Source: Rickettsiales bacterium UBA1997 | GTDB lineage: Bacteria > Pseudomonadota > Alphaproteobacteria > Rickettsiales > UBA1997 | Direction: 5' to 3' | Assembly: GCA_964202895.1 (NCBI GenBank) | Contig: CAXNJM010000001.1 | Span: 909,675 to 973,674 of the forward strand | DNA: 64,000 bases | Part shown: one piece after another, positions 1-64,000 of the stretch | How the letters are laid out: the number at the start of each line of letters is the position of its first letter | Numbering within the stretch: the first letter of the stretch is position 1 | Program-made: the position numbers and the translations under genes | Notes under the pieces: generated by a model | What the model saw: the letters and a program-made list of their open reading frames with translations, nothing else | What the model was told of the DNA's origin: nothing | Databases searched by the model: none

Positions 1-366
1 AGTTGGGTTGCTTTAGGTCATAATGAACCAATGAAAACACCTGATGAAACCCTTATGTTTGTCGATAAATCAAAGGCATTGCAAATTCTAACCGATCAAG
101 TTAATTGTATGGGCTGTTTAAGTCATTGTCGTTTTAGCAATTGGTCAGATAAAGCAGAAAACAACTACACCATCAATCGCAAGGCCGATCCTCGCAGTTT
201 CTGTATTCAAAAAACTTTACAAGATGCAAAAAATGGCATTGATATTGACAATCAACTAATATTTTCTGGACATAGTGCTTATCGCTTTTCTACTGATCAA
301 TTTTATGCTAATGGCTTTGTTCCAACTATTGGCGAACTAGTAAATAGAATAATGCTTGGTAAATAA
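1..366 (+). CDS. Nitronate monooxygenase-like flavin oxidoreductase, C-terminal part (5' end outside window)
   Basis: Frame 1 is open from base 1; CMGCLSHC...DPRSFCIQKTLQ...LIFSGHSAY resembles the C-terminus of alphaproteobacterial NMO-family proteins. Confidence 0.65.
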   Translation, partial: SWVALGHNEPMKTPDETLMFVDKSKALQILTDQVNCMGCLSHCRFSNWSDKAENNYTINRKADPRSFCIQKTLQDAKNGIDIDNQLIFSGHSAYRFSTDQFYANGFVPTIGELVNRIMLGK

Positions 367-369
367 TAA

Positions 370-822
370 TCAATTTACTTGCGAAATATAATTATCAAGT
401 CGGTCTTTATTTATCGCTATTTTCTTCTTATAACTTTTTATAAAATCTTTTGCTTCTTCTAGGTTTAAAGGATTACCAACCTGAATAACCCCAACCATTC
501 CCATCACCGAATGGTTTGAACATTGATAAATATAAATACCTTCTTTTTGGTAATTAAAAACTATTTCTTGATTATTTTCTCCTTTCCAATTATTTGAGCC
601 TTCTGGCACAAAAATCGACCTTGAATTATGCCCTGAATCTACAGGCATAAAAATGACTTGATCCCCTTTTTCTATTTTTAAAAAGGCTGGCTCAAAAATC
701 ATTGACTTACCATTTTTGCTATTCAACATTTCAACCTTATATTTCTTTGCCCAAGAAATTGCTGGCAAGAATATAATTAAAGCCAAAAAAACAAGCATTC
801 TTGTAAAATTTTGTAAATTCAT
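370..822 (-). CDS. Pseudoazurin (type 1 blue copper protein) with signal peptide
   Basis: VEMLN...MIFEPAFLKIEKGD, GHN, and CSNHSVMGM copper-ligand loop (His, Cys, His, Met); start moved to ATG 822 because the ORF-track extension overlaps katG. Confidence 0.85.
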   Translation of the reverse strand: MNLQNFTRMLVFLALIIFLPAISWAKKYKVEMLNSKNGKSMIFEPAFLKIEKGDQVIFMPVDSGHNSRSIFVPEGSNNWKGENNQEIVFNYQKEGIYIYQCSNHSVMGMVGVIQVGNPLNLEEAKDFIKSYKKKIAINKDRLDNYISQVN

Positions 823-917
823 TAAATGCCTAAAATAAATTAAAAAATTTCTGACTAGTTTATCAGCAAAGAAAAAATCAAGAGGCAATGAGACCGCCCC
901 TTGATTAAAAATTAATT

Positions 918-3164
918 TTATTTTTTTATATCGAAACGATCCGCATTCATAACTTTCGTCCAAGCCTTAACAAAATCTTTGACAAATTTTTCTTTACCAT
1001 CATCAGAGGCATAAACTTCTGCAACTGCACGAAGTTCGGCACTTGAACCAAAAACTAAATCAACAGAAGTAGCTTTCCACTTAAGTTTGCCAGTTTTTCT
1101 ATCGTAAGCCTCGTATAAACCTTCGACTTTAGTAGATTTTTTCCACTCATTAGACATATCAAGCAAATTTACAAAGAAATCATTGCTTAATGATCCGGTT
1201 TTTTTAGTCAAGATACCATATTCAGAATTGTCTGCATTTGCTCCTAAAGATCTCATTCCGCCAATTAAAGCAGTCATTTCTGGAACCGTTAAGCCAAGCA
1301 TATAAGCACGATCAATTAAAGAATTAATCGGCGATAATTTAGCATCTTTGCTGTAATAATTTCTAAAAGCATCAGCTTTAGGCTCTAAAACCGCAAAAGA
1401 TTTAATATCGGTATGATTTTGATTGGCATCAACTCTTCCCGCCTGAAATGGAACTTTAATTTTAAAGCCCGCTTCACGAGCACTTTTTTCAAGAGCAACA
1501 GAGCCTCCAAGCACTATAACATCCGCAAGAGAAACTTTTTTACCTTCCATTAAAGAATTATTAAAAGCTTTCTGAATTTTTTCCAAAGCACTAATAGTTT
1601 TATTCAATTCTTGAGGATTATTAACTGCCCAGTTTTTTTGAGGCTCTAGGCGGATTCTTGAACCATTGGCACCACCTCGCATATCAGTTACACGAAAAGA
1701 AGAAGCCGAAGCCCAAGAAGCCTTAACCAATTCAGAATTTTTTAAACCAGATGCTGAAATCTTGCTTTTTAATCTTTCAATATCAGAATTATTGATTAGA
1801 GCATGATTAATTTTAGGAAGAGGGTCTTGCCATGCAAATATTTCTTTCGGAGATTCCTTGCCAACATATCTAGCACTAGGACCAACATCCCGATGAGTTA
1901 ATTTAAACCAAGCTCTAGCAAAGGCTTTTTCAAATTCTTTTGGATTTTCTTGAAAATTTTTAGCAATCTTGCGATATTCTGGATCAAATTTTAATGATAA
2001 ATCTGTCGTCAACATAATCGGGGCAGTTCTCTTTGCGGGGTCATGAGCATCTGGCACTAGATTATTAGCATTTTTATCATCGGGAACCCACTGAATTGCA
2101 CCGCTAGGGCTTTTGGTTTTTATCCAATTAAAAGAAAATAAATTATTGAGATATTCATGAGTCCAAACAGCAGGGTTGGCCGTCCACGCACCTTCAAGAC
2201 CACTAGTTATAGTATCAACTCCCTTTCCTGTTTTGCATTTATTTTTCCAGCCAAGCCCCTGCTCTTCAATTGAGGCCGATGCAGGCTCAACATCAATACA
2301 TTTTTCTGCTTTATGAGCACCATGAGATTTTCCAAAAGTATGCCCTCCCGCAATTAATGCTACCGTTTCTTCGTCGTTCATTCCCATATTTGCAAATGTT
2401 TCACGAATTTGATGAGCCGCAGAAATAGGGTCTCCATTGCGGTTCGGACCTTCAGGATTAACATAGATTAAGCCCATTGTTGTTGCACCTAAAGGCTTTT
2501 CTATTTTGCCTTTATTATCAAAGCGATGACTTTTCATAAATTTATTTTCCGGACCCCAATATACTAGATCTGGCTCAAAATCATCCACTCTACCGCCAGC
2601 AAAACCAACGGTTTTAAAGCCCATCGATTCTAAAGCAACATTACCACTTAAAACCATTAGATCTGCCCAAGAAAGCTTATTGCCGTATTTCTTTTTAACT
2701 GGCCATAATAATCTTCTTGCCTTGTCTAAATTAGCATTATCTGGCCAACTATTAAGAGGCTCGAACCTTTGCTGTCCGCCTCCTGCACCGCCTCTTCCAT
2801 CTTCCGATCTATATGTTCCGGCACTATGCCAAGCCATTCTAATAAAGAACGGGCCATAATTACCATAATCTGCAGGCCACCATTCTTGCGAAGTAGTCAT
2901 AACCTTTTTTATTTCCGCTTTCAACAGATTAATATCAATTTTAGCAAATTCTTTAGCATAATTATAATTATCTTCGTAAGGGTTTGACTCTTTTGCTTGT
3001 TGACGAAGCGGAGATAGGTTTACTTTATTTGGCCACCAAAATTCATTTGGCTTAGCTTCAAAATTAGCATTATTTAATGCATTATTATTTTGAGCAGAAC
3101 AGCCCGTAATGGCAACGGAAGCAATAGCAAAAAGCTTATTGGCAAGAAGTTTATTGATTTTCAT
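918..3164 (-). CDS. katG: Catalase-peroxidase with N-terminal lipoprotein-type signal
   Basis: Distal [21 protein letters not shown], proximal [10 protein letters not shown]; two-domain length 748 aa. Confidence 0.97.
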
Positions 3165-3336
3165 TTTTAATTAAAGTTATTGTTTGATTTTAGAAAAATT
3201 ACCTAAGGAAATTTCTCAACAGTAAATAATTGATTTGTGGATGTTAATAATTTTAACAAAATTTTTTAAATAAATAAGTTAATTAATAAAATGTGTTATT
3301 TTAAAGCAATTTTTTACTTATCTTAAACATAAAAAC

Positions 3337-4035
3337 TTAATTAGTGGCAATTAGTTGCCAAGCAGAATTATTAAGCTTTGTATTTTTAGCAAAAACCCAA
3401 TTATCAATCAAATTAATTATCTGACTCTCTGCACCATCAATAACTCTGTTATTTTCGTCCATAACAAAATTGATTTGTCGACTAGCGAATTTTATCGCAA
3501 CTGAAAGATCGTCATCTTTTTTGCTAACCTTAATAATATCAACTTTATCAATAGCAATTATTCTGCTGTTCAGAGTTTTTTTAGAATTTTGTCTTAATAT
3601 TATGGCCTGCTCAAAATTATTAAAAATTAGGCCAGAAGTAAGTTCTTTTAATGATTTTAAATCGCTCTTTGCAAAAGATTCAACAATTTTTGTAAATGAA
3701 GATTTTATCTCTTCAACAAAAATATTAAATTCAGTGTTACTGGCTTTAAAAGCCTCTAATAAGTGATTTTTCTCTTCTTCCGCCAAATTGACTAAAAGTA
3801 AATTTTTAGCATTCTCTTCAGTTGAGCTTTGCCCCACTAGTTTGATTTCTTCTGGCTTGATTCCTTGTGTTGGTTGATTAGATGCGGTATTGCAAGAATT
3901 AGTAAAATTATTGCAACTGGATTTAGCGCGATTAATTATGTTTTCTCTTTCTTGCTCGTCTATTTTGCCAAGATGAGAATTTAATTTATAGAAAATTAAT
4001 ATTGCAACAACTGCAAAAAATATGATATCAAGCAT
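3337..4035 (-). CDS. Tim44/TimA family membrane-anchored protein
   Basis: MLDIIFFAVVAILIFYKL N-terminal anchor; C-terminal Tim44-like domain (VKFASRQI...DNWVFAK); start reset to ATG 4035 because the longer ORF runs through tRNA-His. Confidence 0.8.
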   Translation of the reverse strand: MLDIIFFAVVAILIFYKLNSHLGKIDEQERENIINRAKSSCNNFTNSCNTASNQPTQGIKPEEIKLVGQSSTEENAKNLLLVNLAEEEKNHLLEAFKASNTEFNIFVEEIKSSFTKIVESFAKSDLKSLKELTSGLIFNNFEQAIILRQNSKKTLNSRIIAIDKVDIIKVSKKDDDLSVAIKFASRQINFVMDENNRVIDGAESQIINLIDNWVFAKNTKLNNSAWQLIATN

Positions 4036-4055
4036 TTTATGGTGGTAAGATAAGT

Positions 4056-4133
4056 TGGGGCAAACGACGAGAATCGAACTCGCGACCCCCAGAACCACAA
4101 CCTGGTGCTCTAACCAACTGAGCTACGTCTGCC
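4056..4133 (-). tRNA. tRNA-His(GTG), encoded G-1:C73 and CCA
   Basis: Cloverleaf: acceptor G-1 GCAGACG/CGTTTGC C, anticodon arm CCAGG-TTGTGGT-TCTGG, T arm GCGAG-TTCGATT-CTCGT. Confidence 0.97.
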
Positions 4134-4196
4134 ACATGATTTAATAAATTTAATCAAAAGAATAATATTAAAAACAATCTTGTCAAGAATTTAAAA

Positions 4197-4436
4197 TTAA
4201 CTTTTATCAATTTTAATAATTTTATTGGTTGCAAACGCACCGCTAATTATCGCAACTTCACTCTTTTTAACATTAAAATAATCAGCGATTAAATCAATTA
4301 AAGCCTTATTCGCTTTGCCACCCTCTCTTATTTGAGAAATTTTTATTTTTAGAAATCTATTGCCAAATAAATCAATTTCGTCTTCTATAACTTTACTGAG
4401 TGATGAATTTGCCATCACCTTAACTGATATTTTCAT
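4197..4436 (-). CDS. DUF167/YggU family protein
   Basis: KISVKV...GKANKALIDLIADYFNVKKSEVAIISG...K pattern. Confidence 0.85.
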   Translation of the reverse strand: MKISVKVMANSSLSKVIEDEIDLFGNRFLKIKISQIREGGKANKALIDLIADYFNVKKSEVAIISGAFATNKIIKIDKS

Positions 4437-4453
4437 TAAAAATATCGCTATAA

Positions 4454-5884
4454 TTAAAAATTTATTTTTAAATTAAATTCCGCAATAATTTCTACTAAAC
4501 CAGATTTAAGAGCATCTAGCCCCATAATAGAATTGCTTTCGCACCTTGCAACAATAACTGGCTGAGTATTAGAAGCCCTTAAAAGCCACCAACCATCATT
4601 ATTATCAACCCTTATGCCATCAATATCATTAAAGGCAATATTTTGCTTTTTTAATTTTTGCTGTAATTCGGCTATTATCTTAAATTTTAGGCTATCACTG
4701 CATTCAATTCTAATTTCTGGAGTGCTAAAAGTCTGCGGAATTTCTTTGCGAATTTGCGCAAGAGAAATTGAAGATTTGTAAATAATGTTAATCAAGCGAA
4801 TCGATGCATATAAAGCATCATCAAAGCCAAAATATTTATCTGCAAAAAAGATATGTCCGCTCATTTCTCCTGCTAATAGGGCTTTGGTTTCTTTCATTTT
4901 CGCCTTGATTAAAGAGTGCCCAGTTTTCCACATAATAGGGGTTCCACCATTTTTTTTAATTTCATCAAACAGCACCGAGCTTGCCTTAACATCAGCAATT
5001 ATTACATTATTATCTTTATTTTTGCCAGCTAAAACATCTTTAGCAAATGAGATCATCAACTGATCGCCCCACAAAACTTCTCCTTCGCCATCCATAACCC
5101 CGATTCTATCGCCATCTCCATCAAAAGCTATGCCAAAATCACAATTATTTTCAATTATCGTATGCTTTAAATCAACAAGATTTTCTATTACCGTTGGATC
5201 AGGATGATGATTCGGAAAATCTCCGTCTAGCTCATCAAATAGCAAAAAATGTTCTGCTGAAATTCTATCGGTAATTCTTTTTAATAAAGTTGCAGTAGCT
5301 CCATTGCCGGCATCCCAAGCGATTTTTAATTTTTTCTTTGGCTGAAATTGATCTATTTCATCAAGTAAAGCACTATTGCTTTCCGCTAAAATACAATCAG
5401 ATAAAATTCTTTCGATATATTCTTCATTAATATCGACTTCCTTGACAAATCCATCATTAGAGCTTATAAAATCGCCTTCTTGAGCAATTTTAGCTAAATT
5501 AAGAATATCATCTCCGTAAAAAGGCTTATCGGCAAGAGTCATTTTAAAACCGTTGTGATCTTTAGGGTTATGAGAGCCTGTAACCATTATTCCCGCTACA
5601 CAATCAAGATGATAAACCGCAAAATATAGCAATGGGGTTGGACCAACTCCAATATCAATAACTTCAAGCCCAGATTCCAGCAAACCTTTAATTAACGAAG
5701 CCTTTAACTTTGGCGAACTAACTCTACCATCGCAGGCGACGACAATTTTTTTTAAATTAGATTTCGACAAAAAGCTCGCAAATGATTTGCCAACAAAGAA
5801 GGCATCTTCAACAAATAAGGTTTGATTAAAAACGCCTCTAATATCGTAGGCCCTAAGAATTGAAGGGTGAAATTTATGGTTCAT
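4454..5884 (-). CDS. Phosphomannomutase/phosphoglucomutase
   Basis: RAYDIRG, TGSHNP phosphoserine loop, DGDGDR metal loop, GEMSGH, RASNTQP. Confidence 0.95.
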   Translation of the reverse strand: MNHKFHPSILRAYDIRGVFNQTLFVEDAFFVGKSFASFLSKSNLKKIVVACDGRVSSPKLKASLIKGLLESGLEVIDIGVGPTPLLYFAVYHLDCVAGIMVTGSHNPKDHNGFKMTLADKPFYGDDILNLAKIAQEGDFISSNDGFVKEVDINEEYIERILSDCILAESNSALLDEIDQFQPKKKLKIAWDAGNGATATLLKRITDRISAEHFLLFDELDGDFPNHHPDPTVIENLVDLKHTIIENNCDFGIAFDGDGDRIGVMDGEGEVLWGDQLMISFAKDVLAGKNKDNNVIIADVKASSVLFDEIKKNGGTPIMWKTGHSLIKAKMKETKALLAGEMSGHIFFADKYFGFDDALYASIRLINIIYKSSISLAQIRKEIPQTFSTPEIRIECSDSLKFKIIAELQQKLKKQNIAFNDIDGIRVDNNDGWWLLRASNTQPVIVARCESNSIMGLDALKSGLVEIIAEFNLKINF

Positions 5885-5967
5885 AATTTATGATTTTAAG
5901 ATTTAAATTTAATAAAATAAAATTTTTGTTGATAATTAAGGATTTCGCAAGATAAATGAGCCAATAT

Positions 5968-6681
5968 TCAATTGATTGCATTAAAAATTTGTTGTTGAAA
6001 AAATTTTGCAACCTCATCAGGGTTTTGCGATTCAATAATTGGCCTTCCAACCACTAAATAAGACGACCCATCGTTTATTGCTTGATTAACTGTTGCCACT
6101 CTTTTTTGATCATCTTTTATTAGCTTATCTTCTTGATTTAATCTTATTCCTGGAGTAACAATTAAGAAATTATCGCCAAAATTTTTTCTTAGATTCTTCG
6201 CCTCAAGAGCAGAAGAAACGACCCCGTCAAGCCCACATTCTAGGGCAAGAGCAGTTTTTTTTATGACCAGATCTTGAATTGACAAAGATTTATCAAAGCC
6301 CATTTCAATAATATCTTTATTATCAAGATTAGTTAGCACCGTAACTCCAATTATCTTAAGATTGCCCTTATTTTCGCAAGCTCTCTTCATAATATCGCGA
6401 TTAGCAATATGAATAGTAAGAAGATCTATTGGCATTTTAGCAAGATTTGCCACTGCCCTGCCGACAGTGTTGCCAATATCATAAAGCTTTAGGTCGGCAA
6501 AAATTTTTTTATTTTTTTGATGCAAAAAATCAATTAAATGAAAATAATCTTTACTCATCATTAATTCGAGACCAATTTTATAAAAATTAACTTGATCATC
6601 AAGAATATCAACCAACTTTTTTGCTTTATCTAAGCTTTCTACATCAAGAGCAACTATTAATTTATCAGAAATTTTATTCAT
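5968..6681 (-). CDS. pyrF: Orotidine-5'-phosphate decarboxylase
   Basis: IVALD, YKIG, DLKLYDIGNT, VTPGIR, LVVGRPI. Confidence 0.95.
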   Translation of the reverse strand: MNKISDKLIVALDVESLDKAKKLVDILDDQVNFYKIGLELMMSKDYFHLIDFLHQKNKKIFADLKLYDIGNTVGRAVANLAKMPIDLLTIHIANRDIMKRACENKGNLKIIGVTVLTNLDNKDIIEMGFDKSLSIQDLVIKKTALALECGLDGVVSSALEAKNLRKNFGDNFLIVTPGIRLNQEDKLIKDDQKRVATVNQAINDGSSYLVVGRPIIESQNPDEVAKFFQQQIFNAIN

Positions 6682-6757
6682 AATTGATTCTTGCTTATCA
6701 TTAAATAGATTATTTTAAAGGAACCTCTAAAAACGAAAATTTAAACTCTAAATTTTA

Positions 6758-7534
6758 CTAATTATTGGCGATAATCATAGAAGCCTTGCTTTTATTGGTG
6801 TTTTTTGCTTCTGATTCAGTATCGGTTGTGATAATTTTACCTCCAGCTTCTTTTGCCAGTAAAGCAAAGGCTTTTGCAATGAAATAATTATTTTCGTTAA
6901 ATACAGCCGTATCAAACTTTGCCGAAGATAAATAGCCTATTTCAAGAGTTGGGCAGTTTATACTATAAAAGTAAGGATTTTTTATTTGATAATTTTTAAC
7001 AAAATCATCGAATAACTCGGGGCTAGATGAAGAAACCGCCAAACCTTCGCCATTTTTCTTAGAAACTCTAATTCTGCGATTATTAACAAATGCACCAAAG
7101 CCCTTCTCGCAATAATAAACATCGTTGCCAACTAAGTGATTAATTGCTAAAGCTATTGTTTCTGGCTCTTTATCTTCGCTTCCCTTATGCTGTAAAGCAA
7201 CTGCAATTGTAAAATTAGGATTGGCTCTTATTAAATTATAAAAACCATCAACTGGCACAATTAGATAAGAATATTCAGAAATTTGATTATCTTTATGATA
7301 CTTAATTTTTTTGTTATTTATGCTATCAATCATTGTAATGTCAAAATCTTCTCGAAATTTTTGCAAATCATCAATGATAATCTCGGCAATTTTTCCAAAG
7401 CAAGAAGTGGCAAATTTAAGTGAGGAAGCTGGATTATTTTGCAAGTTTTCTAACTCGATAAAATCTCTCGGCATTCTATTAACCGCTTTTTCAATAGCCT
7501 TGAGAATAATGTTAAGATTTGAACTATATCGCAT
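6758..7534 (-). CDS. SuhB/inositol monophosphatase-fold protein lacking catalytic motifs
   Basis: Alphaproteobacterial SuhB-like N-terminus (LNIILKAIEKA...RDFIELENLQ), EKGFGAFVNNRRIRVS, AKEAGG; DPLDGT appears as VPVDGF. Confidence 0.8.
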   Translation of the reverse strand: MRYSSNLNIILKAIEKAVNRMPRDFIELENLQNNPASSLKFATSCFGKIAEIIIDDLQKFREDFDITMIDSINNKKIKYHKDNQISEYSYLIVPVDGFYNLIRANPNFTIAVALQHKGSEDKEPETIALAINHLVGNDVYYCEKGFGAFVNNRRIRVSKKNGEGLAVSSSSPELFDDFVKNYQIKNPYFYSINCPTLEIGYLSSAKFDTAVFNENNYFIAKAFALLAKEAGGKIITTDTESEAKNTNKSKASMIIANN

Positions 7535-7575
7535 AATATTTATTTAATTGAATTAATGATTAATTAATAATTGAA

Positions 7576-9507
7576 TTAATAATTTCTAGGGCTTGGAATT
7601 AACTTCAATTCTTCTATTTCGGTATAATTTCTAACCTTTCTTAATAAAAATTGATAATTTGAATTGCCGATTATATTTGCACTTTCTGTTAAATCAATCA
7701 ACAAATCAATATTTAAATCTTCAGCAATTATTTTATCAATCTTTTTAATGCCTACAAGGCTGTGAGCCAAGAATTTATAATCATCTCGATAATTAAAATC
7801 ACTGCGATAATGTGCCCCTCGGCTTTCTAGGCGATGTAAAGCCGAAATATTAGTTGCAATTGCATTTAGCAATAAATTTTCTAGCTCTAAATAATCAATC
7901 AATTCTTGATTCCACAATAAATTCTTATTGCTAAAAATATAAGTTTTTAACTTTTTATAAAAATTAAAATTTGCCTTTAAGCCCTCAATTAACAGTTCTT
8001 GATTACGAAATACCGATAAATTTTTGTCATTATTTTTTTGTAAATCAATTTTTAAAGACGATAAACTAAAATGCTTTTTGCCATCGCTAGAAATTGGAGA
8101 TTTGCATAAAATTGCCTTTAAATTGTCAATTTTACTAGAAATTAAATTATTTATATCATCGAAATGCTTTGTTTTTTCCTTTGTTTTTTCTGATTGCAAT
8201 TGATTAATAATTTTCGCACAATGTTCTCCCGCCATTTTGCCAAATACCAATAAATCAAGCAAAGAATTGCACCCCAAGCGATTAGCCCCGTGAACCGAGA
8301 AACAAGCACTCTCGCCAATAGCGAATAAACCATTAATTTTATTTTCCACCAATTGATTGTCTATCACCTTAAAATCAAGCACTGCCCCATTATTATCAGC
8401 AGGAATTCCTCCCATATTATAGTGAGCGGAAGGAGCAACAGGAATAAGATCTTTACTAACATCAAGATTAAGAAATTTTTTAACCAATTCAACCACTCCA
8501 GGAAGTTTATTTAAAAAGGTTTCTTGGCTAAAATGCCTCATATCAAGATAAATATAATCTTTTTTATCGCCACAACCTCTGCCTTGATGAATTTCAGTCG
8601 CCATAGCTTGTGAAACAATATCTCGCGAAGCAAGCTCGATCATTTTAGGAGCATAATTCTTCATGAATCTTTCTCCTTCGCTATTCAATAAATAAGCACC
8701 TTCACTTCTAACTGCTTCCGTAATTAAAAAACCAAAACCCGCAATGCCCGTTGGATGAAATTGGACAAATTCCATATCTTGCATTAAATAACCTAATTTT
8801 AACAACAAGCCCGCTCCATCCCCACTACAAATTAAAGAAGAGGTGGAGTTTTTATAAATTTGACTATAGCCACCAGTAGCAATAATTGTTGCCGAAGAAT
8901 TAAAAATATTTATCTCTCCGCTATTCAAATTAATCGCTACACAGCCGTGGCATCCAGAGGTTTTTATATCATCTTTTTGAGTTAATAATAAATCGCTAAC
9001 AAAAAATTCAGAGAAAAACTTTATATTTAGTTTTAATGCTTGATTGTAAAGAGCCGAAAGCATCGTGTGCCCAGTTTTATCTTTAGAATAACAGGCTCTA
9101 TAAACTACCCCACCTTTACCATAATCAGTACTTTGTCCGCCATAGGCTCTTTGAGCTATGTAACCGTCTTCATTCCTTGAGAATACTACCCCTAGATGCT
9201 CCAACTCAATTATGGCTTCTTTGGCATTTTTGCACAAAATTTCAACCGCATCAGTATCTGCAATATAATCAGCCCCTTTCAGTGTATCAAAAGCATGCCA
9301 CTTCCAATCATCTTTAATTACATTTCCAAGCGAGGCATTGATTCCGCCTTTTGCCGATGCAGTATGACTATTAATTGGCAAAACTTTACTGATTACAGCG
9401 ATGTTGCGAACACCAGATTTATAAGCATTGATTGCCGCCGTTAAACCTGAGGCGCCCGCCCCAATAATAATTAAATCAAATTTTTGATTAATAATTTTAA
9501 AATCCAT
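7576..9507 (-). CDS. sdhA: Succinate dehydrogenase/fumarate reductase flavoprotein subunit family, stand-alone
   Basis: GAGASG, SHTASAKGG (covalent-FAD His), QFHPTG, ELASRD, HYNMGG, HGANRLG, ESRGAHYR, C-terminal RNY. Confidence 0.85.
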   Translation of the reverse strand: MDFKIINQKFDLIIIGAGASGLTAAINAYKSGVRNIAVISKVLPINSHTASAKGGINASLGNVIKDDWKWHAFDTLKGADYIADTDAVEILCKNAKEAIIELEHLGVVFSRNEDGYIAQRAYGGQSTDYGKGGVVYRACYSKDKTGHTMLSALYNQALKLNIKFFSEFFVSDLLLTQKDDIKTSGCHGCVAINLNSGEINIFNSSATIIATGGYSQIYKNSTSSLICSGDGAGLLLKLGYLMQDMEFVQFHPTGIAGFGFLITEAVRSEGAYLLNSEGERFMKNYAPKMIELASRDIVSQAMATEIHQGRGCGDKKDYIYLDMRHFSQETFLNKLPGVVELVKKFLNLDVSKDLIPVAPSAHYNMGGIPADNNGAVLDFKVIDNQLVENKINGLFAIGESACFSVHGANRLGCNSLLDLLVFGKMAGEHCAKIINQLQSEKTKEKTKHFDDINNLISSKIDNLKAILCKSPISSDGKKHFSLSSLKIDLQKNNDKNLSVFRNQELLIEGLKANFNFYKKLKTYIFSNKNLLWNQELIDYLELENLLLNAIATNISALHRLESRGAHYRSDFNYRDDYKFLAHSLVGIKKIDKIIAEDLNIDLLIDLTESANIIGNSNYQFLLRKVRNYTEIEELKLIPSPRNY

Positions 9508-9567
9508 TGAAATTTTGAAAAAAATTTATTAAATTATCTTAATTAAAAATCTTAACTAAAATAAATC

Positions 9568-10335
9568 TTGTTAAACATAATATTTTGCGCTCTTGATGAA
9601 GAGCATTCAATTAAGCATTTCGTTGATAAAATTTTATCACAAATGCAAGAAATTAATCAACCATTTCGCATTATTGCCTGCTTAGATGGGTCAACAGATA
9701 AATCTTACCAAATTATGCAAGATTTAGCAAAAAGCAAGCCGATTATTTTACTTCCCATTATTGAACAAAAAGGCTTAGGAAAAGCCTTTAAAAGAATTTT
9801 TGATTATTTAACTAGCGAAGAACAAAATAATCAATCATTAAAAAACGATGAAGATATAATAATTTCAATGGATGCTGACTTAACTCATCAAACTGAAAAA
9901 ATTGGCGAATTGCTAAATTATTTTAAAAATCATAATCTTGATTTATTGGTTGGATCCAGATTTGTTAATGATTCACAAGTAAAAAACTTCCCCCTTTATC
10001 GTATCGCAATTAGCAGAATCGCTGCCCTTATTCTTAAAATACTATTTCCTATCATTAAAATTAATGGAGAAAAATTACAAGATTACACTAGCGGTTATCG
10101 TATTTATAAATTATCAATCATCAAAAAATTGAAAAATAAATTTATGGATAACTTTATTAGAGAGCCTGAATTTACATATACTTGCGAAATATTAATTAAA
10201 TTATCGCAATTAAAAATTAAAATTGATGAGGCTCCAATTTATTACGATTATCAGCAAAAAATCAACAACAGCAAGCTCAACATTCTTAAAAACTTCAAAA
10301 GATTAATAATATTAATTTTTAGACTCTGCCGTTAA
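9568..10335 (+). CDS. GT2 glycosyltransferase (DPM1/polyprenol-phosphate glycosyltransferase-like)
   Basis: DGSTD, GLGKA, MDADLTH, VGSRF, DYTSGYR; TTG start. Confidence 0.85.
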   Translation: MLNIIFCALDEEHSIKHFVDKILSQMQEINQPFRIIACLDGSTDKSYQIMQDLAKSKPIILLPIIEQKGLGKAFKRIFDYLTSEEQNNQSLKNDEDIIISMDADLTHQTEKIGELLNYFKNHNLDLLVGSRFVNDSQVKNFPLYRIAISRIAALILKILFPIIKINGEKLQDYTSGYRIYKLSIIKKLKNKFMDNFIREPEFTYTCEILIKLSQLKIKIDEAPIYYDYQQKINNSKLNILKNFKRLIILIFRLCR

Positions 10336-10463
10336 AACAAATTTAGCAACATATCCTTGCTGAAAATTACTTTAAACTTGGCAAATAAACTTGGCAAATT
10401 TACTTTGACTTTAATTTATTATTTTTTATTCTTCTTAGCTTATTGTTAAAGCTTAATTAATCA

Positions 10464-12827
10464 ATGTTTAAAACCATGTCTAAAAATAAGAATTCAATCA
10501 AAAAATCTTCATCCCCTAAAATGTCTCCTAAAAAAATTCCTAGCTCTAAAAAAACTGAGTCAAAAAATATATCTCAAAAAACCAACAAAGAGCTTGAAGC
10601 ACTTCAGTTCCATCAAATGAATCAACCAGGAAAAGTTGCAATGCATGCAACCAAACCCCTTAACACTCAAAGAGATTTATCCCTTGCCTATTCTCCCGGA
10701 GTGGCAGTTCCTTGTCTTGAAATTGTTAAAAATCCTGAGCTTGCTTATGATTATACCGCCAAAGGTAATTATGTTGCCGTTATATCCAACGGCACCGCGG
10801 TTCTTGGGCTTGGCGATCTTGGTGCAATTGCTAGCAAACCAGTTATGGAAGGAAAATCAGTTTTATTTAAAAGATTTGCCGATATCGATTCCGTTGATAT
10901 AGAAGTTGATACTAGAGATACCGAAGAATTTATCAATGCCGTTAAGTATCTTGGGCCAACTTGGGGCGGAATCAATCTTGAAGATATCAAAGCACCAGAA
11001 TGCTTTATTATCGAAAGTCGTCTGCGAGAAATTATGAATATCCCCGTTTTTCACGATGATCAACACGGCACGGCGATTATCTCTGCCGCGGGAATCATAA
11101 ACGCCCTTCATTTATCTGGCAAAAAATTTTCACAAATTAAAGTGGTGGTAAATGGTGCAGGAGCCGCGGGAATTGCCTGCTTAGAGCTTTTAAAGGCAAT
11201 GGGCTTACCAAACGAAAATGCCATTTTATGCGATACAAAAGGCACTATCTATAAAGGCAGAACAGAAGGGATGAACCAATGGAAAAGCGCTCATGCAGTC
11301 AACACTAAAGCTCGCACTCTAACTGAAGCAATGCAGGGGGCGGATGTTTTTCTCGGTCTTTCAGTTAAAGGAGCGGTTACCCCAGAAATGGTAAAGGCAA
11401 TGGCTAAAAATCCGGTGATTTTTGCAATGGCAAACCCTGATCCAGAAATTACTCCTGAAGAAGTACATAAAATCAGAAATGATGCTATAGTTGCAACTGG
11501 TAGAAGCGATTATGAAAATCAAGTTAACAATGTTATGGGCTTCCCTTACATATTTCGCGGTGCCCTAGATGTCAGAGCTTCAACCATAAATGAAGAAATG
11601 AAAATAGCCGCCGCCAAAGCAATAGCAGAGCTAGCTAGAGAACATGTTCCTGCTGAGGTTATTAAGGCCTATGATGGTCGTCAAATGGCTTTTGGTCCTA
11701 AATACATAATACCAACTCCTTTTGACCCTCGCCTTATCTATGTTGTGCCTATGGCAGTAGCAAGAGCAGCGGTTGAAAGCGGAGTAGCAAGAAAAAAAAT
11801 TACCGACTGGGATGCCTATAAAAAACAACTTCAAGCTAGAAGAGATCCTACAGTCAATAGTATGAGCTTTATTTTTGAAAAATTAGAAAAAAACCCAAAA
11901 AACATTATTTTTGCCGAGGGCGAACAAAGCGAAATCATTAGAGTCGCCTCAATGTGGAGAGATAACGGCTACGGTAAGCCAATATTAATTGGAAAAGAAA
12001 AGATAATTCTTGATAAAATGAAAGAAGCGAATATTAAAAAAGATGGTATCGAAATTTACAATGCCTCAATTTCACAGGAAAACAAAAAATACACCGATTA
12101 TCTCTATAAAAAACTACAAAGAAACGGAGTTTTAAGGTCTGATTGCGAAAGAATTATTAAGCGTGACCGTAATATTTTTGCAGCTTCAATGCTTGCTTGT
12201 GGTTACGGCGATGCATTAGTTACAGGACTTACTCGCGGTTATAGTAAATCTCTCAACGATATCTGGCAAGTAATAAAAAATAAAAAAGATCACATAGTCC
12301 AAGGAATATCAATGATTATATCTCATGGAAAAACCATTTTCATTGCAGATACAGCCTGTTCAGAACTTTCTTCATCGGAACATTTAGTTGAAATTGCTAT
12401 TCAAACCGCCAATAAAGTTAAGGAAATTGGATTTGAGCCAAGAGTAGCATTTTTATCATTCTCAAATTTTGGAAGTGCATTAAAGCAGGAATCTCAAAGA
12501 ATTAAAAAAGCTGTAGAATTACTAGATAAAATCAAGGTTGATTTTGAATATGACGGAGAAATGACGGCCGATGTCGCCCTTAACCCCGACAAAATGGCAC
12601 ATTATCCATTCTGTCGCCTAAAAGGCCCTGCTAATATCCTTATTTGCCCAGGGTTACATTCAGCAAGCATAGCCACTAAACTTTTACAAGAATTGGGAAG
12701 CTGTTCAGTTATTGGGCCAATACTTGATGGCTTTGAAAAATCTGTTCAAATCGTTACTATGCAATCATCAATTAACGAAATTCTCAACATGGCCGCAATC
12801 GCTGGGGCCTTCTCTAAAAAGAGCTAG
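10464..12827 (+). CDS. maeB: NADP-dependent malic enzyme with C-terminal PTA-like domain
   Basis: SLAYSPGVA, GKSVLFK, HDDQHGT, GRSDYENQVNN, EYDGEMTADVAL. Confidence 0.95.
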   Translation: MFKTMSKNKNSIKKSSSPKMSPKKIPSSKKTESKNISQKTNKELEALQFHQMNQPGKVAMHATKPLNTQRDLSLAYSPGVAVPCLEIVKNPELAYDYTAKGNYVAVISNGTAVLGLGDLGAIASKPVMEGKSVLFKRFADIDSVDIEVDTRDTEEFINAVKYLGPTWGGINLEDIKAPECFIIESRLREIMNIPVFHDDQHGTAIISAAGIINALHLSGKKFSQIKVVVNGAGAAGIACLELLKAMGLPNENAILCDTKGTIYKGRTEGMNQWKSAHAVNTKARTLTEAMQGADVFLGLSVKGAVTPEMVKAMAKNPVIFAMANPDPEITPEEVHKIRNDAIVATGRSDYENQVNNVMGFPYIFRGALDVRASTINEEMKIAAAKAIAELAREHVPAEVIKAYDGRQMAFGPKYIIPTPFDPRLIYVVPMAVARAAVESGVARKKITDWDAYKKQLQARRDPTVNSMSFIFEKLEKNPKNIIFAEGEQSEIIRVASMWRDNGYGKPILIGKEKIILDKMKEANIKKDGIEIYNASISQENKKYTDYLYKKLQRNGVLRSDCERIIKRDRNIFAASMLACGYGDALVTGLTRGYSKSLNDIWQVIKNKKDHIVQGISMIISHGKTIFIADTACSELSSSEHLVEIAIQTANKVKEIGFEPRVAFLSFSNFGSALKQESQRIKKAVELLDKIKVDFEYDGEMTADVALNPDKMAHYPFCRLKGPANILICPGLHSASIATKLLQELGSCSVIGPILDGFEKSVQIVTMQSSINEILNMAAIAGAFSKKS

Positions 12828-12832
12828 AACAA

Positions 12833-12870
12833 ATTTACAACAATACTCTTTTTAGAGCATTGTTGTAAAT
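12833..12870. terminator. Inverted repeat after maeB (probable bidirectional terminator)
   Basis: ATTTACAACAAT/ATTGTTGTAAAT perfect arms plus inner CTCT/AGAG, between convergent ORFs. Confidence 0.6.
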
Positions 12871-12919
12871 ACACTCTTCTCATAATATTATTATCGCTTT
12901 ATAGTCCCCCCTTTTAAGA

Positions 12920-13536
12920 TTAAGCTATATTACTCTGGGAGGCTTCAGTCTCACTAATAATTTTCTTGATTAAGTCAAATATTGGTTCAAAATTTTCGAA
13001 ATCTTCTTCTGCGAAATCCTTTGTGCTCTCGGCAAACTTACTTTTCTTGTCTGTATCTTTCTGTAATAACCTGAACTTTACCACCACCAACTAGATCTCT
13101 ATCTTTCAATAAATCTTTGATTTTTTTGTCAGGAAATAAATACTCAATGCACACTTCGCTATCTTTACCGTTTTTTCCACTCATAGCAAGACTTGCTCTG
13201 ATTTCTGGAATAGGCAATAAGAATAGAAATCCATTTTCTTTTTTATTCTTTAAGCACAATCCTTTCTTAATATCCAGCTCTAGTCCAATATTCTGATTTT
13301 TTATCTGTTTCTTATTCTTAATCGTCTCATATGCCTCATAAGCATCATCATATCCAACATACCAATAAATATTTGCTACTATTGTTGCGAAAAATATCAC
13401 CTCTCATATATGTATTTTTAATAAAGTGCATATCAAAAGAATTTTGTATTGCAAACTGCTTTTCTTGTTTTTCATAAAGCGCTTTCCAAGCATTCTCTAA
13501 TATAAATTTATAAATAATTAAATTTCTATAACTCAA
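12920..13536 (-). pseudogene. Fragmented hypothetical gene
   Basis: Three consecutive overlapping reading frames (13536-13348, 13400-13038, and a third ending ...FEPIFDLIKKIISETEASQSNIA* at 12920) suggest one frameshifted gene. Confidence 0.4.
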
Positions 13537-13674
13537 TTTTGTTTGAGGCTTTAATTAGAGCAAGCAGGATTAGTAGGTTTTTGCTTTTTCTTCTTGAAAG
13601 GCAGTAAAGATTGTTTATTAGGAAAGTTTTATAAGGCTAATATCTATTAAAATCAAGTTTTTTGATATAATTTT

Positions 13675-13738
13675 GGCAATAAGGGGTTGAAACCCCTTGT
13701 CCTTTATGATTGGGAAAATAAATTCACCACAAGGGGGG
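13675..13738 (+). repeat. REP-like dispersed element, copy 1
   Basis: GGCAAT + hairpin AAGGGGTT-GA-AACCCCTT + GT...ATGATTG...TTCACCACAAGGGG; aligns with 37081-37141. Confidence 0.65.
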
Positions 13739-13809
13739 CTGAAGGAGAGGAAATCGAACGTAACTTCAATATAAGGAAAGCTGAGGCACCTTAAAATTAG
13801 TTATTAATT

Positions 13810-14367
13810 TTATTTTACTAAGATATATAAATAAACGCCACACAAATAACCGTCACCAGCAATATCTCCAATAGACTTAAAGCCGAGAGATTGATGAAAA
13901 GCCATAGAAGCCTCATTCTTAATTGGAGAATGCACAATTCTACAAACAATATAATCATAACCCATTTTCTTTACCTCACTAAACATTGAGAGCACTAAAT
14001 TTTTACCAATATTTTTACTATTAGGTTTTTTGGCAATCTGACTATAATAAAAAACTTTATCATCTTCATAATTTAAGCCCTTTGATTCAAATAAAGAAAA
14101 AACTTGTTGCTGAAAATCGACTTCAGTTTTCATAATATCAAAGCCTATTAAATAACCAAAAACCGCCTCCTCTTTTTTTAGAACAACGGCTAAAGATTTT
14201 GATTTATCGTCGATTATATTTTTTAAATCAATCTCACTAAGTTCAGCCACTAAAAACCCCGACTTACCAGCATCGGCATCGAGATTGTTTTTTAACAAGT
14301 TAGCATGATTTATTGCAATAACATCTACAATATCACAATATTCGGCATTAAATATTTCATTAGGCAT
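13810..14367 (-). CDS. GNAT family N-acetyltransferase
   Basis: GYLIGF, QIAKKPNSKNIGKNL (motif A-like), NEASMAFHQSLGF. Confidence 0.85.
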   Translation of the reverse strand: MPNEIFNAEYCDIVDVIAINHANLLKNNLDADAGKSGFLVAELSEIDLKNIIDDKSKSLAVVLKKEEAVFGYLIGFDIMKTEVDFQQQVFSLFESKGLNYEDDKVFYYSQIAKKPNSKNIGKNLVLSMFSEVKKMGYDYIVCRIVHSPIKNEASMAFHQSLGFKSIGDIAGDGYLCGVYLYILVK

Positions 14368-14454
14368 AAATTTATAAATTGGAGTTAAATATCTGCAAAA
14401 TAAAATCTAAAAATACGGAGCATTAGATTAAATGCAAGATTATTATACTCGAAA

Positions 14455-14652
14455 TTTTAACCTAGATAGATATTTGATTTTACTAGCTTCTTGATATTTT
14501 CGTTTATCTTTTGTTTATCTTTTTAACCTAGATAGATATTTGATTTTACTAGCTTCTTGATATTTTCGTTTATCTTTTGTTTATCTTTTTAACCTAGATA
14601 GATATTTGATTTTACTAGCTTCTTGATATTTTCGTTTATCTTTTGTTTATCT
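14455..14652. repeat. Three exact tandem copies of a 66-bp unit
   Basis: Units start at 14455, 14521 and 14587; each contains 11-bp subrepeats, with one extra 11-mer at 14653-14663. Confidence 0.95.
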
Positions 14653-16330
14653 TTTGTTTATCTTTTTCATTAATATTATCATAAAGCCTCCAAATTGGCT
14701 TTGCTCTAGTGCCTTCATTATAGATAGTGCCATCTTTATGCAATTTTATAATAAGTTTAGCAATTTTTCTTATTTTTTGATCTTCGGTTAAAATTTCACT
14801 TAAAGCGCTTTTGAGCAAGTCGTCAATATCTTTACGAGTAGCTTTTTTATATTGAGAAATATAACCAGTAATCAATTTGGTATAATGAACATCGTTTTGG
14901 CGACGATTTCTAACATACTCAGCTTTTTTATCTGCAACTCCAGCTAATATTGCTGAAACATAAAAATTTGGCTTTCTTCCTTCTATCATTTTTTTTCTTT
15001 TAAGACTAGCAATTGCTTCTTTTGATAAATGCAATTTTTTTTGTACACGATCAAGAGCAAAAATGTCATTAAAAGATAGATCGGTTTTTTCCATCAACAT
15101 TTCGCTATATGCAGGATCGATAGCATCTCCGTATACAACCATCTTAACACTGTTGACATTAGATAAATCATAATCGGGAAGCGGAAAATATCTTTTTGCT
15201 TGAGTTTTATTAATATCATAAATTCCGAAACCCATTTTATCTATCATATTTAATGTAAACATAGCCTCTACAAGAAAAACATTTCTATATCTTCGCGGAG
15301 TCTTTTCGTGACAAATATAATCTTCTGGAACACCTTCGAAAAAACTACCCTCATTCTCAAAAATTAATCTATCAAGCCTCTCAATAACATTAATCCTGCC
15401 ATTTCTAGTGTAATCTTAATGAGCTATACAGTTATGCAATGCTTCAAGAACAACTTTTGTATCGTATTTCGATGTTTCGTATGGAATTAATTGATTATGT
15501 GGCAAAAGACGAATTTGAATATTGCGAATTTTTTGATAAATTGCAGTAGTATTAAGTAAAAAAGGTGGACTAAAATGCTCATAAGCTCTTTCCTGACCTT
15601 CAAGTTTCCAAGTAATTTGAGCTGGATGAGGTGAAATTTTAACAGATGATTCTGCTTTTCCTAGCAATAAAATTGCGGTTCTGGTAATTCTTCTATCAAT
15701 AGTTATCTTTGCCCTATCAAGAAAAACTTCCGGACTCCAACTAGTTATTTCCTCTAATGAAAAACGATTGGCATTCTTATGATAAAATAAGTTACGAGCC
15801 TTTTCTATGGCTACCTTATCTAAATCTGTAATTGTTGCATTTTCAACAATTTGTGCCGACCAGTCCGCCAAAGTTTGCTTACGAATTTTATCCAGCTTGT
15901 CTAAATGAAGTGCTGTTAAGCTTTCTCCAGACCTCGAATGATAGTACCCATTCCATGAAATTGGCATCCCTCTAGGTGCAGCAGGAATTTCAAACAAAAT
16001 AACTCGCCCATTATTTTCTGTAAAATATTCGTAAATATTACGAAAAGTAGTATTTGGCTCTGTGCCATTTGAAATGTGAACCTTTATACCCTCCAATATC
16101 TTGCCTTTGTAAAAATCAGTTGTAGTAATTTTACGATTTTTATTATTAACCCCAAAGACTAGCCAAGCTATTTCAACATCTCGTAAGTTTGCTTCATTTG
16201 CCAAGGCAGAAAAATATTTGCCAATTTCTTTGAAAGAATAACCATCATTAACTTCTTTAAATTCCACTACTGCATTTTCCCAAGTAGCTATTAATTTTTC
16301 TAAAAGTGTTTTTAATTTTTCTTTATTCAT
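14636..16330 (-). pseudogene. AlbA_2/Schlafen-like + HATPase_c_4 + wHTH protein with one premature stop
   Basis: VEFKE/ISALANE-like N-terminus (YFSALANEA); in-frame TAA at 15416-15418 in LHNCIAH*DY (homologues as I recall them read AHQDY); the frame continues uninterrupted into ORF 15262-14636. Confidence 0.85.
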
Positions 16331-16360
16331 TGTAAATTTTGCTTTGATATAATTAGTCTA

Positions 16361-16410
16361 CCCACAAGGGGGGAGCTGAACAATGCAACAAAGGAGCTTG
16401 AACCCCTTGC
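16361..16410 (+). repeat. REP-like dispersed element, copy 2 (parts in swapped order)
   Basis: CCACAAGGGGGGAGCTGAA then AAGGAGCTTGAACCCCTTGC. Confidence 0.5.
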
Positions 16411-16649
16411 GAATAAGCCATAAGAAATCATTAACATAAAGAGTTAAAGCTCTTTTTTATTGCGGAATGTAGAAAAATCTAATATCTATTAATTTTACAA
16501 TCATTACCTATAATTCTGCAAGATAATATTTATAGAATTAGATATTGAAAAAAATATTTTACCACCCCCCAAAAATTAAAATTATTGACTCTTCAAACAT
16601 TTATCTAAGTAGTATTTTAAGCTTCTACAGCCGTTAAATTAATCGCCAA

Positions 16650-17933
16650 CTACGATAATATTCTTTTTAAGGATGATGACAGTTTGTTCATATCTTCGTC
16701 GCTAGTTAGTTCGGTAATTGCAATAATCATTTTATTTCCAACTGCTAAGCCTCCAATAATATTTTCTTCTAATAGCTTTTTATTAACTATTTGTGCTTCA
16801 ATATTAAATTCAACCGTAAATTCATTAAAGAAACTACTATTTAAAATTTTTATACCGCTAATATTTTCAAGCATTTCAACCATTTTACAGGCCTTATAAT
16901 GATTAATTAAAGCAAGTTTTTTAAAACCTATTTCTCCTAATAAAGATGAATGAATTGTAAATGCAGTAGCACATAAACCTTGGTTTGAACAAATATTTGA
17001 TGTTGCTTTTTCTCTTCTAATGTGCTGTTCTCTAGCATTTAAAGTTAAAACATAGCCTTCCTTTCCTTCGGCATCAATAGTTTTTCCGCAAATTCTACCC
17101 GGCATTTGTCTAACGAATTCTTTTTTTGATGCAAAAAAACCAAGCAATGGACCACCAAAATTTAACCCCACTCCAATTGAAGAAGCCTCTCCAACCACTA
17201 TATCAGCTTGTGATGGCGGATTAATTAAGCCAAGTGCTAATATTTCGTTAACAACGACGATCATTAAAGCACCGATTTCATCACATTTTTTTCTAACTTC
17301 ATCTAAATCAACTATTTCTCCATAAAAATTAGGATATTGCACCACAATTGCAGAACAAGATTCGTCAGCCCCATTAATATCAACTAATTGAGAATTAGAT
17401 AGCTCTAAATATGTTTTAGTAACCTCAATATAATCTGGATTAATATCTCCAAATAAAACTATTTTTCTTTTTTGATTTTTAATTCTTAATGCCATCAAAC
17501 AAGCTTCTGCCATTGCAGTTGCTCCATCATACATTGAAGCATTGGCAATTTGCATTCCAGTCAACAATGAAATTATACTTTGAAACTGAAAAACAGTAGC
17601 AAGGGTTCCTTGTGATATTTCTGGTTGATATGGAGTATATGAAGTTAAAAATTCTGATCTTTGAATTATGTGGTCAACTGTTGCAGGAATATGATGTCTA
17701 TAGCAACCAACACCAAGGAAAAAGGCACCACTTCCAGCATAACGATTTTTATTCGCAAGGCTTTTTAAATAATTTTCAACCTCGATTTCTCCTAAATGAT
17801 TGGATAAATTTTCAATTGGTTTTTTTAACAAAAATTCTTGCGGAACAGCATCAAATAAATCATTAACACTATTAACTCCGATTTCAGCAAGCATTGCTTT
17901 TCTATCTTGTTCTGTTAAGGCTAGGTATCTCAT
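16650..17933 (-). CDS. gcvPA: Glycine dehydrogenase (aminomethyl-transferring) subunit 1
   Basis: MRYLALT, SYTPYQPEISQG, NASMYDGATA, REQHIRREKATSNICSNQ. Confidence 0.95.
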   Translation of the reverse strand: MRYLALTEQDRKAMLAEIGVNSVNDLFDAVPQEFLLKKPIENLSNHLGEIEVENYLKSLANKNRYAGSGAFFLGVGCYRHHIPATVDHIIQRSEFLTSYTPYQPEISQGTLATVFQFQSIISLLTGMQIANASMYDGATAMAEACLMALRIKNQKRKIVLFGDINPDYIEVTKTYLELSNSQLVDINGADESCSAIVVQYPNFYGEIVDLDEVRKKCDEIGALMIVVVNEILALGLINPPSQADIVVGEASSIGVGLNFGGPLLGFFASKKEFVRQMPGRICGKTIDAEGKEGYVLTLNAREQHIRREKATSNICSNQGLCATAFTIHSSLLGEIGFKKLALINHYKACKMVEMLENISGIKILNSSFFNEFTVEFNIEAQIVNKKLLEENIIGGLAVGNKMIIAITELTSDEDMNKLSSSLKRILS

Positions 17934-17958
17934 AGTTTATAATTATTATTTTAATATT

Positions 17959-18246
17959 TTATTCTATAACTTTAGGAACAGCAAAATAACCAAAAATATT
18001 CTTCTTTGAGTTACTTAAAACTTGCTCTACTATATCTCCATCAGATATTTTATCTTCATTTATTCTTAAATGAATTTCATTGACATTAGTTAATTCTTTA
18101 ACATTATTGGTATCAATTTCATTGAGTTGTTCAACCCATTTTATAATTTCACCAACTTGTTTTGTAAACTGCTTTTGCTCTTCTTCAGTAATTGCAATTT
18201 TTGCTAATTTAGCAATTTTTTTAATATCTTTTTCAGTAATTGACAT
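17959..18246 (-). CDS. gatC: Asp/Glu-tRNA amidotransferase subunit C
   Basis: KKIAKLAKI...EQLNEIDT...FAVPKVIE. Confidence 0.95.
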   Translation of the reverse strand: MSITEKDIKKIAKLAKIAITEEEQKQFTKQVGEIIKWVEQLNEIDTNNVKELTNVNEIHLRINEDKISDGDIVEQVLSNSKKNIFGYFAVPKVIE

Positions 18247-18254
18247 AATAAAAA

Positions 18255-18758
18255 ATGATTATTGAACTTTACAGCAATAATAATCAACAAACTAATAATT
18301 TTGCAAGCGATTATTTAAAAAAAAATCACTTTGGTAAAATAATTTCATTAGATGTTGGTAAAAAAAGAATTGGAATTGCTGTTTGCGATGAAAATCGTTT
18401 AATCTGCACTCCAAAATTAATTATAAATCGTTTCAGCAACCTACAAGATATTGCTTCAATAAAAAATATTATCGATAACGAAAAAATATCTTTTATGATT
18501 GTTGGAATACCATTAAATCATGATAAAAATAATCATGATATTGAAAATGAAATGTCAAATTTTATTAAAAATTTTGTTAAAAAAATTGATGATTATTTTG
18601 AAAATTCATTTATTATATTCTTAATTGATGAAAGTTTTTCTAGTTTTGAAGCAAGAAGAATTATAAAAAACAATAAAAATAAAACAAGAAAATTTTACGA
18701 CGATATATCTGCAAGTATTATATTAGAAGGGTTCATTAGGCAATATCTTAATTTCTAA
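18255..18758 (+). CDS. ruvX: YqgF/RuvX pre-16S rRNA nuclease
   Basis: LDVGKKRIGIA, VGIP, DESFSS, DDISASIIL. Confidence 0.9.
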   Translation: MIIELYSNNNQQTNNFASDYLKKNHFGKIISLDVGKKRIGIAVCDENRLICTPKLIINRFSNLQDIASIKNIIDNEKISFMIVGIPLNHDKNNHDIENEMSNFIKNFVKKIDDYFENSFIIFLIDESFSSFEARRIIKNNKNKTRKFYDDISASIILEGFIRQYLNF

Positions 18759-18989
18759 AGCATGCATTCCTAATAAAAATTCGTCCTTCAAAAGTTTATT
18801 AATATATCGATGAATATTAATTTTATTCATTAAATTAAATTTACTTGCATATAACACAACTTTAAAATGTGTTTCATTTTTACTTTCATCGAAACCAGAA
18901 TGTCCTTTATGTAGATATGAATTATCAATTACATCGAAATATTCTGGATTAATATCTATTTTTATTTTATCGATTATTTTTTGTCTCAT
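18723..18989 (-). CDS. bolA: BolA family protein
   Basis: DNSYLHKGH, ETHFKV, HRYINKLL, HALEI. Confidence 0.9.
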   Translation of the reverse strand: MRQKIIDKIKIDINPEYFDVIDNSYLHKGHSGFDESKNETHFKVVLYASKFNLMNKINIHRYINKLLKDEFLLGMHALEIKILPNEPF

Positions 18990-19264
18990 AAATATTAGAT
19001 GTTATAAAGTTGTTAATAAATAGTTAATAACTATAAAATTATCAACAATTTGATTGAATTCACAAATGTTATTCATTTTAATAACATTTTATTAACATCA
19101 TTATCAACAATGTTAATAAATTTAAAAAAGAATGTTAATAATTTTATAAACCTTATTATTAAAAAACAAAAATCAATAATATAATGTTAATAACTTGTTA
19201 ATATTATTGTTAAAAAGATAATTTATCAACATTTCAACAACTATAAATAATAAATATATAATAA
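18990..19264. other. Probable chromosomal replication origin (oriC)
   Basis: 275-bp extremely AT-rich gap upstream of hemE; eight exact TTATYAACA 9-mers; two TTAA-N7-TTAA (19013, 19187); WATCAA-N4-TTR at 19040; nearby parA/parS; gene-strand switch. Confidence 0.75.
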
Positions 19265-20299
19265 ATGAAAAAATTAATTAATGTATTATTAAATAATAAA
19301 AATTATAAAAATCCACCTATTTGGATAATGAGACAAGCAGGTAGATATTTACCAGAATATCTTGAAATTAGAAAAAAAATTGATAATTTTCTTGATTTAT
19401 GTTATAATCCAAAATTAGCTTCAGAAGTCACACTGCAACCTATTAAAAGATTCAATTTTGATGCTGCAATAATATTTTCAGATATCTTAACCGTAGTTGA
19501 TGCAATTGGCATTAAAGTGGAATTTTTAAAAAATCACGGCCCTAAAATAAGTAATTTTAATCCTGAATTTGATTTATCAAAATTAAAGTTAAATAATATA
19601 AAAAACCATTTACAGCCAGTTTTTGAAGCTATCTCTATAACTAAATCAAAATTATCAAATGACAAAGCTTTAATAGGTTTTTCAGGAGCTCCTTGGACTC
19701 TTGCTTCATATATAATTGAAGGTGGTGGTTCAAAAAATTTTGAGAAAACAAGAAAATTTGCAATTAAAAACCCTTTATTATTTAAAGAATTAATAAATAT
19801 ATTAACAGAATCTATAATCGATTATCTATTACTTCAAATAGAGGCTGGAGTTGATGTTGTAAAAATATTTGATTCTTGGGCTGGTATTTTACCAGAATTT
19901 GAGTTTTTTGAATGGGTTATTAAGCCTAATCAAAAAATTGTTAATGCTATTCAAGAAAAATACCCTAATATCCCAATTATTTGTTTCGCAAGAAATAGCG
20001 GTACTATGTTATTAGATTTTGCTAAAAATGTTAACTGTCAATCACTAGCGATAGATCAAAATTTTTCAAGAAAATGGGTTGTTGATAATATTCAAAATAA
20101 TACCAATAAAGTAGTGCAAGGAAATTTAGATAATTATCTTTTAGCATTTGGTTCTCAAGAAGCTATAAAAAAAGAAGTTGATGATATTTTAGAAAAATTT
20201 AACAAAAAACCATTTATTTTTAATTTAGGTCATGGAATATTGCCAGAAACACCAATTAAAAATGTTGAATTTCTTTTAAAATTAATTAATGGCAATTAA
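19265..20299 (+). CDS. hemE: Uroporphyrinogen decarboxylase
   Basis: PIWIMRQAGRYLPEY, FSDIL, GAPWTLASY, FNLGHGI. Confidence 0.97.
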   Translation: MKKLINVLLNNKNYKNPPIWIMRQAGRYLPEYLEIRKKIDNFLDLCYNPKLASEVTLQPIKRFNFDAAIIFSDILTVVDAIGIKVEFLKNHGPKISNFNPEFDLSKLKLNNIKNHLQPVFEAISITKSKLSNDKALIGFSGAPWTLASYIIEGGGSKNFEKTRKFAIKNPLLFKELINILTESIIDYLLLQIEAGVDVVKIFDSWAGILPEFEFFEWVIKPNQKIVNAIQEKYPNIPIICFARNSGTMLLDFAKNVNCQSLAIDQNFSRKWVVDNIQNNTNKVVQGNLDNYLLAFGSQEAIKKEVDDILEKFNKKPFIFNLGHGILPETPIKNVEFLLKLINGN

Positions 20300-20306
20300 T
20301 TTTAAA

Positions 20307-20322
20307 AGTTTCATGTGAAACA
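20307..20322. promoter_or_regulatory. parS site 1
   Basis: AGTTTCATGTGAAACA vs consensus TGTTTCACGTGAAACA, immediately upstream of parA. Confidence 0.8.
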
Positions 20323-20337
20323 AAATTACTATTTATT

Positions 20338-21126
20338 ATGATATATAATATTCAAAGAGGAAAGACAATTTCAATTGTTAATCAAAAAGGAGGGGTAGGA
20401 AAGAGTACAACTGCGATTAACTTATCAACTGCATTTTCTTTATCGGGAAAAAAGGTTTTATTATTAGATCTTGATCCTCAAGGTAATAGTAGTACTGGAT
20501 TTGGGATCTCGCAGTATCAAAGGCAAAAAACTATTTATGAAGTTTTAATAGGTCAATTAAAAATTAAAGATTCAATAATTCCAACTAAAATACCTAATTT
20601 AAAAATAATAACATCAACCGTTGATTTGTCAGCTGTTGAAATAGAATTAGTTGATTTTGAAAAAAGAGAATTTGTATTAAAAAATTACTTAAAAGAGATA
20701 GTTAATTATTTTGATTATATCTTGATTGATTGTCCTCCTTCTCTTGGTTTATTAACTGTTAATGCTTTAACAGCTTCTGATGCTGTTTTAATACCTATGC
20801 AATGTGAATTTTTTTCATTAGAAGGTTTAAGTCATTTATTGACAAGTCTTGATCTTGTAAAAGATAATCTTAATAAAGATTTAAGAATTAGTGGAATAAT
20901 TTTAACAATGCATGATAAAAGAAACAAACTAACAGAACAAGTTGAATTTGATGTAAGAAATTTTTTAAAGGATAGAGTTTTTAAAAATACAATACCAAGA
21001 AATGTAAAGTTATCAGAAGCTCCATCGCATGGAGTTCCAGGAATTATTTATGATCCGAAGTCTAGTGGTTCTATTGCTTATACTAATCTAGCTAAAGAAA
21101 TACTAGAAAAAGAAATAAAATTTTAA
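20338..21126 (+). CDS. parA: Chromosome partitioning ATPase
   Basis: NQKGGVGKST, DLDPQGN, DCPPSLG, IPRNVKLSEAPSHG. Confidence 0.95.
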   Translation: MIYNIQRGKTISIVNQKGGVGKSTTAINLSTAFSLSGKKVLLLDLDPQGNSSTGFGISQYQRQKTIYEVLIGQLKIKDSIIPTKIPNLKIITSTVDLSAVEIELVDFEKREFVLKNYLKEIVNYFDYILIDCPPSLGLLTVNALTASDAVLIPMQCEFFSLEGLSHLLTSLDLVKDNLNKDLRISGIILTMHDKRNKLTEQVEFDVRNFLKDRVFKNTIPRNVKLSEAPSHGVPGIIYDPKSSGSIAYTNLAKEILEKEIKF

Positions 21127-22482
21127 ATGGTATATCTACCTCATTGGCCAATACCTAGTAGCTTAGGTAATAAAAAAATAAATTATGAAGCGGTTTTTGA
21201 AAGAGCTAAAATTGTTTTAAATAGATTAGGAAATCCTCATTTAATAATGCCTCCAATAATTCATATTACTGGTACAAATGGAAAAGGGTCTACTGCATCG
21301 TTAATTAATAAAATTTTAAATCTTTCTGGTTATAATGTTGACTTATACACTTCTCCACATTTACATCACTGTAATGAAAGAATATTATTAAATAAAAACG
21401 GCAATGTTTTGCCAATTAGTGATGGCGATTTATATGAAATAATGGAAATTGTAAGATTAGCTTCTGAAGATATTGATTTAACTTTTATGGAGGCTTTTAC
21501 CATAGGAGCATTTATTGCATTTTCTAGAAATAAAGCAGATTTAGTTGTTATGGAGGTTGGCATGGGAGGAAGATTAGATATAACTAATATTGTTGATAAT
21601 AAAATTGCCACGATTATAACTCCTATATCATTTGATCATATAGAATATCTAGGAAATTCAATAGCAAGAATTGCCTTTGAAAAATCTATGATTATGAGAA
21701 AAAATGTCAATATGATTGTTGGTCCTCAAGCTAAAGAGGCGGGTGAAATTATTAATATTATAGCTAAAGATCAGCTAGTTCCATTGTTTAATTATGATAC
21801 TGATTATAGATTGCAAATAATAAAAGACAATCAAGAATTTGAAATTGAATTTATTTCTCCAAGATTGTCAAAATATAAGAAAAATATCATTTTACCTAAA
21901 CCAAACTTATTAGGAGAACATCAATATATTAATTTTTCAGTTGCTGTAACTACAATAATTTCAATAGCAGATAAATTTCCTGTTCAAGATAAATATATTA
22001 AAAAAGGCATTGAAAGTGTTGAATGGTCAAGTCGTATTGAAAAAATTAATAATAATCTTTTAAAAGTTTTTAATAATAATCTTAGTGAAATATGGATTGA
22101 TGGTGCCCATAATGAAGGAGGTGCATTTGCATTAGCAAAATGGCTTTTGTCATTAAGAGAAACACAAAAAGAAAATATGATTAATGTTGTTGTTGGCTTT
22201 AGTCGTAATAAGTGTAAAATTAATTTTTTAGAAAAATTTATTAATGTTGCTGACTATATTATTGCTGTTATGGTGAATGGAGAACCTTATCCAGAAGATT
22301 CTAGTAAAATTGTTGATATTGGTAAAAATGCTGGAATTGAAATAATTGATGGCAAAGATTTGCTTGAGTCTTTAAACATAGCAAATAGAATAGGTCAACA
22401 AAACCCGATTAGAATATTAATTTGTGGCTCACTCCACCTTGCTAGGGATGTTCGTAAATTTTCTTCTTTTTTAATTAATTAA
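21127..22482 (+). CDS. folC: Folylpolyglutamate synthase/dihydrofolate synthase
   Basis: HITGTNGKGS, YTSPHL, EVGMGGRLDITN, DGAHN, CGSLHL. Confidence 0.95.
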   Translation: MVYLPHWPIPSSLGNKKINYEAVFERAKIVLNRLGNPHLIMPPIIHITGTNGKGSTASLINKILNLSGYNVDLYTSPHLHHCNERILLNKNGNVLPISDGDLYEIMEIVRLASEDIDLTFMEAFTIGAFIAFSRNKADLVVMEVGMGGRLDITNIVDNKIATIITPISFDHIEYLGNSIARIAFEKSMIMRKNVNMIVGPQAKEAGEIINIIAKDQLVPLFNYDTDYRLQIIKDNQEFEIEFISPRLSKYKKNIILPKPNLLGEHQYINFSVAVTTIISIADKFPVQDKYIKKGIESVEWSSRIEKINNNLLKVFNNNLSEIWIDGAHNEGGAFALAKWLLSLRETQKENMINVVVGFSRNKCKINFLEKFINVADYIIAVMVNGEPYPEDSSKIVDIGKNAGIEIIDGKDLLESLNIANRIGQQNPIRILICGSLHLARDVRKFSSFLIN

Positions 22483-22487
22483 TTAAT

Positions 22488-22503
22488 TGTTTCATGTGAA
22501 ACA
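22488..22503. promoter_or_regulatory. parS site 2
   Basis: TGTTTCATGTGAAACA, one mismatch to consensus. Confidence 0.85.
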
Positions 22504-22524
22504 ATTTGAATATAATTTTAAATC

Positions 22525-24279
22525 ATGTATCAAAGCAATATAATAAAATTCTTTTTATCTGTTATTAAGCCATATAAATACTGGTATTTATTAATATTTC
22601 AAGCTCCAATTATAGGCTCACTGTTTAATCCTGTTAATAATTATGCAATAAAATTAATAGTCGATAAAGCTAATTTGTATAATAGTTTAACTATAAATGC
22701 AATTATTTTGCCAATTATCTTATATTGCTCTGCATCAATAATACTAGAAATAGTTTGGCGATTAGCTAATTTTGCCGATTATAAAATTAGTCCTAAAGTT
22801 GAAGCGGAAATAATTAATAAAGCATATTTTATGATCTTTGCTCATAGGTATGAATTTTTTCAAAATAATCTTTCTGGAAAATTGGCCAGTAAAATTATTA
22901 GTTTAAAAGATTCTTTCGTTAGAGTTTTGGATTTATTGAGATTTGGCATAGTTTGGCAGTCTTGCGGTATTTTTGTTGTTTTGATAATGATGTTTTTTGT
23001 TAATATTAAATTAGGGTTAGGGGTTTTGATATGGTTATTGATTTTTATGCCATTAATGTTTTTTTTAAAAAAGAAAGGTTTGATTTATTCGCAAAATTCT
23101 ACCAATAAAAAGCAAAAAATTTCTGGTTTTATTAATGACAATATTGCAAACATTGCCACAGTTTTATTTTTTGCTACTAAAAAAAGAGAAGAATTAAATC
23201 TTTCTGTTCTTAATCAAGATTTTATAACAACCGAACAAAAAAGATTAAAATTCATTTTTATTAATCATTTTATACTTGGGTTTGTTTATAGCGCATTATC
23301 GATTTCAGTATTATTTACATTAATTAATTTAAAAATTAAAAATTTAATTTCTACGGGCGATTTAGTGATGATAATTGGCTTGACATTTTCAATGATAGAA
23401 TCTAGTTGGAGTTTACTAAATAATCTAGATGATTTGGTAAATGAGGCTGGTAAAATAAAGGAATCTTTTTCAATATTTCAGCAAGATTTTTCAGTTACGG
23501 ATATTGATAATTCTAATGTTCTAAGTGTTAAAAATCCTAAAATTGAATTTCAGAATTTAAAATATTCTTATCAAGAGGGTAATTTAATTTTTGATAATTT
23601 TAACTTAAAAATTGAAGCTGGTGAGAAGATTGGTTTAGTAGGAGTTTCTGGTTCAGGAAAATCAACTTTAATAAAGCTTTTATTGCGATTTTTTGAATTA
23701 AATTCTGGCAAAATAGTGCTTGATGATTTTGATATTGCAAAAGTTTCTCTTGAGTCTTTAAGGGGCTCTATTTCAATAATTCCGCAGGAAACAAATTTGT
23801 TTCATCGCTCAATTGCTGAAAATATTGGATATGGAAAATTATCGGCTAATCAAGAAGATATTGAAAATGCTGCAAAGATGGCTAAAATTCATGATTTTAT
23901 AATGAGTTTACCTCAAGAATACAATACTTTAGTTGGTGAGAGGGGGGTTAAGTTAAGTGGAGGCCAAAGACAAAGAATAGCAATTGCTAGAGCTTTTCTT
24001 AAAAATTCTTCAATTTTAATTCTCGATGAAGCGACTTCTAGCCTTGATACTGAAACCGAAATTGAAATTCAGCAATCAATAAATGCAATGTTAGATAATA
24101 AAACAACAACAGTTATTGCAATAGCTCATCGCCTTTCAACCATAAAGCATTTAGATAGGATTCTTGTGTTAGAAAAAGGTAAAATTATTGAAGATGGAAA
24201 TTTTGATAATCTTCTAAAAATTGAAAATGGAAAGTTCAAGAAATTGTGGGAATGTCAATTTAATGGTATGGTTTCTTGA
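22525..24279 (+). CDS. ABC exporter, fused TMD + NBD
   Basis: N-terminal TM helices, GVSGSGKST, LSGGQ, ILDEATS, AHRLST. Confidence 0.95.
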   Translation: MYQSNIIKFFLSVIKPYKYWYLLIFQAPIIGSLFNPVNNYAIKLIVDKANLYNSLTINAIILPIILYCSASIILEIVWRLANFADYKISPKVEAEIINKAYFMIFAHRYEFFQNNLSGKLASKIISLKDSFVRVLDLLRFGIVWQSCGIFVVLIMMFFVNIKLGLGVLIWLLIFMPLMFFLKKKGLIYSQNSTNKKQKISGFINDNIANIATVLFFATKKREELNLSVLNQDFITTEQKRLKFIFINHFILGFVYSALSISVLFTLINLKIKNLISTGDLVMIIGLTFSMIESSWSLLNNLDDLVNEAGKIKESFSIFQQDFSVTDIDNSNVLSVKNPKIEFQNLKYSYQEGNLIFDNFNLKIEAGEKIGLVGVSGSGKSTLIKLLLRFFELNSGKIVLDDFDIAKVSLESLRGSISIIPQETNLFHRSIAENIGYGKLSANQEDIENAAKMAKIHDFIMSLPQEYNTLVGERGVKLSGGQRQRIAIARAFLKNSSILILDEATSSLDTETEIEIQQSINAMLDNKTTTVIAIAHRLSTIKHLDRILVLEKGKIIEDGNFDNLLKIENGKFKKLWECQFNGMVS

Positions 24280-24294
24280 TTTTGAAAAAGTTTA

Positions 24295-24369
<75 letters not shown>

Positions 24370-24552
24370 ATAGAATATCCAAAACTAAGAATATAATATG
24401 TAATTTACAGAAATCTAAAAGATAAAAAATAAATTGCAATCTAATAATTAAAAAAATATTGTTATTTTCTACAAAATCTTATTTTAAGGAGTGTTTGAAG
24501 TTATTTTAAGCTTAGATTAAGTCGAATTTGTTAATTTTTCTTTTAAGAATTT

Positions 24553-25167
24553 ATGAAATTTTTTTTGCTATTTGTTTTGCTTTTTAATGTCGCTTGCGTT
24601 GAAACAGTTGCCGTTGGAACTGTCGTTGCTGGAGTTGTGGTTTCTCGCGATAAAAATATTGAACAAAGTAAAAATGATGCCTTAATTTCTACTAAAATTA
24701 ACCTCTCTTTATTGCAAAATAAGTTAAGAGGAATTGACAGCAACATCAAGGCAACGGTAAGTGAAAACAGGGTATTGCTAACAGGGGCAACGAAAGACAT
24801 CGATAATGCTAAAAAAGCCTATAATATTGCTTGGAAAATCGATGATGTAGAGGAGGTTATAGATGAAATTAATCTTGAAGAACCAAGAAAGAATAGTGTG
24901 GGGTTTTTTGTCGATGAATTTAATCAATCTATGATTGATTCTTTCATAACTGCAAAGATTAGGGTTAAAATTCTCGCAGATAGAAAAATATTTTCTGCAA
25001 ATTATCATGTTATTACTTCTAATCAAGTGATTTACTTAATCGGCTTGGCTCAAAACGATCTAGAATTAAAGCAGGTTTTCAAAAGAGCTGCAAAAACTTA
25101 CGGAGTTAAAAAAGTTGTTAATCATGTTATATTAAAAAATGATAAAAGATATAAAAGATTGCAATAA
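24553..25167 (+). CDS. BON-domain lipoprotein (DolP/OsmY-like)
   Basis: Lipobox NVAC; two BON-like repeats (RVLLTG, VIYLIG, GVKKVVNH). Confidence 0.85.
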   Translation: MKFFLLFVLLFNVACVETVAVGTVVAGVVVSRDKNIEQSKNDALISTKINLSLLQNKLRGIDSNIKATVSENRVLLTGATKDIDNAKKAYNIAWKIDDVEEVIDEINLEEPRKNSVGFFVDEFNQSMIDSFITAKIRVKILADRKIFSANYHVITSNQVIYLIGLAQNDLELKQVFKRAAKTYGVKKVVNHVILKNDKRYKRLQ

Positions 25168-26524
25168 TCAGCAAAATCAAGTTATTACATTTGGTTGTAG
25201 GCTTAACATTTTTGAGAGCGAGGCGATAAAAAATGCAATTGATATTGCGGGAGAAAAAAACTATATAGTTTTCAATAGTTGCGCGGTTACTGAAAAAGCA
25301 GAGCAAGATTTAGCCAAAGCGATTAAGAAAGTTCGCAAACAAAATCCAGATGCAAAAATAGTAGTTACAGGCTGTGCTGCGCAAATAGATCCAGAAAAAT
25401 ATGCAATTATGAAAGAGGTTGACTTAGTTTTAGGAAATACAGAAAAATCAAAGGTTGAAAGCTATAAAAATAATTCCATTTTTTTAAAAAATAATCACCA
25501 AACTAATATTCAAAACCATTCGGATCAAATATTTTTAAAGGCTAGACAAGAAAATAGCTTGTTTTTAAATGACGATGATTCAGCAAAAATAAGGGTTAAT
25601 GATATTATGTCGGTCAGAGAAACGGCTCCTCAGCTGGTTTCTTATTTTGAAAATCAAACCCGAGCTTTTTTAGAAATTCAAAACGGCTGTAATCATCGTT
25701 GCACCTTTTGCATCATACCTTTTGGCAGGGGAAATAGTCGTTCAGTGCCATTTGGCGAAATAATTTCTCAATCCCGCAATATGATTGATGCTGGTCATAA
25801 AGAAATTGTGCTTACGGGGGTTGATATTTCAGATTACGGAAAAGATTTGCCGGCGCCAATTAATCTAACAAAAATGATAAAGCGAATGCTTGATTTATTG
25901 CCTGATTTACCTAGATTAAGGCTTTCTTCGGTTGATGTTGCGGAATTAGACGATGATTTTTGTGAATTGCTTGCAACTCAGCCTAGGCTAATGCCTTATT
26001 TGCATCTTAGCATTCAGTCGGGAGATGATTTAATTCTTAAGAGAATGGCGAGAAGACATACTCGTCAGAACATCATTGATTTTTGTGCAAAAGCAAGAAA
26101 AGCAAGGCCAGAAATAGCTTTTGGTTGCGATGTTATTGCTGGTTTTCCCACGGAAAATGATGAATCTTTTAATAATAGTGTTTCTTTAATCAAAGAATTG
26201 GGCTTGGTATATACTCATATTTTTCCTTATTCTGCAAGAAAGGGAACTCCCGCCTCAAAAATGCCCCAAATTCCTGCTAAAATTATTAAAGAAAGAGCTA
26301 GAATATTAAGGGAAGCGGGCAATTTAGAGTTGCAAAAATTTATGCAAAAAAATATTAATAAAAAAAGCAAAATTTTGCTTGAAAAAAATAATTTTGGAAA
26401 AAGTGAAAATTTTCTTGATGTTAAAATTGTTGATAATTTTCAAAGTAATGTTAAGGTTGGATCGATGGTTGAAGTTGAGATTATTGACATTGAAAATAAT
26501 CATCTTTTGGCAAAAATATTGTAA
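25139..26524 (+). CDS. mtaB: tRNA t6A methylthiotransferase
   Basis: TFGCRLN, NSCAVT, VTGCAAQ, CNHRCTFC radical-SAM triad, TRAM-like tail. Confidence 0.92.
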   Translation: MIKDIKDCNNQQNQVITFGCRLNIFESEAIKNAIDIAGEKNYIVFNSCAVTEKAEQDLAKAIKKVRKQNPDAKIVVTGCAAQIDPEKYAIMKEVDLVLGNTEKSKVESYKNNSIFLKNNHQTNIQNHSDQIFLKARQENSLFLNDDDSAKIRVNDIMSVRETAPQLVSYFENQTRAFLEIQNGCNHRCTFCIIPFGRGNSRSVPFGEIISQSRNMIDAGHKEIVLTGVDISDYGKDLPAPINLTKMIKRMLDLLPDLPRLRLSSVDVAELDDDFCELLATQPRLMPYLHLSIQSGDDLILKRMARRHTRQNIIDFCAKARKARPEIAFGCDVIAGFPTENDESFNNSVSLIKELGLVYTHIFPYSARKGTPASKMPQIPAKIIKERARILREAGNLELQKFMQKNINKKSKILLEKNNFGKSENFLDVKIVDNFQSNVKVGSMVEVEIIDIENNHLLAKIL

Positions 26525-26539
26525 ATTTAATAAAATTTC

Positions 26540-26986
26540 ATGAAAGATTTATCTAAATTACTTGCTCAAACTGGAGCCACGAAAGCAAACACAGAAACTC
26601 ACGAAAAGCTTTCTGCTTTTATGAAAAATCAGGTTAACAAAAAAAATGAGGCTCAGAAGAATCAAAGCAAATCTAAAATAGTTGCAAAATCTATAACTAA
26701 TAATAATTCTAAGAAAGATGGCGAAACAATGGCAGAAGGGGTGAATGAAGAATTGGAGGAAATGACAGAAGAAGAGCAGTTGGAAGAGGCAAAGAAAGCA
26801 TCTCGCAAAAAATCAGAAAATTACGATCAAAGCAAAATGCTTAAAAAGCTTTTAATGGAAACCATTTTAAAAATAGTTTTGGGAAGTGCTTTGATAATTG
26901 CTGTGGTTTTTGCTGTTGTGGAGTTTATGCCGATTATAACTAGTTTTTTTAGTGGCTTCATCATAAAATTAATTACAGGAAAGTAA
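26540..26986 (+). CDS. Hypothetical protein, charged N-terminus and C-terminal TM helix
   Basis: 148-aa ORF in operon position after mtaB; hydrophobic IVLGSALIIAVVFAVV. Confidence 0.7.
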   Translation: MKDLSKLLAQTGATKANTETHEKLSAFMKNQVNKKNEAQKNQSKSKIVAKSITNNNSKKDGETMAEGVNEELEEMTEEEQLEEAKKASRKKSENYDQSKMLKKLLMETILKIVLGSALIIAVVFAVVEFMPIITSFFSGFIIKLITGK

Positions 26987-27155
26987 TTTTGTGCTGAATC
27001 TATAATCTACTTATCTAGATGGGATTTGTTGTAAGTCTTATTAATCTCCATCCTCCTTAAACTGATTATTTATAGCCATGGAATCAAATTAACAAATAAA
27101 CTGATAAAAAAGACTGGTCAATGCTGATTCTGCGGTTACCTAAAACACTCGTTAT

Positions 27156-27323
27156 GCCGTTGCAAAATGGTACCTATAAAGAGGGGGAGGCTGTGTCCCG
27201 ACTTTCGTCGAGATAACGATGACGGTAAAGGTTGAGATGACGATTGCAGTTGAGCTGGCTTCGCACTCTCCCCTAACCGCAACAAGAAGCTTCAGCCCCT
27301 TGCCTTCTTTCTGGATGACGGAA
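27156..27323 (-). ncRNA. ssrS: Probable 6S RNA
   Basis: GC-rich non-coding island. On the minus strand it folds into a rod (AAAGAAGG-CAA-GGGGCTG pairing with CAGCCTC-C-CCCTCTTT) with a 3' GAAA hairpin followed by ACAGCCT, mirroring the E. coli 6S layout. Ends approximate. Confidence 0.6.
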
Positions 27324-27696
27324 CTAAAAAACTCGCCAAAATTCATAAAAAACTTAAAAAACCTTGCCAAATTAAGCTGTAAAAATAAGATTTTTTGGAC
27401 CTAGTTTTTAATTTAAAAATTCAAAACCAAAAAATCTCTAAAGTTGAAATTTATTGGGTTAAATTTCGATTTTTAGAGGCTCCTTAATGGAATGCATTCG
27501 GCATTTAAAAATTTAGCTGTTAATCGCGAGAGCTTCAAGAAAATTATTCTAGATAAGCAAGTAAATGAAAGATTGAATAGCTTTAATTTTTTAACATTTT
27601 TTAAAATTCGCGATATGTAAAGATAAGCAACAGCAAAAAACTTAGGCTTAAATTCTTTAAGTTCATAGGGTGTTAATAGTCTTGGAATTTATTGTC

Positions 27697-27724
27697 TTGA
27701 CAATTTATTTATTTTAAATATAGT
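27697..27724 (+). promoter_or_regulatory. Near-consensus sigma70 promoter ~520 nt upstream of the DEAD-box gene
   Basis: TTGACA-N16-TATAGT. Confidence 0.55.
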
Positions 27725-28245
27725 TGTGGAGCTTTGGCATTAGTGGCTACATAATTAATAGTAGCTAAATAATAAATTTCCAGCCTTTAAATTAAATTTT
27801 AAAATTACTTTAAGGTTTCAATGCTTAAATGTTTTAAATATAGAAAATGATGTATAAGCTTTATGTCGTTTTCCAATTTTAAACAAAGTAAATTGATGAT
27901 TTAAAATTTTAGTCAATGTTTTTAAACATTTTCTAAATGAAAATTCAATTTAAAATATGGAAAATGATATTAGAGTTAGTTTCTAGTTTATTCTTCTTTT
28001 TTTGTGTTTCTATATTAAAATATTGCAAACAATTAATTAGCCTAATATCGCTATACTTAATTTAATAATTTTTCAAGATTATTAACTGCTTAGCTTCGTT
28101 ATATTGCTTATTTTTTGATTACTGCATTTTGTATGAATATGGTTTTCATTGATGAGCTTAAAGTTACTACTAGCTTGACAGAGCATAATTAAAACTTCCT
28201 ATCATAATTTAACTATTATGATAATTAACAAATATTTATATAAAA

Positions 28246-30123
28246 ATGAGTAATGAAATAAAATTTAGCGATCTAGGGCTTTCGCCTGAGATGATGGAGA
28301 GGCTTAACAATAAAGGCTTCGAAAATGCAACCCCAATTCAAGCGCAGGCTATTCCTTTTCTTTTAACCCAAGATCAAGATTTAATCGGCAAGGCACAAAC
28401 TGGAACTGGTAAAACAGCGGCTTTTGGGATTCCAATTATTGAACAATTAAAACCTAATAGCAAAAAGGTTCAAGCTATAATTCTAGCCCCAACTCGTGAA
28501 TTAGCAATGCAGGTTAGTGAAGAGTTAAGCTCTTTTTACTTGTTAAAAAACAGAATAATTGCAGTTTACGGCGGTCAGCCAATAGAAAAACAAATCATGC
28601 AGTTGAAAAAAGGTGTTGATATAGTTGTTGGAACCCCCGGCAGAATAATTGATCATATTAACAGAAAAACAATTGATCTTTCTCAAATCACTCATTTAGT
28701 TTTAGATGAAGCGGATGAAATGCTTAATATGGGCTTTGTTGAAGATATCGAAACTATTCTTAAGAGTGCTCCTGCTAATCGTAAAACTATATTATTCTCA
28801 GCAACAATGCCTAGCCATATTGAGAATTTGGCAAAAAAATATATGAAAAATTATCAAACTATTTCGGTAATTAATCGTGCAGATTCTGGCAAAAGCAATA
28901 TCGAACAAAGTTTATTGGTGGTTGATAACAGCGATAAGTTTGAAGCTCTATTCCGCATTATTGAAAATGAAGATAAATTTTATGGAATGGTTTTTTGTCG
29001 CACCAAAATGGATGCAGATGATATAGCTAGCAAATTAATTGCTCGTTCATTGAATTCTGAGGCACTTCATGGTAATGTTTCTCAATCTCAAAGAGAGAAA
29101 ATATTGCAAAAATTCCGTAATAAAAAAATTAATATTTTAGTGGCGACAGATGTTGCTGCCAGAGGAATAGATGTTGATAATCTTTCCCATGTTGTTAATT
29201 ATTCTTTACCGCAAGATACAGAAAGCTATGTTCATAGAATTGGTAGAACTGGCAGGGCGGGTAAAAAAGGCATAGCAATTACCATTATTACTCCTTCTGA
29301 GCACCGTAAAGCAATGGAAATCCAAAGAGTTACCAACAATAAGCTAAATACTTATGAATTGCCAACCGTTGACAATATTGTGTCTAGCAAAAAGCAAAAA
29401 ATAAAAAGTAGCATCAATGAGTTAATGTCTGGTGTTGATTCTTCTAGTTTAGAATTAGCAAGAGAAGTTATGGCAGATTGCGGTGAGGATAATGAGCAAA
29501 TTATTGCGGCATTGCTAAAAATGGCCTTCAGGAATCAGTTGGACAAAACTAAATTCCGTGAATTAAGACAAGTTTCTGTAAAGTCTAGAGATGGTAATTC
29601 TAGCTTTGGAGGCTCTTCTTATAAATCTGGTGGCTACGGAGAAAGAAGCTCTTCATTTGGCAATAGATCCTCTCGTTTTAGCGAAGGTTCTTCTAGAGAT
29701 AGAGGTTCTTCTCGTTTTAGTGAAGGCTCTTCTAGAGATAAGGGCTCTTCTCGTTTTAGTGAAGGTTCTTCTAGGGATAGAGGCTATTCTCGTAATGAGG
29801 GTTCATCTAGAGATAACGGCTCTTCTCGTAGCTTCAATTCTTCTCAAGGAAACTACAGCAACGACTCTAATTATAATGACGATGGTTCTACCCGTCTCTT
29901 TATAGCAAAGGGCAGGAATGATAATTTTGATGAATTGTCATTAACAAACTTCATAAAGAAAGAAACGGGAGTGGATTATAAAAATATTAATAATATAAAA
30001 ATTCTTGATCAATTTTCTTTCTTCGCTACAGAGGCAGGAGATGCTAAAAAGATTCTGGATATTTTTCAGCAAAAATCGCAGAATGGCAGATCTTTAGTCA
30101 CAAGAGCAAAAGAAAGAAAATAA
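28246..30123 (+). CDS. deaD: DeaD/CsdA-like DEAD-box RNA helicase with DbpA-type RNA-binding domain
   Basis: AQTGTGKT, PTRELA, DEAD, SAT, HRIGRTGRAG, C-terminal RLFI...G domain. Confidence 0.9.
   Translation: MSNEIKFSDLGLSPEMMERLNNKGFENATPIQAQAIPFLLTQDQDLIGKAQTGTGKTAAFGIPIIEQLKPNSKKVQAIILAPTRELAMQVSEELSSFYLLKNRIIAVYGGQPIEKQIMQLKKGVDIVVGTPGRIIDHINRKTIDLSQITHLVLDEADEMLNMGFVEDIETILKSAPANRKTILFSATMPSHIENLAKKYMKNYQTISVINRADSGKSNIEQSLLVVDNSDKFEALFRIIENEDKFYGMVFCRTKMDADDIASKLIARSLNSEALHGNVSQSQREKILQKFRNKKINILVATDVAARGIDVDNLSHVVNYSLPQDTESYVHRIGRTGRAGKKGIAITIITPSEHRKAMEIQRVTNNKLNTYELPTVDNIVSSKKQKIKSSINELMSGVDSSSLELAREVMADCGEDNEQIIAALLKMAFRNQLDKTKFRELRQVSVKSRDGNSSFGGSSYKSGGYGERSSSFGNRSSRFSEGSSRDRGSSRFSEGSSRDKGSSRFSEGSSRDRGYSRNEGSSRDNGSSRSFNSSQGNYSNDSNYNDDGSTRLFIAKGRNDNFDELSLTNFIKKETGVDYKNINNIKILDQFSFFATEAGDAKKILDIFQQKSQNGRSLVTRAKERK
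29668..29829 (+). repeat. ~4 tandem 39-bp coding repeats (SSRFSEGSSRD[R/K]G)
   Basis: TCTCGTTTTAG recurs at 29671, 29710 and 29749, with degenerate copies at 29788 and 29824. Confidence 0.9.
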
Positions 30124-30141
30124 TAGCAACTTTATTTTTAA

Positions 30142-31603
<1,462 letters not shown>

Positions 31604-31646
31604 TGCCAATCCCATCTTTAAAGCTAGGATTTGATATAATTAAAAA

Positions 31647-32387
31647 CTAACTAGTCGATAATATTGAATTTTCATTAATTGATTTTAAAATTTTAACCAT
31701 TTCGGCATTTGCCTCTTCTAGCTTGTTGTAATCAATAGATCTAAACACTAAAGATGTTCCTCCTTCAAACGGATAGCTACCCATTGAAACCTCTGAGTAT
31801 CTTTTTTGCATTTCGGTTAAAGATTTAGCAATTGCACTTTCGGTAAGGTTGATTTTTACTTCAATTGCTTTGATTTTTTTACCAACTTTTAACTGTGATT
31901 TAGCCACTTCAAACATTACTTGAAATATTTTTGGAATTCCTGCCATTACAAATACATTGCCAATTCTGAAGCCGGGGGCTGATGATATTGAATTTTCTAG
32001 TAAAGTTGCTGAACGAGGCATATAAGCCATTTTGAGCCTTGCTTCATTGATATTTTCTGCTCCATAGTGTTGAATTAATATTTGTTCAGCTATTAAATTT
32101 TTTTCAAATATATCGTCAAATGCTCTTGATATTGATTCGCTGGTAATATCATCGTGGGTAGGCCCTATTCCTCCGCTTGTAAAAACATAATCAAATTTAT
32201 TTCTTAGGCTGTTAACGGCAGAAATTATCTCCGCTTCAATATCGGCAACCACTCTTACTTCTTTGAGGCTGATGCCCATTTCTGTAAGGTTTTTAGCAAG
32301 AAAATTAATATTTTTATCTTCAGTTCTGCCAGATAAAATTTCGTCGCCAATTATTAATAAAGCACTAGTAATAGAATTGTTGGTCAT
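31647..32387 (-). CDS. CinA-like molybdopterin-binding domain protein
   Basis: IGDEILSGRTEDKN, GGIGPTHDDIT, MAGIP, SMGSYPF; start reset to ATG 32387, since the longer ORF overlaps tRNA-Arg. Confidence 0.9.
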   Translation of the reverse strand: MTNNSITSALLIIGDEILSGRTEDKNINFLAKNLTEMGISLKEVRVVADIEAEIISAVNSLRNKFDYVFTSGGIGPTHDDITSESISRAFDDIFEKNLIAEQILIQHYGAENINEARLKMAYMPRSATLLENSISSAPGFRIGNVFVMAGIPKIFQVMFEVAKSQLKVGKKIKAIEVKINLTESAIAKSLTEMQKRYSEVSMGSYPFEGGTSLVFRSIDYNKLEEANAEMVKILKSINENSILSTS

Positions 32388-32398
32388 TTTTTTAATTT

Positions 32399-32475
32399 TG
32401 GCGTGTTCGGCGGGAATTGAACCCACAACCCTTGCCTTCGGAAAGCAATACTCTATCCAATTGAGCTACGAACAC
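32399..32475 (-). tRNA. tRNA-Arg(CCG)
   Basis: Acceptor GTGTTCG/CGAACAC, anticodon arm TTGCT-TTCCGAA-GGCAA, encoded CCA. Confidence 0.97.
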
Positions 32476-32541
32476 TTATTGATATAGTTCTAAATATAAA
32501 TTTAAGCTTGAGTAATTTAAGTTAAATTGCTGTTTAAATAA

Positions 32542-33534
32542 TTATTTTCTAAAAATTGTATTATATATCAAGCTTTTTATGTATTGAATATCCTGATCTG
32601 CAAATTCGACTTCAATATCTAGGTAATTGATGATTTTTTGGTAAGATGATGGAAATTTTACCCAATCTTTCTTAGTTGTAATTAGTTGGCAGTTTTGTTC
32701 TTCTGCTTTTGTGATTAATTTTTTAAGCTCTTCGTTGTTGTAATAGTAATGATCGGCAAAGTTTATTTTTTCAATTAATGATAAATTTTGCTTAGTCAAA
32801 AAATTAAAAAATTTATCGGGATAGGCCAATCCACAGAATGCAAGATAATTTTTATTATTATCAAATAGCTCTAAATTCTTGCAAATAGTTTTAGCAAAAA
32901 TAATTTTGCCATGATAATTTTTTTTAATTAAATTTAAATTTTCATCGTTAATTTCATTGATTATAATCACTAAATCAGCCATCGCTAACCCCGATTTAAT
33001 ATTTTGACGAAGTGGGCCAGCGGGAATTAGCTTACAATTTCCAAAGGCTACAAAGCCATCAATTACAATTATTTTAATATCTTTAGATAGATTATTATTT
33101 TGTAGCCCGTCATCAAGAATTATTATTTCTGCTTCTTTCATTTGCTCTATTCTTTTAGCTCCAAAAGCTCTGTTCCTAGCGATAAAAGTTTTTGCTACTT
33201 CGTTAAGTAAAATTGCTTCATCACTAACCTTGGTTAATTGCTTCAATGCCTGATTAACGGATAAAAACTCTTGTTTTTCGCCTTTATAGCCCCTAGTAAG
33301 ATAAACGAATTTTTTGTTGATTAAGTTTTCAATAATTTTGCCAATAGCGATTGCTGTTGGTGTTTTGCCTGAACCGCCTGCAATTAAATTGCCAATACAG
33401 ATAACAGTTTTGTTGATTTTTGTTTTTTTAGTAAAAAAACCATCGATTTTTGTTGCTATTAAATAAACCCAACTTAATGGAATTAATATATAGCTAATTA
33501 TGTTGTTGGAAGACCAGAAGCGAGGAGTTTTCAT
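32542..33534 (-). CDS. lpxK: Tetraacyldisaccharide 4'-kinase
   Basis: MKTPRFW, GNLIAGGSGKTP, DDGLQ, PAGPLR, FADHY, TTKKD. Confidence 0.95.
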   Translation of the reverse strand: MKTPRFWSSNNIISYILIPLSWVYLIATKIDGFFTKKTKINKTVICIGNLIAGGSGKTPTAIAIGKIIENLINKKFVYLTRGYKGEKQEFLSVNQALKQLTKVSDEAILLNEVAKTFIARNRAFGAKRIEQMKEAEIIILDDGLQNNNLSKDIKIIVIDGFVAFGNCKLIPAGPLRQNIKSGLAMADLVIIINEINDENLNLIKKNYHGKIIFAKTICKNLELFDNNKNYLAFCGLAYPDKFFNFLTKQNLSLIEKINFADHYYYNNEELKKLITKAEEQNCQLITTKKDWVKFPSSYQKIINYLDIEVEFADQDIQYIKSLIYNTIFRK

Positions 33535-33645
33535 TATAAAATTAATAGTAAATAACAAAATATATTTTCATTTTTAAAATATATTGTCAATAATTGAAAA
33601 TTGGCTTTTATTTATTTGGGCATAATTTAAACCTCTAATCAGAAA

Positions 33646-34266
33646 ATGAAACTAACAATCTACAATATATTTATGTTGGTTAATGCTGTTTGTTGGGCCA
33701 TAACTTATCTTTTAATTATAAAGGCAAATTTTAGTTATAAAAAATGTGTGATGCCAACTTTTTCTCTTGCTACTAACATAAGCTGGGAAGCGATATTTTC
33801 TTTTGTTTATCCTCATCGAGTTCCGCAGATTTATTTTGATTATATTTGGCTTGCTCTAGATATTGTTATTTTTATGCAATTATTATTTTTTAAGCAAACA
33901 AATAAAGTAAATTTATTCTTGCTGTTGTTTTTGAGCTTTATATTCATCATTTTTGGTGTTTATAGTGGCGATAAATGGGGAATATATAGTGCTTTAATAA
34001 CAAATTTAATAATGTCGATTTTATTTATATTAGAGATATTTAAAAACAGGTCTGAGGGTCACTCTTTAGCAATTGGCTTGGCTAAAATGTTAGGAACAGC
34101 AATTGGATGTATCGCTATTATTTTTTATATTCCGCAAATGCAAAACTTATTTACGATAGTAATATTTATAGCCATTTTAATATTTGATTTTATTTATTGT
34201 ATGATGTTGGCTAAGTGTGTTAGAATATCGAATTTTTGCTTTCCACAACTATTTATAAAAAACTAG
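33646..34266 (+). CDS. PaxB/Pyr4-like integral-membrane terpene cyclase homologue
   Basis: CWAITYLLII, MPTFSLATNISWE, WLALD, C-terminal IFDFIY; multiple hydrophobic helices in 206 aa. Confidence 0.7.
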   Translation: MKLTIYNIFMLVNAVCWAITYLLIIKANFSYKKCVMPTFSLATNISWEAIFSFVYPHRVPQIYFDYIWLALDIVIFMQLLFFKQTNKVNLFLLLFLSFIFIIFGVYSGDKWGIYSALITNLIMSILFILEIFKNRSEGHSLAIGLAKMLGTAIGCIAIIFYIPQMQNLFTIVIFIAILIFDFIYCMMLAKCVRISNFCFPQLFIKN

Positions 34267-35364
34267 ATTTACAATATCGTTAATGGTTGTAAAAATCATT
34301 AAGCTAATTAAAATTGCGAAACCAATGCGGAAGGCGATTTCTTGTACCTTTACATTAATTGGTCTACCAATAATTGCCTCTATCAAATAAAACAATAAAT
34401 GCCCGCCATCAAGCATTGGAATTGGCAATAGGTTCATTACCCCAAGATTAATTGATATCATTGCTCCAAACCACAAAACCATCATTATGCCGAGTTCAAT
34501 GGTTTTTCCTGAGTATTGTGCTATTTTTACTGGCCCGCCCAATTCTTTGATTGATCTTTTGCCAATTAATAATTCTTTTAAAGTTTTTAGAATAGTGTTT
34601 GAAATTTGCCAAGTTTCAATATTTGCTTTAGCAAAAGATTGAAAAATATTCAATTCATGATGTTGAATGTCGGTAGCAATGACCCCGATTGTTGGTAATT
34701 TCATTTTTTCTTTAAAGATATTTTCAACTTCAACTAATTCTGGAGTTAAATTAAAATTTAATTTTTGTTCATCTCTAATTGCCGTTATTGATATTTCGCT
34801 AGTTCCTGCTTCAATTATTGCAATTCTTAACTCATCAAAATCGTTAATTTTTTTATTATTGATGCTAATAATTTGATCGCCTTTTTTTAATTCCGCTAGT
34901 TCTGCTGGGCTGTTGGGTTTTATATCGCTAATTTTATTGGCAACAACATTATGCCCGCGAATATTGAAAATAAAGGTTAGAATGATTATTGCTAAGATGA
35001 AATTGGCAATTGGGCCCGCTGAAACAATTGCTATTCTTTGATAAACATTTTTAAAAACAAAGCTTTGTTTTTTTTCTGCCTCCGACATTTTATTAAATGC
35101 TGTAAAATTAGGCTTTGAAGCGGGGTTAGCATCGCCAAACATTTTAACATATCCACCGAAAGGCAACCAGCAAAATTTCCACCTAGTGTTATAGCGATCA
35201 TAAAAGCCAAAAATTTCCTTACCAAAACCGATTGAAAATTCTTCGATCTTAACTTTACAGGCTCTGGCAACAATAAAATGCCCGAATTCGTGAATAAAAA
35301 CAATTGCCGACATAATGATGATGAAGGCAAATAAATTTTGAATTATGATATTGATAATTGACAT
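34249..35364 (-). CDS. rseP: RIP metalloprotease
   Basis: HEFGH, GGYVKM, AGPIANF, PDZ domain, NLLPIPMLDGG. Confidence 0.95.
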   Translation of the reverse strand: MSIINIIIQNLFAFIIIMSAIVFIHEFGHFIVARACKVKIEEFSIGFGKEIFGFYDRYNTRWKFCWLPFGGYVKMFGDANPASKPNFTAFNKMSEAEKKQSFVFKNVYQRIAIVSAGPIANFILAIIILTFIFNIRGHNVVANKISDIKPNSPAELAELKKGDQIISINNKKINDFDELRIAIIEAGTSEISITAIRDEQKLNFNLTPELVEVENIFKEKMKLPTIGVIATDIQHHELNIFQSFAKANIETWQISNTILKTLKELLIGKRSIKELGGPVKIAQYSGKTIELGIMMVLWFGAMISINLGVMNLLPIPMLDGGHLLFYLIEAIIGRPINVKVQEIAFRIGFAILISLMIFTTINDIVNLVFYK

Positions 35365-35367
35365 TTT

Positions 35368-36525
35368 TTAAAATATTGAGTTGGCGATTGTTCTTGCTTG
35401 CTTATCGCAAGCGATTATTTCTTCAATTGTTGATAGCTTGCGATGATTAATTTGGTTGAGGCTTTTTTCAATAATGGTAGTGATTTTATCAAAGGTAATT
35501 TCTTTGTTTAAAAATTTATTAACCGCCACTTCGTTCGCTCCATTTAAAACAACTAAGGCGCTGCCTTCTGTTTCTAGGGCTTGCATGCATAATTTTACAG
35601 CAGGAAACTGCAAATAATCAACTTCAAAAAATTCAAGTTTATTGATTTTTGCTAGGTCAAATTTTTTAATCAATTGATATTGGTATAAATCGAGCCTCTT
35701 AGGAAATTCAAGAGCATAGGAAATTGGGGTTTTCATATCGGGGTAGCTAAGCATTGCAAGGCTAGAGCCATCTTTATATTCCACCATGCCGTGAATAATT
35801 GATTGTGGATGAATTAAGATTTTTAATTGTGATTTTGCAACAGGAAATAGGCGGTAGGCTTCTATCATTTCTAGGCCTTTATTCATCATTGTGGCACAAT
35901 CAATTGATATTTTTGCCCCCATTTGCCAATTAGGATGTTTTAATGCCTCTTCAATTGTGATATTTTCAGGGTCTTTTTGATTGCGAAAAAACGGCCCTCC
36001 AGAGGCGGTAATGGTGATTTTTTCGATGTTGTTAAGGTTGTTTTGTTCGAAGATTTGGAAAATCGCATTATGCTCAGAATCAATTGGCAGTAGGTTTATT
36101 TTTGATTTTTTAACTTCTTCCATAATGATATCGCCAGCAACAACTAAAGATTCCTTATTGGCAATGGCAATGTTAGAGCCTGCTTTAATGGCATTTAAAG
36201 TTGGTAAAACCCCCGCAGAGCCAACAATTGCTGAAAATAAAATATCGCATTTAATTTTTGCAATTTCGTTAATTGATTCCGTTCCCGACATTACCTGACA
36301 ATTATTGATTTGCGATAATGAATCTTTAACAATTTGATAATATTTTTTATTTTCAATTACTACAAATAAAGGCTTTAATATCAAGGCTTGAGAAATTAAT
36401 TCTTGAAAATTTTCTTTTGCTGTTAGGGCGATAATTTGATATTTTTCTAATTCTACCTTGATAATTTCAACAACATTTTTGCCAATTGAACCTGTCGAGC
36501 CTAGAATCGTGATGGTTTTTGCCAT
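35368..36525 (-). CDS. dxr: 1-deoxy-D-xylulose-5-phosphate reductoisomerase
   Basis: LGSTGSIG, ANKESL, DSEHNAIFQ, HPNWQMGAKI, NKGLE. Confidence 0.97.
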   Translation of the reverse strand: MAKTITILGSTGSIGKNVVEIIKVELEKYQIIALTAKENFQELISQALILKPLFVVIENKKYYQIVKDSLSQINNCQVMSGTESINEIAKIKCDILFSAIVGSAGVLPTLNAIKAGSNIAIANKESLVVAGDIIMEEVKKSKINLLPIDSEHNAIFQIFEQNNLNNIEKITITASGGPFFRNQKDPENITIEEALKHPNWQMGAKISIDCATMMNKGLEMIEAYRLFPVAKSQLKILIHPQSIIHGMVEYKDGSSLAMLSYPDMKTPISYALEFPKRLDLYQYQLIKKFDLAKINKLEFFEVDYLQFPAVKLCMQALETEGSALVVLNGANEVAVNKFLNKEITFDKITTIIEKSLNQINHRKLSTIEEIIACDKQARTIANSIF

Positions 36526-36942
36526 TTATTGATTATTTTGATTTTTTGATTTTATTTTATTTGCCTCTTCGGCGATTATTTTTTCAATATTTTGTAGATT
36601 ATCGTGACCTTTATCAATTAAAAATTGAATTTCTGGAACGGTTTTTAATTCAATTTTTTTTGCTAGTTGATGTCTGAAAACAGGAGACATCTGGTTTAAT
36701 TGTTTAATAAGATCTTTTTCAATTTTAGTAAAATAAGCTTCATTATGGTCGGTTTCATTTTTTTGAGTTAAATGAAAAATATCAATGTAAATTTTAGCAT
36801 TTTTTGCATCTGGGCTGACATCTGCCTCGGTGATTGTGATATAACAGTTTTTGGCGGTTGTGATATCGTTTCTTATAAAAATATCGGTCAATATTCTTTT
36901 AATATTCTCGCCTATTTGTAGCTGTCTTTGAGTTTTATTCAT
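36526..36942 (-). CDS. rbfA: Ribosome-binding factor A
   Basis: RQLQIGENI, ITEADVSPDAKNAKIY, VPEIQF. Confidence 0.9.
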   Translation of the reverse strand: MNKTQRQLQIGENIKRILTDIFIRNDITTAKNCYITITEADVSPDAKNAKIYIDIFHLTQKNETDHNEAYFTKIEKDLIKQLNQMSPVFRHQLAKKIELKTVPEIQFLIDKGHDNLQNIEKIIAEEANKIKSKNQNNQ

Positions 36943-37080
36943 AATGAAATTGAAAATGATTTAAATGATTAAATTTAATGATATAATTTTTCATCTGTCA
37001 AGAATTTACCTTAATTATCCCGCATCAATAAAAATCGCTTTGCTATGTTGTTATTTCTTATTTATGGATTTCTTCTTAAC

Positions 37081-37141
37081 GGCAATAGGGGGGATAAAGC
37101 TTCTTGTGTTAATGATTGTAACATAATTTCACCACAAGAGG
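37081..37141 (+). repeat. REP-like dispersed element, copy 3
   Basis: GGCAATAGGGG...CTTGT...ATGATTG...ATAATTTCACCACAAGAGG, collinear with 13675-13738. Confidence 0.65.
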
Positions 37142-37157
37142 TAAAAAACCTGTTGGC

Positions 37158-37178
37158 GAAATGAAGGGAATTATAAAT
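37158..37178 (+). repeat. 21-bp direct repeat, left copy
   Basis: GAAATGAAGGGAATTATAAAT, identical to 39691-39711; overlaps the fic stop codon. Confidence 0.9.
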
Positions 37179-37776
37179 TTTCGGTTATAAATTCGCTGTA
37201 GCCTTCATAATAGTAGCTAATATCAATGCCCTTCATAAATAATTCGCGATCGTTGATTTTATTGGTAAGGGCTTGATGCAAGATCTGTTTTATTTCTATA
37301 TCCTTGATGATGCTTCTTTCCATTGATGAAAGATAATTTTCTTTATCAACTAAATTCCAGTCAATTACCTGTTGCAATTCTTTCTTTAAGATTAGATCGA
37401 GCCATATTCTTGTAGCTCTGCCATTGCCTTCGCAAAAAGGATGAGCAACATTTATTTCAACATATTTTTCGATAATTTTGTCAAAATTATTTTGAGGCAT
37501 TTTGTCAATATAATCAAGGGATTGCGATAAATACATTAACGGAGCAAAGCGGAAGCTTCCTTTAGCGATATTGACATCTCTAATATTGCCAGCAAATTCG
37601 TAAATATCGCTAAATAAATAGGCATGGATTTCTGCCAAACCTTTAAAAGTGCCAATTTCAATTTGATTAATATCGCCACTTTCAAAAAGCTGTTTTGCTT
37701 TTTGTTTGCTAATTTTTTCCTCGGCTTTGTTTAGCTCAATCTGGTTGGTAATATTTAATTTATTTGCTAAGACCAT
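37171..37776 (-). CDS. fic: Class III Fic protein (NmFic-like AMPylase)
   Basis: HPFCEGNGRATR Fic motif; C-terminal inhibitory SYYYEG. Confidence 0.92.
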   Translation of the reverse strand: MVLANKLNITNQIELNKAEEKISKQKAKQLFESGDINQIEIGTFKGLAEIHAYLFSDIYEFAGNIRDVNIAKGSFRFAPLMYLSQSLDYIDKMPQNNFDKIIEKYVEINVAHPFCEGNGRATRIWLDLILKKELQQVIDWNLVDKENYLSSMERSIIKDIEIKQILHQALTNKINDRELFMKGIDISYYYEGYSEFITENL

Positions 37777-37801
37777 ATTATTTATTTATTGCTTTAAGGG
37801 G

Positions 37802-39649
37802 CTATTTTGCTAGAGAATTGACTTTATCTTCTTGAAAAGGATCTCTGCTTAAATAATCTTTATAATCTTGTTTTTCAATATATTTCTGCTTTATTAGCTC
37901 TTTGGAAACATCGGAAATGTTAATTTTCGCAAATTTTTTCGCGGTTGCTTTTGAAAGTGTGTCTTTAAAAAATTCTCCAAGCTTTTTTGTTAATTTCTCT
38001 TGTATTTCAATAAGCGCTTCAGAGCAAGCTTTTTGTGATTTGGGAGCAATCTTTTTCAATCTCAATTCAAAGTCGCTTGATAAAAACTTGTTAGATTTTT
38101 CTATTAATTCTTCAGAAGCATCGTAAATCGAGATTTGCATAAGTTTTTTTGTGATTGCCTCTGAAAAAGCATCTTTAAAAAATGCTCTAAGTTCTATTTT
38201 TAATTCATCTTCTATTCTAGAAAATGCATCATAAAAATCTTCTTTGCCTAGATCCCAGCCACCAATAAAAATAACTCTATTAATGATTTCCTCGAGGAGA
38301 TCGGCAAAATCAGTATTGAAAACAGTATTGCAAAAAGCAATATCATCATCTGTTAATATATTTTCAAGCAATTGCCAAACAGCTCCTTTGGCATTATTGA
38401 GTGCATTATATTCTTGTGGGTCAAAAATGCTGAAAATAGTCATTGCGAGCAATTTGGCACGGGCTTTATTAGCATCAATTTTATCGCCAAATTTAAGTCT
38501 TTTAATAAATCTATATTGCTCGCAAATATTGTTACCAATTCTTTTGTCAACTACTGCATTCTTGCAAAGAATTTCTAGCACTTTTTCTAGTTCATCTTTT
38601 TCTGCTGAATTGATTGTTTTTTCTTTGGTGATGAGCTCTAGCATTTCTTCTTTGGCGGTATGATTATTGCTAAATTTTAACACAGGAATGATAACATCAA
38701 AAAATTTGCAAATATCATTTACTGATTTTTGTGGATCCTTGTCTTGATTGTCTGGTTTTGAGTAATTAGCTGGTGCAAAAAGCCCTGAATTCAAGGCATA
38801 AAGAAAGGGTAGTGTTTTATTTTTTAATCGATAATTAATTATTAGAGAAATTTCTCGCAAAGCAGTGAATATTTCAATTTCATTGAAGCGGTCAAGGTCT
38901 TCCACTATTACAACATAATCTTTTTTGGCAATTTCCTCTAAAATAAAAATAATTTGTGCAAGATGTCTATAAAAAGGATTTTTTGATATTTCTAAATCGA
39001 CATTTGGGGCTTTAAGGTTGATTTTACTAAAACCAAGGTTTTTTAAAAAAATAAAAAAATTGATTAATTGCCAAAATATTAGCAAAAAACAACCAAGCAA
39101 GACTATATAAAAACTAATTTTAGTATAGTTACCAAGTAAGACTATATCAAGATTAATTTTATTAAAAGCAATAAAGGCAAAAACAAGCGAAAATAAAAAT
39201 GCAGAAAACCCTTGCAGTATCTTGCTGGGTTTATATACAGACTGTAAAATAGAATTAGGAACAGCAACTTTTGCTTGCCAAAACAACAATTCAAGGATCT
39301 TCTCTTTTATTGTGTTTGTTTCGTTTTCTGTGTTTGTTTTATCTGGATTTAATTCAATTTTAGCCAGCGAAAGGCGAATGACCTTTTGCTTATCATTATC
39401 GTCAAGAAAATTTTCAATGATTGTGCTTTTACCTGAAGCATAATCGCCAATTAAGCCAATATTATAGATTTTAGGGTCCGATAAAGCCTTTTTAATGTAG
39501 TCTACATAATGCTGGTTTGGGCTATTGATACTGCCCTCGGTGTTTGGACCTAATCGAAGAATTTCTGGAAGAGTATCTGGGGTTTTAGTGTTGGAACCTT
39601 TGCCAGAGCAAAAAAAGCTTGATATTTTAGTGATAAATAATTTAGTCAA
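37802..39649 (-). CDS. YobI/KAP-like P-loop NTPase with two TM helices
   Basis: Walker A GDYASGKST, two hydrophobic segments, Walker B VIVEDLDRF, KFFDVIIP. Confidence 0.8.
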   Translation of the reverse strand: MTKLFITKISSFFCSGKGSNTKTPDTLPEILRLGPNTEGSINSPNQHYVDYIKKALSDPKIYNIGLIGDYASGKSTIIENFLDDNDKQKVIRLSLAKIELNPDKTNTENETNTIKEKILELLFWQAKVAVPNSILQSVYKPSKILQGFSAFLFSLVFAFIAFNKINLDIVLLGNYTKISFYIVLLGCFLLIFWQLINFFIFLKNLGFSKINLKAPNVDLEISKNPFYRHLAQIIFILEEIAKKDYVVIVEDLDRFNEIEIFTALREISLIINYRLKNKTLPFLYALNSGLFAPANYSKPDNQDKDPQKSVNDICKFFDVIIPVLKFSNNHTAKEEMLELITKEKTINSAEKDELEKVLEILCKNAVVDKRIGNNICEQYRFIKRLKFGDKIDANKARAKLLAMTIFSIFDPQEYNALNNAKGAVWQLLENILTDDDIAFCNTVFNTDFADLLEEIINRVIFIGGWDLGKEDFYDAFSRIEDELKIELRAFFKDAFSEAITKKLMQISIYDASEELIEKSNKFLSSDFELRLKKIAPKSQKACSEALIEIQEKLTKKLGEFFKDTLSKATAKKFAKINISDVSKELIKQKYIEKQDYKDYLSRDPFQEDKVNSLAK

Positions 39650-39690
39650 TTTTATTAATAATAAATTAAAGGGTTTCTCCGCTTGTTGCT

Positions 39691-39711
39691 GAAATGAAGG
39701 GAATTATAAAT
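39691..39711 (+). repeat. 21-bp direct repeat, right copy
   Basis: Identical to 37158-37178. Confidence 0.9.
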
Positions 39712-40050
39712 CGACCTTATTCTATTTATTTCCCCCGAGTTTCCTCTGAGTTTTTTATGAGTTTCCTTTGGGTTTTTTTTGAAAAAGATCTTCGGCTAAT
39801 TTTAGATCTAAATATTGCATTTGCAATAGATAGGTTGACTATTATTTATGATATTTATAAGTTTTCTCCTAATCGCAAGAAGGGGCTAAAGCCTACAGAA
39901 TAAAGCGGTGAAGATATATTCGGAAAGCTCATCGTAAATACACTTCTTTCTGGGAGTTGATTTAATAATTCTAAATGGGCTCTTTACATTATAATTCTTA
40001 ATTACTATATTGCCTTGAGATTATAATAATATTTTAATATCATTTTGATT

Positions 40051-42017
40051 ATGCAAAGCTACGGAATTATATCTTTCTTAAAAAAAATTCTTCAGCGAGA
40101 GTCTTCTCTTTTTTGGACGAGTATTATCTATGAGTTTCGTTCAGCTTTCTTTCGCTCGCCGTTCCCCTTTCAGTGCAATTTTTAATTAATTCGGTTTCTT
40201 TTACAGCAATAATGCGACCTGCAATTGTTTTAGGGTTGGTATTGTTGGTTTTGTTGATATTTTGAGGTGCATTAAGTGCATTGCAATTTTTTGTAACAGA
40301 AGTTTTTCAATGTCGTTTCTTTGCTAGGATTGCATCAGAAGTTACAATTTTATTATTAAAATCAAGGGAAGAGTCTAAAGAAAAAGCGGTGGCGGTAAAT
40401 TATTTTTTTGAAACTGTGACGATTCAGAAAATTATTCCAAAATTTCTAACAACAACTTTTTCTACAGTTTTGCAGGGCTTAATTGGCTTGATTTTAATTA
40501 GTTTTTATCATCCTCTATTTTTTATATTTAGTATTTTTATTTCAGTTGCTATTTGGTTAATTTGGCATTGTTTTTATATGAAGGCGATTACTAACTCGCT
40601 AACAAAAAGCCAAGCCAAATATGAAATTGTTAAATCTTTTGAGAAAATAACTCAAAATTCATCAATAAATAATCTCGAGCATATAGCAGAAATAAATTCT
40701 TTAACGGGTGATTATTTAAAAAGCCGTAAATTAAGGTTCCGAAGCCTTTTTTCGCAAGTAATTTTATTATTCATACTTTATGCAATTGCAAGTGTCGCCT
40801 TATTATTGATTGGTGGATTCCTAATTCTCAAGGGTCAGTTAACGATTGGGCAATTAGTCGCTGCGGAGCTTATTTTATCGGCTATTTTATATAATTTTTC
40901 GCAATTGGGCAGAGATCTAGAAAGTTTCTACGATCTAGTCGCTTCTTGTCAAAAATTATCAAAATTTTATAATTTTTCTTTGCAAAAAAAAGATTTTGAG
41001 TTATTTACTAGTCTCAATGAAATCAAGATTCCTCGACCATTTAAGGCTTTGCCAAGAATAATGATAGTTTTTCTAATTTTGATAGTGGGAATTTTATTTT
41101 TTACCCCTTGGCAACAAACATCTAAAGGCTTTGGCTATATTATTGCAAGCGATCCAAATGATAGAGCTCAAAATATCAGTGCTCCAATTAGTGGTAGAAT
41201 TAAAAAATGGTATGTAAAAGACGGTGCAAAAGTTAAAAAAGACGATAAATTAGTTGAAATAGTTGACAATGATCCATTAATTATCGAAAGAATTAAGTTA
41301 GAAAGAGATGCTAAAAGAAGAAAGTTGCAAGTTAGTAAAATAGCCTCCCAAACTGCTAAAATAAACTACCAGAGACAAGAAGATCTTCTTGATAAAGGCC
41401 TAAGTTCTCGTCGCGATTTTGAAGAGGCAAAAATTGAATATAAAAAATTATTGGTTGCTGAAGAATCTGTCGCATCCGAACTTGCAGAATCAGAAACTAA
41501 GCTATCCCACCAAGAAAATCAAATAATTTTTGCTCCAAAAGATGGAATAGTTTTAAAGGTTTTAGCGGGAGACTCTGCTACGGTTATTAAATCTGGCGAT
41601 AAATTGGCAACATTCGCCCCAATTTTAGACGGCCCAATGGTTGAAATATATGTTTCTGGCAATGATATACCGCTTGTTAAAGAGGGAAGAAAAGTCCGTT
41701 TGCAATTTGAGGGCTGGCCAATTATTCAATTTAGCGGTTGGCCTTCAATAGCGGTTGGAACCTTTGGTGGCGTGGTTTCTTCGGTTGATTCTTCGATTTC
41801 TGAAAATGGTAAATTTCGTGTAATTGTGAAAAAAGATAAAAACGAACAATGGCCAGATGAAAGATACCTAAGGCACGGAGCAAAAACAAAGGCTTGGATA
41901 TTGTTAAATAATGTAAGTTTAGGCTATGAATTTTGGCGACAATTAAACAGCTTTCCTCCTAGCTTTGAAAGTGAAGTGAAGGCAGATTCTGTAAGTAATA
42001 CCAAATCCCATCTTTAA
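40051..42017 (+). pseudogene. Disrupted ABC-exporter TMD fused in frame to HlyD-family membrane fusion protein
   Basis: ATG 40051; apparent 1-nt deletion near 40132 (TAT GA GTT); in-frame TGA 40263-40265; TMD ends without an NBD and runs into QKKDFE...TPWQQTSKGFG (MFP). Confidence 0.75.
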
Positions 42018-42066
42018 TATTTTTTAAAACTTTAAAATTGGATTTGTTATAATATTAAGCATTCAA

Positions 42067-43506
42067 ATGAACAATAAATTAAAATTATTTTTAACGATAT
42101 TATCTTTTAGCCTTCATAATGTTGATTTATCAATAGCTGGGGCTGTTTCTGGCAATGATGTTGAGCATCAAATATCATTGCAAAATGTTACAGTTTCTGC
42201 CGTTAAACATTATCCGCAAATTTTGTCATATTATCAAAAATTAAATATCGCTGAATCTAATTATTTAAGCACATTAGGGTTTTTTGATATAAAATTGAAG
42301 CAAGAATATATCGATAAAAGCCGTGGTTTTTATGATGGCAAAGTTTTTAATTCCTCGTTAGAAAAAGAACTTGGTTTCATGGGCAGTAAAATTTACACTG
42401 GTTATCGTAAATCTTTTAAAGGTTTCCCTGTTTATGAAGGCGATTCAATAACTAATAATGGCGGAGAATATCGTCTTGGCGGTAAAGTTTCATTGCTTAA
42501 AGATGGTATAATTGACAATGAAAGGTTGCAAATATTTTTATCTAATCTTGGAATCGAAGAAAGCAAGATTCAGCTAAAATTGATTAAAAAAGAAATTGAG
42601 CGAGATTCTACAAAAGCATATTATAAATCTGTTGCTTCGGCAAAAATTTTACAAATTTACGAAGAGCTTTACCAGCTATCAATTAAAAGGCAATCCCAAC
42701 TTGAAGAAAGGCTTAAAAAAGGCGATGTAGCTCAAATTATTGTTACTGAAAATAAGAAAAATGTTTTGCACCGCAAAAACTCATTAATTAAAGCAGAGCA
42801 AAATTTTATTAATGATGCAATTTATTTATCGCTCTTTTGCCGCGATGAAGCAGGCAAGCCCGTTATTATTAACAGAAATCAAATTATTGATAATAATTTT
42901 TTGATTCATTCTATAAAAAATCATCAAATTATTCAAGATCTAGAGATTGCAACTGTTAATCGTCCAGAATTAAAGATATTAAATATTAAAAAAGAGCAAA
43001 ATTTAAAAGAGTTGCAATATGCAAAAAACTTAATCAAGCCTCAATTAGATGTTGATATTGCTATATCAAAAGATTTAGGAGGCGGTTCAATACAAAGGAA
43101 GCAAGCGAATAATAATCTTGCGGTTAATTTTTCGTTGCCATTACAGCAAAGAGAGGCTCGCGGTAAAATATCCGCCTTGCAAGCAAAATTAAAATCATTA
43201 TCATTTGAAAAGCAATTAATTATAGAAAAAATAAAAAACGAACTTGAGCAAATTAATGTGCAAATTAGTGCTATTTTTCAGATTTATCAAAACCTTCAAG
43301 AAGAAGTAAAATTAGCGGAATTGCTGGAAAAATCAGAGAAAGAAAAATTTAAACAAGGTGCCAGTAATTTCTTTTTAGTTAATATCAGGGAGCAAGATAC
43401 CGCTATTTCAAGGGTTGCAATTATTGAGATGGTTGAAAAATATCAATATATTTTAGCAGATTATAAAATGGCATTATTCATGGATGATGAAAATAAAGCT
43501 TCTTAA
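42067..43506 (+). CDS. TolC family outer-membrane channel
   Basis: Signal peptide, VKHYPQI, FKQGASNFFLVNIREQ; follows the MFP gene. Confidence 0.85.
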   Translation: MNNKLKLFLTILSFSLHNVDLSIAGAVSGNDVEHQISLQNVTVSAVKHYPQILSYYQKLNIAESNYLSTLGFFDIKLKQEYIDKSRGFYDGKVFNSSLEKELGFMGSKIYTGYRKSFKGFPVYEGDSITNNGGEYRLGGKVSLLKDGIIDNERLQIFLSNLGIEESKIQLKLIKKEIERDSTKAYYKSVASAKILQIYEELYQLSIKRQSQLEERLKKGDVAQIIVTENKKNVLHRKNSLIKAEQNFINDAIYLSLFCRDEAGKPVIINRNQIIDNNFLIHSIKNHQIIQDLEIATVNRPELKILNIKKEQNLKELQYAKNLIKPQLDVDIAISKDLGGGSIQRKQANNNLAVNFSLPLQQREARGKISALQAKLKSLSFEKQLIIEKIKNELEQINVQISAIFQIYQNLQEEVKLAELLEKSEKEKFKQGASNFFLVNIREQDTAISRVAIIEMVEKYQYILADYKMALFMDDENKAS

Positions 43507-43510
43507 GCCT

Positions 43511-44965
43511 TTATTCTTTTAAGATCATCTTGCCATCGCTTAGTTCAACATTTATAAATTTTGTTGATTTTAAGCTTTCTATCGAAGAAATTACCTTATT
43601 ATCTTGATTGGTTAAAATAGCAAAGCCACGAGATAATAATTTGCGGTAACTTGAGTTATTTAATAAATTATCGAGATATTCTAATTGCTTTTCTTTTTCA
43701 TTGATATTTTGAATTGCAATATTTGTTATCGATTTTTCAACTTTCGCAAGATTTTTATAGTGATTATCTAATTTATTTGCAAGCTGATTAGCGAAATATT
43801 GGTCTGAAAACCTATTTAAAGCAATTAATTTTTGAGAATTAATGATATAATTATTAAGGTAAAATTGAATATTTTGAAAATTATTATCCACCATTTGTTG
43901 AAATTTAGCTAAATTACTCTCAAAGCCCGAAAAAATATAATCTAGGCGGGTAATTTTATTTTTTGCTGAATCTAGATAATTTAAAATTTGATAATTAATT
44001 TGTTGGGTTAATGTTTTTAACCTATCTTGATATTTTTGATAAATTTCTGCAGGCTCTTTTAATTGATTTTTTAATGACTCTAATTTATGTTCAAGAAAAT
44101 TGTAATGTTTTTGAAATAATTGATGGCAATGAAGATATATTTTATCTAAATGTTTTTGGATTTCATAAAGTGAGGGAACTGCCATTTCTGCAGAAGCGGT
44201 TGGAGTTGGTGCCCTAGCATCGGCAACTAAATCAAGCAAGCTATTATCAGTTTCGTGTCCTATTGCTGATATAACTGGTATTTGCGACATAAAAACGGCT
44301 TTAACAAGAGCTTCATCATTAAAAGGCATTAAATCCTCAAAAGAGCCTCCACCCCTTGCAATTATTATAACATCTGGTTTATTTTGTGATAAATGATTAA
44401 AATATTTCAATGCTTCAATAATTTGTTCGACAGATTTCTCTCCTTGTGTTAGGGTTGGATAAAGCATAATGTGGCTAGGAAAGCGATTGGCAATTCTATT
44501 TTTAATATCCTCAATTACCGCTCCCGTCTCTGAGGTAATAATGCCAATGATTTTTGGCATAAAGGGCAGTGGCTTTTTATGGATATTATCAAAAAAACCT
44601 TCTGCCAATAATTTTTGTTTTCTTTTTTCCAGCATTTCTAATATTGCTCCAATCCCTGCGATTTCTGCCTTATCAACAATAATTTGGTAAGAAGACCTGC
44701 CTTCATAACTTGTTATTTTGCCATTTACAACAATTTCAAGACCATCGCCAATTGCAAAATTAATATTATTAGCAGAATTTTTGAAGCATACTGCACTTAA
44801 TAAGGCTCCGCCTTCTCTTAAATTAAAATAATAGTGCCCGCTACTGGCTTTTTTAAAGCCCGTAACTTCGCCTTTAATGCGAACATAGCCGAATCTGTCT
44901 TCAAGAGTCATTTTTATTGCTCTTGAGAATTCAGTAACTGTAAATTCAGGAATATTGTTTTGCAT
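43511..44965 (-). CDS. xseA: Exodeoxyribonuclease VII large subunit
   Basis: GEVTGFK, SGHYYF, TSETGAVIEDI, ARGGGSFEDL, GHETD, TPTASA. Confidence 0.95.
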   Translation of the reverse strand: MQNNIPEFTVTEFSRAIKMTLEDRFGYVRIKGEVTGFKKASSGHYYFNLREGGALLSAVCFKNSANNINFAIGDGLEIVVNGKITSYEGRSSYQIIVDKAEIAGIGAILEMLEKRKQKLLAEGFFDNIHKKPLPFMPKIIGIITSETGAVIEDIKNRIANRFPSHIMLYPTLTQGEKSVEQIIEALKYFNHLSQNKPDVIIIARGGGSFEDLMPFNDEALVKAVFMSQIPVISAIGHETDNSLLDLVADARAPTPTASAEMAVPSLYEIQKHLDKIYLHCHQLFQKHYNFLEHKLESLKNQLKEPAEIYQKYQDRLKTLTQQINYQILNYLDSAKNKITRLDYIFSGFESNLAKFQQMVDNNFQNIQFYLNNYIINSQKLIALNRFSDQYFANQLANKLDNHYKNLAKVEKSITNIAIQNINEKEKQLEYLDNLLNNSSYRKLLSRGFAILTNQDNKVISSIESLKSTKFINVELSDGKMILKE

Positions 44966-45193
44966 TTAGTTTAGAAAGAGCGAATAAAGAATTTAATGGC
45001 TATTTTAGATAGCAGAGTTTATTGAATTGTTTAAGTTAATCAGCTTAACAGGTTGGGCAGGAATAAGCCTATTCTTCGCTGAATTTACTTTGCACTAAAT
45101 TTAACTTGCACTAAATTTAATATTGATGCAATTTTGAAGTCAATATTTTATTTTTTGATAATATTTTTTTGGTAAAAAATCTAGATTTTTTAT

Positions 45194-45272
45194 GTCGGGA
45201 GCCACCACCACGCAAACCCGGCGTGTATGTTCATATTCGCGCGAAGCTCTTTTATTCTGACATACTCCCGAC
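45194..45272. ncRNA. Unassigned structured GC-rich element (3-way junction candidate)
   Basis: P1 GTCGGGAG/CTCCCGAC, CACGC/GCGTG, TATGT/ACATA within an otherwise very AT-rich 640-bp gap. Confidence 0.5.
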
Positions 45273-45607
45273 GGCGAACATTTTTAACATTAATTTTTTT
45301 TAAGCAAGATTTTTTTTAACAAATTTTACCAACCCAACGAGTTAAAGGGTTTATAGCTATTAATTTTTAGGTAAAATTCTAGTAAAGTTTAATATTATCA
45401 GTTGTCAAATATTGATAAGAAAGCAATAAATTTTAAGTAAATTTGTTGCTTATTAGAAAGTAATTTATATTTTAAAATTTGATTAAATAATCGATAATCT
45501 AATTTAATTTAATCTTCTTTTTCAAGGTGTTAGTGCTTATCAAGCATTGATAGAAATTGTAAAAAGGCTTAAAATAGCCCTCTTTATTAACTTATTTGCA
45601 TCACAAA

Positions 45608-48226
45608 ATGCTTCAAATTATTGCTAAAAAAATTTTTGGTTCGGTTAACGACAGATCAATAAAAGCTTTACAGCTAGATGTTATTAAAATTAATGAGTTG
45701 GAGTCTTCCATTTCAAAGCTTAGCGATATAGAATTGCAAAACAAAACCAACGAATTTAAGGAGTATCTTAAAAATGGTGGCAAAGTTGACGATTTACTTC
45801 ATCAAGCATTTGCAGTGGTTAGAGAAGCTTCTAAAAGAATATTGCAAATGAGGCATTTTGATGTCCAATTAATAGGCGGTATAGCTCTTCATCAAGGAAA
45901 AATAGCAGAAATGAGAACCGGAGAAGGTAAAACCCTAGCCGCAACCTTGCCGTGTTATTTAAACGGCCTTACAGGCAGAGGAGTTCACCTCGTCACAATA
46001 AACGATTATCTTGCTAAAAGAGATTCCGAATGGATGGGTAGGTTATATCAATTTCTTGGACTTACTGTTGGCTGTATAACTTCTGAAAGCGATGAAGTTG
46101 CTAGAAGAAATGCTTATAATTGCGATATCACCTATGCTACTAATAACGAACTCGGTTTTGATTATCTTAGAGACCAAATAAAATATAGCCTTGAAGATAC
46201 TGTACAAAAGCCAAAATATTATGCTATTGTCGATGAGGTTGATTCCATATTAATTGATGAAGCAAGAACTCCTCTGATAATTTCTGGGCCAACTAACGAT
46301 AATTCAAGGCTTTACCAGCAAATTAATCAATTTATTCCACTACTAAAGAAAGAAGATTATCTTGTTGATGAAAAGGAAAAGGCGGTTTCATTTACCGAGC
46401 AAGGCATTGAAAATGTTGAAACGATGCTAAAAAATAGCGGTGTTATTGAAGTTGATTCTAATATCTATGATGCGATAAATATATTACTAGTTCACCATCT
46501 TAATCAAGCATTAAAAGCACATAAAATTTTTAAAAATGAAATTGACTACATTGTTAAAAATGGCTCAGTAATAATCATTGATGAATTTACTGGTAGAATG
46601 CAAGAAGGCAGAAGATTCTCCGATGGATTGCATCAAGCTCTTGAGGCAAAAGAGGGGATAAAAATTCGCAATGAAAATCAAACTCTCGCCTCAATTACTT
46701 TTCAAAATTATTTTCGTCTTTATGAAAAACTTGCAGGCATGACGGGAACCGCTTCCACCGAAGCATTGGAGTTCGAGGAAATATATAATCTCAAAGTAAT
46801 AGAAATTCCAACCAATCAAGCAATTGCAAGAATTGATGAAGAAGATGAAATTTATAAAACAGAAAAAGCAAAACTAGATGCAGTATTCAAAACCATTAAA
46901 ACTTGCTATGAAAAAGAACAGCCAGTTTTAGTTGGAACAATCAGCATCGAGAAATCTGAGCAAATCTCTAAATTACTCAAAGACAATAAACTGCCTCACA
47001 ATGTTTTGAATGCTAAATATCATCAACAAGAAGCTGAAATTGTTGCGCAAGCAGGTGCTCCAAAAGCAATTACTATTGCTACTAATATGGCAGGAAGGGG
47101 AACCGATATTAAGCTTGGCGGTAATATTGAGAAATTGATAGGAACAGAAACTGACCATGAAAAAATAAAAAATATTGAGGCAGAATTTACAAAAAACAAA
47201 GAAAGGGTTATTAAATCTGGAGGGCTTTATATTATTGGCACAGAAAGACATGAAAGCCGAAGGATAGATAACCAATTAAGAGGTAGATCAGGAAGGCAAG
47301 GAGACCCCGGAAATTCCAAATTCTTTCTTTCGCTTGAAGATGACTTAATGAGAATATTTGGCTCTGAGAAGCTTGGATACATGCTCTCTAAATTGGGCTT
47401 GGAAGATGATGAGGCTATTATTCATCCTTGGATTACTAAAACTCTTGAAAAGGCACAGCAGAAAGTGGAAACAAGAAATTACGAAATTCGTAAAAATCTA
47501 CTGAAATATGACGATGTAATGAATCAGCAAAGAAAAATCATCTTTGCATTAAGGGAAGATATACTCACAGGTGCTCAAATTATTGAAAGAATCAATGAAA
47601 TAAGCAAAGAAATTAACCAGCATGTTGTCAATAGCTATTTAAAAAGCAATATAGAGCACAGCGATTATGCATTAGAAGCAGAAAAGCTAGACAATGAAAT
47701 GATTAGAATTTACGGAATTAAAATCAATTCTTATCAAATTATTGAAGAGCAAAATTTTAATCATAAGGCGGTAGAAGAAGTGATAAATCAACAAACTGCT
47801 AAAATATTCAAAGATAAAGTGGAATTATATGGAGAAAGTTCATTTAAACAAGCGACAACTGAAATTTTTCTCTCCACCCTTGATTTTGAATGGAAGGATC
47901 ACCTTCTCTCTCTCGATAAATTAAGAAATTCTATTAATCTTAGGGCTTATGCACAAAAAGACCCTTTGCTTGAATATAAGAAAGAAGCTTTTGACCTATT
48001 TGAAGAAATGTTGGCAAGAATTGAAGAGCAAACAATTTCTTATTTATCTCATTTAAAAATATCGATGCAGAGCGATAGAAATAACGATTTAGACGACATA
48101 ATCAATAATAATCAAATTGCTAATTATCTTAATTCTGGTGATAAAAAAGAGCAATCAAGAAACGAATCTTGTTCGTGTGGAAGTGGAAAAAAATTCAAAT
48201 ATTGCCACGGCAAAATTGCTAGCTAA
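45608..48226 (+). CDS. secA: Preprotein translocase ATPase
   Basis: EMRTGEGKT, DEVDSILIDEARTPLII, TNMAGRGTDI, RSGRQGDPG, C-terminal CSCGSGKKFKYCH. Confidence 0.98.
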   Translation: MLQIIAKKIFGSVNDRSIKALQLDVIKINELESSISKLSDIELQNKTNEFKEYLKNGGKVDDLLHQAFAVVREASKRILQMRHFDVQLIGGIALHQGKIAEMRTGEGKTLAATLPCYLNGLTGRGVHLVTINDYLAKRDSEWMGRLYQFLGLTVGCITSESDEVARRNAYNCDITYATNNELGFDYLRDQIKYSLEDTVQKPKYYAIVDEVDSILIDEARTPLIISGPTNDNSRLYQQINQFIPLLKKEDYLVDEKEKAVSFTEQGIENVETMLKNSGVIEVDSNIYDAINILLVHHLNQALKAHKIFKNEIDYIVKNGSVIIIDEFTGRMQEGRRFSDGLHQALEAKEGIKIRNENQTLASITFQNYFRLYEKLAGMTGTASTEALEFEEIYNLKVIEIPTNQAIARIDEEDEIYKTEKAKLDAVFKTIKTCYEKEQPVLVGTISIEKSEQISKLLKDNKLPHNVLNAKYHQQEAEIVAQAGAPKAITIATNMAGRGTDIKLGGNIEKLIGTETDHEKIKNIEAEFTKNKERVIKSGGLYIIGTERHESRRIDNQLRGRSGRQGDPGNSKFFLSLEDDLMRIFGSEKLGYMLSKLGLEDDEAIIHPWITKTLEKAQQKVETRNYEIRKNLLKYDDVMNQQRKIIFALREDILTGAQIIERINEISKEINQHVVNSYLKSNIEHSDYALEAEKLDNEMIRIYGIKINSYQIIEEQNFNHKAVEEVINQQTAKIFKDKVELYGESSFKQATTEIFLSTLDFEWKDHLLSLDKLRNSINLRAYAQKDPLLEYKKEAFDLFEEMLARIEEQTISYLSHLKISMQSDRNNDLDDIINNNQIANYLNSGDKKEQSRNESCSCGSGKKFKYCHGKIAS

Positions 48227-48332
48227 ATATTAAATTGAGACATAGGTGATTATATACTTATCTCCCCTAATTTCTCTTGACAAGTTGTTTCGCTCCTTTA
48301 TTATGTAGGCATTAACAACAAAAAGATTTTTT

Positions 48333-49262
48333 ATGAGAAATTTTAAAAACTTAATGGACTTCGCAACTTTCTTCAAAACAGAAGAAAAATGTCATAAGTA
48401 TTTGAAGTCTATTTTGTGGCAAGAAGGCTTATATTTCGCTTTCTGCGGTGCTGACAAAATCCACCAATACGAATCAAACTTTAAGAAAAATCGCTGCTAC
48501 TCCTGCAAACAAGATTTCTCAATCCGTAAGGGAACGATCTTTGATTCTTCTCGACTAAGCCTGCAAAAATGGTTCATGTGCATCTATCTAGTTAATTCAA
48601 ACAAAAAGGGCATCTCAATTTGTCAGTTGGCTAATCAAGTTGGGATTATTCAGAAGTCAGCTTGGTTTGTTTTGCAAAGAATTAGAGAGACTTACCAATC
48701 TAATGATTTCACTAATCCATTTAACGGCATCACAGAAATTGATGAGGCTTACTTGGGAGGCAAAGAAGAAAACAGACATGCAAAAGATAAGAGGCTAACG
48801 GGTAGAAAAGAAAAGGCGGTTATAATTGACTTAGTAAATAGAGATACAAAGCAGGTTAAAGCATTGAAAGTTGTTAGCTCGCAAGCTGAATATCTATTGC
48901 CTAAAATTTACATGAATGTTGCCGACAACTCAACGATCATCACCGACACTTTACAGGCTTATAAACCACTTAAAAAACACTACGATCACAAAACAATTAA
49001 ATACTCCGCTGGTGAATATATTAAGAACAATTCACGAGTAGCTTTCAAGATTCACACCAACACGATTGAGGGATTTTGGGGTGAATTAAAACGAGACATA
49101 AAAGGAATTTATCACTGGGCAAGCCAAAAACATATTCAAAAATATTGCAATGAATTTGCTTATCGTTATAACAATAGAGAAATGAAAAATAACGAAAGAT
49201 TCGTAGATTTTCTTAGTGGTGTGGCAAATACGAAATTAACTTATAAAACTTTAACAGCATAA
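48333..49262 (+). CDS. IS1595-family transposase
   Basis: Zn-ribbon + HTH, EIDEAYLGG, IITD, HTNTIEGFW, YCNEFAYRYN. Confidence 0.92.
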   Translation: MRNFKNLMDFATFFKTEEKCHKYLKSILWQEGLYFAFCGADKIHQYESNFKKNRCYSCKQDFSIRKGTIFDSSRLSLQKWFMCIYLVNSNKKGISICQLANQVGIIQKSAWFVLQRIRETYQSNDFTNPFNGITEIDEAYLGGKEENRHAKDKRLTGRKEKAVIIDLVNRDTKQVKALKVVSSQAEYLLPKIYMNVADNSTIITDTLQAYKPLKKHYDHKTIKYSAGEYIKNNSRVAFKIHTNTIEGFWGELKRDIKGIYHWASQKHIQKYCNEFAYRYNNREMKNNERFVDFLSGVANTKLTYKTLTA

Positions 49263-49265
49263 ACT

Positions 49266-50624
49266 ATGAGACAAAGAGCTATAAGGATTACTGAGCTTCA
49301 GGATAGGCAAATGAATTTTGGTCAAGTTATCAATGTTTTAAATAGTTCAGCAAAACGACCAAAGAAGAAAAACCTAACATTTATTGATCTATTTGCGGGT
49401 TTGGGAGGAATTAGACTTGGCTTTGAAAAGGCATGCGAAGAATTAAACATTAAATCTAAATGTGTATTTTCTAGCGAAATAAAAGAGCATGCTGTTCAGA
49501 CTTATGCCAATAACTTTAAAGACGAAGAAATTCATGGCGACATCACAAAAGTTGATGAAAAGAAAATGCCAGATTTTGATTATTTACTAGCTGGCTTTCC
49601 ATGCCAAGCCTTCAGTAGTGCTGGAAAAAGACAGGGCTTTTCTGATATAAGAGGAACATTGTTTTTTGATATTGTCAGAATTTTAAAAGCAAAAAAACCG
49701 GAAGGTTTTATTTTAGAAAATGTTGAGGGGCTTGTTGTTCATAACAACGGAGACACTTTTCAAACTATTATAAAAGAATTAGATAATTTGAATTATAAAG
49801 TTTCTTGGAGAGTTTTAAACGCTTCAGATTTTGGAATACCGCAAAACAGAAAAAGGGTTTATATTGTTGGGCATTTAAAAAGAAAAATTGACCTAGATAA
49901 TTTTGAGAAAAAGTCCTGCTCATTGAATGATATTATTGATAACAAACATATCGAGAAGCCAAGTAAATTTGTTAATCTTCTGTTAGAGCATTACTCAATC
50001 AAAGAATTAGCTGGCAAATCTATAAAAGATAGAAGGGGTGGGGATAATAATATACACAGCTGGGACATAGACTACAAAGGTAAAATTACGCAAAAACAGA
50101 AGGATTTGATGAATATTCTTCTTAAAAAAAGAAGAATGAAGAAATGGGCTATAGAAAAAGGAATAGAGTGGATGGATGGAATGCCGCTTACTATTGATGA
50201 AATTTCAACTTTTTATGATGATAAAAATCTGAAGCAAATGCTCGAAGACCTAGTGAAAAAGGGTTATTTGAAATTTGAACATCCAAAAAATCTATTTATT
50301 GAGAATGGTTCTAAAATAAGAAAATACGACATAACGAAGTCAAAAGGTTATAATATCGTTGCTGGCAAACTCTCGTTTCCTTTATCTACAATCCTTTCTC
50401 CCTCTGGAATAGCCCCAACTATAGTTGCAACTGAGGCCGGAAAAATCGCAATAGCGACAAAAAAATGTATTAGAAATTTAACGGTCAGAGAAGGACTTAG
50501 ATTATTTGGATATCCAGATAATTACAAAATGGATGATATTGATTATACCAAGGCTTTTGATCTCTTGGGAAACACTGTAATACCTCCAGTTATAGCAGAA
50601 ATAACAAAAAGAATTTTTAAATAA
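49266..50624 (+). CDS. C5-cytosine DNA methyltransferase
   Basis: DLFAGLGG, GFPCQAFS, ENV, PQNRKRVY, GNTV. Confidence 0.97.
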   Translation: MRQRAIRITELQDRQMNFGQVINVLNSSAKRPKKKNLTFIDLFAGLGGIRLGFEKACEELNIKSKCVFSSEIKEHAVQTYANNFKDEEIHGDITKVDEKKMPDFDYLLAGFPCQAFSSAGKRQGFSDIRGTLFFDIVRILKAKKPEGFILENVEGLVVHNNGDTFQTIIKELDNLNYKVSWRVLNASDFGIPQNRKRVYIVGHLKRKIDLDNFEKKSCSLNDIIDNKHIEKPSKFVNLLLEHYSIKELAGKSIKDRRGGDNNIHSWDIDYKGKITQKQKDLMNILLKKRRMKKWAIEKGIEWMDGMPLTIDEISTFYDDKNLKQMLEDLVKKGYLKFEHPKNLFIENGSKIRKYDITKSKGYNIVAGKLSFPLSTILSPSGIAPTIVATEAGKIAIATKKCIRNLTVREGLRLFGYPDNYKMDDIDYTKAFDLLGNTVIPPVIAEITKRIFK

Positions 50625-51289
50625 TGTCAGCTCAATCTCTCTTTAATGCACTGAAAGCAAAAAACATAATTGGATCTCATGGAACGGTTTATTTTGAGAT
50701 GCAGAATTCAAAATGTGTAATTAATGACAGCAGCATTATCGGCAATGTAATACAATCTTGGCTTCAAGATTTTATGAATAAAAACAATATCCAATACCGC
50801 ACAGTTGATAACACGCAGGAATTTCCTGATTTTTATCTCTCTCAAGATAAAAACGATGTAGAATTATTAGAGGTCAAATGTTTTACAAAAAGTGCAAATT
50901 TTGATGTAGCTAACTTCCTGTCCTATTGCCACTCAATACTAGAAAAACCATATAGACTCAATGCTGATTATCTAATTTTTGAGTACAGCACCTCGGAAAA
51001 TGGAATAATAATCAAAAATATTTGGTTAAAAAAGGTTTGGGAAATATGTGGTGGTTCGGACAGGTCGGCTATCAAGATTCAATGGAAAAAGGGTCAAGCC
51101 TACAACATAAGACCGTCAACTTGGTATGGCACTAAAAAGGTAAAATATCCCGCTTTTTCTACCAGATTAGATTTCATAAAAGGGCTGCAAGAAGTCTTAA
51201 ATACTCATTCTTCTGCCGATTCTTTGCGTAAAGATTTCGTTAAAAAAGTTAGTAAGCTTTTTAAAGAACAAACGAGCGAAGATCTATAA
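50624..51289 (+). CDS. Type II restriction endonuclease, NgoBV/NlaIV-like (GGNNCC inferred)
   Basis: IGNVIQSW, TQEFPDFY, LLEVK, FDVANF, DYLIF, WLKKVW, NIRPSTWY match NlaIV-family motifs as I recall them; ATG overlaps the MTase stop. Confidence 0.85.
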   Translation: MSAQSLFNALKAKNIIGSHGTVYFEMQNSKCVINDSSIIGNVIQSWLQDFMNKNNIQYRTVDNTQEFPDFYLSQDKNDVELLEVKCFTKSANFDVANFLSYCHSILEKPYRLNADYLIFEYSTSENGIIIKNIWLKKVWEICGGSDRSAIKIQWKKGQAYNIRPSTWYGTKKVKYPAFSTRLDFIKGLQEVLNTHSSADSLRKDFVKKVSKLFKEQTSEDL

Positions 51290-51367
51290 GGGGAAATAAG
51301 TATATAATCACCGAGACATAAAGAAATATGTTGAATTTTGTTTTTTTTGTTTGAGAATTACAAACTT

Positions 51368-51450
51368 GGTGAGAGTGGGCATTTTTATTTGTAAATCTGG
51401 TCAGATTTGAAAGAAAGCATCCATAGCAAGTTTGATGGGTTACTCTCACC
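51368..51450 (+). ncRNA. ffs: SRP (4.5S) RNA
   Basis: Terminal stem GGTGAGAGT/ACTCTCACC; domain IV TCAGATTTGAAAGAAAGCA vs canonical TCAGGTCCGGAAGGAAGCA; directly upstream of dnaX. Confidence 0.85.
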
Positions 51451-51501
51451 TTTGCCACACTTCAGTAAAAATAAAATTTAACCTCCACCTTATTTTCATT
51501 A

Positions 51502-52842
51502 ATGTTTCTAGAAGAAGTTTCTAATACTGCCAATTACGAGCCTTTAAGTTCAAATGAAAATAATGTTATCAAGCAAGGCAAAGAAAAATCATATCTTGTT
51601 CTAGCAAGAAAATATCGCCCAAGTAATTTTGATGAACTTGTCGGGCAAGAAGTTTTAGTAAAAACTATTAGCAATGCAATCAAAAATAACCGCTTACATC
51701 ATGCCTTTATTCTTACCGGAATTAGAGGGGTTGGCAAAACCACTACCGCTAGAATTATTGCCAAAACAATTAATTGTTTAGATCAAGAAGCAGTTAAAAC
51801 TGCAAAATGTTGCGATAAATGCTCTAACTGTCTTACTATATCAGCGGGCAATCATCAAGATGTTTTCGAGATAGATGGAGCCAGCAACACCGGAATCGAT
51901 GATATCCGCGATATAATTGAAAGAATGGCTTATAGCCCAGTATCGGCAAAATACAAAGTGTATATAATTGATGAGTTTCATATGTTAAGTAAAAATGCCT
52001 TTAATGGCTTACTTAAAACTCTTGAGGAGCCACCTCCTTTTGTCAAATTTATTTTAGCAACAACGGAAATTAAAAAAGTTCCACCAACAATATCTTCTCG
52101 TTGCCAAAGGTTCAACTTAAGAAGGCTTAGTCAAGACGAAATAACTAATCATTTAAAAAATATTTTAACCAAAGAATTAATAGTTGCAGAAGAAAAGGCA
52201 TTACATATTATTGCTTTTGCTTCTGAGGGCTCAGTCAGAGACTCCCTTTCCCTACTTGATCAAGCATTGGCAATTAATAATCACCAACCGCTTTTGACAA
52301 CTGAAATCGTAGAACAAATGCTTGGCATTACAGATAGCGATATTATAAATAATTTATTAGTTGCATTATTAAATGGCGATTTTTCAACCTCTCTAAAAGC
52401 TTTTGAAGATTTTTATCATTATTCATCCGACATTAATCAATTAATTACTGATTTAATGTCTATGATTCATTTAGTTACAACAAAAAAATTAATTAAAAAT
52501 TATTCAATTGATAAGCATCCTTTAAATACTCAAAAAATAATTGTTGACATTGCTAATCAATCTCAATTATCAAGTCTTTGTAGAATGTGGCAAATGCTAA
52601 ATAAAGGGATGATTGAAGTTGCAGAGTCTAATTCACAAAAAATGTCTTTTGAAATGTTGATGGCAAGGATATCTCATCTAGTTGCTTTACCCAATCTTGA
52701 AAAATTGCTTCTTAATATTAATGATGAAAAAAATTATCGCCAAGATGGCCTTCAGAATCAAGATTCTTTAGCTAAAGAAGGTAAAATTGATGATGTCGTT
52801 TTTGAAGTGTTAAGAAACTTTGAGGGCTCAAAAATCATTTAA
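51502..52842 (+). CDS. dnaX: DNA polymerase III gamma/tau
   Basis: LARKYRP, GIRGVGKTT, zinc Cys cluster, IIDEFHML, LKTLEEPP, SRCQRF. Confidence 0.97.
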   Translation: MFLEEVSNTANYEPLSSNENNVIKQGKEKSYLVLARKYRPSNFDELVGQEVLVKTISNAIKNNRLHHAFILTGIRGVGKTTTARIIAKTINCLDQEAVKTAKCCDKCSNCLTISAGNHQDVFEIDGASNTGIDDIRDIIERMAYSPVSAKYKVYIIDEFHMLSKNAFNGLLKTLEEPPPFVKFILATTEIKKVPPTISSRCQRFNLRRLSQDEITNHLKNILTKELIVAEEKALHIIAFASEGSVRDSLSLLDQALAINNHQPLLTTEIVEQMLGITDSDIINNLLVALLNGDFSTSLKAFEDFYHYSSDINQLITDLMSMIHLVTTKKLIKNYSIDKHPLNTQKIIVDIANQSQLSSLCRMWQMLNKGMIEVAESNSQKMSFEMLMARISHLVALPNLEKLLLNINDEKNYRQDGLQNQDSLAKEGKIDDVVFEVLRNFEGSKII

Positions 52843-52877
52843 GTTTATAAATAAAAATTAACCAATTAAATAAAATT

Positions 52878-53927
52878 ATGTCAGAAAATATTACAATTCT
52901 TTGTGTAGAAGATGAAATAGAAATCAGAGAAAACATATCGGAAATATTGAGATATGAAGGGTTCACAGTGTTTGAAGCAGAAAATGGTGCGGTTGGTTTC
53001 AAAATGTTTCTTGAAAAGAAGCCAGATCTAATAATATCAGATATAATGATGCCTGAAGTTGATGGCTATGGGTTGCTATCAATGGTTCGCAAAAGCAATA
53101 ATCGCAATAATAATGTTCCTTTTATTTTTCTTACTGCTCGTGGCACAAAAGACGATATGCTTAAAGGAATATCAATGTCCGCAAATGATTATCTAACTAA
53201 GCCAGTAGATTTTGACTTATTAATTGCTAAAGTTAGAGAAAAGGCTATCAATTCTCTTAAGATTCAAAAAAATCAGGCTCAAGATATAAACAATATCAAG
53301 AATCAAATCACTATAATTATGCCATCACAAACCATGCAAAACCTAGATGAGATGATTAATATAATTCATAATCTAAGAAACGAGCCTTACGGGCCATTGC
53401 CTCATCGTCACTATCTGGAAGATATTAATCGCTTATATTTGGGTTTTAATAAACTAAAGATATCAATACTAAATTCTTTTGATTCTGAAATCATTGACAA
53501 TAGACTTAATGTTGAAGATGAAATTTTCCTAATTGATGATTTCTTTAGAAATTTTATTACTAAATTGCCAGTTAATCAGCAAGAAAAAATAAAAATTAAC
53601 AAGGAATATATAGATGCAAATTTGCCAATGGTTAAGCTCAACAAAGTAGGTTTTTCAAATGGTTTATCGATTATTTTTAATCTTTTATTTGAAAAATTTA
53701 ATGGTTGCGATATAGAAATTGCCTTCATGATAGATCATTTTGATAAAATGGCGATTATTTTGTATTTGAAAAATCTTGCTGAAGATTGCAATATAGAAAA
53801 TGAGTTTAGTAGTAAGAATATAGAATCAATTTTTGAAGAATATCACTGTTCTTTAAAGTTTGGCAATCAGCACAGCAAAAGTATAGTGTTGTTTGTGCCA
53901 GACTACAGGCTAATTGAGAAAAATTAG
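52878..53927 (+). CDS. Response regulator receiver fused to a degenerate HisKA/HATPase-like region
   Basis: REC intact (EDE, SDIMMP, FLTA, TKP); C-terminal EPYGPL...Y..DI segment without an H-box His. Confidence 0.8.
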   Translation: MSENITILCVEDEIEIRENISEILRYEGFTVFEAENGAVGFKMFLEKKPDLIISDIMMPEVDGYGLLSMVRKSNNRNNNVPFIFLTARGTKDDMLKGISMSANDYLTKPVDFDLLIAKVREKAINSLKIQKNQAQDINNIKNQITIIMPSQTMQNLDEMINIIHNLRNEPYGPLPHRHYLEDINRLYLGFNKLKISILNSFDSEIIDNRLNVEDEIFLIDDFFRNFITKLPVNQQEKIKINKEYIDANLPMVKLNKVGFSNGLSIIFNLLFEKFNGCDIEIAFMIDHFDKMAIILYLKNLAEDCNIENEFSSKNIESIFEEYHCSLKFGNQHSKSIVLFVPDYRLIEKN

Positions 53928-53978
53928 AATATTATAAAGATTTACTTTTCTACTTAAAACTTAAAAATCATTGAATAA

Positions 53979-56900
53979 TTGCCTACAAATAAAAGAAATA
54001 AAAAATTTAAGATATTTAAAAAATTTTCAAAAAAATCACTAGAAGAAGATTTTTATCAATTTATTGATGAGCCAAAAAAGATTATCAAAAGCTCTGTAAA
54101 CTGGATATCTAAAAGCATATTTATTTTTTTGGTATTTTCAATTATCATAATGGGATATTTGATAGCTTTGGTTTCTTCGGAGCCAAAAAATTTTAAATTT
54201 GTTGACGAATTATTCCGTAAAAAAATTATCGAACAAACCTCTGGAAATCAACTTCCTTTCGATATTAATTTTAATAAAAGCTATGTTAGCTTTACTCGCT
54301 ATGGAATGATAAAAATTACGATTGATAAATTTGCGATAAAAAATAGCCAGATTCCAGCAATTGCCAATCTTAAATATGACAAGATTAAATCGGTAGAAAT
54401 TCCAAAATTAGATTTGCAGTTTTCTATTTTACAATTATTGACGAAAAACTTTATTCCTCATTCGGTAAAAATTGCCGATTCTAAGATTAATATTTTAAAT
54501 CAAATCAAGGAAAGTGCTGTAAATCAACAAGATAGCAATATTTCACAAAACTATTATAAATTGGCTATAGATCAGTTAAAAAGTTTAGTTACAGCAGGAA
54601 TGCCATTACAAAAGCTACGATTAGAAAATATTGATATCATTATCGAAGATTCATTATTTAGCCCTAATTATGAAATTTCTGCCCAGCCAATTTTATCAAT
54701 TAAACATTTTGAACTAAGAACAAAATTTGCAAACAAAATATTTAATTTTGATGGGTCTGGGCTTGTGACATCTAATCATGATAATTTTATTGCGAAAGAG
54801 CTTAATTTTGATTGGAAATGTAATTTTATTGATTTAAAAAGTTTAAAATGTGAAATAAGTTCATCAAATATTGATATTTCTAAGATTGTCAAGAATTTAA
54901 TTAATAAATATCCCGTTGTTAATAATATTAAAGATTTAGCAGGTTTTTTTAGCCTTAAGGCTTTATTTACAATTGATGACAGCAAATTATCTGATATAAT
55001 TATAAGAGCTAATTCCTTTTCAAGCAAAATTAATTTTGATAATTTTTTTGAGAATCCTCTGAGTTTACACAACTTAAATGTTGAAGCAAAATATGGCTAC
55101 GAAAATAAGGTTTTTGAAATTAATAATTTTAGTGCCGATATAGTTGATCCAAAATTGCAAGCAGAATATTTAGATCTAGAAAGGTTGCAAAATAAAGATC
55201 CGCAAGAATTAATAAAAATAAATAATATTGACAATAAAGTTAATAAAAATCTTCAAGATCAAAATTTTGAACTCATTAAATTTAGAAAAGCTGGCTCAAA
55301 TCAACAGGATCTCATCAGTCGTTTTGCTCATATTAATGTTAAAACATCAATGAAAGACTATAATAATTTAAAGACTCTTGATTTATCAATAATTCTAAAA
55401 AATTGCAGTAGAAATTATCTTGAATATTTATGGCCAATTGGTCTTGGTGTCAATAATTTAGATATTAGAAATTGGGTTTCTCAACATATTGATAAATTAA
55501 AGATGCCAGATGCCAATTTGTTAATGAGTTTTAGCATAAAAAATGGGGAGCCAAAGCTAGATAATCTTGATGCTAGCTTTAATTTTGAAAATCTAGATCT
55601 AAAATATCATGATAAATTTCCTAAAGTCGTTAATGCAATTGGTAAGGCTCATTTTACAAAAAAATCTATGGATATTACGGTCAATAGTGCTGAAATTGCT
55701 GGTAGCAAGGCAAGTAATGTGGTGGTTGCAATTAAAGATTTTTGTGCTAATAATTTATTACTGGATATAGATGGATATAGCGAAGGAAAGGCTGTTGATT
55801 TGCTAGATTACATTCCTCAAAGCGAAGAATCTCGCAAGAATATTGCCAAATATTTAGTAGGAGAAGCTAAAACAAAAGTGAGTCTTGGAATTCCAATAGA
55901 TGAAAATACTGGTTTTCTAGGCACTAATTTAAATATTTCTTCGATAGTTACTAATTTAAAAAATCAATATCTAAATAATCAAGTCGCTGTTAATGTCACT
56001 AAAAAAATTGGTGAAAAGATTATTTTTGTTAAAAGTGATTTAGGTCAAGCAAAAATTAACTTACCAATTTTCGGTATTGATAAATCTTTAAATGAAAATG
56101 CTGGGCTTGTTTTTGCGATTGATTTAAATAATTCTTCCAATATCAAGATAGAAAAATTTGAGTTCTGGAAATCTCTAAAAAAAATCAATAATAATCTGAA
56201 TATCGATAATTTGGAGCCCTCAATTGTAGAAAATCAGCTTTATGCAGAAGGTGCAAAAAACAAAATTACTAGCAACATTGCATTAAAAAAAGAGCGACCT
56301 AATGCTTCAGAAAGCCCCTCTTTTATAATTACATCTCTCAATTTAAAAAATAAAAATTTTGGTAAAAATAATTTTGATTTATCTTATCAAAATGAATCAA
56401 AAAATAATGTTCAAAAAGTTATTCTTAGTGGTCAGGTTGTTGATTTAAGCGAATTTCTAAATTATCGTCAAAATAAAAGTGGTAATTGGCAGAATTTTAT
56501 TATAAAAACTAATCTTAAAAAATTAATTTTAAATAATCAAAAAACTCTCGATAAGGTTGATATATCGCTTAATTGCTCTAATTATTTTTGTGAAGAGGGT
56601 AAAATAGAGGCAAATATTGCTGATGAAAAAAATATGCTCGATAAAGCGATTGACATTAAAATACTCAAGCAGGATTCTGAAAATATTGTCATTAAAGGCA
56701 AAATAAATAATTTAGGTTATCTTGCAGAGGCTTTAAATATTTCTGATAAAATTGGCGATGGTTCTATAGTAATTGATATTACAGGCAACAGTCAAGGTTT
56801 GAATCCTAATTTTAAAGGAAGTATTAATCTCGATAAATCAATTACTTTTTATGAAAGTAAGCAAATTAAGGATTTAGCAAAAGATAGTCTATTTTCAAAA

Positions 56901-57299
56901 ATCAAAGATAAAATATTCGCAAATAACAAAGTGATTTTTAACTTTGCTAAAGCCGAGTTTGCGATTGATAATAAAGTCCTTAAGATTAAATCTTTGGTCG
57001 CTAATAATTATAAGATTGGCATCACCGCTAAAGGTTTTTATAATTTAAAAGATAATTCATTTGAGTTCAAGGGAATGATTATTCCTGCATTTATTATTAA
57101 TAATTTATTTGGAGTTGATAAAATTCCAGTAATTGGTAATTTAATAGGTGGTATTCTTACTGGCGGTGAGGGCGGAGGGCTTTTTGGCATTAAATATGAA
57201 TATGTAAAAAATTCTAATCAAAATGATCCAATATTCACAACTTATAAAGTTTTAGCTTTTATACCAACAACAATCAATACTCTATTTGAGAAAATATAA
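53979..57299 (+). CDS. YhdP/AsmA-like (DUF3971 + AsmA_2) protein
   Basis: N-terminal TM, 1106 aa beta-rich body, C-terminal NNLFGVDKIPVIG...GEGGGLFGIKY. Confidence 0.85.
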   Translation: MPTNKRNKKFKIFKKFSKKSLEEDFYQFIDEPKKIIKSSVNWISKSIFIFLVFSIIIMGYLIALVSSEPKNFKFVDELFRKKIIEQTSGNQLPFDINFNKSYVSFTRYGMIKITIDKFAIKNSQIPAIANLKYDKIKSVEIPKLDLQFSILQLLTKNFIPHSVKIADSKINILNQIKESAVNQQDSNISQNYYKLAIDQLKSLVTAGMPLQKLRLENIDIIIEDSLFSPNYEISAQPILSIKHFELRTKFANKIFNFDGSGLVTSNHDNFIAKELNFDWKCNFIDLKSLKCEISSSNIDISKIVKNLINKYPVVNNIKDLAGFFSLKALFTIDDSKLSDIIIRANSFSSKINFDNFFENPLSLHNLNVEAKYGYENKVFEINNFSADIVDPKLQAEYLDLERLQNKDPQELIKINNIDNKVNKNLQDQNFELIKFRKAGSNQQDLISRFAHINVKTSMKDYNNLKTLDLSIILKNCSRNYLEYLWPIGLGVNNLDIRNWVSQHIDKLKMPDANLLMSFSIKNGEPKLDNLDASFNFENLDLKYHDKFPKVVNAIGKAHFTKKSMDITVNSAEIAGSKASNVVVAIKDFCANNLLLDIDGYSEGKAVDLLDYIPQSEESRKNIAKYLVGEAKTKVSLGIPIDENTGFLGTNLNISSIVTNLKNQYLNNQVAVNVTKKIGEKIIFVKSDLGQAKINLPIFGIDKSLNENAGLVFAIDLNNSSNIKIEKFEFWKSLKKINNNLNIDNLEPSIVENQLYAEGAKNKITSNIALKKERPNASESPSFIITSLNLKNKNFGKNNFDLSYQNESKNNVQKVILSGQVVDLSEFLNYRQNKSGNWQNFIIKTNLKKLILNNQKTLDKVDISLNCSNYFCEEGKIEANIADEKNMLDKAIDIKILKQDSENIVIKGKINNLGYLAEALNISDKIGDGSIVIDITGNSQGLNPNFKGSINLDKSITFYESKQIKDLAKDSLFSKIKDKIFANNKVIFNFAKAEFAIDNKVLKIKSLVANNYKIGITAKGFYNLKDNSFEFKGMIIPAFIINNLFGVDKIPVIGNLIGGILTGGEGGGLFGIKYEYVKNSNQNDPIFTTYKVLAFIPTTINTLFEKI

Positions 57300-57411
57300 A
57301 GTTAAAATATTTACTTGATAAGTTTTTTTATTATTTTAAGATGTTTTTCGTTATACAATAATAAATTACTTGTATAGATACAATGTTTTAAATATTAACA
57401 AATCAAAAAAT

Positions 57412-58053
57412 ATGAAAACAAACTTAATAAAAAAAGTAACTTGCGCCCTAATCATTGCTTCAGCTACTTTAACTTTTTCTTGCAGTAAAAAAGAAAAGCC
57501 TCAAAACAAGTCCGAAGTTCAAGATCTTCCTAATTGGGTTCTTGATCCAAATGTTGCAGATGGCGTTGCTGGAGTTGGTATTGCTGCTCCCTCAAAAGGC
57601 GGTCTTAAGTTTCAAATTCCTAATGCAGAGCTTAATGCAAAAGCTAGCATTGCATCAATAATTCAATCTGAAATTAGCAGAATTACTAAAAATTCTTTAA
57701 AATCAGCTAATGTTAATCAAGAAGATGATGTTGAAGAGTTTTTCGCTCAAGCAACCAAAGAGGTGGTAAAAAATCTACCTATGTCTGGCGCTAAAAGAAT
57801 AAACATTTATATCGCTAAAGACGGAACCTTATATGTTCATATGGTCTTAAAAAATGAAGATTACACTAAATTCCTAAAAAATAGTGAGAAAAATCTTGAA
57901 GCTCGTCTTAAAAAATCTGGATTAAGTCGCGATAATATCAATAAAAGCGAACAAGCATCAAAAGCATTATTCGATGAATTAGACAAAGAAAGAGATTCAA
58001 AAGCTAAAAAAGCTGAATCTACTGAAAAAGAAGAGAATAAATCGAAAGAATAA
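57412..58053 (+). CDS. LPP20 family lipoprotein
   Basis: Lipobox TFSC; LPNWV, GVGIA, A...AKASIA, GTLYV. Confidence 0.75.
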   Translation: MKTNLIKKVTCALIIASATLTFSCSKKEKPQNKSEVQDLPNWVLDPNVADGVAGVGIAAPSKGGLKFQIPNAELNAKASIASIIQSEISRITKNSLKSANVNQEDDVEEFFAQATKEVVKNLPMSGAKRINIYIAKDGTLYVHMVLKNEDYTKFLKNSEKNLEARLKKSGLSRDNINKSEQASKALFDELDKERDSKAKKAESTEKEENKSKE

Positions 58054-58072
58054 TATTCTTAATCTGCATTAT

Positions 58073-58105
58073 ACACTGCTTTAGATTCGTAATTTAAAGC
58101 AGTGT
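58073..58105 (+). terminator. Intra-operonic 11-bp hairpin
   Basis: ACACTGCTTTA/TAAAGCAGTGT followed by a T-rich tract. Confidence 0.6.
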
Positions 58106-58132
58106 GTTTATTTTAATCAATTTTTCTAAAAT

Positions 58133-58315
58133 ATGAAAATTGCTACAAAAGCCATTCTATTATTTGTTTCGTTATTTGCAATTTCTGCTTGTGCTGATCG
58201 TTATGCTGTTAAAGAAATAAAAAAAACCACTAAGGCCAACTCTGCATCCTCTAGAATCAATAGCTCTGAAGATAATTCAGAAAAAAATTTTAAAACTCTA
58301 AACGAAGAGTTGTAG
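58133..58315 (+). CDS. Small lipoprotein of unknown function
   Basis: MK + hydrophobic stretch + ISAC lipobox, 60 aa. Confidence 0.7.
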   Translation: MKIATKAILLFVSLFAISACADRYAVKEIKKTTKANSASSRINSSEDNSEKNFKTLNEEL

Positions 58316-58319
58316 TTTT

Positions 58320-59372
58320 ATGATTGCAATAATTGATAGTTTTAGAATATTATCAACCTTATTATCTAGCATTAACAGAATTATAATTCTCGCGATAATA
58401 ATAATTCCGGGAAGTTGTTCTATTGTTCATTCTGCTATAAATGATAAAGAAAAATTGCCAAAATGGTATTTATCCCCTAAAAACAATAACGGTAAATATC
58501 TTTTTGGAGTAGCTGAAGGTTCGAATCTTGAAGAGGCCACAAAACTAGCCTTAATTGATTTTTCATCAAAATTGCTAGTTAAAATTTCTAGTGAATCGCA
58601 AATGATAGCCGAAGAAAATCGTTACTCAATTAACGAAGAAACCCGTCGTAATATACAGCAAATTGTTGAAAAAGTTGAATTAAGTAATTTTAGAGTTAGT
58701 AACAGTGAGCAAATCAAAAATCGTCTTTTTGTTGAAATAGAAGTTGAAAGAATGCCTTTTATTCAACAACAACAACAATCGATAGATTTTTTACAACAGC
58801 AAATTAACGACTTACAGGTCTCAATTAAAAAACCTGAAAATATCAATAATCCTATCAAAAAAAGATTCAATCTGCAAAAAATTCTTGAATTATCAAAAAG
58901 AATTGAAATATTGGCAAGATTCATTAATGGCGCGGGAGGAAAAGTAGATATCACGGCAAAATTATCTCAAATTTCATCTTTTAAGAAGCAATTTGAAGAA
59001 GTAAACGATAATAATGAATTTTTCATCACTTATGATAAAAGCCAGAACTACATTCCTGCGATTGCTAAGTTGATTACTAAAGCATTGAATGCTGAAAAAA
59101 TAAATGTTGCAACCAAAATCAATAAATCTTCTCATCAAATTATTGTTAAAATTACTAGTGACTATGAAAAAAATCTAATTTATAAAAATTATTTAGTAAA
59201 AATGAAGGTGAACTTTTCTAATTATCTTCAGGATACAATTATTGCAAGCAATGATTTTGAAGTTACTGGCGCCTCAGTTGTTGATGAAAAGCAAGCTCTT
59301 AATTCTGCAATTGCAAATCTTGAAGAAAGAATAAATAAAGAAGGAATTCTTAAAATTTTAGGAATATATTAA
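58320..59372 (+). CDS. LPP20-domain exported protein
   Basis: Hydrophobic N-terminus ending PGSC; LPKWY...YLFGVAEG..LEEATKLAL LPP20-like segment. Confidence 0.65.
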   Translation: MIAIIDSFRILSTLLSSINRIIILAIIIIPGSCSIVHSAINDKEKLPKWYLSPKNNNGKYLFGVAEGSNLEEATKLALIDFSSKLLVKISSESQMIAEENRYSINEETRRNIQQIVEKVELSNFRVSNSEQIKNRLFVEIEVERMPFIQQQQQSIDFLQQQINDLQVSIKKPENINNPIKKRFNLQKILELSKRIEILARFINGAGGKVDITAKLSQISSFKKQFEEVNDNNEFFITYDKSQNYIPAIAKLITKALNAEKINVATKINKSSHQIIVKITSDYEKNLIYKNYLVKMKVNFSNYLQDTIIASNDFEVTGASVVDEKQALNSAIANLEERINKEGILKILGIY

Positions 59373-59391
59373 AATCAATTAAACTTTAATA

Positions 59392-60450
59392 ATGATTAAA
59401 AAAATAACTACTTACTTTTTTATTTTTGGAATGCTATTTTCCTGCGCTCCCAAAATTAAAGATTTTAACAAATACCAAAAGCAATTTTTTCCTAAAACTA
59501 GTTTTATGCCAAGTCAAGAAGACCTCAATGGCAAGTTGCCAAAAGTGGTGGTTTTTTCTCTTGATGAAAATGCTAATCAAACCGCATCAAAAGCAGGTTT
59601 AGGAGTTTCAATTGCCAATAATATTGAAAATGTTTTATCGAAAAACAAATTAGCTCAAATAGTCGATAGAAATGCTGCCGATAAGCTTCAACAAGAAATC
59701 GCATTGGCTGAAATCAATAAATCTAGCTCTTACAAGGGGCCACAAATCGCTGAATATGCAATTTCTGGAGCAATTGGTAATGCTAGTTTTAATAGCAAAT
59801 ATTCCTCTGGTGGCACTTTCTTAAATCCAAAAACTGGAACAGTAGTTACAGTTCCGCCAAAATATAAATATAATTCTTTAGCGGTAGGCAATATAAAAAT
59901 TTATGAATTGCCGTCACTTAATGTCTTGCAAGCAATTGAATTTAATGGTAGAGCTGGAAGAACGGAAGATGCAAGAAATAACGGCGGGATTAATTTCGGA
60001 GGAATTTCAATTGGTGGAGAACAAGTTGCAGGAGCTGATAGAGATGATGGGCTTGTTAGAAAAGCCGGAGAAGATGCTATTGACAATATCAGGGCTGAAA
60101 TACAAAATATTTTCTCAAAACAGGGCTATATTATGGAAAAGAGAAGCTTTAAAAAGAAATCCATTTTTAAAATCAATCTTGGAGCTAGTGATGGCATAGT
60201 TCAAGGTGATAAATTTGAGATAATAGGTCAGTTTGAGAATCAAAATTCAATCAATAATCAAGTTGAGGTAGAAAAAAGAATTATTGCCACTGGAAAAATT
60301 TCTGATATTATTGACCCAAAAAATGCTTGGATTATTATTGACGATAGTGAGAATATCGATAAAATAAGGCTTGGTGATACAGTGAAAATAAAGTATAAAA
60401 GAAGTAAAATGGATAAATTTGCAAAAGTTGCTTTATCGGTAATAGAATAA
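59392..60450 (+). CDS. CsgG-like lipoprotein with FlgT-C-like tail
   Basis: Lipobox LFSC; IVDRN...LQQEIALAE; AEYAISGAI; INLGASDGIVQGDKFEI. Confidence 0.6.
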   Translation: MIKKITTYFFIFGMLFSCAPKIKDFNKYQKQFFPKTSFMPSQEDLNGKLPKVVVFSLDENANQTASKAGLGVSIANNIENVLSKNKLAQIVDRNAADKLQQEIALAEINKSSSYKGPQIAEYAISGAIGNASFNSKYSSGGTFLNPKTGTVVTVPPKYKYNSLAVGNIKIYELPSLNVLQAIEFNGRAGRTEDARNNGGINFGGISIGGEQVAGADRDDGLVRKAGEDAIDNIRAEIQNIFSKQGYIMEKRSFKKKSIFKINLGASDGIVQGDKFEIIGQFENQNSINNQVEVEKRIIATGKISDIIDPKNAWIIIDDSENIDKIRLGDTVKIKYKRSKMDKFAKVALSVIE

Positions 60451-60482
60451 AACTTTAAATCTCTACTAGGTCAATAATTGTA

Positions 60483-61379
60483 ATGGTTAATTTTATTAAC
60501 AATATCTTTGAAGTTAGTTCGCAATATACTCATTATATTTTTGATTTATGGGGTGTTATTCACGATGGATCTAATCTTTATCCTAATGTTAAGGAAAATC
60601 TAAAAAAATTAAGAAGTAAAAATAAAGCAATTTGCTTTCTCTCAAATGCTCCTAGAAGAGCCTTTGTGGCTGAAGAAGTTTTAATTGGCCTAGGAATAGA
60701 AAAAGATTGTTACGATTTCGTTATTACCTCTGGCGAGTCTTTATTTATTGATATGGCTATAAATCAGTCTAATAATTATAAAGAATTCGGTAAAAATTTT
60801 TCTTATTTTGGTCCCGATAAAGATAAAAACCTTCTTGATGGCCTTAATTACAAGATTGTCGATACAAAGGAAGCCAACTTTGGTATTATTACTGGCTTTA
60901 AAAATGATTCATCGACAATTGAAATGGAGATCCCTGATTTAGAGTTGGCTCTAAAACACAATATTACCATGATATGTGCTAATCCTGATTTCAAAGTTGT
61001 AAAACAAAATGGCTCAGAATATCTTTGTGCTGGTATTTTGGCAAAAAAATATGAAGAATTGGGCGGAAAAGTAATATATTACGGTAAGCCATTTTCTGGT
61101 GTTTACCAATTGGTTATAGAGAAATTTAAGGAATTGAATAATATGTCCACGATAAACCCAAAAAATATTTTAGCAATTGGCGATGCCTTTGAAACCGATA
61201 TCAAGGGAGCTAGTTCTGCGAATATTGATTGCGCGATTATTTCTGGAGGTATATATTCTGATAAATTACAAGAAACCCCAATTAACGATAAAGTGGTAAT
61301 TTTAAAAGCAACAGATGATCTATTAAATCAACACCACATTAACAATTCAACGCTTCTTTTCATTGCTGAGTCAGTTTAG
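60483..61379 (+). CDS. HAD-IIA hydrolase (TIGR01459-like)
   Basis: FDLWGVIHDG, SNAPRR, CANPD, YGKP, IGDAFETDIKGA. Confidence 0.92.
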   Translation: MVNFINNIFEVSSQYTHYIFDLWGVIHDGSNLYPNVKENLKKLRSKNKAICFLSNAPRRAFVAEEVLIGLGIEKDCYDFVITSGESLFIDMAINQSNNYKEFGKNFSYFGPDKDKNLLDGLNYKIVDTKEANFGIITGFKNDSSTIEMEIPDLELALKHNITMICANPDFKVVKQNGSEYLCAGILAKKYEELGGKVIYYGKPFSGVYQLVIEKFKELNNMSTINPKNILAIGDAFETDIKGASSANIDCAIISGGIYSDKLQETPINDKVVILKATDDLLNQHHINNSTLLFIAESV

Positions 61380-61618
61380 ATAAGCAAATAATACTTCTGC
61401 TTAATTTATTCAAGAGCTTATTTTTGGTAAACTATAATATTATATTGTCTTAATTTGAAGCAATTTATCAATTTTTATTGCAAGATTTTTTTCAAAAAAT
61501 CTATGATTATAAGTCAATTAAAATTTTAATTCATAAAGATAAATATTAATTTTTACTTAATTTAATTTTTTATTTGTTGTGAAAAACACTATCATTAAAA
61601 AAGCAATTCAATAAAAAA

Positions 61619-62380
61619 ATGCCAAATTATCGTCTAGCTATATTATCCACAGGCCTAATATTTGGAATAGCCATTTGTAGCAGTGTTGCAACCTGCAAAG
61701 AAAATAAAAAAGAATCAAGTCCATTAAAAATAGATGAAGAGCTTAATTTTGAGAATAGATGGGCTTTTGATGATTCTGGAATTTTTAAAGAAATGGAAGA
61801 GATGCAAAAAAAGATGAAAATAATCTTTGATAATCATCAAAAGCAGTTGCAAATCCTACAAAAAGAATTTGATAAAACTAGCAATAAGGCTTCTAAAAGC
61901 AAAATTGCTTTTAGCGAAGTTGACGACGGCTATATTTATGAGCTAACTTTTTCTGGCTTTCAGAAAGAAGAGGTGGTTATAAATGTTGAAAATAATAATC
62001 TGTTGATATTTGCTAATAATCAAAAGAATTCTGGTTTAGAGTTAGAAAATAAAAAAGAATCTGTTAATAGTTTTTATTATTCTTTTAGTCTACCTGATTT
62101 TGATAGAAGTAAACAGCCAGAAATTATGAAATTAGAGAATAAAATAATTGTAAAATTGATTAAAAGCCCTAAAAATTTTGAGAAAGAAAAAAAGTTAATT
62201 GAGTCAGAAAAAAAGGTTAAAGAAAAAACGGTTAAAAAAGAAAAAAAGAAGAGTGATGGTTTGGAAGATAAATTAGTTGAAACCAGTGCTGAAAGCAATA
62301 AATCTGCCTCAAAAGCGGATAAAAAAGATATGCAATATAGCGATAACAGCTCGCTTCAAACAATTGATTGGCCATTCTAA
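61619..62380 (+). CDS. Hsp20/alpha-crystallin-domain protein with N-terminal signal peptide
   Basis: Hydrophobic leader; YELTFSGFQKEEVVINVENNNLLI...FYYSFSLP. Confidence 0.7.
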   Translation: MPNYRLAILSTGLIFGIAICSSVATCKENKKESSPLKIDEELNFENRWAFDDSGIFKEMEEMQKKMKIIFDNHQKQLQILQKEFDKTSNKASKSKIAFSEVDDGYIYELTFSGFQKEEVVINVENNNLLIFANNQKNSGLELENKKESVNSFYYSFSLPDFDRSKQPEIMKLENKIIVKLIKSPKNFEKEKKLIESEKKVKEKTVKKEKKKSDGLEDKLVETSAESNKSASKADKKDMQYSDNSSLQTIDWPF

Positions 62381-62417
62381 TCTATTTTAAGAGAATAAAT
62401 AAAAATAAGAGGCTTTT

Positions 62418-63809
62418 TTACTTAATAAATTGATTTGGCATTTCTCTTCTATAGCGATCAATTTCTGATTTTCTTGATCTAAACTTTGTTAATTCTGCCC
62501 CAGAAAGTTTAATTCCTGATACTGATTTTACTGATGCTGGGTTGATTTGATTGCCTTTATAAATAACCTCAAAATGAAGATGTGGGCCAGTTGAACGACC
62601 AGTGCTACCAACAAAAGCAACTACATCTCCTTGTTTTACTTTAATTCCATTTCTCATATTTCTGGCGAAACGACTAGCATGACCATATGCAGTTGAGTAA
62701 TCTTGATTATGTCTAATTTGTACAAAATTGCCATATCCGCCTTTAACTCCAGCATAAGTTATGGTGCCGTTGCCCGCTGCGATTATTGGGGTTCCTGTTG
62801 GTGCTGCAAAATCGGTTCCCTTGTGCATTTTTGAATAGCCAAGAATCGGGTGTTTTCTGAGCCCAAAGCCAGAAGAAACTCTTGCTCCGTTAATAGGAGT
62901 TCGAAGTAATGATTTACGAATGCTGTCTCCTTTTGCATCGAAATATTCTATTTTACCGTCAAGATAATGAATATAAGTTTCGATTTTTTTTCTTTTTAAA
63001 GATAATGAAGAATAAAGCACTGCACCATCTTTAATTTTTTTCCCATCTTCATCATAATAGCTTTCAACTAGCATTTCAAAGCTATCGCCATTTTTTATGT
63101 CTCTTTGAAAATCAATGTCATAGCCATAAACCGCTATCATTTGCATCATTGCGGTTGCTGAAATTCCTGACTCGATTCCATCGTTAAATAAGCCATTTTT
63201 AATTATGCCACGATATTTTGAATATCGTTTATTAATTTTTATTTTTCTTTCTTTGCCAATATATTTGCCATTTGCCTCTCTTTTAACTATAATTTGTCGT
63301 TCGTCGCTTTCTGATATTGCAATTTCTTCAATAATTGTTGAATGTTTAGTTTTGGTGATGTCCTGATTTTCTTGTGATGTTTTGTAGCCAAGTAGATTCT
63401 TAAATTTAATCTTAATTTTATTTTCTTGTAATATTGATTTTGAGTCTATTAATTTATTGATTTGCTTAACAATATTTTTAGCATCTTCATCATTGCTACC
63501 GAAATTTATTAATACCTTGAGTAGAGTTTCGTGTTTTTTTAGTTGATATTCTATATTTTGCTCTTCTTCAATGTTAATTCCAGATTCTGATATATTGACT
63601 TCTATTGGGCTTTTTATTCTTTTCTTTAGATTAAAATCGGTATAATCGTAGAATAATCTTTTGCTAAAACTAAATATCTCTAAAGCAAGAAATAAAATAA
63701 TTACTAGTAAAGAGATATATTGAGAGCTCTTATTGGCAATGGTTTTGTCAATAAATTGCAGAATAGCAATAATAATTTTATTGTGTGATTTATGATGCTT
63801 GTTATCCAC
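62418..63809 (-). CDS. M23 family peptidoglycan endopeptidase
   Basis: N-terminal TM; HKGTD, YGHAS, STGPHLHFE. Confidence 0.92.
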   Translation of the reverse strand: MDNKHHKSHNKIIIAILQFIDKTIANKSSQYISLLVIILFLALEIFSFSKRLFYDYTDFNLKKRIKSPIEVNISESGINIEEEQNIEYQLKKHETLLKVLINFGSNDEDAKNIVKQINKLIDSKSILQENKIKIKFKNLLGYKTSQENQDITKTKHSTIIEEIAISESDERQIIVKREANGKYIGKERKIKINKRYSKYRGIIKNGLFNDGIESGISATAMMQMIAVYGYDIDFQRDIKNGDSFEMLVESYYDEDGKKIKDGAVLYSSLSLKRKKIETYIHYLDGKIEYFDAKGDSIRKSLLRTPINGARVSSGFGLRKHPILGYSKMHKGTDFAAPTGTPIIAAGNGTITYAGVKGGYGNFVQIRHNQDYSTAYGHASRFARNMRNGIKVKQGDVVAFVGSTGRSTGPHLHFEVIYKGNQINPASVKSVSGIKLSGAELTKFRSRKSEIDRYRREMPNQFIK

Positions 63810-64000
63810 TTTCTTCTCAATTTTTTAATTAAAAATACTAAAAATAAAAGATAAAAAGTGCAAAATTACAAATAAATCAACTATTTTTGCAACAAAATAA
63901 GGATTAAATTTTGTAATTGGTTCTTGTAGCAGTAGTTTACGAATAAAGCTTTTTGCTAAATGGTTTTTTTCTTTTCTTTTTTCAATTTCTTCTTTGCTTA

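Follow-up and report, generated by a model that had tools for sequence, protein, structure and literature searches.

The 60-bp element that recurs at two gene cassettes in the window (the whole stretch of 64,000 nucleotides that was analysed) is a decayed member of a REP/REPIN-type palindromic repeat family, a small selfish hairpin confined to one genus of environmental (freshwater) Rickettsiales. Such an element is of an already known kind; its enzyme context is the unusual part. Beyond the two cassettes, the repeat marks most sites at which the related genomes differ. We consider it likely that the family was spread by a Y1 enzyme and that its copies serve as recombination substrates and landing zones; they are not dedicated attachment sites of these two cassettes.

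The window holds the following copies and copy-like features:

13675–13745, + strand: REP doublet copy A, in which GGCAATA precedes hairpin 1 (intact, AAGGGGTTGAAACCCCTT); 30 nt of spacer separate this from hairpin 2 (truncated, CCACAAGGGGGGCTGAAGG).
13741–13776, + strand: mosaic module adjoining copy A (GAAGGAGAGGAAATCGAACGTAACTT...), found also 3' of REPs at C1:1159445, C2:109284 and C1:732096.
16361–16412, + strand: REP relic C, comprising the right copy of direct repeat DR1 (CCACAAGGGGGGAGCTGAA) and a full but degraded hairpin, GCAACAAAGGAGCTTGAACCCCTTGCG; it marks the right boundary of cassette 1.
27130–27487, − strand: mosaic repeat element with an AT-rich module of ~190 nt, a REP hairpin at 27279–27303 (GCAACAAGAAGCTTCAGCCCCTTGC) and further GC-rich hairpin modules.
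37081–37151, + strand: REP doublet copy B, degraded in both hairpins and positioned just beyond the Fic stop codon.
39874–39893, + strand: CGCAAGAAGGGGCTAAAGCC, at best a truncated half-hairpin.

The two full copies, 13675–13745 and 37081–37151, are genuine diverged members of the genome-wide family. An nhmmer profile built from seven other genomic copies, with A and B both excluded, matched copy A (C1:923349–923416, window 13675–13742) with an E-value of 4.8e-9 and copy B (window 37082–37151) with one of 2.3e-5, and the collinearity of 13675–13738 and 37081–37141 described in the first-pass annotation was confirmed. Over the core, copy A shares 75–83% identity with other doublets and 74% with copy B. 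Both are decayed: their fold z-scores are −0.9 and −0.6, and only hairpin 1 of copy A still folds, as compared with −31.8 kcal/mol and z = −9.9 for the consensus doublet.

The remaining features fared differently. Relic C, proposed earlier as a partial copy at 16361–16410, is by itself a weak profile match (E about 0.7); judged by orthology it is a true relic, its right half corresponding to an intact REP, GGCAACAAGGGGCTTCAGCCCCTTGCGG, in genome G003 (locus L091, about 11954–11981) and to a degraded REP in a 96%-identical metagenome strain (L145). The 14-mer at 39880–39893, also listed as a copy, gave no nhmmer match and has no stable fold; since it is expected 0.01 times per window at ≤1 mismatch, it may be a truncated relic. 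The copy at the right edge of cassette 2 is instead found at 39666–39711. The mosaic at 27130–27487, which had been missed, contains a REP hairpin matching the profile with an E-value of 6.9e-4 and is 88% identical over 196 nt to a mosaic specific to the present genome, G000 (C1:1159185–1159715). It lies in core DNA, flanked on one side by a DEAD-box helicase gene and on the other by a hypothetical gene that neighbours a radical-SAM (UPF0004) gene, and synteny with locus L001 stops nearby, at 27597. Its hairpin is on the − strand, so that a uniform + orientation applies to the copies listed earlier and not to the family; genome-wide, both orientations are about equally common.

The family hairpin unit is GGCAA-CAAGGGG-YTKMAR-CCCCTTG-TTGCC. 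Two inverted CAAGGGG-YTKMAR-CCCCTTG hairpins separated by a 30-nt spacer form a doublet of ~80 nt that can fold into one 25-bp hairpin, and the unit also occurs as single hairpins, 33-nt tandem arrays and BIME-like mosaics with other short modules. The genome-wide profile census suggested by the first-pass annotation, complemented by blastn and pattern searches, did recover further copies, ~67 hairpins (≤3 mismatches) in ~30 clusters in the 1.42-Mb genome. Although ~90% of this genome is coding, 57 of the 67 hairpins (85%) are intergenic (p = 1e-46). The hairpin was recovered from each of the genus's four genomes but from none of 27 further genera in the family and order; a control pattern gave 0 matches across the 31 genomes. 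No pair of doublets exceeds 92% identity, and there is thus no sign of a recent burst. REPs adjoin housekeeping and accessory genes alike. Most clusters flank a housekeeping gene (dnaK, tyrS, prfA, guaA and others); among 20 other clusters examined, all 20 have at least one such neighbour, and accessory-type neighbours occur at only 6 or 7. These neighbours, together with the core copy at 27130–27487, show that the earlier statements that the element occurs only at cassette edges and never in core DNA were wrong.

The two cassettes and their direct repeats are arranged as follows:

12827–16382, − strand: cassette 1, a strain-specific segment of 3.56 kb with a 120-aa ORF, copy A, a weak GNAT-like gene, a 208-aa ORF and a Schlafen AlbA_2 protein.
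13727–13743, + strand: DR1 left copy (CCACAAGGGGGGCTGAA); DR1 brackets the GNAT-like, hypothetical and Schlafen-AlbA_2 genes.
37022–39649, − strand: cassette 2, with Fic (PADLOC candidate defence family PDC-S04) and a YobI-like P-loop NTPase (Pfam).
37151–37178, + strand: DR2 left copy (TGTTGGCGAAATGAAGGGAATTATAAAT), beginning with the REP terminal TGTTGC motif and overlapping the Fic stop codon.
39666–39711, + strand: degenerate REP hairpin (AAAGGGTTTCTCCGCTTGTTGC) fused to the DR2 right copy at 39684–39711.

Each cassette is specific to its strain and lies between direct repeats of REP-derived sequence that are particular to its locus, and both sites are true hotspots with 3–4 different alleles among close relatives. 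Comparison with the relatives' empty loci, another of the earlier suggestions, showed that G003 (L091) and L145, the strain with 96% identity, both lack cassette 1; in a third allele (L218), two GNAT genes occupy the site. Copy A lies ~850 nt inside the strain-specific segment, not at its edge, and the left edge of the segment coincides exactly with the malic-enzyme stop codon, where there is no REP. Across the whole 1.42-Mb genome, the 12-mer CCACAAGGGGGG has just two occurrences, in the DR1 left copy and at 16362. For cassette 2, the true right edge is 39666–39711, 20–60 nt upstream of the start codon of the YobI-type NTPase, and a repeat search found the two DR2 copies identical at 26 of 28 positions. 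At this site L001 has the NTPase and lacks Fic and copy B, and G001 carries AbiEii-like genes (assigned by eye) instead; copy B is missing from L001/G003 and from G001, whose homology stops at 37021 and 37041, respectively. PADLOC assigned Fic with an E-value of 9e-102 and gave a weak Tmn match for the NTPase; cassette 1 had no PADLOC match. Only cassette 2 matches known defence-candidate models. With housekeeping genes beside the other clusters, the proposed specificity for the boundaries of defence cassettes does not hold.

Across the genus, REP-bearing intergenic regions are where DNA is gained, lost and rearranged, a relation shown as a correlation. All 15 REP-bearing regions compared were broken and none conserved, versus 9 broken and 19 conserved among regions without REPs (Fisher p = 1e-5); the loci had been picked as REP-holding, the sole control is the set of non-REP intergenic regions on the same loci, and the score is partly circular because REP gain or loss itself counts as a break, gene-scale changes making up 11 of the 15. 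Four rearrangement junctions in G003 each contain one REP; they fuse two loci that both bear a REP in G000, one REP being retained. Between pdxJ and prmC, G000 alone carries a 530-nt mosaic containing a REP array; the corresponding sites of G001 and G003 are cleanly empty, which points to recent mobility. The part of the first-pass proposal that linked the repeat to cargo hotspots thus stands as a coincidence of REP regions with indels, rearrangements and multiple alleles. Its further step, that REPs seed the hotspots, is not supported: the closest relative, G001, has different cargo at the rbfA site with a REP-free junction, and cassette 1 begins at the malic-enzyme stop codon. Repeats as the cause of cassette turnover are unproven; what most probably ties them to the cassette edges is that REPs and mosaics, being dispersed, would provide recombination substrates and tolerated landing zones, with cassettes probably swapped between strains.

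A possible, if less probable, account holds that REPs have no role and are passive passengers, accumulating or surviving in permissive non-essential intergenic DNA or arriving with an imported allele, while the cassettes are exchanged by homologous recombination in flanking core genes. It fits the left edge of cassette 1, where the whole intergenic region has been replaced and not interrupted, the REP-free rbfA allele of G001 and an indel of a Pyr4-like gene at 33543–34258 without a REP. Moreover, the segments holding copies A and B are absent from 96–98% identical strains although both copies are old and decayed, so the copies probably arrived with the allele. What passengers would leave unexplained are the locus-specific direct repeats (CCACAAGGGGGG only at both ends of the three-gene block, and the near-identical DR2 copies), the REP-to-REP junctions of G003 and the excess of broken REP-bearing regions (15/15 versus 9/28).

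It is unlikely that the hairpins are dedicated sites at which a Y1 enzyme integrates and excises REP-bounded cargo. IS200/IS605 family transposases need just a left and a right hairpin end, and at both cassettes the bracketing same-orientation direct repeats are each other's closest relatives in the genome. However, the bracketing copies are degraded and have lost their folding, and the neighbours of the other clusters are predominantly housekeeping genes. Y1 transposition is not known to leave a target duplication, and direct repeats are therefore not its expected signature.

Very unlikely, in our view, is a family of immobile hairpins retained by host selection as transcription terminators or stabilisers of mRNA 3' ends. 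The positions are strongly biased to gene 3' ends and nearly absent from divergent promoter regions (8 convergent, 19 tandem and 1 divergent REP-bearing regions, against 88, 465 and 132 among all intergenic regions), and copies A and B each lie just 3' of a stop codon on the coding strand. Yet no T-run follows the hairpin, the sequence running on as CCCCTTGTTGCC; copies are gained and lost between near-identical strains; and the mosaic structure, the tandem arrays and the copies set in frame within a gene are as expected of selfish spread, leaving a regulatory role secondary at most, as in E. coli REPs. Chance resemblance of two AT-rich intergenic stretches, conceivable given that the window has only two long copies and that these are just 74% identical, is refuted by the profile E-values, the dozens of further copies and the blank control pattern.

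Returning to selfish spread by a Y1 enzyme, the first-pass annotation had predicted a REP-like, non-autonomous element with its HUH/Y1 (RAYT-type) domain encoded elsewhere, and this was borne out. The sole Y1 domain (PF01797) of the genome is at C1:978621–979160, 5 kb beyond the right end of the window. Its best NCBIfam model is REP_Tyr_transpos, at 50 bits against a curated RAYT cut-off of 80 bits. The domain is nested in frame inside an MmeI-like type IIG restriction-methylase gene, and three REP hairpins lie directly 3' of it, in frame and translated, with none 5'. Its HUH (DHVH) and Tyr (YVVNNRYKH) motifs are invariant across 17 aligned fusion proteins, and 118 proteins share the architecture. 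In-frame CAAGGG-N8-CCCTTG hairpins occur in or next to the Y1 region of three of three unrelated fusion genes and are also carried by both free-standing homologues; hairpin-derived peptides are encoded in the Y1 region of 40 of 88 fusions, 4.5 times more densely than in the rest of the protein. Because unrelated bacteria with the fusion carry the same hairpin inside the gene, the nested domain is the likely cognate enzyme of the REPs. REPs persist in the remaining three genomes of the genus, and the Y1 domain was not seen in any of them: G002 has lost it by deletion, G003 has a chimeric gene, and the G001 genome reaches only 79% completeness. By association, this domain may have spread the copies; acting as TnpA of IS200/IS608 and TnpA-REP of E. 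coli do, it would bind the hairpin, folded on single-stranded DNA at replication forks, and nick it, after which REP copies would be pasted elsewhere.

The system resembles the REP/REPIN populations with RAYT (TnpA-REP) genes, such as E. coli YafM and the Pseudomonas fluorescens REPINs (PMC3116915, PMC3337134, PMC3479197, PMC5581495), in its short GC-rich palindrome, its inverted doublets folding into one long hairpin, its tens of mostly extragenic copies, its lineage-restricted, vertically inherited sequence, and a single-copy Y1/HUH gene with adjoining REPs that relatives retain after enzyme loss. It differs in that the hairpin lacks a GTAG or CGTC 'foot', the enzyme forms part of a restriction-methylase instead of having a gene of its own, the REPs are translated and located only 3' of the Y1 domain, no cloud of identical master copies exists, and the host is a 1.4-Mb Rickettsiales genome, an order for which few or no tnpA-Y1 genes have been reported (PMC6006769). 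RAYT subclass 2.4 (group 4), described as free-standing genes of ~194 aa with NH[IFV]H and YIxNNP motifs (Quentin et al. 2018; PMC6006769), likewise carries REPs in frame within the transposase reading frame, located either between the HUH and Tyr motifs or after them, and has a YIxNN-type Tyr motif; compared by motifs, the present enzyme has DHVH and YxxNNRxKH instead and is nested in an MmeI-like protein.

No description of a Y1/RAYT domain nested in MmeI/Eco57I-like type IIG restriction-modification genes was found in the literature searched. As in the other such fusions, the Y1 domain is inserted between the EFPxxF segment and the GFDVVxGNPPY motif, with conserved catalytic residues and in-frame cognate hairpins. 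Here, in contrast, the hairpin has escaped the gene to form a genome-wide intergenic population, whereas in the 4-Mb genome G053, the sole other genome checked, it is confined to the gene (CAAGGG-N8-CCCTTG has four matches genome-wide, three inside the fusion gene). Enterobacterial BIMEs are likewise combinations of REP units with several further short conserved modules, arranged in varying order and including tandem arrays, but the module sequences are unrelated. Rickettsia palindromic elements, which are 100–150 bp long, are frequently found within a wide variety of genes and are not associated with any known enzyme (PMC1779305), are also palindromic repeats of a Rickettsiales genome able to sit in frame in protein-coding genes; compared by description, the present family differs in having in-frame copies in one gene only and a candidate enzyme.

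Two long copies of the repeat, at 13675-13745 (copy A) and 37081-37151 (copy B), have the sequence given in the first-pass annotation and are collinear on alignment, as claimed there; both were matched by a profile built from seven canonical copies with A and B left out (E = 4.8e-9 and E = 2.3e-5, respectively). Genome-wide blastn and pattern searches revealed that the hairpin of copy A, AAGGGGTTGAAACCCCTT, recurs beyond the window on both strands of the genome (G000; 1.42 Mb, 31% GC, six contigs), where it occurs alone, in doublets of two inverted hairpins and in 33-nt tandem arrays. The window spans C1:909675-973674 of this genome. Alignment of the best matches yielded a REP unit of ~80 nt that comprises GGCAACAAGGGGYTTCARCCCCTTG, then GCTTAATGATAACGGAATGCAACTTCACCA and then CAAGGGGCTGAAGCCCCTTGTTGCC. 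The profile also matched 27279-27325 (E = 6.9e-4), a copy overlooked in the first-pass annotation, and reached only E of about 0.7 at 16385-16409 (copy C). Rfam identified three tRNAs only in the window. Copies A, B and C and the copy at 27 kb are members of a REP/REPIN-type family.

Features of the repeat family and its surroundings (window positions unless a contig or locus is named)
REP hairpin, single form: GGCAACAAGGGGCTTCAGCCCCTTGTTGCC
12827-16382: cassette 1, comprising a 120-aa ORF, copy A, a weak GNAT-like ORF, a 208-aa ORF and a Schlafen AlbA_2 protein
27130-27487 (-): mosaic copy in core DNA, between a hypothetical gene adjoining a radical-SAM (UPF0004) gene and a DEAD-box helicase gene
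C1:976836-980747, about 3-7 kb right of the window: ORF of 1303 codons hosting the Y1 domain, an MmeI/Eco57I-like type IIG restriction-methylase
L091 11838-11950, L139 1045-1230 and L001 18950-19070: element inside REP hairpins of G003-type genomes

The consensus doublet folds into one 25-bp hairpin (-31.8 kcal/mol, z = -9.9); copies A and B fold no better than shuffled sequence. Over the core, identity to ordinary doublets is 75-83% for copy A and 67-69% for copy B, which shares 74% with A. Given this decayed fold and these ordinary identities, A and B are old, ordinary copies and not a special pair. A cassette-linked A-B subfamily was accordingly rejected, copy B being only marginally closer to A than to the rest.

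In the whole genome we counted 67 REP hairpins with three mismatches or fewer, 22 of them perfect. Fifty-seven of the 67 are intergenic in a genome that is about 90% coding by ORF proxy (p = 1e-46), as are 27 of the 30 clusters. Intergenic regions with a REP are convergent in eight cases, tandem in 19 and divergent in one, compared with 88, 465 and 132 among all intergenic regions; REPs therefore favour 3′ ends and avoid promoter-only regions. About 14 doublets, inverted REP pairs with a short spacer, could be aligned. Their nearest-neighbour identities of 73-92% are not those of a population of many identical or near-identical copies; a single lineage-specific insertion was observed. The exact hairpin pattern is found at 20, 8, 16 and 10 sites in the four genomes of the genus; none of 27 further genera in its family and order has it, and a control pattern gave no hits. 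Orthologous copies 3′ of gcvP and tyrS point to vertical inheritance.

REP superfamilies have been defined by a GTAG or CGTC tetranucleotide at the hairpin foot (PMC3733652). Neither is adjacent to the hairpin here, the foot being GGCAA/CAAGGGG...CCCCTTG/TTGCC, and the T-run of an intrinsic terminator is absent, GTTGCC following instead. The REPs are mixed with partner modules, namely an AT-rich module of ~190 nt, GTTTTAGTTCCGTCATCCAGAAAGAAGGCAA, GTCATCCCGACGAAAGTCGGGACCCAG and GAAGGRAGAGAAATCGA, each with a copy number of its own, and in this respect resemble enterobacterial BIMEs, in which short modules with separate copy numbers are mixed with REP hairpins. The data thus define a BIME-like REP/REPIN-type family that is genus-specific, extragenic and biased towards 3′ ends. 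Head-to-tail arrays of 3-7 near-identical hairpins with a period of 32-36 nt are present at C1:429856-430075, 732180-732270, 1159437-1159646 and 233093-233185; they lack unique spacers and are not CRISPR-like. The minimum of the cumulative GC skew, at 18-19 kb of the window beside hemE and ruvX, is consistent with a replication origin there, and no orientation bias about this putative origin near 19,000 is apparent among 16 oriented doublets.

Some IS elements of Pseudomonas and enterobacteria target REPs. At three separate G003-type loci, an element of ~115-190 nt with inverted ends (CACAACCTGTCTAAAGTTCC...) lies within a REP hairpin loop or arm, which suggests a small element that targets REPs.

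The first-pass annotation had expected an HUH/RAYT enzyme encoded elsewhere. The genome contains one match to Pfam Y1_Tnp (PF01797), at C1:978765-979040, about 5 kb right of the window end (48 bits, above cut-off), with the motifs DHVH (HUH) and YVVNNRYKH (Tyr). The domain is nested in a larger gene, whose product reads DPACGSGAFL ... EFKEVF, the Y1 domain, three in-frame REP hairpins and GFDVVVGNPPY; the hairpins are translated as GNKGLQPLA, GNKGLQPLA and PQGAEAPCC. This sole Y1 domain outside the window agrees with the expectation. The three REPs lie <200 nt 3′ of the domain with none on its 5′ side, and the best NCBIfam model, NF047646 REP_Tyr_transpos ('REP-associated tyrosine transposase'), scores 50.1 bits versus 40 bits for IS200, below its curated cut-off of 80 bits. 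PDB matches of the domain are IS200-type transposases.

With the Y1 region as query and only long proteins admitted, we found 118 proteins, each about 1200-1300 aa long and encoded by Bacteroidota, Marinimicrobia and other groups, that share the MmeI-like plus Y1 layout (Pfam N6_Mtase, Eco57I, TaqI_C and MmeI_Mtase with Y1_Tnp). The motifs THNSRxSxR, NICxDHxH and YxxxNRxKH are invariant in 17 fusion proteins. This is therefore a conserved architecture, and our initial reading, in which a free RAYT gene had recently entered a methylase gene, was rejected because all 118 use the same site. Free-standing homologues are rare; the two that were found (39-43% identity) both have hairpins of the CAAGGG-N8-CCCTTG type. 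Within its bacterial family, the G000 Y1 domain is only about 27-29% identical to the remaining Y1 genes, so kinship was rejected and these are unrelated lineages.

Palindromes of the type CAAGGG-N8-CCCTTG occur in frame, in or beside the Y1 region, in all three unrelated fusion genes whose DNA was examined, and hairpin-derived peptides are present in the Y1 region of 40 of 88 full-length fusions, at 4.5 times the density of the remaining protein. Together with the hairpins of the free-standing homologues, these findings identify the hairpin dispersed in G000 as the probable cognate hairpin of the nested Y1 clade. In an unrelated 4-Mb genome with the fusion, three of the four genome-wide matches to the palindrome lie inside the fusion gene, to which the hairpin is confined, whereas in G000 about 30 intergenic sites are populated. 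The nested "RAYT inside type IIG restriction enzyme" thereby gains a natural read-out. On an unrelated metagenome contig, a unit of RelB, YoeB and a Y1-containing MmeI-like enzyme is tandemly duplicated (L123 3279-11630), with REP-like hairpins on both sides of the Y1 domain.

No Y1 domain was found in the three other genomes of the genus, of which G001 is only 79% complete. In G002 the orthologue has lost the domain, with only 'SINLYQ' and two in-frame REPs left at that position; the empty site, EFGFKFDVIVGNPPY, is seen in a G002 paralogue, and the G003 methylase gene is chimeric beyond residue 464. Quentin et al. 2018 (PMC6006769) report REPs lying in frame within tnpA-REP genes of subclass 2.4, and genomes in which REPs persist after loss of the tnpA-REP gene. 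That study mentions no methylase fusion and discarded unexpectedly long proteins, and we found no description of a Y1-in-methylase fusion in the literature searched. Few or no Y1 genes have been reported in Rickettsiales (PMC6006769).

Analogy with IS608 TnpA and E. coli TnpA-REP suggests that the nested Y1 domain mobilises REPs on single-stranded DNA. Within the genus, G000 alone retains the domain, and it also has a lineage-specific new insertion; the dispersed hairpin and this insertion allow a possible REP-transposase activity of the nested domain to be tested directly on defined substrates. While REP/REPIN-RAYT systems of gamma- and betaproteobacteria are familiar, the present case adds a REP/RAYT-like system in an environmental member of the Rickettsiales with a small genome (1.4 Mb).

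The copies had been described as marking the edges of defence-like cassettes and as missing from core DNA. We searched the genes flanking 20 other clusters against Pfam and found a housekeeping neighbour at every one and accessory-type neighbours at six or seven.

Neighbours of 20 REP clusters
Housekeeping: DnaK, HolC, TyrS, PrfA, IspDF, GuaA, PdxJ, PrmC, TypA, HemB, second GcvP subunit, UppP/BacA, PanC, CarB, TrpD, VirB4, others
Accessory: XRE regulator, Dam methylase, GNAT, Fic protein, type ISP restriction enzyme, NTase-substrate-binding protein

Copies are thus spread across core intergenic DNA, and the proposed cassette-specific placement is largely refuted.

We located ten core anchors beside REP clusters in G001-G003 with one chimeric DNA query and compared the regions. 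A 530-nt mosaic with a REP array between pdxJ and prmC is confined to G000; G001 and G003 have clean empty sites, and TTTAG flanks the insert. This was the only clean empty site obtained, the DNA elsewhere being replaced, not interrupted. The pabB doublet, present in G000 and G003, lies within an 860-nt segment absent from G001, and 3′ of queH, guaA and hemB the relatives hold 2.5-4.3 kb of differing DNA. Four G003 junctions, uppP-trpD, prfA-second gcvP subunit gene, typA-C2:14051 and tyrS-C1:417392, each kept a REP. In G000, both partner loci of the first two junctions have a REP cluster; for typA and tyrS the cluster is on the anchor side only, the partner regions containing no flagged REP.

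Across all G001 and G003 loci, which had been picked because they hold REPs, each G000 intergenic region that could be assessed was scored, giving 15 broken and no conserved regions with a REP versus nine broken and 19 conserved without (Fisher p = 1e-5). 'Broken' includes REP gain or loss itself, 11 of the 15 being gene-scale changes; among the REP-free 'broken' regions, several contain degenerate modules or form the partner ends of REP-associated events. REP-bearing spacers are therefore where the congeners differ. REPs coincide with essentially every gene-scale difference comparable between them and are consequently practical markers of variable sites and assembly breaks in these MAGs; in the relatives, REP clusters are where many contigs end, which is usual for repeats. 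The dispersed REPs probably promote recombination, and they are candidate drivers of rearrangement in a reduced genome.

Cassette 1 extends from the malic-enzyme stop codon to the gcvP-proximal REP, and none of its genes has a PADLOC match. It is absent from G003, whose malic-enzyme/gcvP spacer contains a REP doublet, with the second hairpin split by another small element, and then one intact single REP. A metagenome strain with 96% identity (L145) likewise lacks it and has, beside gcvP, no more than one degraded REP, and a third strain (L218, 97%) carries two GNAT genes at the site. These alleles show that the gcvP-proximal hairpin of copy C is an old orthologous REP and that the site is a multi-allele hotspot. 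The partial copy annotated at 16361-16410 thus holds as an orthologous REP relic at the right boundary, matched only weakly by the profile. Within the cassette, CCACAAGGGGGG(A)GCTGAA stands on either side of a three-gene block, at 13727 and 16362; this 12-mer is found nowhere else in the genome.

Several smaller features accompany cassette 1. A perfect 69-nt direct repeat (14455-14523 and 14587-14655, copies 132 nt apart) overlaps the 3′ end of the 208-aa ORF. A promoter-like stretch (AATCAAGTTTTTTGATATAATTTTGGCAATAAGGGG) left of copy A, at 13578-13697, is 83% identical to C1:867822-867938, where a 522-aa ORF is preceded by a further REP junction, and is either a REP-adjacent module or a duplicated promoter; TTTGATATAATT recurs beside copy C at 16344-16356. 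Paralogy of the 120-aa ORF with the 522-aa ORF at C1:866234 was rejected, the two having the upstream region and REP junction in common and no protein similarity.

Cassette 2, at the rbfA site, encodes a Fic protein of PADLOC candidate family PDC-S04 (E = 9e-102), together with a YobI-type P-loop NTPase for which PADLOC gave a weak match to Tmn. The sequence 39880-39893, annotated as a further copy at its right boundary, gave no profile match and was replaced as the right edge by 39666-39711. A 28-nt direct repeat (37151-37178 and 39684-39711, 26/28 identical) brackets the two genes; it starts with the REP terminus TGTTGC and runs on into a family module, and a degenerate hairpin precedes the right copy. 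In the G003-like locus L001 (86-91% nucleotide identity) the NTPase gene adjoins rbfA without Fic or copy B, 89 nt with a mini-hairpin correspond to window 37022-37775, and the genes upstream of the NTPase are unrelated. G001 (94-98% identity) departs from G000 at 37041, at a junction without a REP. Its allele has two + strand ORFs upstream of rbfA (L093 7757-9161) in place of copy B, Fic and NTPase; the second shows, by eye, an AbiEii-like nucleotidyltransferase motif (KGGNLMAIAHQSQRTTGDVDFS), and we read the pair as AbiEi/AbiEii-like genes.

No recombinase domain was detected in the genes of either cassette, and the junctions of the G001, L145 and L218 alleles have no common att-like core. 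The reading that assigns the REPs most is that the nested domain acts in trans, that an escaped hairpin founded the genome-wide REP and mosaic population, and that hairpins serve as joints for strain-specific integration, excision and shuffling of cassettes, the Fic/NTPase defence candidate included. If true, a restriction enzyme would carry the engine that builds its genome's own recombination hotspots; we consider this chain as a whole rather unlikely. A passive alternative, in which hotspot alleles are exchanged through flanking homology with REPs as passengers, remains strong for both cassettes, since A and B, old as they are, lie in segments missing from near-identical strains. The locus-specific direct repeats at the cassettes leave some room for a less probable reading, a step of integration or duplication mediated by REPs.

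Between these loci, a gene for a Pyr4-like membrane terpene cyclase (33543-34258) shows a clean presence/absence of 715 nt, with 18 nt in its place in G001 (94-98% identical); it is present in the G003-type locus L001, and its edges are free of REPs.

Follow-up and report, generated by a model that had tools for sequence, protein, structure and literature searches.

Locus and gene neighborhood

The window analyzed here (the whole stretch of 64,000 nucleotides) comes from a member of the Rickettsiales and carries, at positions 33646..34266 of the forward strand, an open reading frame (ORF) for a protein of 206 amino acids with seven predicted transmembrane (TM) helices, which we refer to as Pyr4-like. 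Sequence and ORF checks found it intact as first described. An in-frame methionine, M10 (position 33673), might be the true start, and it coincides with the start of the cluster representative P0001; despite this, the N terminus MKLT.YNI is kept by an orthologue with 81% identity. Upstream, on the opposite strand, lies lpxK (32542-33558), identified by PF02606 on its orthologue and 86 to 95% identical in the related genomes G203 and G201; its true start is likely the ATG at ∼33535 (MKTPRFW). Downstream, also on the minus strand, are the core-operon genes rseP (34249-35364) and, beyond it, dxr (35368-36525), the orthologues of which match PF02163 and PF02670. The other neighbors are rbfA and a gene with a MoCF domain.

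By their coordinates, the Pyr4-like gene and rseP converge and overlap at their 3' ends by 18 nucleotides (34249..34266), an overlap that is absent from the orthologue locus (8600 versus 8603 in locus L003). The divergent spacer toward lpxK (33559..33645) is presumed to be the promoter region, with promoter-like matches in the spacer region showing no excess over shuffled sequences (11 versus 8.6 ± 3.0). No prenyltransferase or oxidase gene adjoins the Pyr4-like gene, either in the window or at the orthologue locus, and no phage carriage of the gene was found. The sequence-only reading had described this ORF with its motifs, its setting between lpxK and rseP-dxr, its overlap with rseP, its orphan status, and a Rickettsiales-like host, all of which were recovered here.

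Family membership and predicted fold

A Pfam search assigned the protein, far beyond chance, to PF25129, the Pyr4-like transmembrane terpene cyclases (E = 7.5e-15; score, 55.7 bits; gathering cutoff, 27), with residues 5-191 aligned to profile positions 16-224 of 227; the genome-level search gave 53.6 bits. No other Pfam family matched it even at E ≤ 10, including PF04193, PF03083, and PF00810. Homologues at E ≤ 1e-3 numbered 568 representatives, and all 118 aligned relatives match PF25129. By profile, the protein thus belongs to the Pyr4/PaxB family, as had been proposed from its motifs.

The AlphaFold2 (AF2) model is a seven-helix bundle (pLDDT 93.8; pTM 0.88) with helices predicted at residues 5-31, 38-54, 61-81, 87-106, 113-134, 141-161, and 168-198, an architecture that has been reported for Pyr4 and its bacterial homologues (SI Fig. 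S1 of PMC13307353). It had been suggested that a structural search favoring another fold, such as that of a PQ-loop transporter, would speak against the assignment. The best solved structures found by Foldseek were indeed the KDEL receptor, the PQ-loop protein cystinosin, and SWEET (TM score, 0.5 to 0.63; probability, ∼1.0), which resemble the window protein in size and helix count; but the E values are weak (0.02 to 0.5), and neither sequence nor profile searches turned up a Pyr4-family structure in the PDB, which is why the fold search returned distant seven-helix carriers only. These weak matches probably describe the fold class to which the modeled family belongs and leave membership in PF25129 unaffected. 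A canonical class II terpene cyclase of the squalene-hopene or oxidosqualene cyclase type was ruled out: the model shows a bundle of seven membrane helices in place of alpha/alpha-barrel domains, and no ORF of at least 100 amino acids in the genome contains a DxDDTA motif.

Conserved residues

The family signature reads W17-AI-T-Y21-LL-II ... M36-P37 ... L-A-T-N44-I-S-W47-E48 in the ORF, followed late in the protein by F180-D181-F-I-Y184. Conservation was counted in an alignment (A2) of 118 relatives. In the TM2 motif N44-I-S-W47-E48 (33775..33789), N44 is invariant (118/118), and W47 and E48 are each kept in 116 relatives; the E48 codon, gaa (33787-33789), would encode the candidate Brønsted acid. 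In the TM7 motif (34183..34197), D181 (codon gat, 34186-34188) is conserved in 115/118 and Y184 in 117/118. A third acidic residue, D72 in the middle of TM3 (33859..33861), is likewise kept in 115 of the 118, so that E48, D72, and D181 are each 97 to 98% conserved. The other conserved polar and aromatic positions, N120, M123, and S124 in TM5 and K147 in TM6, also lie within predicted TM helices.

Glu63 and Asp218 are the published active-site residues of Pyr4 (PMC6486709), and for the family as a whole the catalytic acid has been proposed to be the conserved glutamate (SI Fig. S1 of PMC13307353). On the profile, E48 maps to about position 59 and D181 to about position 214, in each case four short of the Pyr4 residue number. 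From its conservation, these profile coordinates, and AdrI Asp59, which lies four residues upstream and corresponds to N44, we infer that E48 is the equivalent of Pyr4 E63; D181, on conservation and profile position, is a candidate equivalent of D218. The conserved TM2 glutamate and TM7 aspartate expected from the motifs are present. Cyclase activity of the window protein is a plausible deduction from these sequence features.

The same family membership, compact seven-helix architecture, and TM2 glutamate and TM7 aspartate appear to be shared with the fungal cyclases Pyr4 (pyripyropene, Aspergillus fumigatus) and PaxB (paxilline). These enzymes act on epoxidized prenyl-polyketides or indoles, and their clusters hold a UbiA-like or PaxC prenyltransferase, a flavin monooxygenase (FMO) epoxidase, and a polyketide synthase (PKS), none of which is adjacent to the window gene. 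The prokaryotic members XiaH (xiamycin), DmtA1 (drimentine), TylF (tolypodiol), GroF, and ZigF (zigralone) share the family and the proposed glutamate Brønsted acid with the window protein, but they lie inside biosynthetic clusters, mostly of Actinomycetota and cyanobacteria, whereas the relatives of the window gene stand alone. Pseudomonadota account for only 10 of 264 cluster-associated sequences, and Rickettsiales for none (SI Table S2 of PMC13307353).

A stand-alone prokaryotic subfamily

The sequence-only reading called the protein an orphan and set it against the fungal and actinomycete clusters, among them those of XiaH and DmtA1. This framing does not fit, and the gene is no lone oddity: the protein is a member of a large stand-alone prokaryotic subfamily and not a gene-cluster meroterpenoid cyclase. 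Its subfamily relatives (33 to 42% identity) are found in ammonia-oxidizing archaea, Nostoc, Hymenobacteraceae, Chloroflexota, and others, including Bacteroidota, and the subfamily is vertically inherited inside Nitrosopumilus, Nitrososphaeraceae, Nostoc, and Hymenobacteraceae. A homologue on a plasmid of S. clavuligerus (92.5 bits) is itself uncharacterized.

No conserved neighbor emerged from 80 related loci of archaea and at least eight bacterial phyla. A polyprenyl synthase is nearby in 2 of these loci, and the remaining 78 have no terpenoid genes nearby. Recurrent neighbors are lineage specific: an aldo-keto reductase in the syntenic loci of Hymenobacteraceae and a short-chain dehydrogenase/reductase (SDR) in two loci of Rubrobacteraceae (L006 and L011). 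An isopentenyl phosphate kinase gene is a neighbor only on a plasmid of N. punctiforme. Cluster association would require a neighboring gene for a scaffold synthase, for an enzyme of prenyl supply or transfer (polyprenyl synthase or prenyltransferase), or for an oxidase (P450 or epoxidase); the window gene has no such neighbor.

Back and colleagues reportedly also noted, in 2023, a class of stand-alone pyr4-like genes. Such genes are the majority in both bacteria and fungi (Tang and Matsuda, 2024, PMC11109268; Kakumu and Helfrich, 2026, PMC13307353 SI): in fungi, 690 of 1,050 loci have no additional core gene (∼66%), and in bacteria 843 of 1,107 candidates (∼76% in one survey) were filtered out as having no terpenoid neighbors. 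They have been judged unlikely to take part in meroterpenoid biosynthesis (SI of PMC13307353; PMC11109268). Like the members of this class, the window gene has the Pyr4-family profile and stands as a single gene, with neither core biosynthetic nor terpenoid genes in its vicinity; it differs in its reduced-genome Rickettsiales host with a very small isoprenoid repertoire, in its long branch, and in being present or absent between near-identical genomes.

The strongest rival to a cyclase function arises here. The stand-alone subfamily might consist of seven-helix carriers or sensors resembling SWEET, PQ-loop proteins, or the KDEL receptor, with buried Glu, Asp, and Lys residues serving proton coupling or ligand binding and the terpene cyclases as a derived offshoot. 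The top Foldseek matches point in this direction, as do the absence of terpenoid genes near 78 of the 80 loci, the doubts in the literature about a meroterpenoid role, vertical inheritance in small-genome lineages with no known meroterpenoids, such as Nitrosopumilus, and the weak match of one of the 118 relatives to MtN3_slv (E = 0.0011). Against it, however, the Foldseek E values were at least 0.02, with no Pyr4-family PDB entry to compete; the window protein shows no significant profile relationship to these carriers, with no PQ-loop, MtN3, or ER_lumen_recept Pfam match at E ≤ 10; the 3+1+3 duplication is not detectable in its sequence (hhalign of TM1-3 against TM5-7, probability 0.6%); and the near-invariant residues are those called catalytic in the cyclases. 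We consider a carrier or sensor a real possibility, although a distinctly less probable one than a cyclase.

Isoprenoid repertoire of the genome and an orphan UbiA-type gene

The host has a reduced genome of 1.42 Mb with a very small isoprenoid repertoire. It encodes UbiA, an IspB-like synthase, farnesyl diphosphate (FPP) synthase, and one UbiH-type hydroxylase. Neither a squalene/phytoene synthase nor a P450 heme motif was found in the genome, and the one FAD-dependent hydroxylase of the kind that acts on aromatic rings or forms epoxides resembles UbiH, leaving no epoxidase candidate. There is also no PKS; like the missing epoxidase and the missing adjacent prenyltransferase, this counts against the cyclase reading.

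The nearest prenyltransferase genes lie 78 to 86 kb from the Pyr4-like gene. One of them, at 78 kb (G000:C1:1021653-1022453), is an orphan UbiA-type gene that by NCBIfam is neither ubiA nor heme O synthase. It is translationally coupled to a gene for a polytopic protein of 289 amino acids rich in His, Asp, and Glu, which is conserved in homologous pairs (alignment A3); the two genes together span G000:C1:1021653-1023325. The genome search proposed by the sequence-only reading for prenyltransferase and epoxidase genes thus succeeded for the former and came back empty for the latter. The orphan UbiA module is the best candidate partner of the Pyr4-like protein, as a lead only.

A more specific version of the cyclase reading would join these genes into a dispersed three-gene pathway, in which the orphan UbiA protein and its 289-amino-acid partner make and modify a prenylated acceptor that the Pyr4-like protein cyclizes, a minimal route to a membrane lipid of meroterpenoid-like kind. 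A UbiA-type prenyltransferase and a Pyr4-like cyclase are a canonical pairing, as in the zig cluster (PMC13307353). The UbiA-type and Pyr4-like genes each occur in 1 of 201 sampled genomes of the order and, among 20 relatives, in the same two, G000 (the genome of the window) and G203. The UbiA island likewise does not appear in the assembly of G201, a genome that has lost the Pyr4-like gene, and the contig there breaks at an insertion sequence (IS) element at the island border; but this assembly is only 79% complete, which weakens the absence. Furthermore, the two genomes are from sister species, so the co-occurrence does not count as an independent observation and may reflect shared ancestry; 78 kb separate the genes; homologues of the UbiA-type gene (43 to 45% identity) on other contigs lack a Pyr4-like gene within 7 to 12 kb of the pair; and the model of the partner is poor (pLDDT 58). 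Such a pathway is unlikely and is no more than a lead.

Gain, maintenance, and loss of the gene

Across wider samples, the Pyr4-like gene was found in 1 of 401 genomes of the class, and within the genus it is confined to G000 and G203. In G203, a congener, the orthologue lies at the same position with identical synteny. In the tree, this Rickettsiales pair sits on a long stem (2.69 substitutions per site), and no sister group has the support to name a donor lineage; nor does a recent transfer show in the GC content, which is 27% for the gene versus 31% genome-wide. The closest genome, G201, has no copy: its locus (L105) aligns with the window on either side of the gene (blastn; 954-2499 with 32001-33543 at 96.0% identity and 2517-3998 with 34258-35739 at 97.4%), so that a segment of ∼714 bp (33544..34257), comprising the gene and its upstream spacer, is missing; dxr, rseP, and lpxK are contiguous, with ∼25 nucleotides from the rseP stop to the lpxK start. 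The ancestor of a small clade of freshwater Rickettsiales acquired the gene horizontally, between rseP and lpxK; the gene is under purifying selection in two species and was recently lost from a third. Loss from the nearest relative shows that it is dispensable.

This loss might also be read as decay of a leftover from past transfer with no current function, as might the variable C-terminal tail of the protein and a dN/dS of 0.225 against the orthologue, which exceeds the 0.07 to 0.13 of the core neighbor genes. A value of 0.225 nevertheless indicates purifying selection, two species separated by a dS of ∼0.4 both have an intact frame, and all family-invariant residues are retained, which makes decay very improbable.

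Weaker still, and rejected, is a functional tie to the neighbors, either as a partner of lpxK in modifying lipid A or other envelope lipids or as a member of the dxr/rseP isoprenoid-envelope operon: it has in its favor only the position between lpxK and rseP-dxr, conserved in one congener, whereas the gene is on the strand opposite to both neighbors, none of the 80 related loci shares lpxK, rseP, or dxr as neighbors, a check of ten further genomes from its GTDB family turned up no homologue of dxr, rseP, or the Pyr4-like gene within the ∼1.5 kb around lpxK, and in the closest genome, which lacks the gene, rseP abuts lpxK. The proximity to dxr, which had been suspected of being a coincidence, is thus coincidental, as is that to lpxK. 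Since the gene was gained, kept, and lost in this way, we regard it as accessory and as functionally unconnected to the genes of lipid A and of the methylerythritol phosphate (MEP) pathway.

Proposed function

At roughly even odds (a probability of about 0.5), we propose from the sequence evidence that the gene encodes an intact, selectively kept stand-alone member of PF25129 that acts as a prenyl-lipid cyclase, accessory to its host and horizontally acquired. As in the characterized family members, the TM2 glutamate would act as the Brønsted acid, assisted by the TM7 aspartate, and would protonate a C=C bond of a membrane-resident prenyl chain, leading to carbo- or oxa-cyclization. An epoxide substrate seems unlikely in a genome in which no candidate epoxidase was found. 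In DmtA1, olefins are protonated without an epoxide, so this chemistry is possible in the Pyr4-like family. The available prenyl pool would comprise FPP, a long-chain polyprenyl diphosphate, ubiquinone and its intermediates, undecaprenyl phosphate, and the product of the orphan UbiA protein; given this small pool, a prenylated quinone or aromatic lipid would be the most likely substrate.

A wider and considerably more speculative proposal is that stand-alone Pyr4-like proteins in general are a widespread, so far unrecognized class of membrane enzymes. Their substrate would be a housekeeping prenyl lipid (a quinone or quinol, for instance) or else whatever an orphan UbiA protein makes, and they would cyclize it or activate it by acid in another way. 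Here, the UbiA-type gene and its His-rich membrane protein would be the partners, and the three would make up a minimal, dispersed pathway that ends in a cyclized prenyl-aromatic membrane lipid.

For the present, the gene counts as accessory in an uncultured bacterium, and the link to lipid A and the MEP pathway that made it look special is a coincidence. Only the cluster-embedded minority of Pyr4-like genes has been studied so far, as natural-product cyclases. A genome of 1.4 Mb with few possible prenyl substrates, together with a near-identical pair of genomes with and without the gene, makes this a compact test case for the stand-alone class. Should the protein prove to be a carrier, terpene cyclases would have arisen from a transporter-like fold; should it cyclize a quinone-type lipid, membrane lipids would be shown to undergo a modification of a new kind. 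Under the wider proposal, the tiny isoprenoid repertoire of this genome would make it the simplest system for assigning a function to approximately three-quarters of all bacterial Pyr4-like genes.

Family membership and conserved residues of the Pyr4-like protein

The Pyr4-like gene is an open frame of 206 amino acids at window positions 33646 to 34266 (+ strand). It lies between lpxK (32542 to 33558, − strand) and rseP (34249 to 35364, − strand), the latter followed by dxr (35368 to 36525, − strand), and its final 18 nt run into the 3′ end of rseP. The encoded protein contains the motifs W17..T-Y21..I-I, M36-P37, L-A-T-N44-I-S-W47-E48, and F180-D181-F-I-Y184. ORF, motifs, placement, and overlap had all been described in a sequence-only reading and were confirmed on the sequence, and its assignment to the Pyr4/PaxB type was borne out by the Pfam profile PF25129 (Pyr4-like transmembrane terpene cyclases; hmmscan against Pfam-A, E = 7.5e-15, 55.7 bits versus a curated cut-off of 27). 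The alignment covers residues 5 to 191, corresponding to profile positions 16 to 224 of 227. No second Pfam-A family was matched even at E ≤ 10, nor did any NCBIfam model match the protein. When 1.84 billion cluster representatives were searched exhaustively with phmmer, 568 relatives were recovered at E ≤ 1e-3 (168 at E ≤ 1e-10), and all 118 relatives that were aligned matched PF25129 (best E, 1e-34). On the features tested, the window protein is a member of the Pyr4-like family.

The mechanically called lpxK ORF starts with TTG (33558, MLFTINFIMKTPRFW), but an ATG ∼24 nt downstream (MKTPRFW; region 33535 to 33558) is the likelier conserved start. Relatives align from residues 6 to 9, and the rseP stop of the closest genome (G201, which does not carry the Pyr4-like gene) is only ∼25 nt from this ATG.

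N44 and P37 are present in all 118 aligned sequences, and the acidic residues E48 (116/118), D72 (115/118), and D181 (115/118) are kept, as are K147 (110/118, with Arg in 6 more) and the aromatic residues W17 (117/118), W47 (116/118), W68 (116/118), and Y184 (117/118). The active-site residues of Pyr4 are given as E63 and D218 in PMC6486709, which cites the original Pyr4 work; the Brønsted acid of bacterial and fungal members is taken to be the conserved Glu, except in AdrI, where Asp59 serves in its place (SI of PMC13307353). With residue 5 at profile position 16 and residue 191 at position 224, E48 falls at about position 59 and D181 at about 214, both offset by 4 from Pyr4 residues 63 and 218, and N44 precedes E48 by four residues, the same spacing as Asp59 to Glu63. 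Profile coordinates and spacing thus suggest that E48 and D181 are the equivalents of E63 and D218. Such equivalents had been proposed from the sequence; both residues are conserved and their offsets are consistent, and the equivalence itself stays putative.

Predicted structure and the carrier alternative

The confident AlphaFold2 model built on the alignment (pLDDT 93.8, pTM 0.88) has seven helices (residues 5-31, 38-54, 61-81, 87-106, 113-134, 141-161, and 168-198), an architecture that agrees with the one described for Pyr4 and homologues from bacteria (SI Fig. S1 of PMC13307353). The positive-inside rule, applied to the sequence, would put the N-terminus outside and the C-terminus inside, with E48, D72, and D181 located in the outer to middle region of the bilayer. 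Sequence and profile searches found no Pyr4-family chain in the PDB, and the Foldseek matches were accordingly confined to distant carriers with seven helices (KDEL receptor, cystinosin, and SWEET; TM 0.5 to 0.63, E = 0.02 to 0.5).

Since carrier folds came top, the chief alternative to a cyclase function, and a live one, is that the stand-alone clade as a whole acts as carriers or sensors; 1 of the 118 relatives also weakly matches MtN3_slv (E = 0.0011). However, the structural matches are weak and had no Pyr4 structure to compete with, the window protein gives no PQ-loop, MtN3, or KDELR signal in Pfam, and hhalign detects no internal repeat of TM1-3 versus TM5-7. Although the sequence-only reading had named such a structural result as a refutation, we therefore do not take the carrier matches as refuting membership of the cyclase family. 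We regard a carrier or sensor role as less likely than a cyclase function.

A stand-alone subfamily in archaea and bacteria

The nearest relative, at 81% identity, is encoded in a freshwater-metagenome MAG labelled "Rickettsiales bacterium" with identical synteny (lpxK, the gene on the opposite strand, rseP-dxr-rbfA); all further relatives are at most 42% identical. Scanning one genome per GTDB species gave 80 loci, distributed over archaea (Nitrososphaeraceae and Nitrosopumilus, about 20; Methanoperedens) and bacteria, including Nostoc, Hymenobacteraceae (Pontibacter, Rufibacter, and Adhaeribacter), Chloroflexota (Anaerolineales and Ktedonobacter), Rubrobacteraceae, Planctomycetota, two Bacillota, and others. 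Clustering of the 1096 neighbouring ORFs revealed no partner gene common to different lineages; a polyprenyl synthase lies within 8 kb at 2 of the 80 loci, and a UbiA-type transferase, UbiH-type flavoenzyme, or P450 motif lies near the gene at none. The window gene is therefore a stand-alone Pyr4-like gene, a kind already on record: only 264 of 1107 bacterial candidates had terpenoid genes within 20 kb, and the authors of that survey judged the stand-alone subset unlikely to take part in meroterpenoid biosynthesis (PMC13307353 and SI), and in fungi 690 of 1050 loci lacked any further core gene (PMC11109268). Our literature search found no paper that gives this subset a function. In a maximum-likelihood tree, inheritance is vertical inside Nitrosopumilus, Nitrososphaeraceae, Nostoc, and Hymenobacteraceae; a long stem (2.69 substitutions per site) leads to the two Rickettsiales sequences, for which no sister group is supported.

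Several loci had features of their own. In the ammonia-oxidising archaea (Nitrososphaeraceae and Nitrosopumilus loci among L026 to L076), whose genomes are small and which are not known to make meroterpenoids, the subfamily is widespread and vertically inherited (about 20 of 80 loci), with clades at 100% support. To our knowledge, no enzyme has yet been assigned to the formation of crenarchaeol's cyclohexane ring; a crenarchaeol-specific role is argued against by the presence of the same subfamily in Methanoperedens and many bacteria. Nostoc also carries copies on conjugative or mobilizable plasmids (three plasmid matches). On pNPUN02 of Nostoc punctiforme PCC 73102 (L131, 6986-7633 and 8008-8760), the next gene encodes an isopentenyl phosphate kinase and overlaps an IS4 transposase gene; the pairing with the kinase was not seen again in the other loci. 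A short-chain dehydrogenase directly follows the gene in Rubrobacteraceae-type loci (L006, 1711-2622; L011, 10684-11469), and in Hymenobacteraceae an aldo-keto reductase lies one or two genes downstream; these lineage-specific redox neighbours might point to a small module for lipid modification. The 1.8-Mb linear plasmid pCLA1 of Streptomyces clavuligerus carries an unannotated Pyr4-TMTC homologue (L130, 9629-10642; 92.5 bits), with a carbamoyltransferase and a TauD-type dioxygenase nearby; the gene table of the plasmid-collection record is incomplete, with no gene entered there.

A probable single gain and recent loss within the genus

Above the cut-off, PF25129 is absent from the other 200 sampled genomes of the order and the other 400 of the class. 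Within the genus, the source genome (G000) and G203 carry the gene, and G202 and G201 lack it. The flanks in G201 are 96 to 97% DNA-identical to the window, yet 714 bp (33544-34257) are missing, leaving ∼25 nt between rseP stop and lpxK start on one contig running from obg to dxr. G203 is more distant (84 to 91% amino acid identity of flanking genes) and carries the gene, with a dS of 0.40, similar to the 0.47 to 0.97 of its neighbours. Most simply, the gene was gained once, in the common ancestor, and was recently deleted in G201. With a dN/dS of 0.225, compared to 0.07 to 0.13 for the core neighbours, the gene is under purifying selection but dispensable.

We rejected the lipid A/isoprenoid neighbourhood as functional context: it is an accident of the insertion site, because G201 keeps the flanks without the gene and because, in ten other genomes of the taxonomic family, no rseP, dxr, or Pyr4-like homologue was detected in the ∼1.5 kb flanking lpxK. 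The earlier suspicion that the proximity to dxr is coincidence was thus well founded.

Candidate substrates and an orphan UbiA gene

Searches of the whole source genome (1.42-Mb assembly, 98% complete) detected two UbiA-family genes, two polyprenyl synthases, and one clear FAD_binding_3 hydroxylase, and no squalene/phytoene synthase; NCBIfam identified a 4-hydroxybenzoate polyprenyltransferase UbiA, a long-chain (IspB-like) synthase, an FPP synthase, and a UbiH-family hydroxylase. From this enzyme set, the available prenyl lipids are limited to FPP, long-chain polyprenyl diphosphate, and ubiquinone with its intermediates, to which we presume undecaprenyl phosphate belongs as well. Neither a P450 haem motif nor a DxDDTA motif occurs in any ORF of at least 100 amino acids. 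The search proposed for prenyltransferase and epoxidase genes thus returned the two UbiA-family prenyltransferases but no epoxidase candidate, and any cyclase here would therefore have to protonate an olefin directly. DmtA1 does so in drimentine biosynthesis. NCBIfam classes neither of the only two UbiA-family genes detected as a haem O synthase; CtaB/CyoE, and with it haem A/O oxidases, may be missing from the organism, or its gene may be in the ∼2% that the assembly does not cover.

The second UbiA-family gene (G000:C1:1021653-1022453) lies outside the window, 78 kb from the Pyr4-like gene, in an island of three co-oriented genes (G000:C1:1015059-1023325; L022, 3060-11326). It is divergent, neither ubiA nor ctaB (haem O synthase), and its best NCBIfam match is a generic "prenyltransferase" (45 bits, far under the model's cut-off). 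A 2189-amino-acid ORF with no Pfam match at all precedes it, and it overlaps the start of a translationally coupled ORF for a polytopic membrane protein of 289 amino acids with invariant His34, His88, Asp92-Glu93, His191, and His258, whose predicted model (pLDDT 58) is too poor for a structure search. The orphan gene matches the Pyr4-like gene in rarity and distribution (only G000 and G203 among 20 relatives; 1 of 201 genomes of the order). As a UbiA-type transferase and a Pyr4-like cyclase form a classical pairing, it is a genuine lead, but a weak one, because the two carriers are sister species and because homologous UbiA-partner pairs (43 to 45% identity) recur on other Rickettsiales-like contigs (L127 and L128) with no Pyr4-like gene within 7 to 12 kb. 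In G201 (assembly 79% complete) the island was not seen, and the contig there stops in an IS element at the border. This contig end (G201:C99; L125, 1-389) resembles the 3′ end of an IS transposase gene and falls exactly at the right-hand border of the island (G000:C1:1023147); a ∼104-bp stretch at this border also occurs on G201:C16 (85% identity).

The window protein belongs to a recognised kind, the stand-alone Pyr4-like membrane proteins. In the best mechanistic reading, to which we give about even odds, the conserved Glu would start a class-II-like cyclisation of a membrane prenyl-aromatic lipid, a substrate that the orphan UbiA module would possibly supply.

Follow-up and report, generated by a model that had tools for sequence, protein, structure and literature searches.

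The intergenic region between xseA and secA in the 64,000-nt window (the whole stretch of DNA analysed here, from Rickettsiales bacterium UBA1997) carries a conserved small RNA gene on its minus strand, and this gene is very probably of sRNA-Xcc1 (Rfam RF02221) ancestry. We think it rather probable that the RNA is a c4-type sRNA that has been taken over by its host and represses the mRNA of an outer-membrane β-barrel protein, the repressive sign being assigned by analogy with phage c4. The sRNA-Xcc1 papers cited below have repeatedly reported members of that family from plant pathogens, integrons and phages, and give no function for them. If our explanation is true, one branch of RF02221 now serves its host in bacteria without Hfq, ProQ or CsrA, and for the first time a chromosomal sRNA-Xcc1 member would have a concrete target and mechanism.

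Both flanking genes, xseA (43511-44965, minus strand) and secA (45608-48226, plus strand), are confirmed by Pfam. Between them lies a GC-rich island (45191-45285, GC 0.39-0.44 versus 0.17-0.30 in the flanks), which a sequence-only reading had described as a switch-like structured RNA that matched no known class and might be a cis-regulator of either neighbour or an sRNA. The island and its helices are real, and the sRNA option is the one borne out. The boundaries of that reading, equal to those of the island, are narrowed by our covariance model R1 to the minus-strand core listed in Table 1.

Table 1. Features of the sRNA gene in window coordinates
Feature	Position	Strand	Remarks
-35 box TTGCTT, preceded by an A-tract	45302..45307	-	TTGHH in 90/99 homologues
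-10 region TAAAAAT	45280..45286	-	read from sequence; puts +1 at ~45273; AAAAT conserved in homologues
sRNA core, three-way junction P1 + P2a/P2b + P3	45193..45273	-	~81 nt; model R1 92.7 bits, E 8.8e-19
P1 5' strand GUCGGGAG	45265..45272	-	partner 45194-45201; 99% of cells paired; 7/8 pairs with compensatory change
P2 arm: P2a helix, internal loop GAAUAAAAGA / GAAUA, variable P2b hairpin	45226..45264	-	compensatory changes in 6/7 pairs of P2a and 3/3 of P2b
P3 CACGC/GCGUG, closing L3	45221-45225 with 45209-45213	-	5 bp
L3 loop CGGGUUU, proposed b' antisense element	45214..45220	-	GGGUUU invariant, n=102 sequences
J3/1 junction strand GUGGUGG, proposed a' antisense element	45202..45208	-	GGUGGUG invariant; the CCACCAC linker of the sequence-only reading
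P1 3' strand CUCCCGAC	45194..45201	-	alignment and covariation
A/U-only hairpin AAAAAAUCUAGAUUUUUU with U run, weak terminator candidate	45174..45191	-	self-complementary match

The fold is a perfect three-way junction, in which P1 (GUCGGGAG/CUCCCGAC) encloses the P2 arm, P3 and the 7-nt J3/1 strand. Model R1 was derived from alignment A1 of 102 distinct sequences, and covariation was counted on a model-fitted alignment of 103. In the latter, 97.9% of the paired cells agree with the minus-strand fold, and 19 of the 23 pairs show compensatory changes on both sides, a level matched by none of 500 shuffles; when the partner was slid by 1-3 columns, pairing fell to only 33-47%. Folding of the single sequence is not significant on either strand (z = -1.65 plus, -0.59 minus), and the support for the fold is thus comparative. 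In the family consensus, an internal loop, GAAUAYAAnA / GAAUA, separates P2a from the variable hairpin P2b, which is capped by UUUAC-type, UUCG or other short loops. P3 and its loop read CACGC-YGGGUUU-GCGUG and J3/1 reads GUGGUGR. Both L3 (GGGUUU) and J3/1 (GGUGGUG) are unpaired in this covariation-supported structure, and they are invariant across the copies and species of the family.

The same alignment settles the details of the earlier structural description. Its 8-bp P1 (45194-45201/45265-45272), 5-bp CACGC/GCGTG helix and CCACCAC linker are all backed by covariation in the 103 homologues. The label 'switch-like' falls away, as the mutually exclusive pairings proposed there are not conserved: TATGTC/GACATA is the constitutive, covarying helix P2a of the same fold; the GAACAT partner of ATGTTC (45276) falls between the -10 region and +1, beyond the conserved RNA, and reads AAATAT in same-genus genomes; and a pairing of CCCG with CGGG finds no support.

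Four features assign the gene to the minus strand, namely its G·U pairs, its promoter, its terminators and an intron. The minus-strand alignment contains 128 G·U cells that become A·C mismatches when it is read as plus, so that pairing drops from 97.9% to 92.9%. Upstream, the motif TTGHH is found at -48 to -30 in 90 of 99 homologues, most often at -34 (47/99) and preceded by an A-tract, and 66 of 99 have an AAAAT whose last base is at -7. This σ70-type geometry places +1 at the first base of P1 and predicts a primary 5' end there; the RNA appears to be a primary transcript. A G+C-containing hairpin with a T-run follows the RNA in 40/99 homologues, compared with 6/98 on the opposite strand; in the window, the downstream hairpin is made of A and U only and is followed by a U run. 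Finally, in one metagenome-assembled genome (MAG; L083) the RNA gene is split by a group II intron (RF00029, 65.5 bits) inserted in sense orientation.

Of 24 other family genomes compared by BLAST, 15 have the element. A search with R1 finds it in 90 of 126 family genomes in 11 of 17 genera, with 1-8 copies each and tandem arrays in some. More than 100 distinct homologues come from freshwater MAGs labelled Rickettsiales. In the source genome (1.42 Mb) it is single-copy by both BLAST and R1.

At gathering scores, Rfam reports nothing for the region, and a search of the 671-nt intergenic stretch gave nothing at E <= 10 either. When the RNA was scanned alone, however, RF02221 came out on top of 4227 families (16.6 bits, E 0.98, 45272..45186, minus strand), still below its gathering score of 53 bits. 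The kinship was established through intermediates. In other families of the order R1 finds full-length matches at 27-45 bits, and a genome often has several of them; these homologues keep the GGGAG/CUCCC core of P1, the P2 loop motif and a GNRA-capped P2b, and differ in P3, L3 and J3/1. All 22 RNA copies in 19 such order-level stretches match RF02221 at 32-56 bits, five of them above the gathering score. In addition, the Stx phage TL-2011c, a weak BLAST lead, carries an RF02221 member (74.5 bits) that R1 recognizes at 25.9 bits (E 3e-5); another copy in this phage is recognized at 20.6 bits. The architecture agrees as well with that of RF02221, which has a 9-bp P1, a P2 in which AAUAnAAnA...GAAU, common to the window RNA and the family consensus, surrounds a short capped hairpin, a P3 and a single-stranded J3/1. 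Judged by this transitive sequence homology, the RNA is a far-diverged RF02221 member, and the earlier failure to match it to any known RNA is resolved. The case also indicates that Rfam gathering scores miss diverged branches, whose assignment intermediate sequences can rescue.

The sRNA-Xcc1 of Xanthomonas campestris is an 88-nt RNA verified by Northern blot (PMC2996969). Xylella has seven copies, five of them in tandem (PMC12189769); others reside in integron cassettes, upstream of symE (bioRxiv 10.1101/2025.06.18.660453), and in APSE phages beside c4 and isrK (bioRxiv 10.1101/2020.03.17.996009). The window RNA shares with them the three-way junction, the P1 core GGGAG/CUCCC, the P2 arrangement AAUAnAAnA-hairpin-GAAU, a short P3, a J3/1 of 6-9 nt, a size of ~80-88 nt and a tendency to occur in several copies with tandem arrays. 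It differs in that L3 and J3/1 are invariant (GGGUUU/GUGGUGG), in that its promoter abuts P1 without an adjoining target gene or a1/b1 and a2/b2 sites, and in that it is chromosomal, among housekeeping genes, in a host without Hfq.

What the variable segments of the RF02221 relatives may do can be read from their surroundings. In phage TL-2011c, each RNA copy lies ~40-50 nt upstream of a gene for the AntA antirepressor. In copy one, J3/1 (UUUCGAG) is complementary to a CUCGAAA site, and 4 nt beyond it the AntA Shine-Dalgarno (SD) sequence is overlapped by CCAAAGG, a complement of L3 (CUUUUGG); the other copy has different segments with matching sites, UAGUUG/UAACUA and CUUUGAAG/CUUCAAAG. Among the order-level RNAs, an exact J3/1 complement of 7-11 nt is found 53-146 nt upstream in 23 of 26 cases, as against 27 of 578 when RNAs and flanks were mismatched, and in 18 of 26 an L3 complement follows within 30 nt. 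Several of them have a further J3/1 complement 9-18 nt downstream. Five order-level RNAs have long flanks, and in four of these a small HTH_3 gene begins 4-23 nt after the RNA; at one such locus (L188) the J3/1 complement overlaps the SD/AUG of that gene.

This arrangement recalls the c4 antisense RNA of phages P1 and P7 (RF01695), whose a' and b' segments bind mRNA, b' at the ribosome-binding site (PMC5320573). In the annotation of the P1 record, sites a1 and b1 are followed by the 77-nt RNA and then by a2 and b2 before icd. Since both L3 and J3/1 covary with their sites in the relatives, we equate L3 with b' and J3/1 with a'. On this pattern of loop and junction covarying with adjacent sites, the RF02221 members examined seem to work like phage c4. 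The window RNA and c4 are alike in being three-helix RNAs of similar size (~77 nt for c4) that expose two short antisense segments for two nearby sites, one of them at a ribosome-binding site, and relatives of the window RNA share the layout a1 b1 - RNA - a2. However, their sequence similarity is undetectable with R1, which gives no match on P1 c4, and we thus claim RF02221 membership and, for c4, only likeness of mechanism. Furthermore, RNase P releases c4 from a longer transcript of the c4-icd-ant operon, the very operon on which c4 acts, whereas the window RNA looks like a primary transcript and probably acts in trans. An RNase P RNA is encoded in the source genome.

Although the window RNA has kept the two exposed segments on a three-helix scaffold, its family differs from c4 and from its own relatives in the flanks. 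Across 103 loci, no ordered two-site match was found within 600 nt on either side; CACCAC occurs only three times in the 500-nt upstream flanks, and there is no ordered CACCAC...AAACCC within 600 nt. A trans-acting derivative freed from its cis targets would fit the fixed segments, the lack of nearby sites and the promoter placed directly at P1. The RNA most likely acts in trans and without Hfq. Hfq is absent from 126 of 126 family genomes, and ProQ, CsrA and Ro were not found in the source genome. A comparable takeover of a phage-type antisense scaffold by the chromosome is represented by the Group 1 'C4-like' sRNAs of Acinetobacter baumannii, which are present in many highly expressed copies and whose variable loops have been proposed to retarget the scaffold to host mRNAs (PMC5320573). 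Their a' regions differ from copy to copy, in contrast to the present clade, in which both segments are fixed over 11 genera.

The proposed sequence of events is as follows. In this family, the cis a1/b1 and a2/b2 sites have been lost, a promoter abutting P1 gained and both antisense segments fixed. The σ70-type promoter (A-tract, -35 TTGCTT, -10 TAAAAAT) places the start of transcription at the base of P1 on the minus strand, and the ~81-nt transcript folds into a three-way junction that would present b' (L3) and a' (J3/1) in single-stranded form. These would pair with two neighbouring sites at the ribosome-binding site of an mRNA and block its translation. We regard such two-site antisense pairing as the probable mode of action.

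In searching for the mRNA, we scanned the family for the site pattern CACCAC-N(6-30)-AAACCC. The pattern as such shows no excess over a reversed control; one locus that recurred, in genus g13, is the leader of a 269-aa protein with a signal peptide. This leader reads ...CACCAC-N7-ACCCAAAACCC-N8-CACCAC-AAAUUCU-AAACCC-AA-AUG, so that the site pair is duplicated, and it has no SD sequence. AAACCC itself is not SD-like. A structural model of the protein contains a signal helix and 12 β-strands (pLDDT 80.5), and its best Foldseek matches are all outer-membrane barrels. DUF481 (PF04338) is matched by 4 of 20 orthologues (best E 1.1e-6), the g13 and source-genome proteins giving no match, and the Atlas neighbours of the protein are DUF481 clusters at 0.96. 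The protein is thus modelled as a secreted 12-strand outer-membrane β-barrel, probably DUF481-like.

The gene is present in 88 of the 126 genomes and in the same genera as the sRNA, with the exception of g17; both are absent from g3, g5, g7, g9, g12 and g14. By genome, 80 have both, 10 only the sRNA, 8 only the gene and 28 neither, an association that is inflated by relatedness, as orthologues and genera share ancestry and are not independent. Of 60 orthologue leaders (-70 to +12), 28 contain CACCAC and 27 contain AAACCC; 17 have both motifs and 15 have them as an ordered pair, although the enrichment is partly ascertained, the gene having been found by a scan for this very pattern, and the chance level is somewhat raised by the A+C-richness of the barrel leaders (0.62 versus 0.53). 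The two motifs are the commonest of all 6-mers in these leaders, and often stand directly before the AUG. At 372 other gene starts in related loci of the same genomes, the corresponding counts are 8, 8 (2% each), 2 and 2, and at 1154 gene starts in the source genome they are 6, 7, 0 and 0 (0.5-0.6% for CACCAC and AAACCC).

In the source genome, an ordered two-site match, with one G·U allowed per site, is found at 3 of 1239 gene starts, one of which is the barrel orthologue (G000:C1:1027745-1028458). The match is imperfect: CACUAC-AAACCU pairs with two G·U, has no spacer and precedes the AUG by ~45 nt. Still further upstream, the loop of a hairpin contains an exact CACCAC. The orthologue has an in-frame TGA. 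Two near-complete genomes, G021 and G136, have the gene without the sRNA, even by sensitive search, and their leaders lack both motifs. Binding of the sRNA at the barrel-gene leader, with CACCAC and AAACCC at or near the start codon, would lower the amount of barrel protein. That this mRNA is the main target is a plausible proposal to which we give slightly less than even weight, and it is specific enough for compensatory-mutation testing. About equally tentative is the full history, in which a c4-type RNA borne by a phage or integron was captured by the ancestor of this small-genome freshwater alphaproteobacterial family and is now an Hfq-independent, two-pronged trans repressor of the barrel protein, and perhaps of other envelope proteins.

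One or both motifs also occur at the genes for Skp/OmpH and two secreted proteins, one of them at G000:C3:12679-13194, which are further target leads. A generic duplex-energy search for targets gave no outlier. In a strict two-site search of the source genome, the only recurring matches were three sites in a dispersed palindromic repeat, which we judge to be chance, since only one loop variant of the repeat gives AAACCC.

Several enterobacterial sRNAs, among them MicA, RybB, MicF and OmrA/B, repress outer-membrane proteins, depend on Hfq and use a single linear seed. Pairing in trans where translation of an outer-membrane barrel mRNA begins, as proposed here, would be similar. The sequence and fold of the window RNA are nevertheless unrelated to theirs, and it presents two segments on a three-way junction.

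An RNA of the same ancestry might instead bind a protein or a small ligand through its junction and the P2 internal loop, as a scaffold or sponge, in which case CACCAC and AAACCC would be an unrelated A/C-rich translation signal. We consider this unlikely, though there are observations in its favour. Across the order, conservation is widest in the junction-proximal GGGAG/CUCCC and in the GAAUAnAAnA/GAAUA loop rather than in the antisense segments, and the candidate leaders are generally A+C-rich. The order and spacing of the motifs also vary: several g11 and g8 leaders have AAACCC before CACCAC, or CACCAC in codons 3-4, while g10 and g15 possess the sRNA and have leaders without exact motifs, and g2 and g6 show partial matches only. 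On the other hand, L3 and J3/1 covary with adjacent complementary sites in the relatives, which is the signature of an antisense RNA, the two commonest leader 6-mers are exact complements of the two invariant unpaired segments, and none of the genes for Hfq, ProQ, CsrA or Ro was found.

The antisense activity could also have stayed with phages, the RNA being a surviving c4-like immunity RNA that silences an antirepressor or regulator of a prophage or of an incoming phage. The RF02221 members upstream of AntA in phage TL-2011c and of small HTH_3 regulators speak for such a role, as do the copy number of 1-8 and the tandem arrays. Against it, this clade lacks cis target sites within 500 nt, the RNA is surrounded by housekeeping genes, and more than 100 species from 11 genera share the same L3 and J3/1, which is hard to square with immunity specificities that evolve fast. 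The recurrent neighbours include a single phage-type recombinase family, and it resembles XerC/D. The probability of this role is, in our view, low.

A cis-acting leader, such as a riboswitch or attenuator, of xseA on the minus strand or of secA on the plus strand, as the sequence-only reading had offered, is a far weaker proposition and can be considered very improbable. The position between the two genes, ~227 nt upstream of xseA on the same strand, and the weak hairpin and U run after the element would suit it. But no conserved neighbour gene was found at the ~100 loci, where even the largest neighbour family recurs only 13 times (hybrid histidine kinase, DnaE, the XerC/D-like recombinase, LysR, MTHFR and IDH are among the largest groups), and at 51 of 89 loci the ORF next downstream is convergent. 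Because the neighbours vary and the downstream ORF is so often convergent, we regard the RNA as a stand-alone gene and not as a leader of secA or xseA; the steady 5' UTR position before functionally coherent genes that marks riboswitches is not seen. A secA leader is further contradicted by the mismatches that plus-strand reading creates, with promoter, terminators and intron all on the minus strand. Nor do the alternative pairings, which are not conserved, or the homology to a trans-acting sRNA proven by Northern blot (PMC2996969), agree with a leader of either gene.

Lastly, a dispersed mobile repeat of the MITE or RPE type with no RNA function, for which one might cite the multi-copy genomes (seven copies with conserved flanks in G008) and the carriage of the wider family by phages, integrons and plasmids described in the literature, is scarcely credible, since the element is single-copy in the source genome, each copy is preceded by a promoter of its own at constant spacing (90/99 homologues), the compensatory changes are strand-specific, and the many copies, terminal inverted repeats and lack of gene signals that define such repeats are not its properties, no terminal repeats or target duplications being seen around the RNA copies.

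Some further candidates were set aside. A stand-in for a universal RNA was rejected, as a full tRNA set, tmRNA, RNase P RNA and an SRP RNA candidate are encoded elsewhere in the genome. A tRNA-like reading was likewise dropped; ARAGORN found no tRNA or tmRNA, and the P2b loop varies in length. As for an SD mimic, the 16S 3' end is normal, and setting J3/1 against it produces a U·U mismatch. No small ORFs were found between the tandem RNA copies, and the literature on the discovery of GC-rich intergenic RNAs does not mention the motif. A pattern scan over one genome per prokaryote species returned 119 stretches, ~100 of them true, and nearly all matches belong to MAGs from freshwater lakes that bear the titles Rickettsiales bacterium, 'Rickettsia typhi' or Alphaproteobacteria.

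Complete c4-type modules were found in related families of the order (stretches L188-L192 and L193-L212), with a1/b1 sites and an RF02221-type RNA, and often with a complement of J3/1 downstream. Several such modules occur per genome, and in four of the five stretches with longer flanks (L188-L190 and L192) a small HTH_3 (XRE/Cro-like) gene lies within 4-23 nt downstream of the RNA.

One copy of the sRNA gene (L083) is interrupted by a group II intron in the sense orientation, inserted 3′ of GAAUA in the P2 loop. Two other stretches, L133 and L112, carry tandem arrays in which every copy has its own TTGACA-type promoter, resembling sRNA-Xcc1 of Xylella, which has been reported as a five-copy tandem cluster (PMC12189769). 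A longer variant of the RNA is present in seven copies in another genome of the family, G008 (L039, L048, L053, L105, L119, L125); its P1 is extended and its P2 arm differs, the flanks are conserved, and a promoter, TTGACG-N17-TATAAT, lies ~50 nt upstream. Hfq was found in none of the 126 genomes of the family (0/126), and no 6S RNA (RF00013) was detected in the source genome, G000.

The orthologue of the predicted target, the outer-membrane barrel gene, in the source genome (G000:C1:1027655-1028458, minus strand) contains an in-frame TGA ~30 codons short of where the alignment ends; truncation, a sequencing error or read-through could account for it. CACCAC, AAACCC or both also occur in the leaders of three other genes for envelope or secreted proteins, which are possible additional targets of the sRNA (Table).

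Two further structured elements lie in the window. The hairpin upstream of secA has a conserved stem and a variable loop in other genomes of the genus, and could be an element of the secA 5′-UTR. The RF00169 match is probably the SRP (4.5S) RNA; its score is slightly below the gathering score of 40, and for this reason it was missed by the standard Rfam scan.

Table. Coordinates of the features
Feature	Location	Strand	Remarks
Hairpin AACCC-N11-GGGTT	window ~45333-45356		between sRNA promoter and secA
SRP (4.5S) RNA candidate	window 51365-51456	+	RF00169, 37.8 bits
Group II intron	L083:6392-6532	-	RF00029, 65.5 bits
Tandem sRNA genes	L133: 973-1054, 1450-1531, 2047-2128		3 copies
Tandem sRNA genes	L112		2 copies, spacing 354 nt
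Skp/OmpH-like protein gene	L154:3822-4346	+	one or both motifs in leader
Signal-peptide protein gene	L112:2337-2888	-	one or both motifs in leader
Signal-peptide protein gene	G000:C3:12679-13194	-	one or both motifs in leader
Palindromic repeat copies	window 13681-13698; G000:C1:636523, 1159510, 1166702		further copies elsewhere

A dispersed family of palindromic repeats was also observed, of the form GGCAACAAGGGG-loop-CCCCTTG ... AACTTCACCAC-AAGGGG-loop-CCCCTTGTTGCC. Hairpins of the type AAGGGG(N6-8)CCCCTT number ~46 in the source genome, with tandem arrays among them.

Follow-up and report, generated by a model that had tools for sequence, protein, structure and literature searches.

A Type II restriction-modification pair within an IS1595-family transposon between secA and ffs in a member of the Rickettsiales

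The window analysed is a 64,000-nucleotide stretch of a Rickettsiales genome, and the segment of interest lies in the short interval that separates secA from ffs, the gene for the small SRP RNA (Table 1). A transposon of 3,068 bp (48245-51312, limits read from the sequence) is enclosed by two copies of the 8-bp sequence GAGACATA, the first of which begins after 10 bp beyond the secA stop codon (48224-48226). Its terminal inverted repeats of 24 bp form the longest inverted repeat of the region in a repeat search, and the interior contains one transposase gene, tnp, followed by M, for a C5 cytosine DNA methyltransferase, and R, for a restriction endonuclease. The genes are tightly packed, with 3 bp between tnp and M and a 1-bp overlap between M and R, and the final A of the R stop codon is also the first base of IRR. 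The top promoter match of the region lies inside the left end and is kept in the sibling elements L059, L066 and L067. No controller-type ORF was found among the ORFs of the element, which is present once in its own genome. A previous sequence-only reading of this DNA had described this layout, including the position after secA and before ffs, the repeats and duplication around the three genes, the gene spacing, the stop codon running into IRR, the internal promoter and the missing controller gene, and the coordinates agree with it throughout.

Table 1. Features of the secA-ffs region (positions in the window)
Feature	Position	Strand	Remarks
secA	45596-48226	+	ORF, 876 aa; runs uninterrupted into empty-site contigs
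Left target-site duplication	48237-48244	.	GAGACATA, read from sequence; single copy in L115 and L116
IRL	48245-48268	+	GGTGATTATATACTTATCTCCCCT; terminus shared by sibling elements
Promoter-like site TTGACA-N16-TATTAT	48277-48304	+	Just inside IRL; 11/12 consensus match
tnp	48333-49262	+	ORF, 309 aa
M, C5 cytosine DNA methyltransferase	49266-50624	+	ORF, 452 aa
Conserved methylase N-terminal leader	49266-49355	+	MRQRAIRITELQDRQMNFGQVIN...; DNA homology extends from IRL to here
R, NgoBV/NlaIV-family Type II restriction endonuclease	50624-51289	+	ORF, 221 aa
IRR	51289-51312	-	Reverse complement is GGTGATTATATACTTATTTCCCCT; 23/24 match to IRL
Right target-site duplication	51313-51320	.	GAGACATA; empty-site alignments overlap by these 8 bp
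TTGAAT, ffs -35 hexamer	51331-51336	+	Starts exactly 10 nt past the duplication; proposed target determinant
ffs (small SRP RNA)	51365-51456	+	RF00169, full model length, 37.8 bits, E 1.2e-6; just below the Rfam gathering score of 40, detected at E-value threshold only

The tnp product belongs to the IS1595 family, matching DDE_Tnp_IS1595 (PF12762, 4.6e-35, 121.3 bits against a cut-off of 27) and NF033547 (2.7e-50, 171.2 bits against a cut-off of 75). The reading frame is open, and D137, D205 and E246 align with the corresponding residues of relatives. The ends of the element begin GGTGATTAT, presumably fitting the ISfinder pattern 'ggnnatTAT' of ISNwi1-type elements, and E246-x6-K253 is present, which we take to be the DDEK motif of the ISNwi1 subgroup.

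The unoccupied form of the site was found in two metagenome contigs, L115 and L116, as the sequence-only reading had suggested looking for in relatives. Both carry a single GAGACATA and share 96% identity with the window in the flanks, and their alignments stop at 48244 and restart at 51313, all 3,068 bp being missing together. The insertion is more recent than the ~4% divergence from the strains with the empty site. A full-length sibling with the same three genes, L075, lies in another genome beside a tRNA-Pro gene and shares 83.5% identity over 3,063 bp. Because a precise empty site exists and the same tripartite unit recurs at a second locus, the unit must have transposed whole; a DDE transposase recognised the 24-bp repeats and inserted the entire unit by an 8-bp staggered cut. 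Restriction-modification (R-M) genes with ISs on their flanks have been reported (PMC2853133), and resident R-M genes beside an ordinary IS, or a composite of two ISs, would give repeats that do not delimit one mobile unit. This arrangement is so improbable here that it can be set aside: nothing was found in its favour, the element has a single transposase gene and a single pair of repeats, and the empty site and the second locus refute it.

Since M and R lie inside the repeats, in the interval between tnp and IRR, and travel as its passengers, the element is classed as a transporter IS (tIS), a kind already known. The tIS concept of Siguier, Gagnevin & Chandler (2009), with tISCpe8 and MTnSag1 as examples, is taken here as relayed in later papers (PMC5704250, bioRxiv 10.1101/2021.05.26.445724, PMC3129680), which also bear out the statement of the sequence-only reading that passenger genes are known in IS1595 elements. 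Like the published tISs, the window element has one DDE transposase of the IS1595 type, repeats of ~25 bp at its ends, target duplications of 8 bp and passengers that move along. However, the published cargos are lincomycin resistance and mobilisation functions, whereas here a Type II R-M pair is mounted on a leader encoded by the backbone. Transposon-like R-M units with imperfect inverted repeats and an 8-bp target duplication were reported earlier, also with an empty-site check, and one of them includes a transposase-like gene (Furuta, Abe & Kobayashi 2010, PMC2853133). Those authors were unable to say what moves the units, whereas for the window element the transposase family is identified, as are siblings whose cargo has been exchanged and a further insertion of the same unit.

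The cargo is predicted to be a Type II R-M pair homologous to the NgoBV-type pair of Neisseria, in agreement with the initial assignment. M matches DNA_methylase end to end (PF00145, 4.3e-88; TIGR00675, 4.7e-106) and has the FPCQ, ENV and QNRKR motifs, and R matches RE_NgoBV (PF09564, 2.5e-50) over residues 2-215 of 221 and carries P68-D69...E83-V84-K85, a PD...EVK motif. The N. gonorrhoeae homologues, 53% (M) and 36% (R) identical, are likewise adjacent with M first, and the M-R overlap and gene order are common to the window, L075 and Neisseria. Between the window and L075, M is 87.8% identical at the amino acid level, with 129 synonymous and 55 non-synonymous codon differences, and R is 91.4% identical, with 65 and 19; by these counts, both genes are under purifying selection between the two same-cargo copies.

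GGNNCC is the putative recognition sequence, judged by family membership and by the identities to the N. gonorrhoeae pair; with an endonuclease just 36% identical to its Neisseria counterpart, the assignment is tentative. The genome contains 1,290 GGNNCC sites (observed/expected 1.46) with no under-representation, so either the system is recent or its specificity is another one. It is accordingly possible, if on the unlikely side, that the cargo does not function as a GGNNCC system, through a different specificity or because an inactive endonuclease accompanies an orphan methylase. The M-R pair can indeed decay in the latter direction, as in a phage-like contig (L117) that retains a methylase at 91% identity beside an endonuclease with an internal deletion. 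The nearly full-length PF09564 match, the retained PD...EVK motif, the strong purifying selection on R, and the overlap and order kept in L075 and Neisseria favour a functional pair. Searches of plasmid and phage collections returned methylase homologues only and no relative of the whole element.

A search for sibling elements and other cargos, proposed in the sequence-only reading, yielded L075 with the same cargo and a series of siblings in which the cargo has been exchanged. At least 11 of 17 annotated siblings carry R-M genes. The cargos seen among siblings are C5+BsaWI-like, D12+unknown, C5+PDDEXK_5, D12+PDDEXK_11, EcoRV+D12, Type IIG fusions, Panacea/YafQ toxin-antitoxin genes and RhuM. 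Backbone homology to siblings with other cargos (~90% for L059, 86% for L066) ends at methylase codon 26-30 (query 1105-1119) and returns only in the 24-26 bp of IRR. The DNA homology places the methylase leader in the backbone of the element and not in the cargo, as far as such comparison can tell, and in different elements it forms fusions with C5 methylases of three kinds and with one D12 methylase. The Neisseria methylase has no such 34-residue leader. Searching with the 40-residue leader alone matched a single protein and gave no leader census. In-frame read-through from tnp into M was also considered; it holds in three siblings and fails in L067, and was dropped.

The element had been called complete. 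The M-R pair is, but for the element as a whole the term is generous: the transposase lacks one zinc-ribbon cysteine and has five further radical changes. In the N-terminal CxxC...CxxC zinc ribbon, 3 of 4 cysteines are left, the first being Phe (C35F), and the match to PF12760 reaches 24.6 bits (cut-off 25.4), where siblings score 38-44 bits. Counted at positions invariant among seven relatives, the private substitutions are C35F, P36A, S96I, G166D, H224Y and G255D, and siblings of comparable closeness have 1-2, all conservative. L075 shows a similar state, with a tnp product 75% identical to that of the window, its catalytic E lost (E246K), eroded repeat tips, and M and R intact. The six substitutions together with purifying selection on M and R suggest that the vehicle may be decaying while the cargo persists. 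The chances are about even that the element is by now an immobile relic, its transposase inactive or on the way there, and that the 3-kb unit is kept solely by a useful or addictive R-M pair, for which the private substitutions, the sub-threshold zinc ribbon, the state of L075 and the single copy in the genome all speak. The open tnp frame with D137, D205 and E246, the 23/24 repeats, the perfect duplication and the youth of the insertion relative to the empty-site strains point the other way. Such a relic would have had the same history as the one proposed below, present activity being the sole difference.

The secA-ffs spacer has also been occupied in a sister species (G003), by a different cassette that has no transposase gene and carries a PabI-type R-M system and RhuM. 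It has the same 15-bp termini and ends 1 bp from the point at which the window element is inserted; against the refuting case named in the sequence-only reading, the R-M genes at this site in G003 are other genes, bounded by these family termini, and not the present pair without repeats. The cassette lacks a target duplication, and ~26-27 bp of flank are missing. Its subterminal sequence fits the two possible orientations about equally well (40/59 against 36/58 matches). Family termini around passengers without a transposase recall the mobile insertion cassettes (MICs), of which MIC231 of Bacillus cereus is an example (as cited in PMC3129680), but the G003 cassette differs in its absent duplication and lost flank, and could have arisen by decay of a tIS instead of being mobilised in trans as a cassette. 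No PabI homologue is present in the genome of the window. An apparent avoidance of GTAC, considered for a link with the PabI cassette, shrinks under a Markov model to a general avoidance of 4-bp palindromes.

The position of the insertion relative to the ffs promoter (-35 TTGAAT; -10 GAGAAT, 51353-51358) recurs in other elements. In 46 elements delimited by a script requiring inverted repeats and a duplication, whose ends may in some cases be off by a base, a TTGACA-like hexamer begins at offset 10 in 12 of 92 flanks; the other 53 offsets average 1.34 and reach at most 5 (binomial P 1.1e-8, corrected 6e-7), with none at offset 9 and one at offset 11. Under a strict test the offset-10 hexamer is found in 10 of the 17 elements whose transposase is at least 48% identical to that of the window and in 0 of 29 more distant ones. 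Two elements (L073, L093) have a weaker TTGCAT in addition to these, and eight further single tips also have the hexamer at this offset. Among the exceptions in the clade, the hexamers of L076, L082 and L083 start at offset 12-13, and a further five elements lack one. The hexamers are located 34-46 nt before the 5′ ends of ffs or tRNA genes, or 39-110 nt before co-oriented ORFs, and the -10 boxes that follow them are often weak. They are not confined to one end of the element, and they flank own2, L077 and L131 on both sides. A tRNA gene or ffs is within 75 bp in 7 of the 46 elements. The other two IS1595 elements of the genome are not near tRNA genes, which indicates that proximity to stable RNA genes follows from promoter targeting and is not itself the rule.

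We consider it reasonably probable that the transpososome of this clade selects its targets by reading promoters, either the -35 TTGACA directly or sigma-70 RNA polymerase bound there. Direct readout might use the DNA-binding surface that binds TCTCTTGACA of the element's own promoter. Alternatively, insertions could occur anywhere and persist only in the neutral bases upstream of promoters. Such survivorship is rather improbable as the source of the pattern. Neutral sites are few in these small (~1.4 Mb), gene-dense genomes, the duplications, seen in dozens of relatives, are A/T-rich without a consensus of their own, and the signal is absent in the 29 more distant relatives, as survivorship would allow. 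However, single-nucleotide precision is hard to obtain from selection, hexamers are found at either end and on both sides of some elements, and two independent elements in sister species lie 1 bp apart.

Targeting of safe havens is well known from Tn7 at attTn7, from CRISPR-associated transposons near ffs and tRNA genes, and from Ty3 upstream of Pol III genes. The present elements resemble these in that a conserved landmark sets the distance of insertion, host genes are spared and stable RNA genes are recurrent neighbours, but have no evident dedicated target-selector protein or guide RNA, the landmark apparently being either the -35 hexamer or the RNA polymerase bound to it. No earlier description was found of landing sites set precisely 10 bp before a -35 box, and the texts that were searched mention no promoter-relative target preference of IS1595 tISs.

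Taken together, 48245-51312 is very probably an IS1595-family tIS with an R-M cargo and promoter-aimed insertion. From the promoter just inside IRL, tnp, M and R would be expressed as one operon. Placement of M upstream of R with a 1-bp overlap suggests translational coupling of the two, and this order would stand in for a controller protein. Methylase codons 1 to 26-30 would serve as a constant adaptor for expression, to which siblings have apparently fused different methylases. Once established, the pair would guard against foreign DNA and punish its own loss, and this protection and penalty would keep the pair under purifying selection even with a decaying transposase. Insertion would be non-random: in this clade an outward-reading -35 hexamer would follow the 8-bp target at a distance of exactly 10 bp. 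Such sites would be a safe haven, as insertion there damages neither the promoter of the host nor any coding sequence, and strong stable RNA promoters, those of ffs and tRNA genes, would become recurrent landing sites.

The element is a clean, documented case of an R-M system as passenger of a one-gene transposon, for which the empty site, the duplication and a second insertion were all found. Its cargo slot is modular, different methylases being taken up by a leader that the backbone encodes, and the cargo may outlast its vehicle. If the promoter preference is true, insertion aimed at the -35 box would be a simple, protein-only route by which a DDE transposon reaches harmless sites, and transposons carrying defence genes could land safely even where genes are densely packed. 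The strongest promoters, those of tRNA genes and ffs, would then be hot spots where different R-M cassettes replace one another, as between secA and ffs in the two sister species, which would explain why defence cassettes collect at loci beside tRNA and SRP RNA genes.

The sequence-only reading, that the interval between secA and ffs holds a complete IS1595 transporter element carrying an entire Type II restriction-modification (R-M) system, is borne out, and the limits of the element are well defined. The 24-bp terminal repeats match at 23 of 24 positions and form the longest inverted repeat of the region in a repeat search, and the 8-bp duplication is present on both sides. The transposase, C5 methyltransferase and NgoBV-like endonuclease were all identified by profile searches. 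ORF coordinates agree with the 3-bp gap and 1-bp overlap reported between them, and the endonuclease stop codon has its final A as the innermost base of IRR. The promoter-like TTGACA-N16-TATTAT matches at 11 of 12 positions, is the top promoter match of the region and is kept in sibling elements. The secA stop codon lies 10 bp ahead of the left duplication and ffs follows on the right, as described. The element is present once in the 1.42-Mb genome; its three genes are predicted to form an operon, and the transposase may still be active. At 37.8 bits, ffs falls below the Rfam gathering score of 40, and default annotation would overlook it in this A+T-rich genome.

Features of the window element, its flanks and related elements (plain coordinates are window positions)
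Feature	Position	Remarks
Left target-site duplication	48237-48244	GAGACATA
IRL	48245-48268	GGTGATTATATACTTATCTCCCCT
Promoter-like sequence	48277-48304	
tnp, IS1595 transposase	48333-49262	PF12762 4.6e-35; NF033547 2.7e-50
C5 methyltransferase M	49266-50624	PF00145 4.3e-88
Methylase leader	49266-49355	~26-30 residues
NgoBV-family endonuclease R	50624-51289	PF09564 2.5e-50
IRR	51289-51312	
Right target-site duplication	51313-51320	GAGACATA
Hexamer TTGAAT	51331-51336	
GAGAAT	51353-51358	
ffs (SRP RNA gene)	51365-51456	E 1.2e-6
Own-genome element	C1:579742-583352	3,611 bp; perfect 26-bp repeats GGTAATTATCCCTTGACAACAAGTAA; duplication AAATTTTT; intact 299-aa IS1595-type transposase
Own-genome element	C1:1005517-1007645 (L057 1518-3646)	same 15-bp termini; truncated 235-aa tnp; Bro-N protein
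Sibling element	L084 4512-8104	3.6 kb
Sister-species (G003) insert	L026 2102-5403 (G003:C56)	3.3 kb; N6 methylase (380 aa); PabI-family endonuclease (4e-40); RhuM, split over two overlapping reading frames
Fragment in phage-like contig	L117 1087-2707	

Transporter ISs, which hold passenger genes inside their terminal repeats, form a recognised category, reportedly limited to the IS1595 and IS66 families (bioRxiv 10.1101/2021.05.26.445724). Characterised examples are tISCpe8 and MTnSag1 (PMC5704250), in line with the earlier remark that IS1595 passenger genes are known. Transposon-like units that, like the window element, combine R-M genes with 8-bp duplications were described by Furuta et al. 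2010 (PMC2853133). With both on record, the window element belongs to a known kind.

The element moved in one piece, as is evident from an empty site and an independent copy. A scan of metagenome contigs with the left flank, the empty-site check proposed earlier, returned two contigs that carry the exact empty site. Both read ...ATTAAATTGAGACATAAAGAAATATG... with one GAGACATA, and secA runs directly into ffs. The flanks of both match the window at 96% identity, and the alignments end at 48244 and restart at 51313 with an 8-bp overlap. The independent copy (L075, in a Rickettsiaceae MAG) comprises tnp and the same methylase-endonuclease pair (452 and 221 aa). It shows 83.5% identity over 3,063 bp and lies at an unrelated locus adjoining tRNA-Pro.

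The terminus GGTGATTATATACTT is recurrent across the bacterial family, and 46 distinct elements were delimited by inverted repeats and 8-bp duplications. Each is 1.4-4.9 kb, hence all exceed a bare IS. A search for siblings with other cargos had been proposed, and the annotated cargos do vary, R-M genes being found in at least 11 of 17 elements. Cargos include a C5 methylase with a BsaWI-like or a PDDEXK_5 protein, D12 methylases with PDDEXK_11 nucleases, an EcoRV endonuclease with a D12 methylase, Type IIG-like fusions (n=3), Panacea and YafQ toxin-antitoxin genes, RhuM and Bro-N. Two further elements are present in the window's own genome. The longer carries an 810-aa N6_Mtase and Methylase_S fusion (Type IIG-like) on the strand opposite to the transposase; the other is flanked by divergent genes, and on either side of it a TTG hexamer starts at offset 10 (nt beyond the duplication). 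The L084 element, placed between tRNA-Arg and tRNA-Gln, combines a Panacea-domain antitoxin and a YafQ toxin with an EcoRV endonuclease (3.6e-98) and a D12 methylase. Two loaded copies with different 8-bp duplications occur in one Chloroflexota chromosome (L099, L101) and two in one Rickettsiales MAG (L076, L098), where the L098 methylase is frameshifted.

Backbone homology between the window element and siblings L059 (~90% identical) and L066 (86%) runs from IRL through tnp to methylase codons 26-30, then ends, restarting only in the 24-26 bp IRR. The resulting leader, M(R/K)Q(R)AIRI(T/P)E(L/I)QDR..F, stands at the head of unrelated methylases (three C5 types, one D12), and is shared by L059, L066, L067, L071 and L075. 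Differences between distant copies are mostly synonymous. The leader is conserved at the protein level, and it is absent from the Neisseria homologue, where the alignment begins at residue 35. In R-M siblings, the last gene terminates at or within IRR. The leader is read as a putative backbone-encoded translation-start adaptor.

Several siblings lie 52-64 nt upstream of tRNA genes. In aligned flanks, a -35-like hexamer pointing away from the element begins exactly 10 nt past the duplication. Among the 92 flanks of the 46 elements, TTGnnn hexamers that agree with TTGACA at four or more of the six positions number 12 at offset 10, against a mean of 1.34 and a maximum of 5 at 53 other offsets (binomial P 1.1e-8; 6e-7 corrected). 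The strict signal is found in 10 of 17 elements with a transposase ≥48% identical to that of the window and in 0/29 below 48%. Two elements (L073, L093) have a weaker TTGCAT, also at offset 10, eight further single tips likewise have the offset-10 hexamer, and in more distant elements hexamers fall at offset 12-13 instead. The hexamers precede the 5′ ends of ffs or tRNAs by 34-46 nt, or co-oriented ORFs by 39-110 nt, spaced as real promoters would be. For the window element, TTGAAT is the offset-10 hexamer, with GAGAAT and then ffs behind it, and all three are in the empty site too. Target choice could reflect direct readout, polymerase tethering or survivorship; no description of a promoter-relative insertion preference was found in the searchable literature.

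The same interval is occupied in G003, a sister species in the same genus with flanks 90% identical to the window. Its insert has the same 15-bp termini, other subterminal sequence and no transposase. The distance from its end to the -35 hexamer of ffs is 17 nt, versus 18 nt for the window element. On the other side, ~26-27 bp of flank are missing and the repeat now provides the secA stop codon. The G003 insert arose independently, at a point 1 bp from the site of the window element.

Identity to the N. gonorrhoeae pair is 36% for endonuclease R and 53% for methylase M, and enzyme activity with GGNNCC specificity is predicted from this homology. A site count found no GGNNCC avoidance in the genome. 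Short palindromes are broadly avoided there under a Markov model (ACGT 0.22, GCGC 0.28, GGCC 0.43, GTAC 0.49), a pattern that may reflect prolonged exposure to 4-bp-cutting restriction systems.

Between the window element and L075, the methylases differ by 129 synonymous and 55 non-synonymous codons and the endonucleases by 65 and 19, and the transposases share just 75% identity. In L075, the transposase lacks its catalytic glutamate and the repeat tips are eroded. Six changes in the window transposase, C35F (first zinc ligand), P36A, S96I, G166D, H224Y and G255D, fall at sites invariant in seven relatives, versus 1-2 mild changes at such sites in close siblings. A fragment of the window element in L117, a Logan contig of phage-like context with a Peptidase_M15_3 gene, retains the last 73 nt of tnp and a methylase 91% identical. 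Its endonuclease has an internal deletion of codons ~20-177 and is fused to a downstream ORF. This methylase is a captured orphan, possibly serving phage self-protection. The cargo thus seems to outlive its vehicle. The rule on distance to promoters, the modular leader and the secA/ffs hot spot make the element worth following up.
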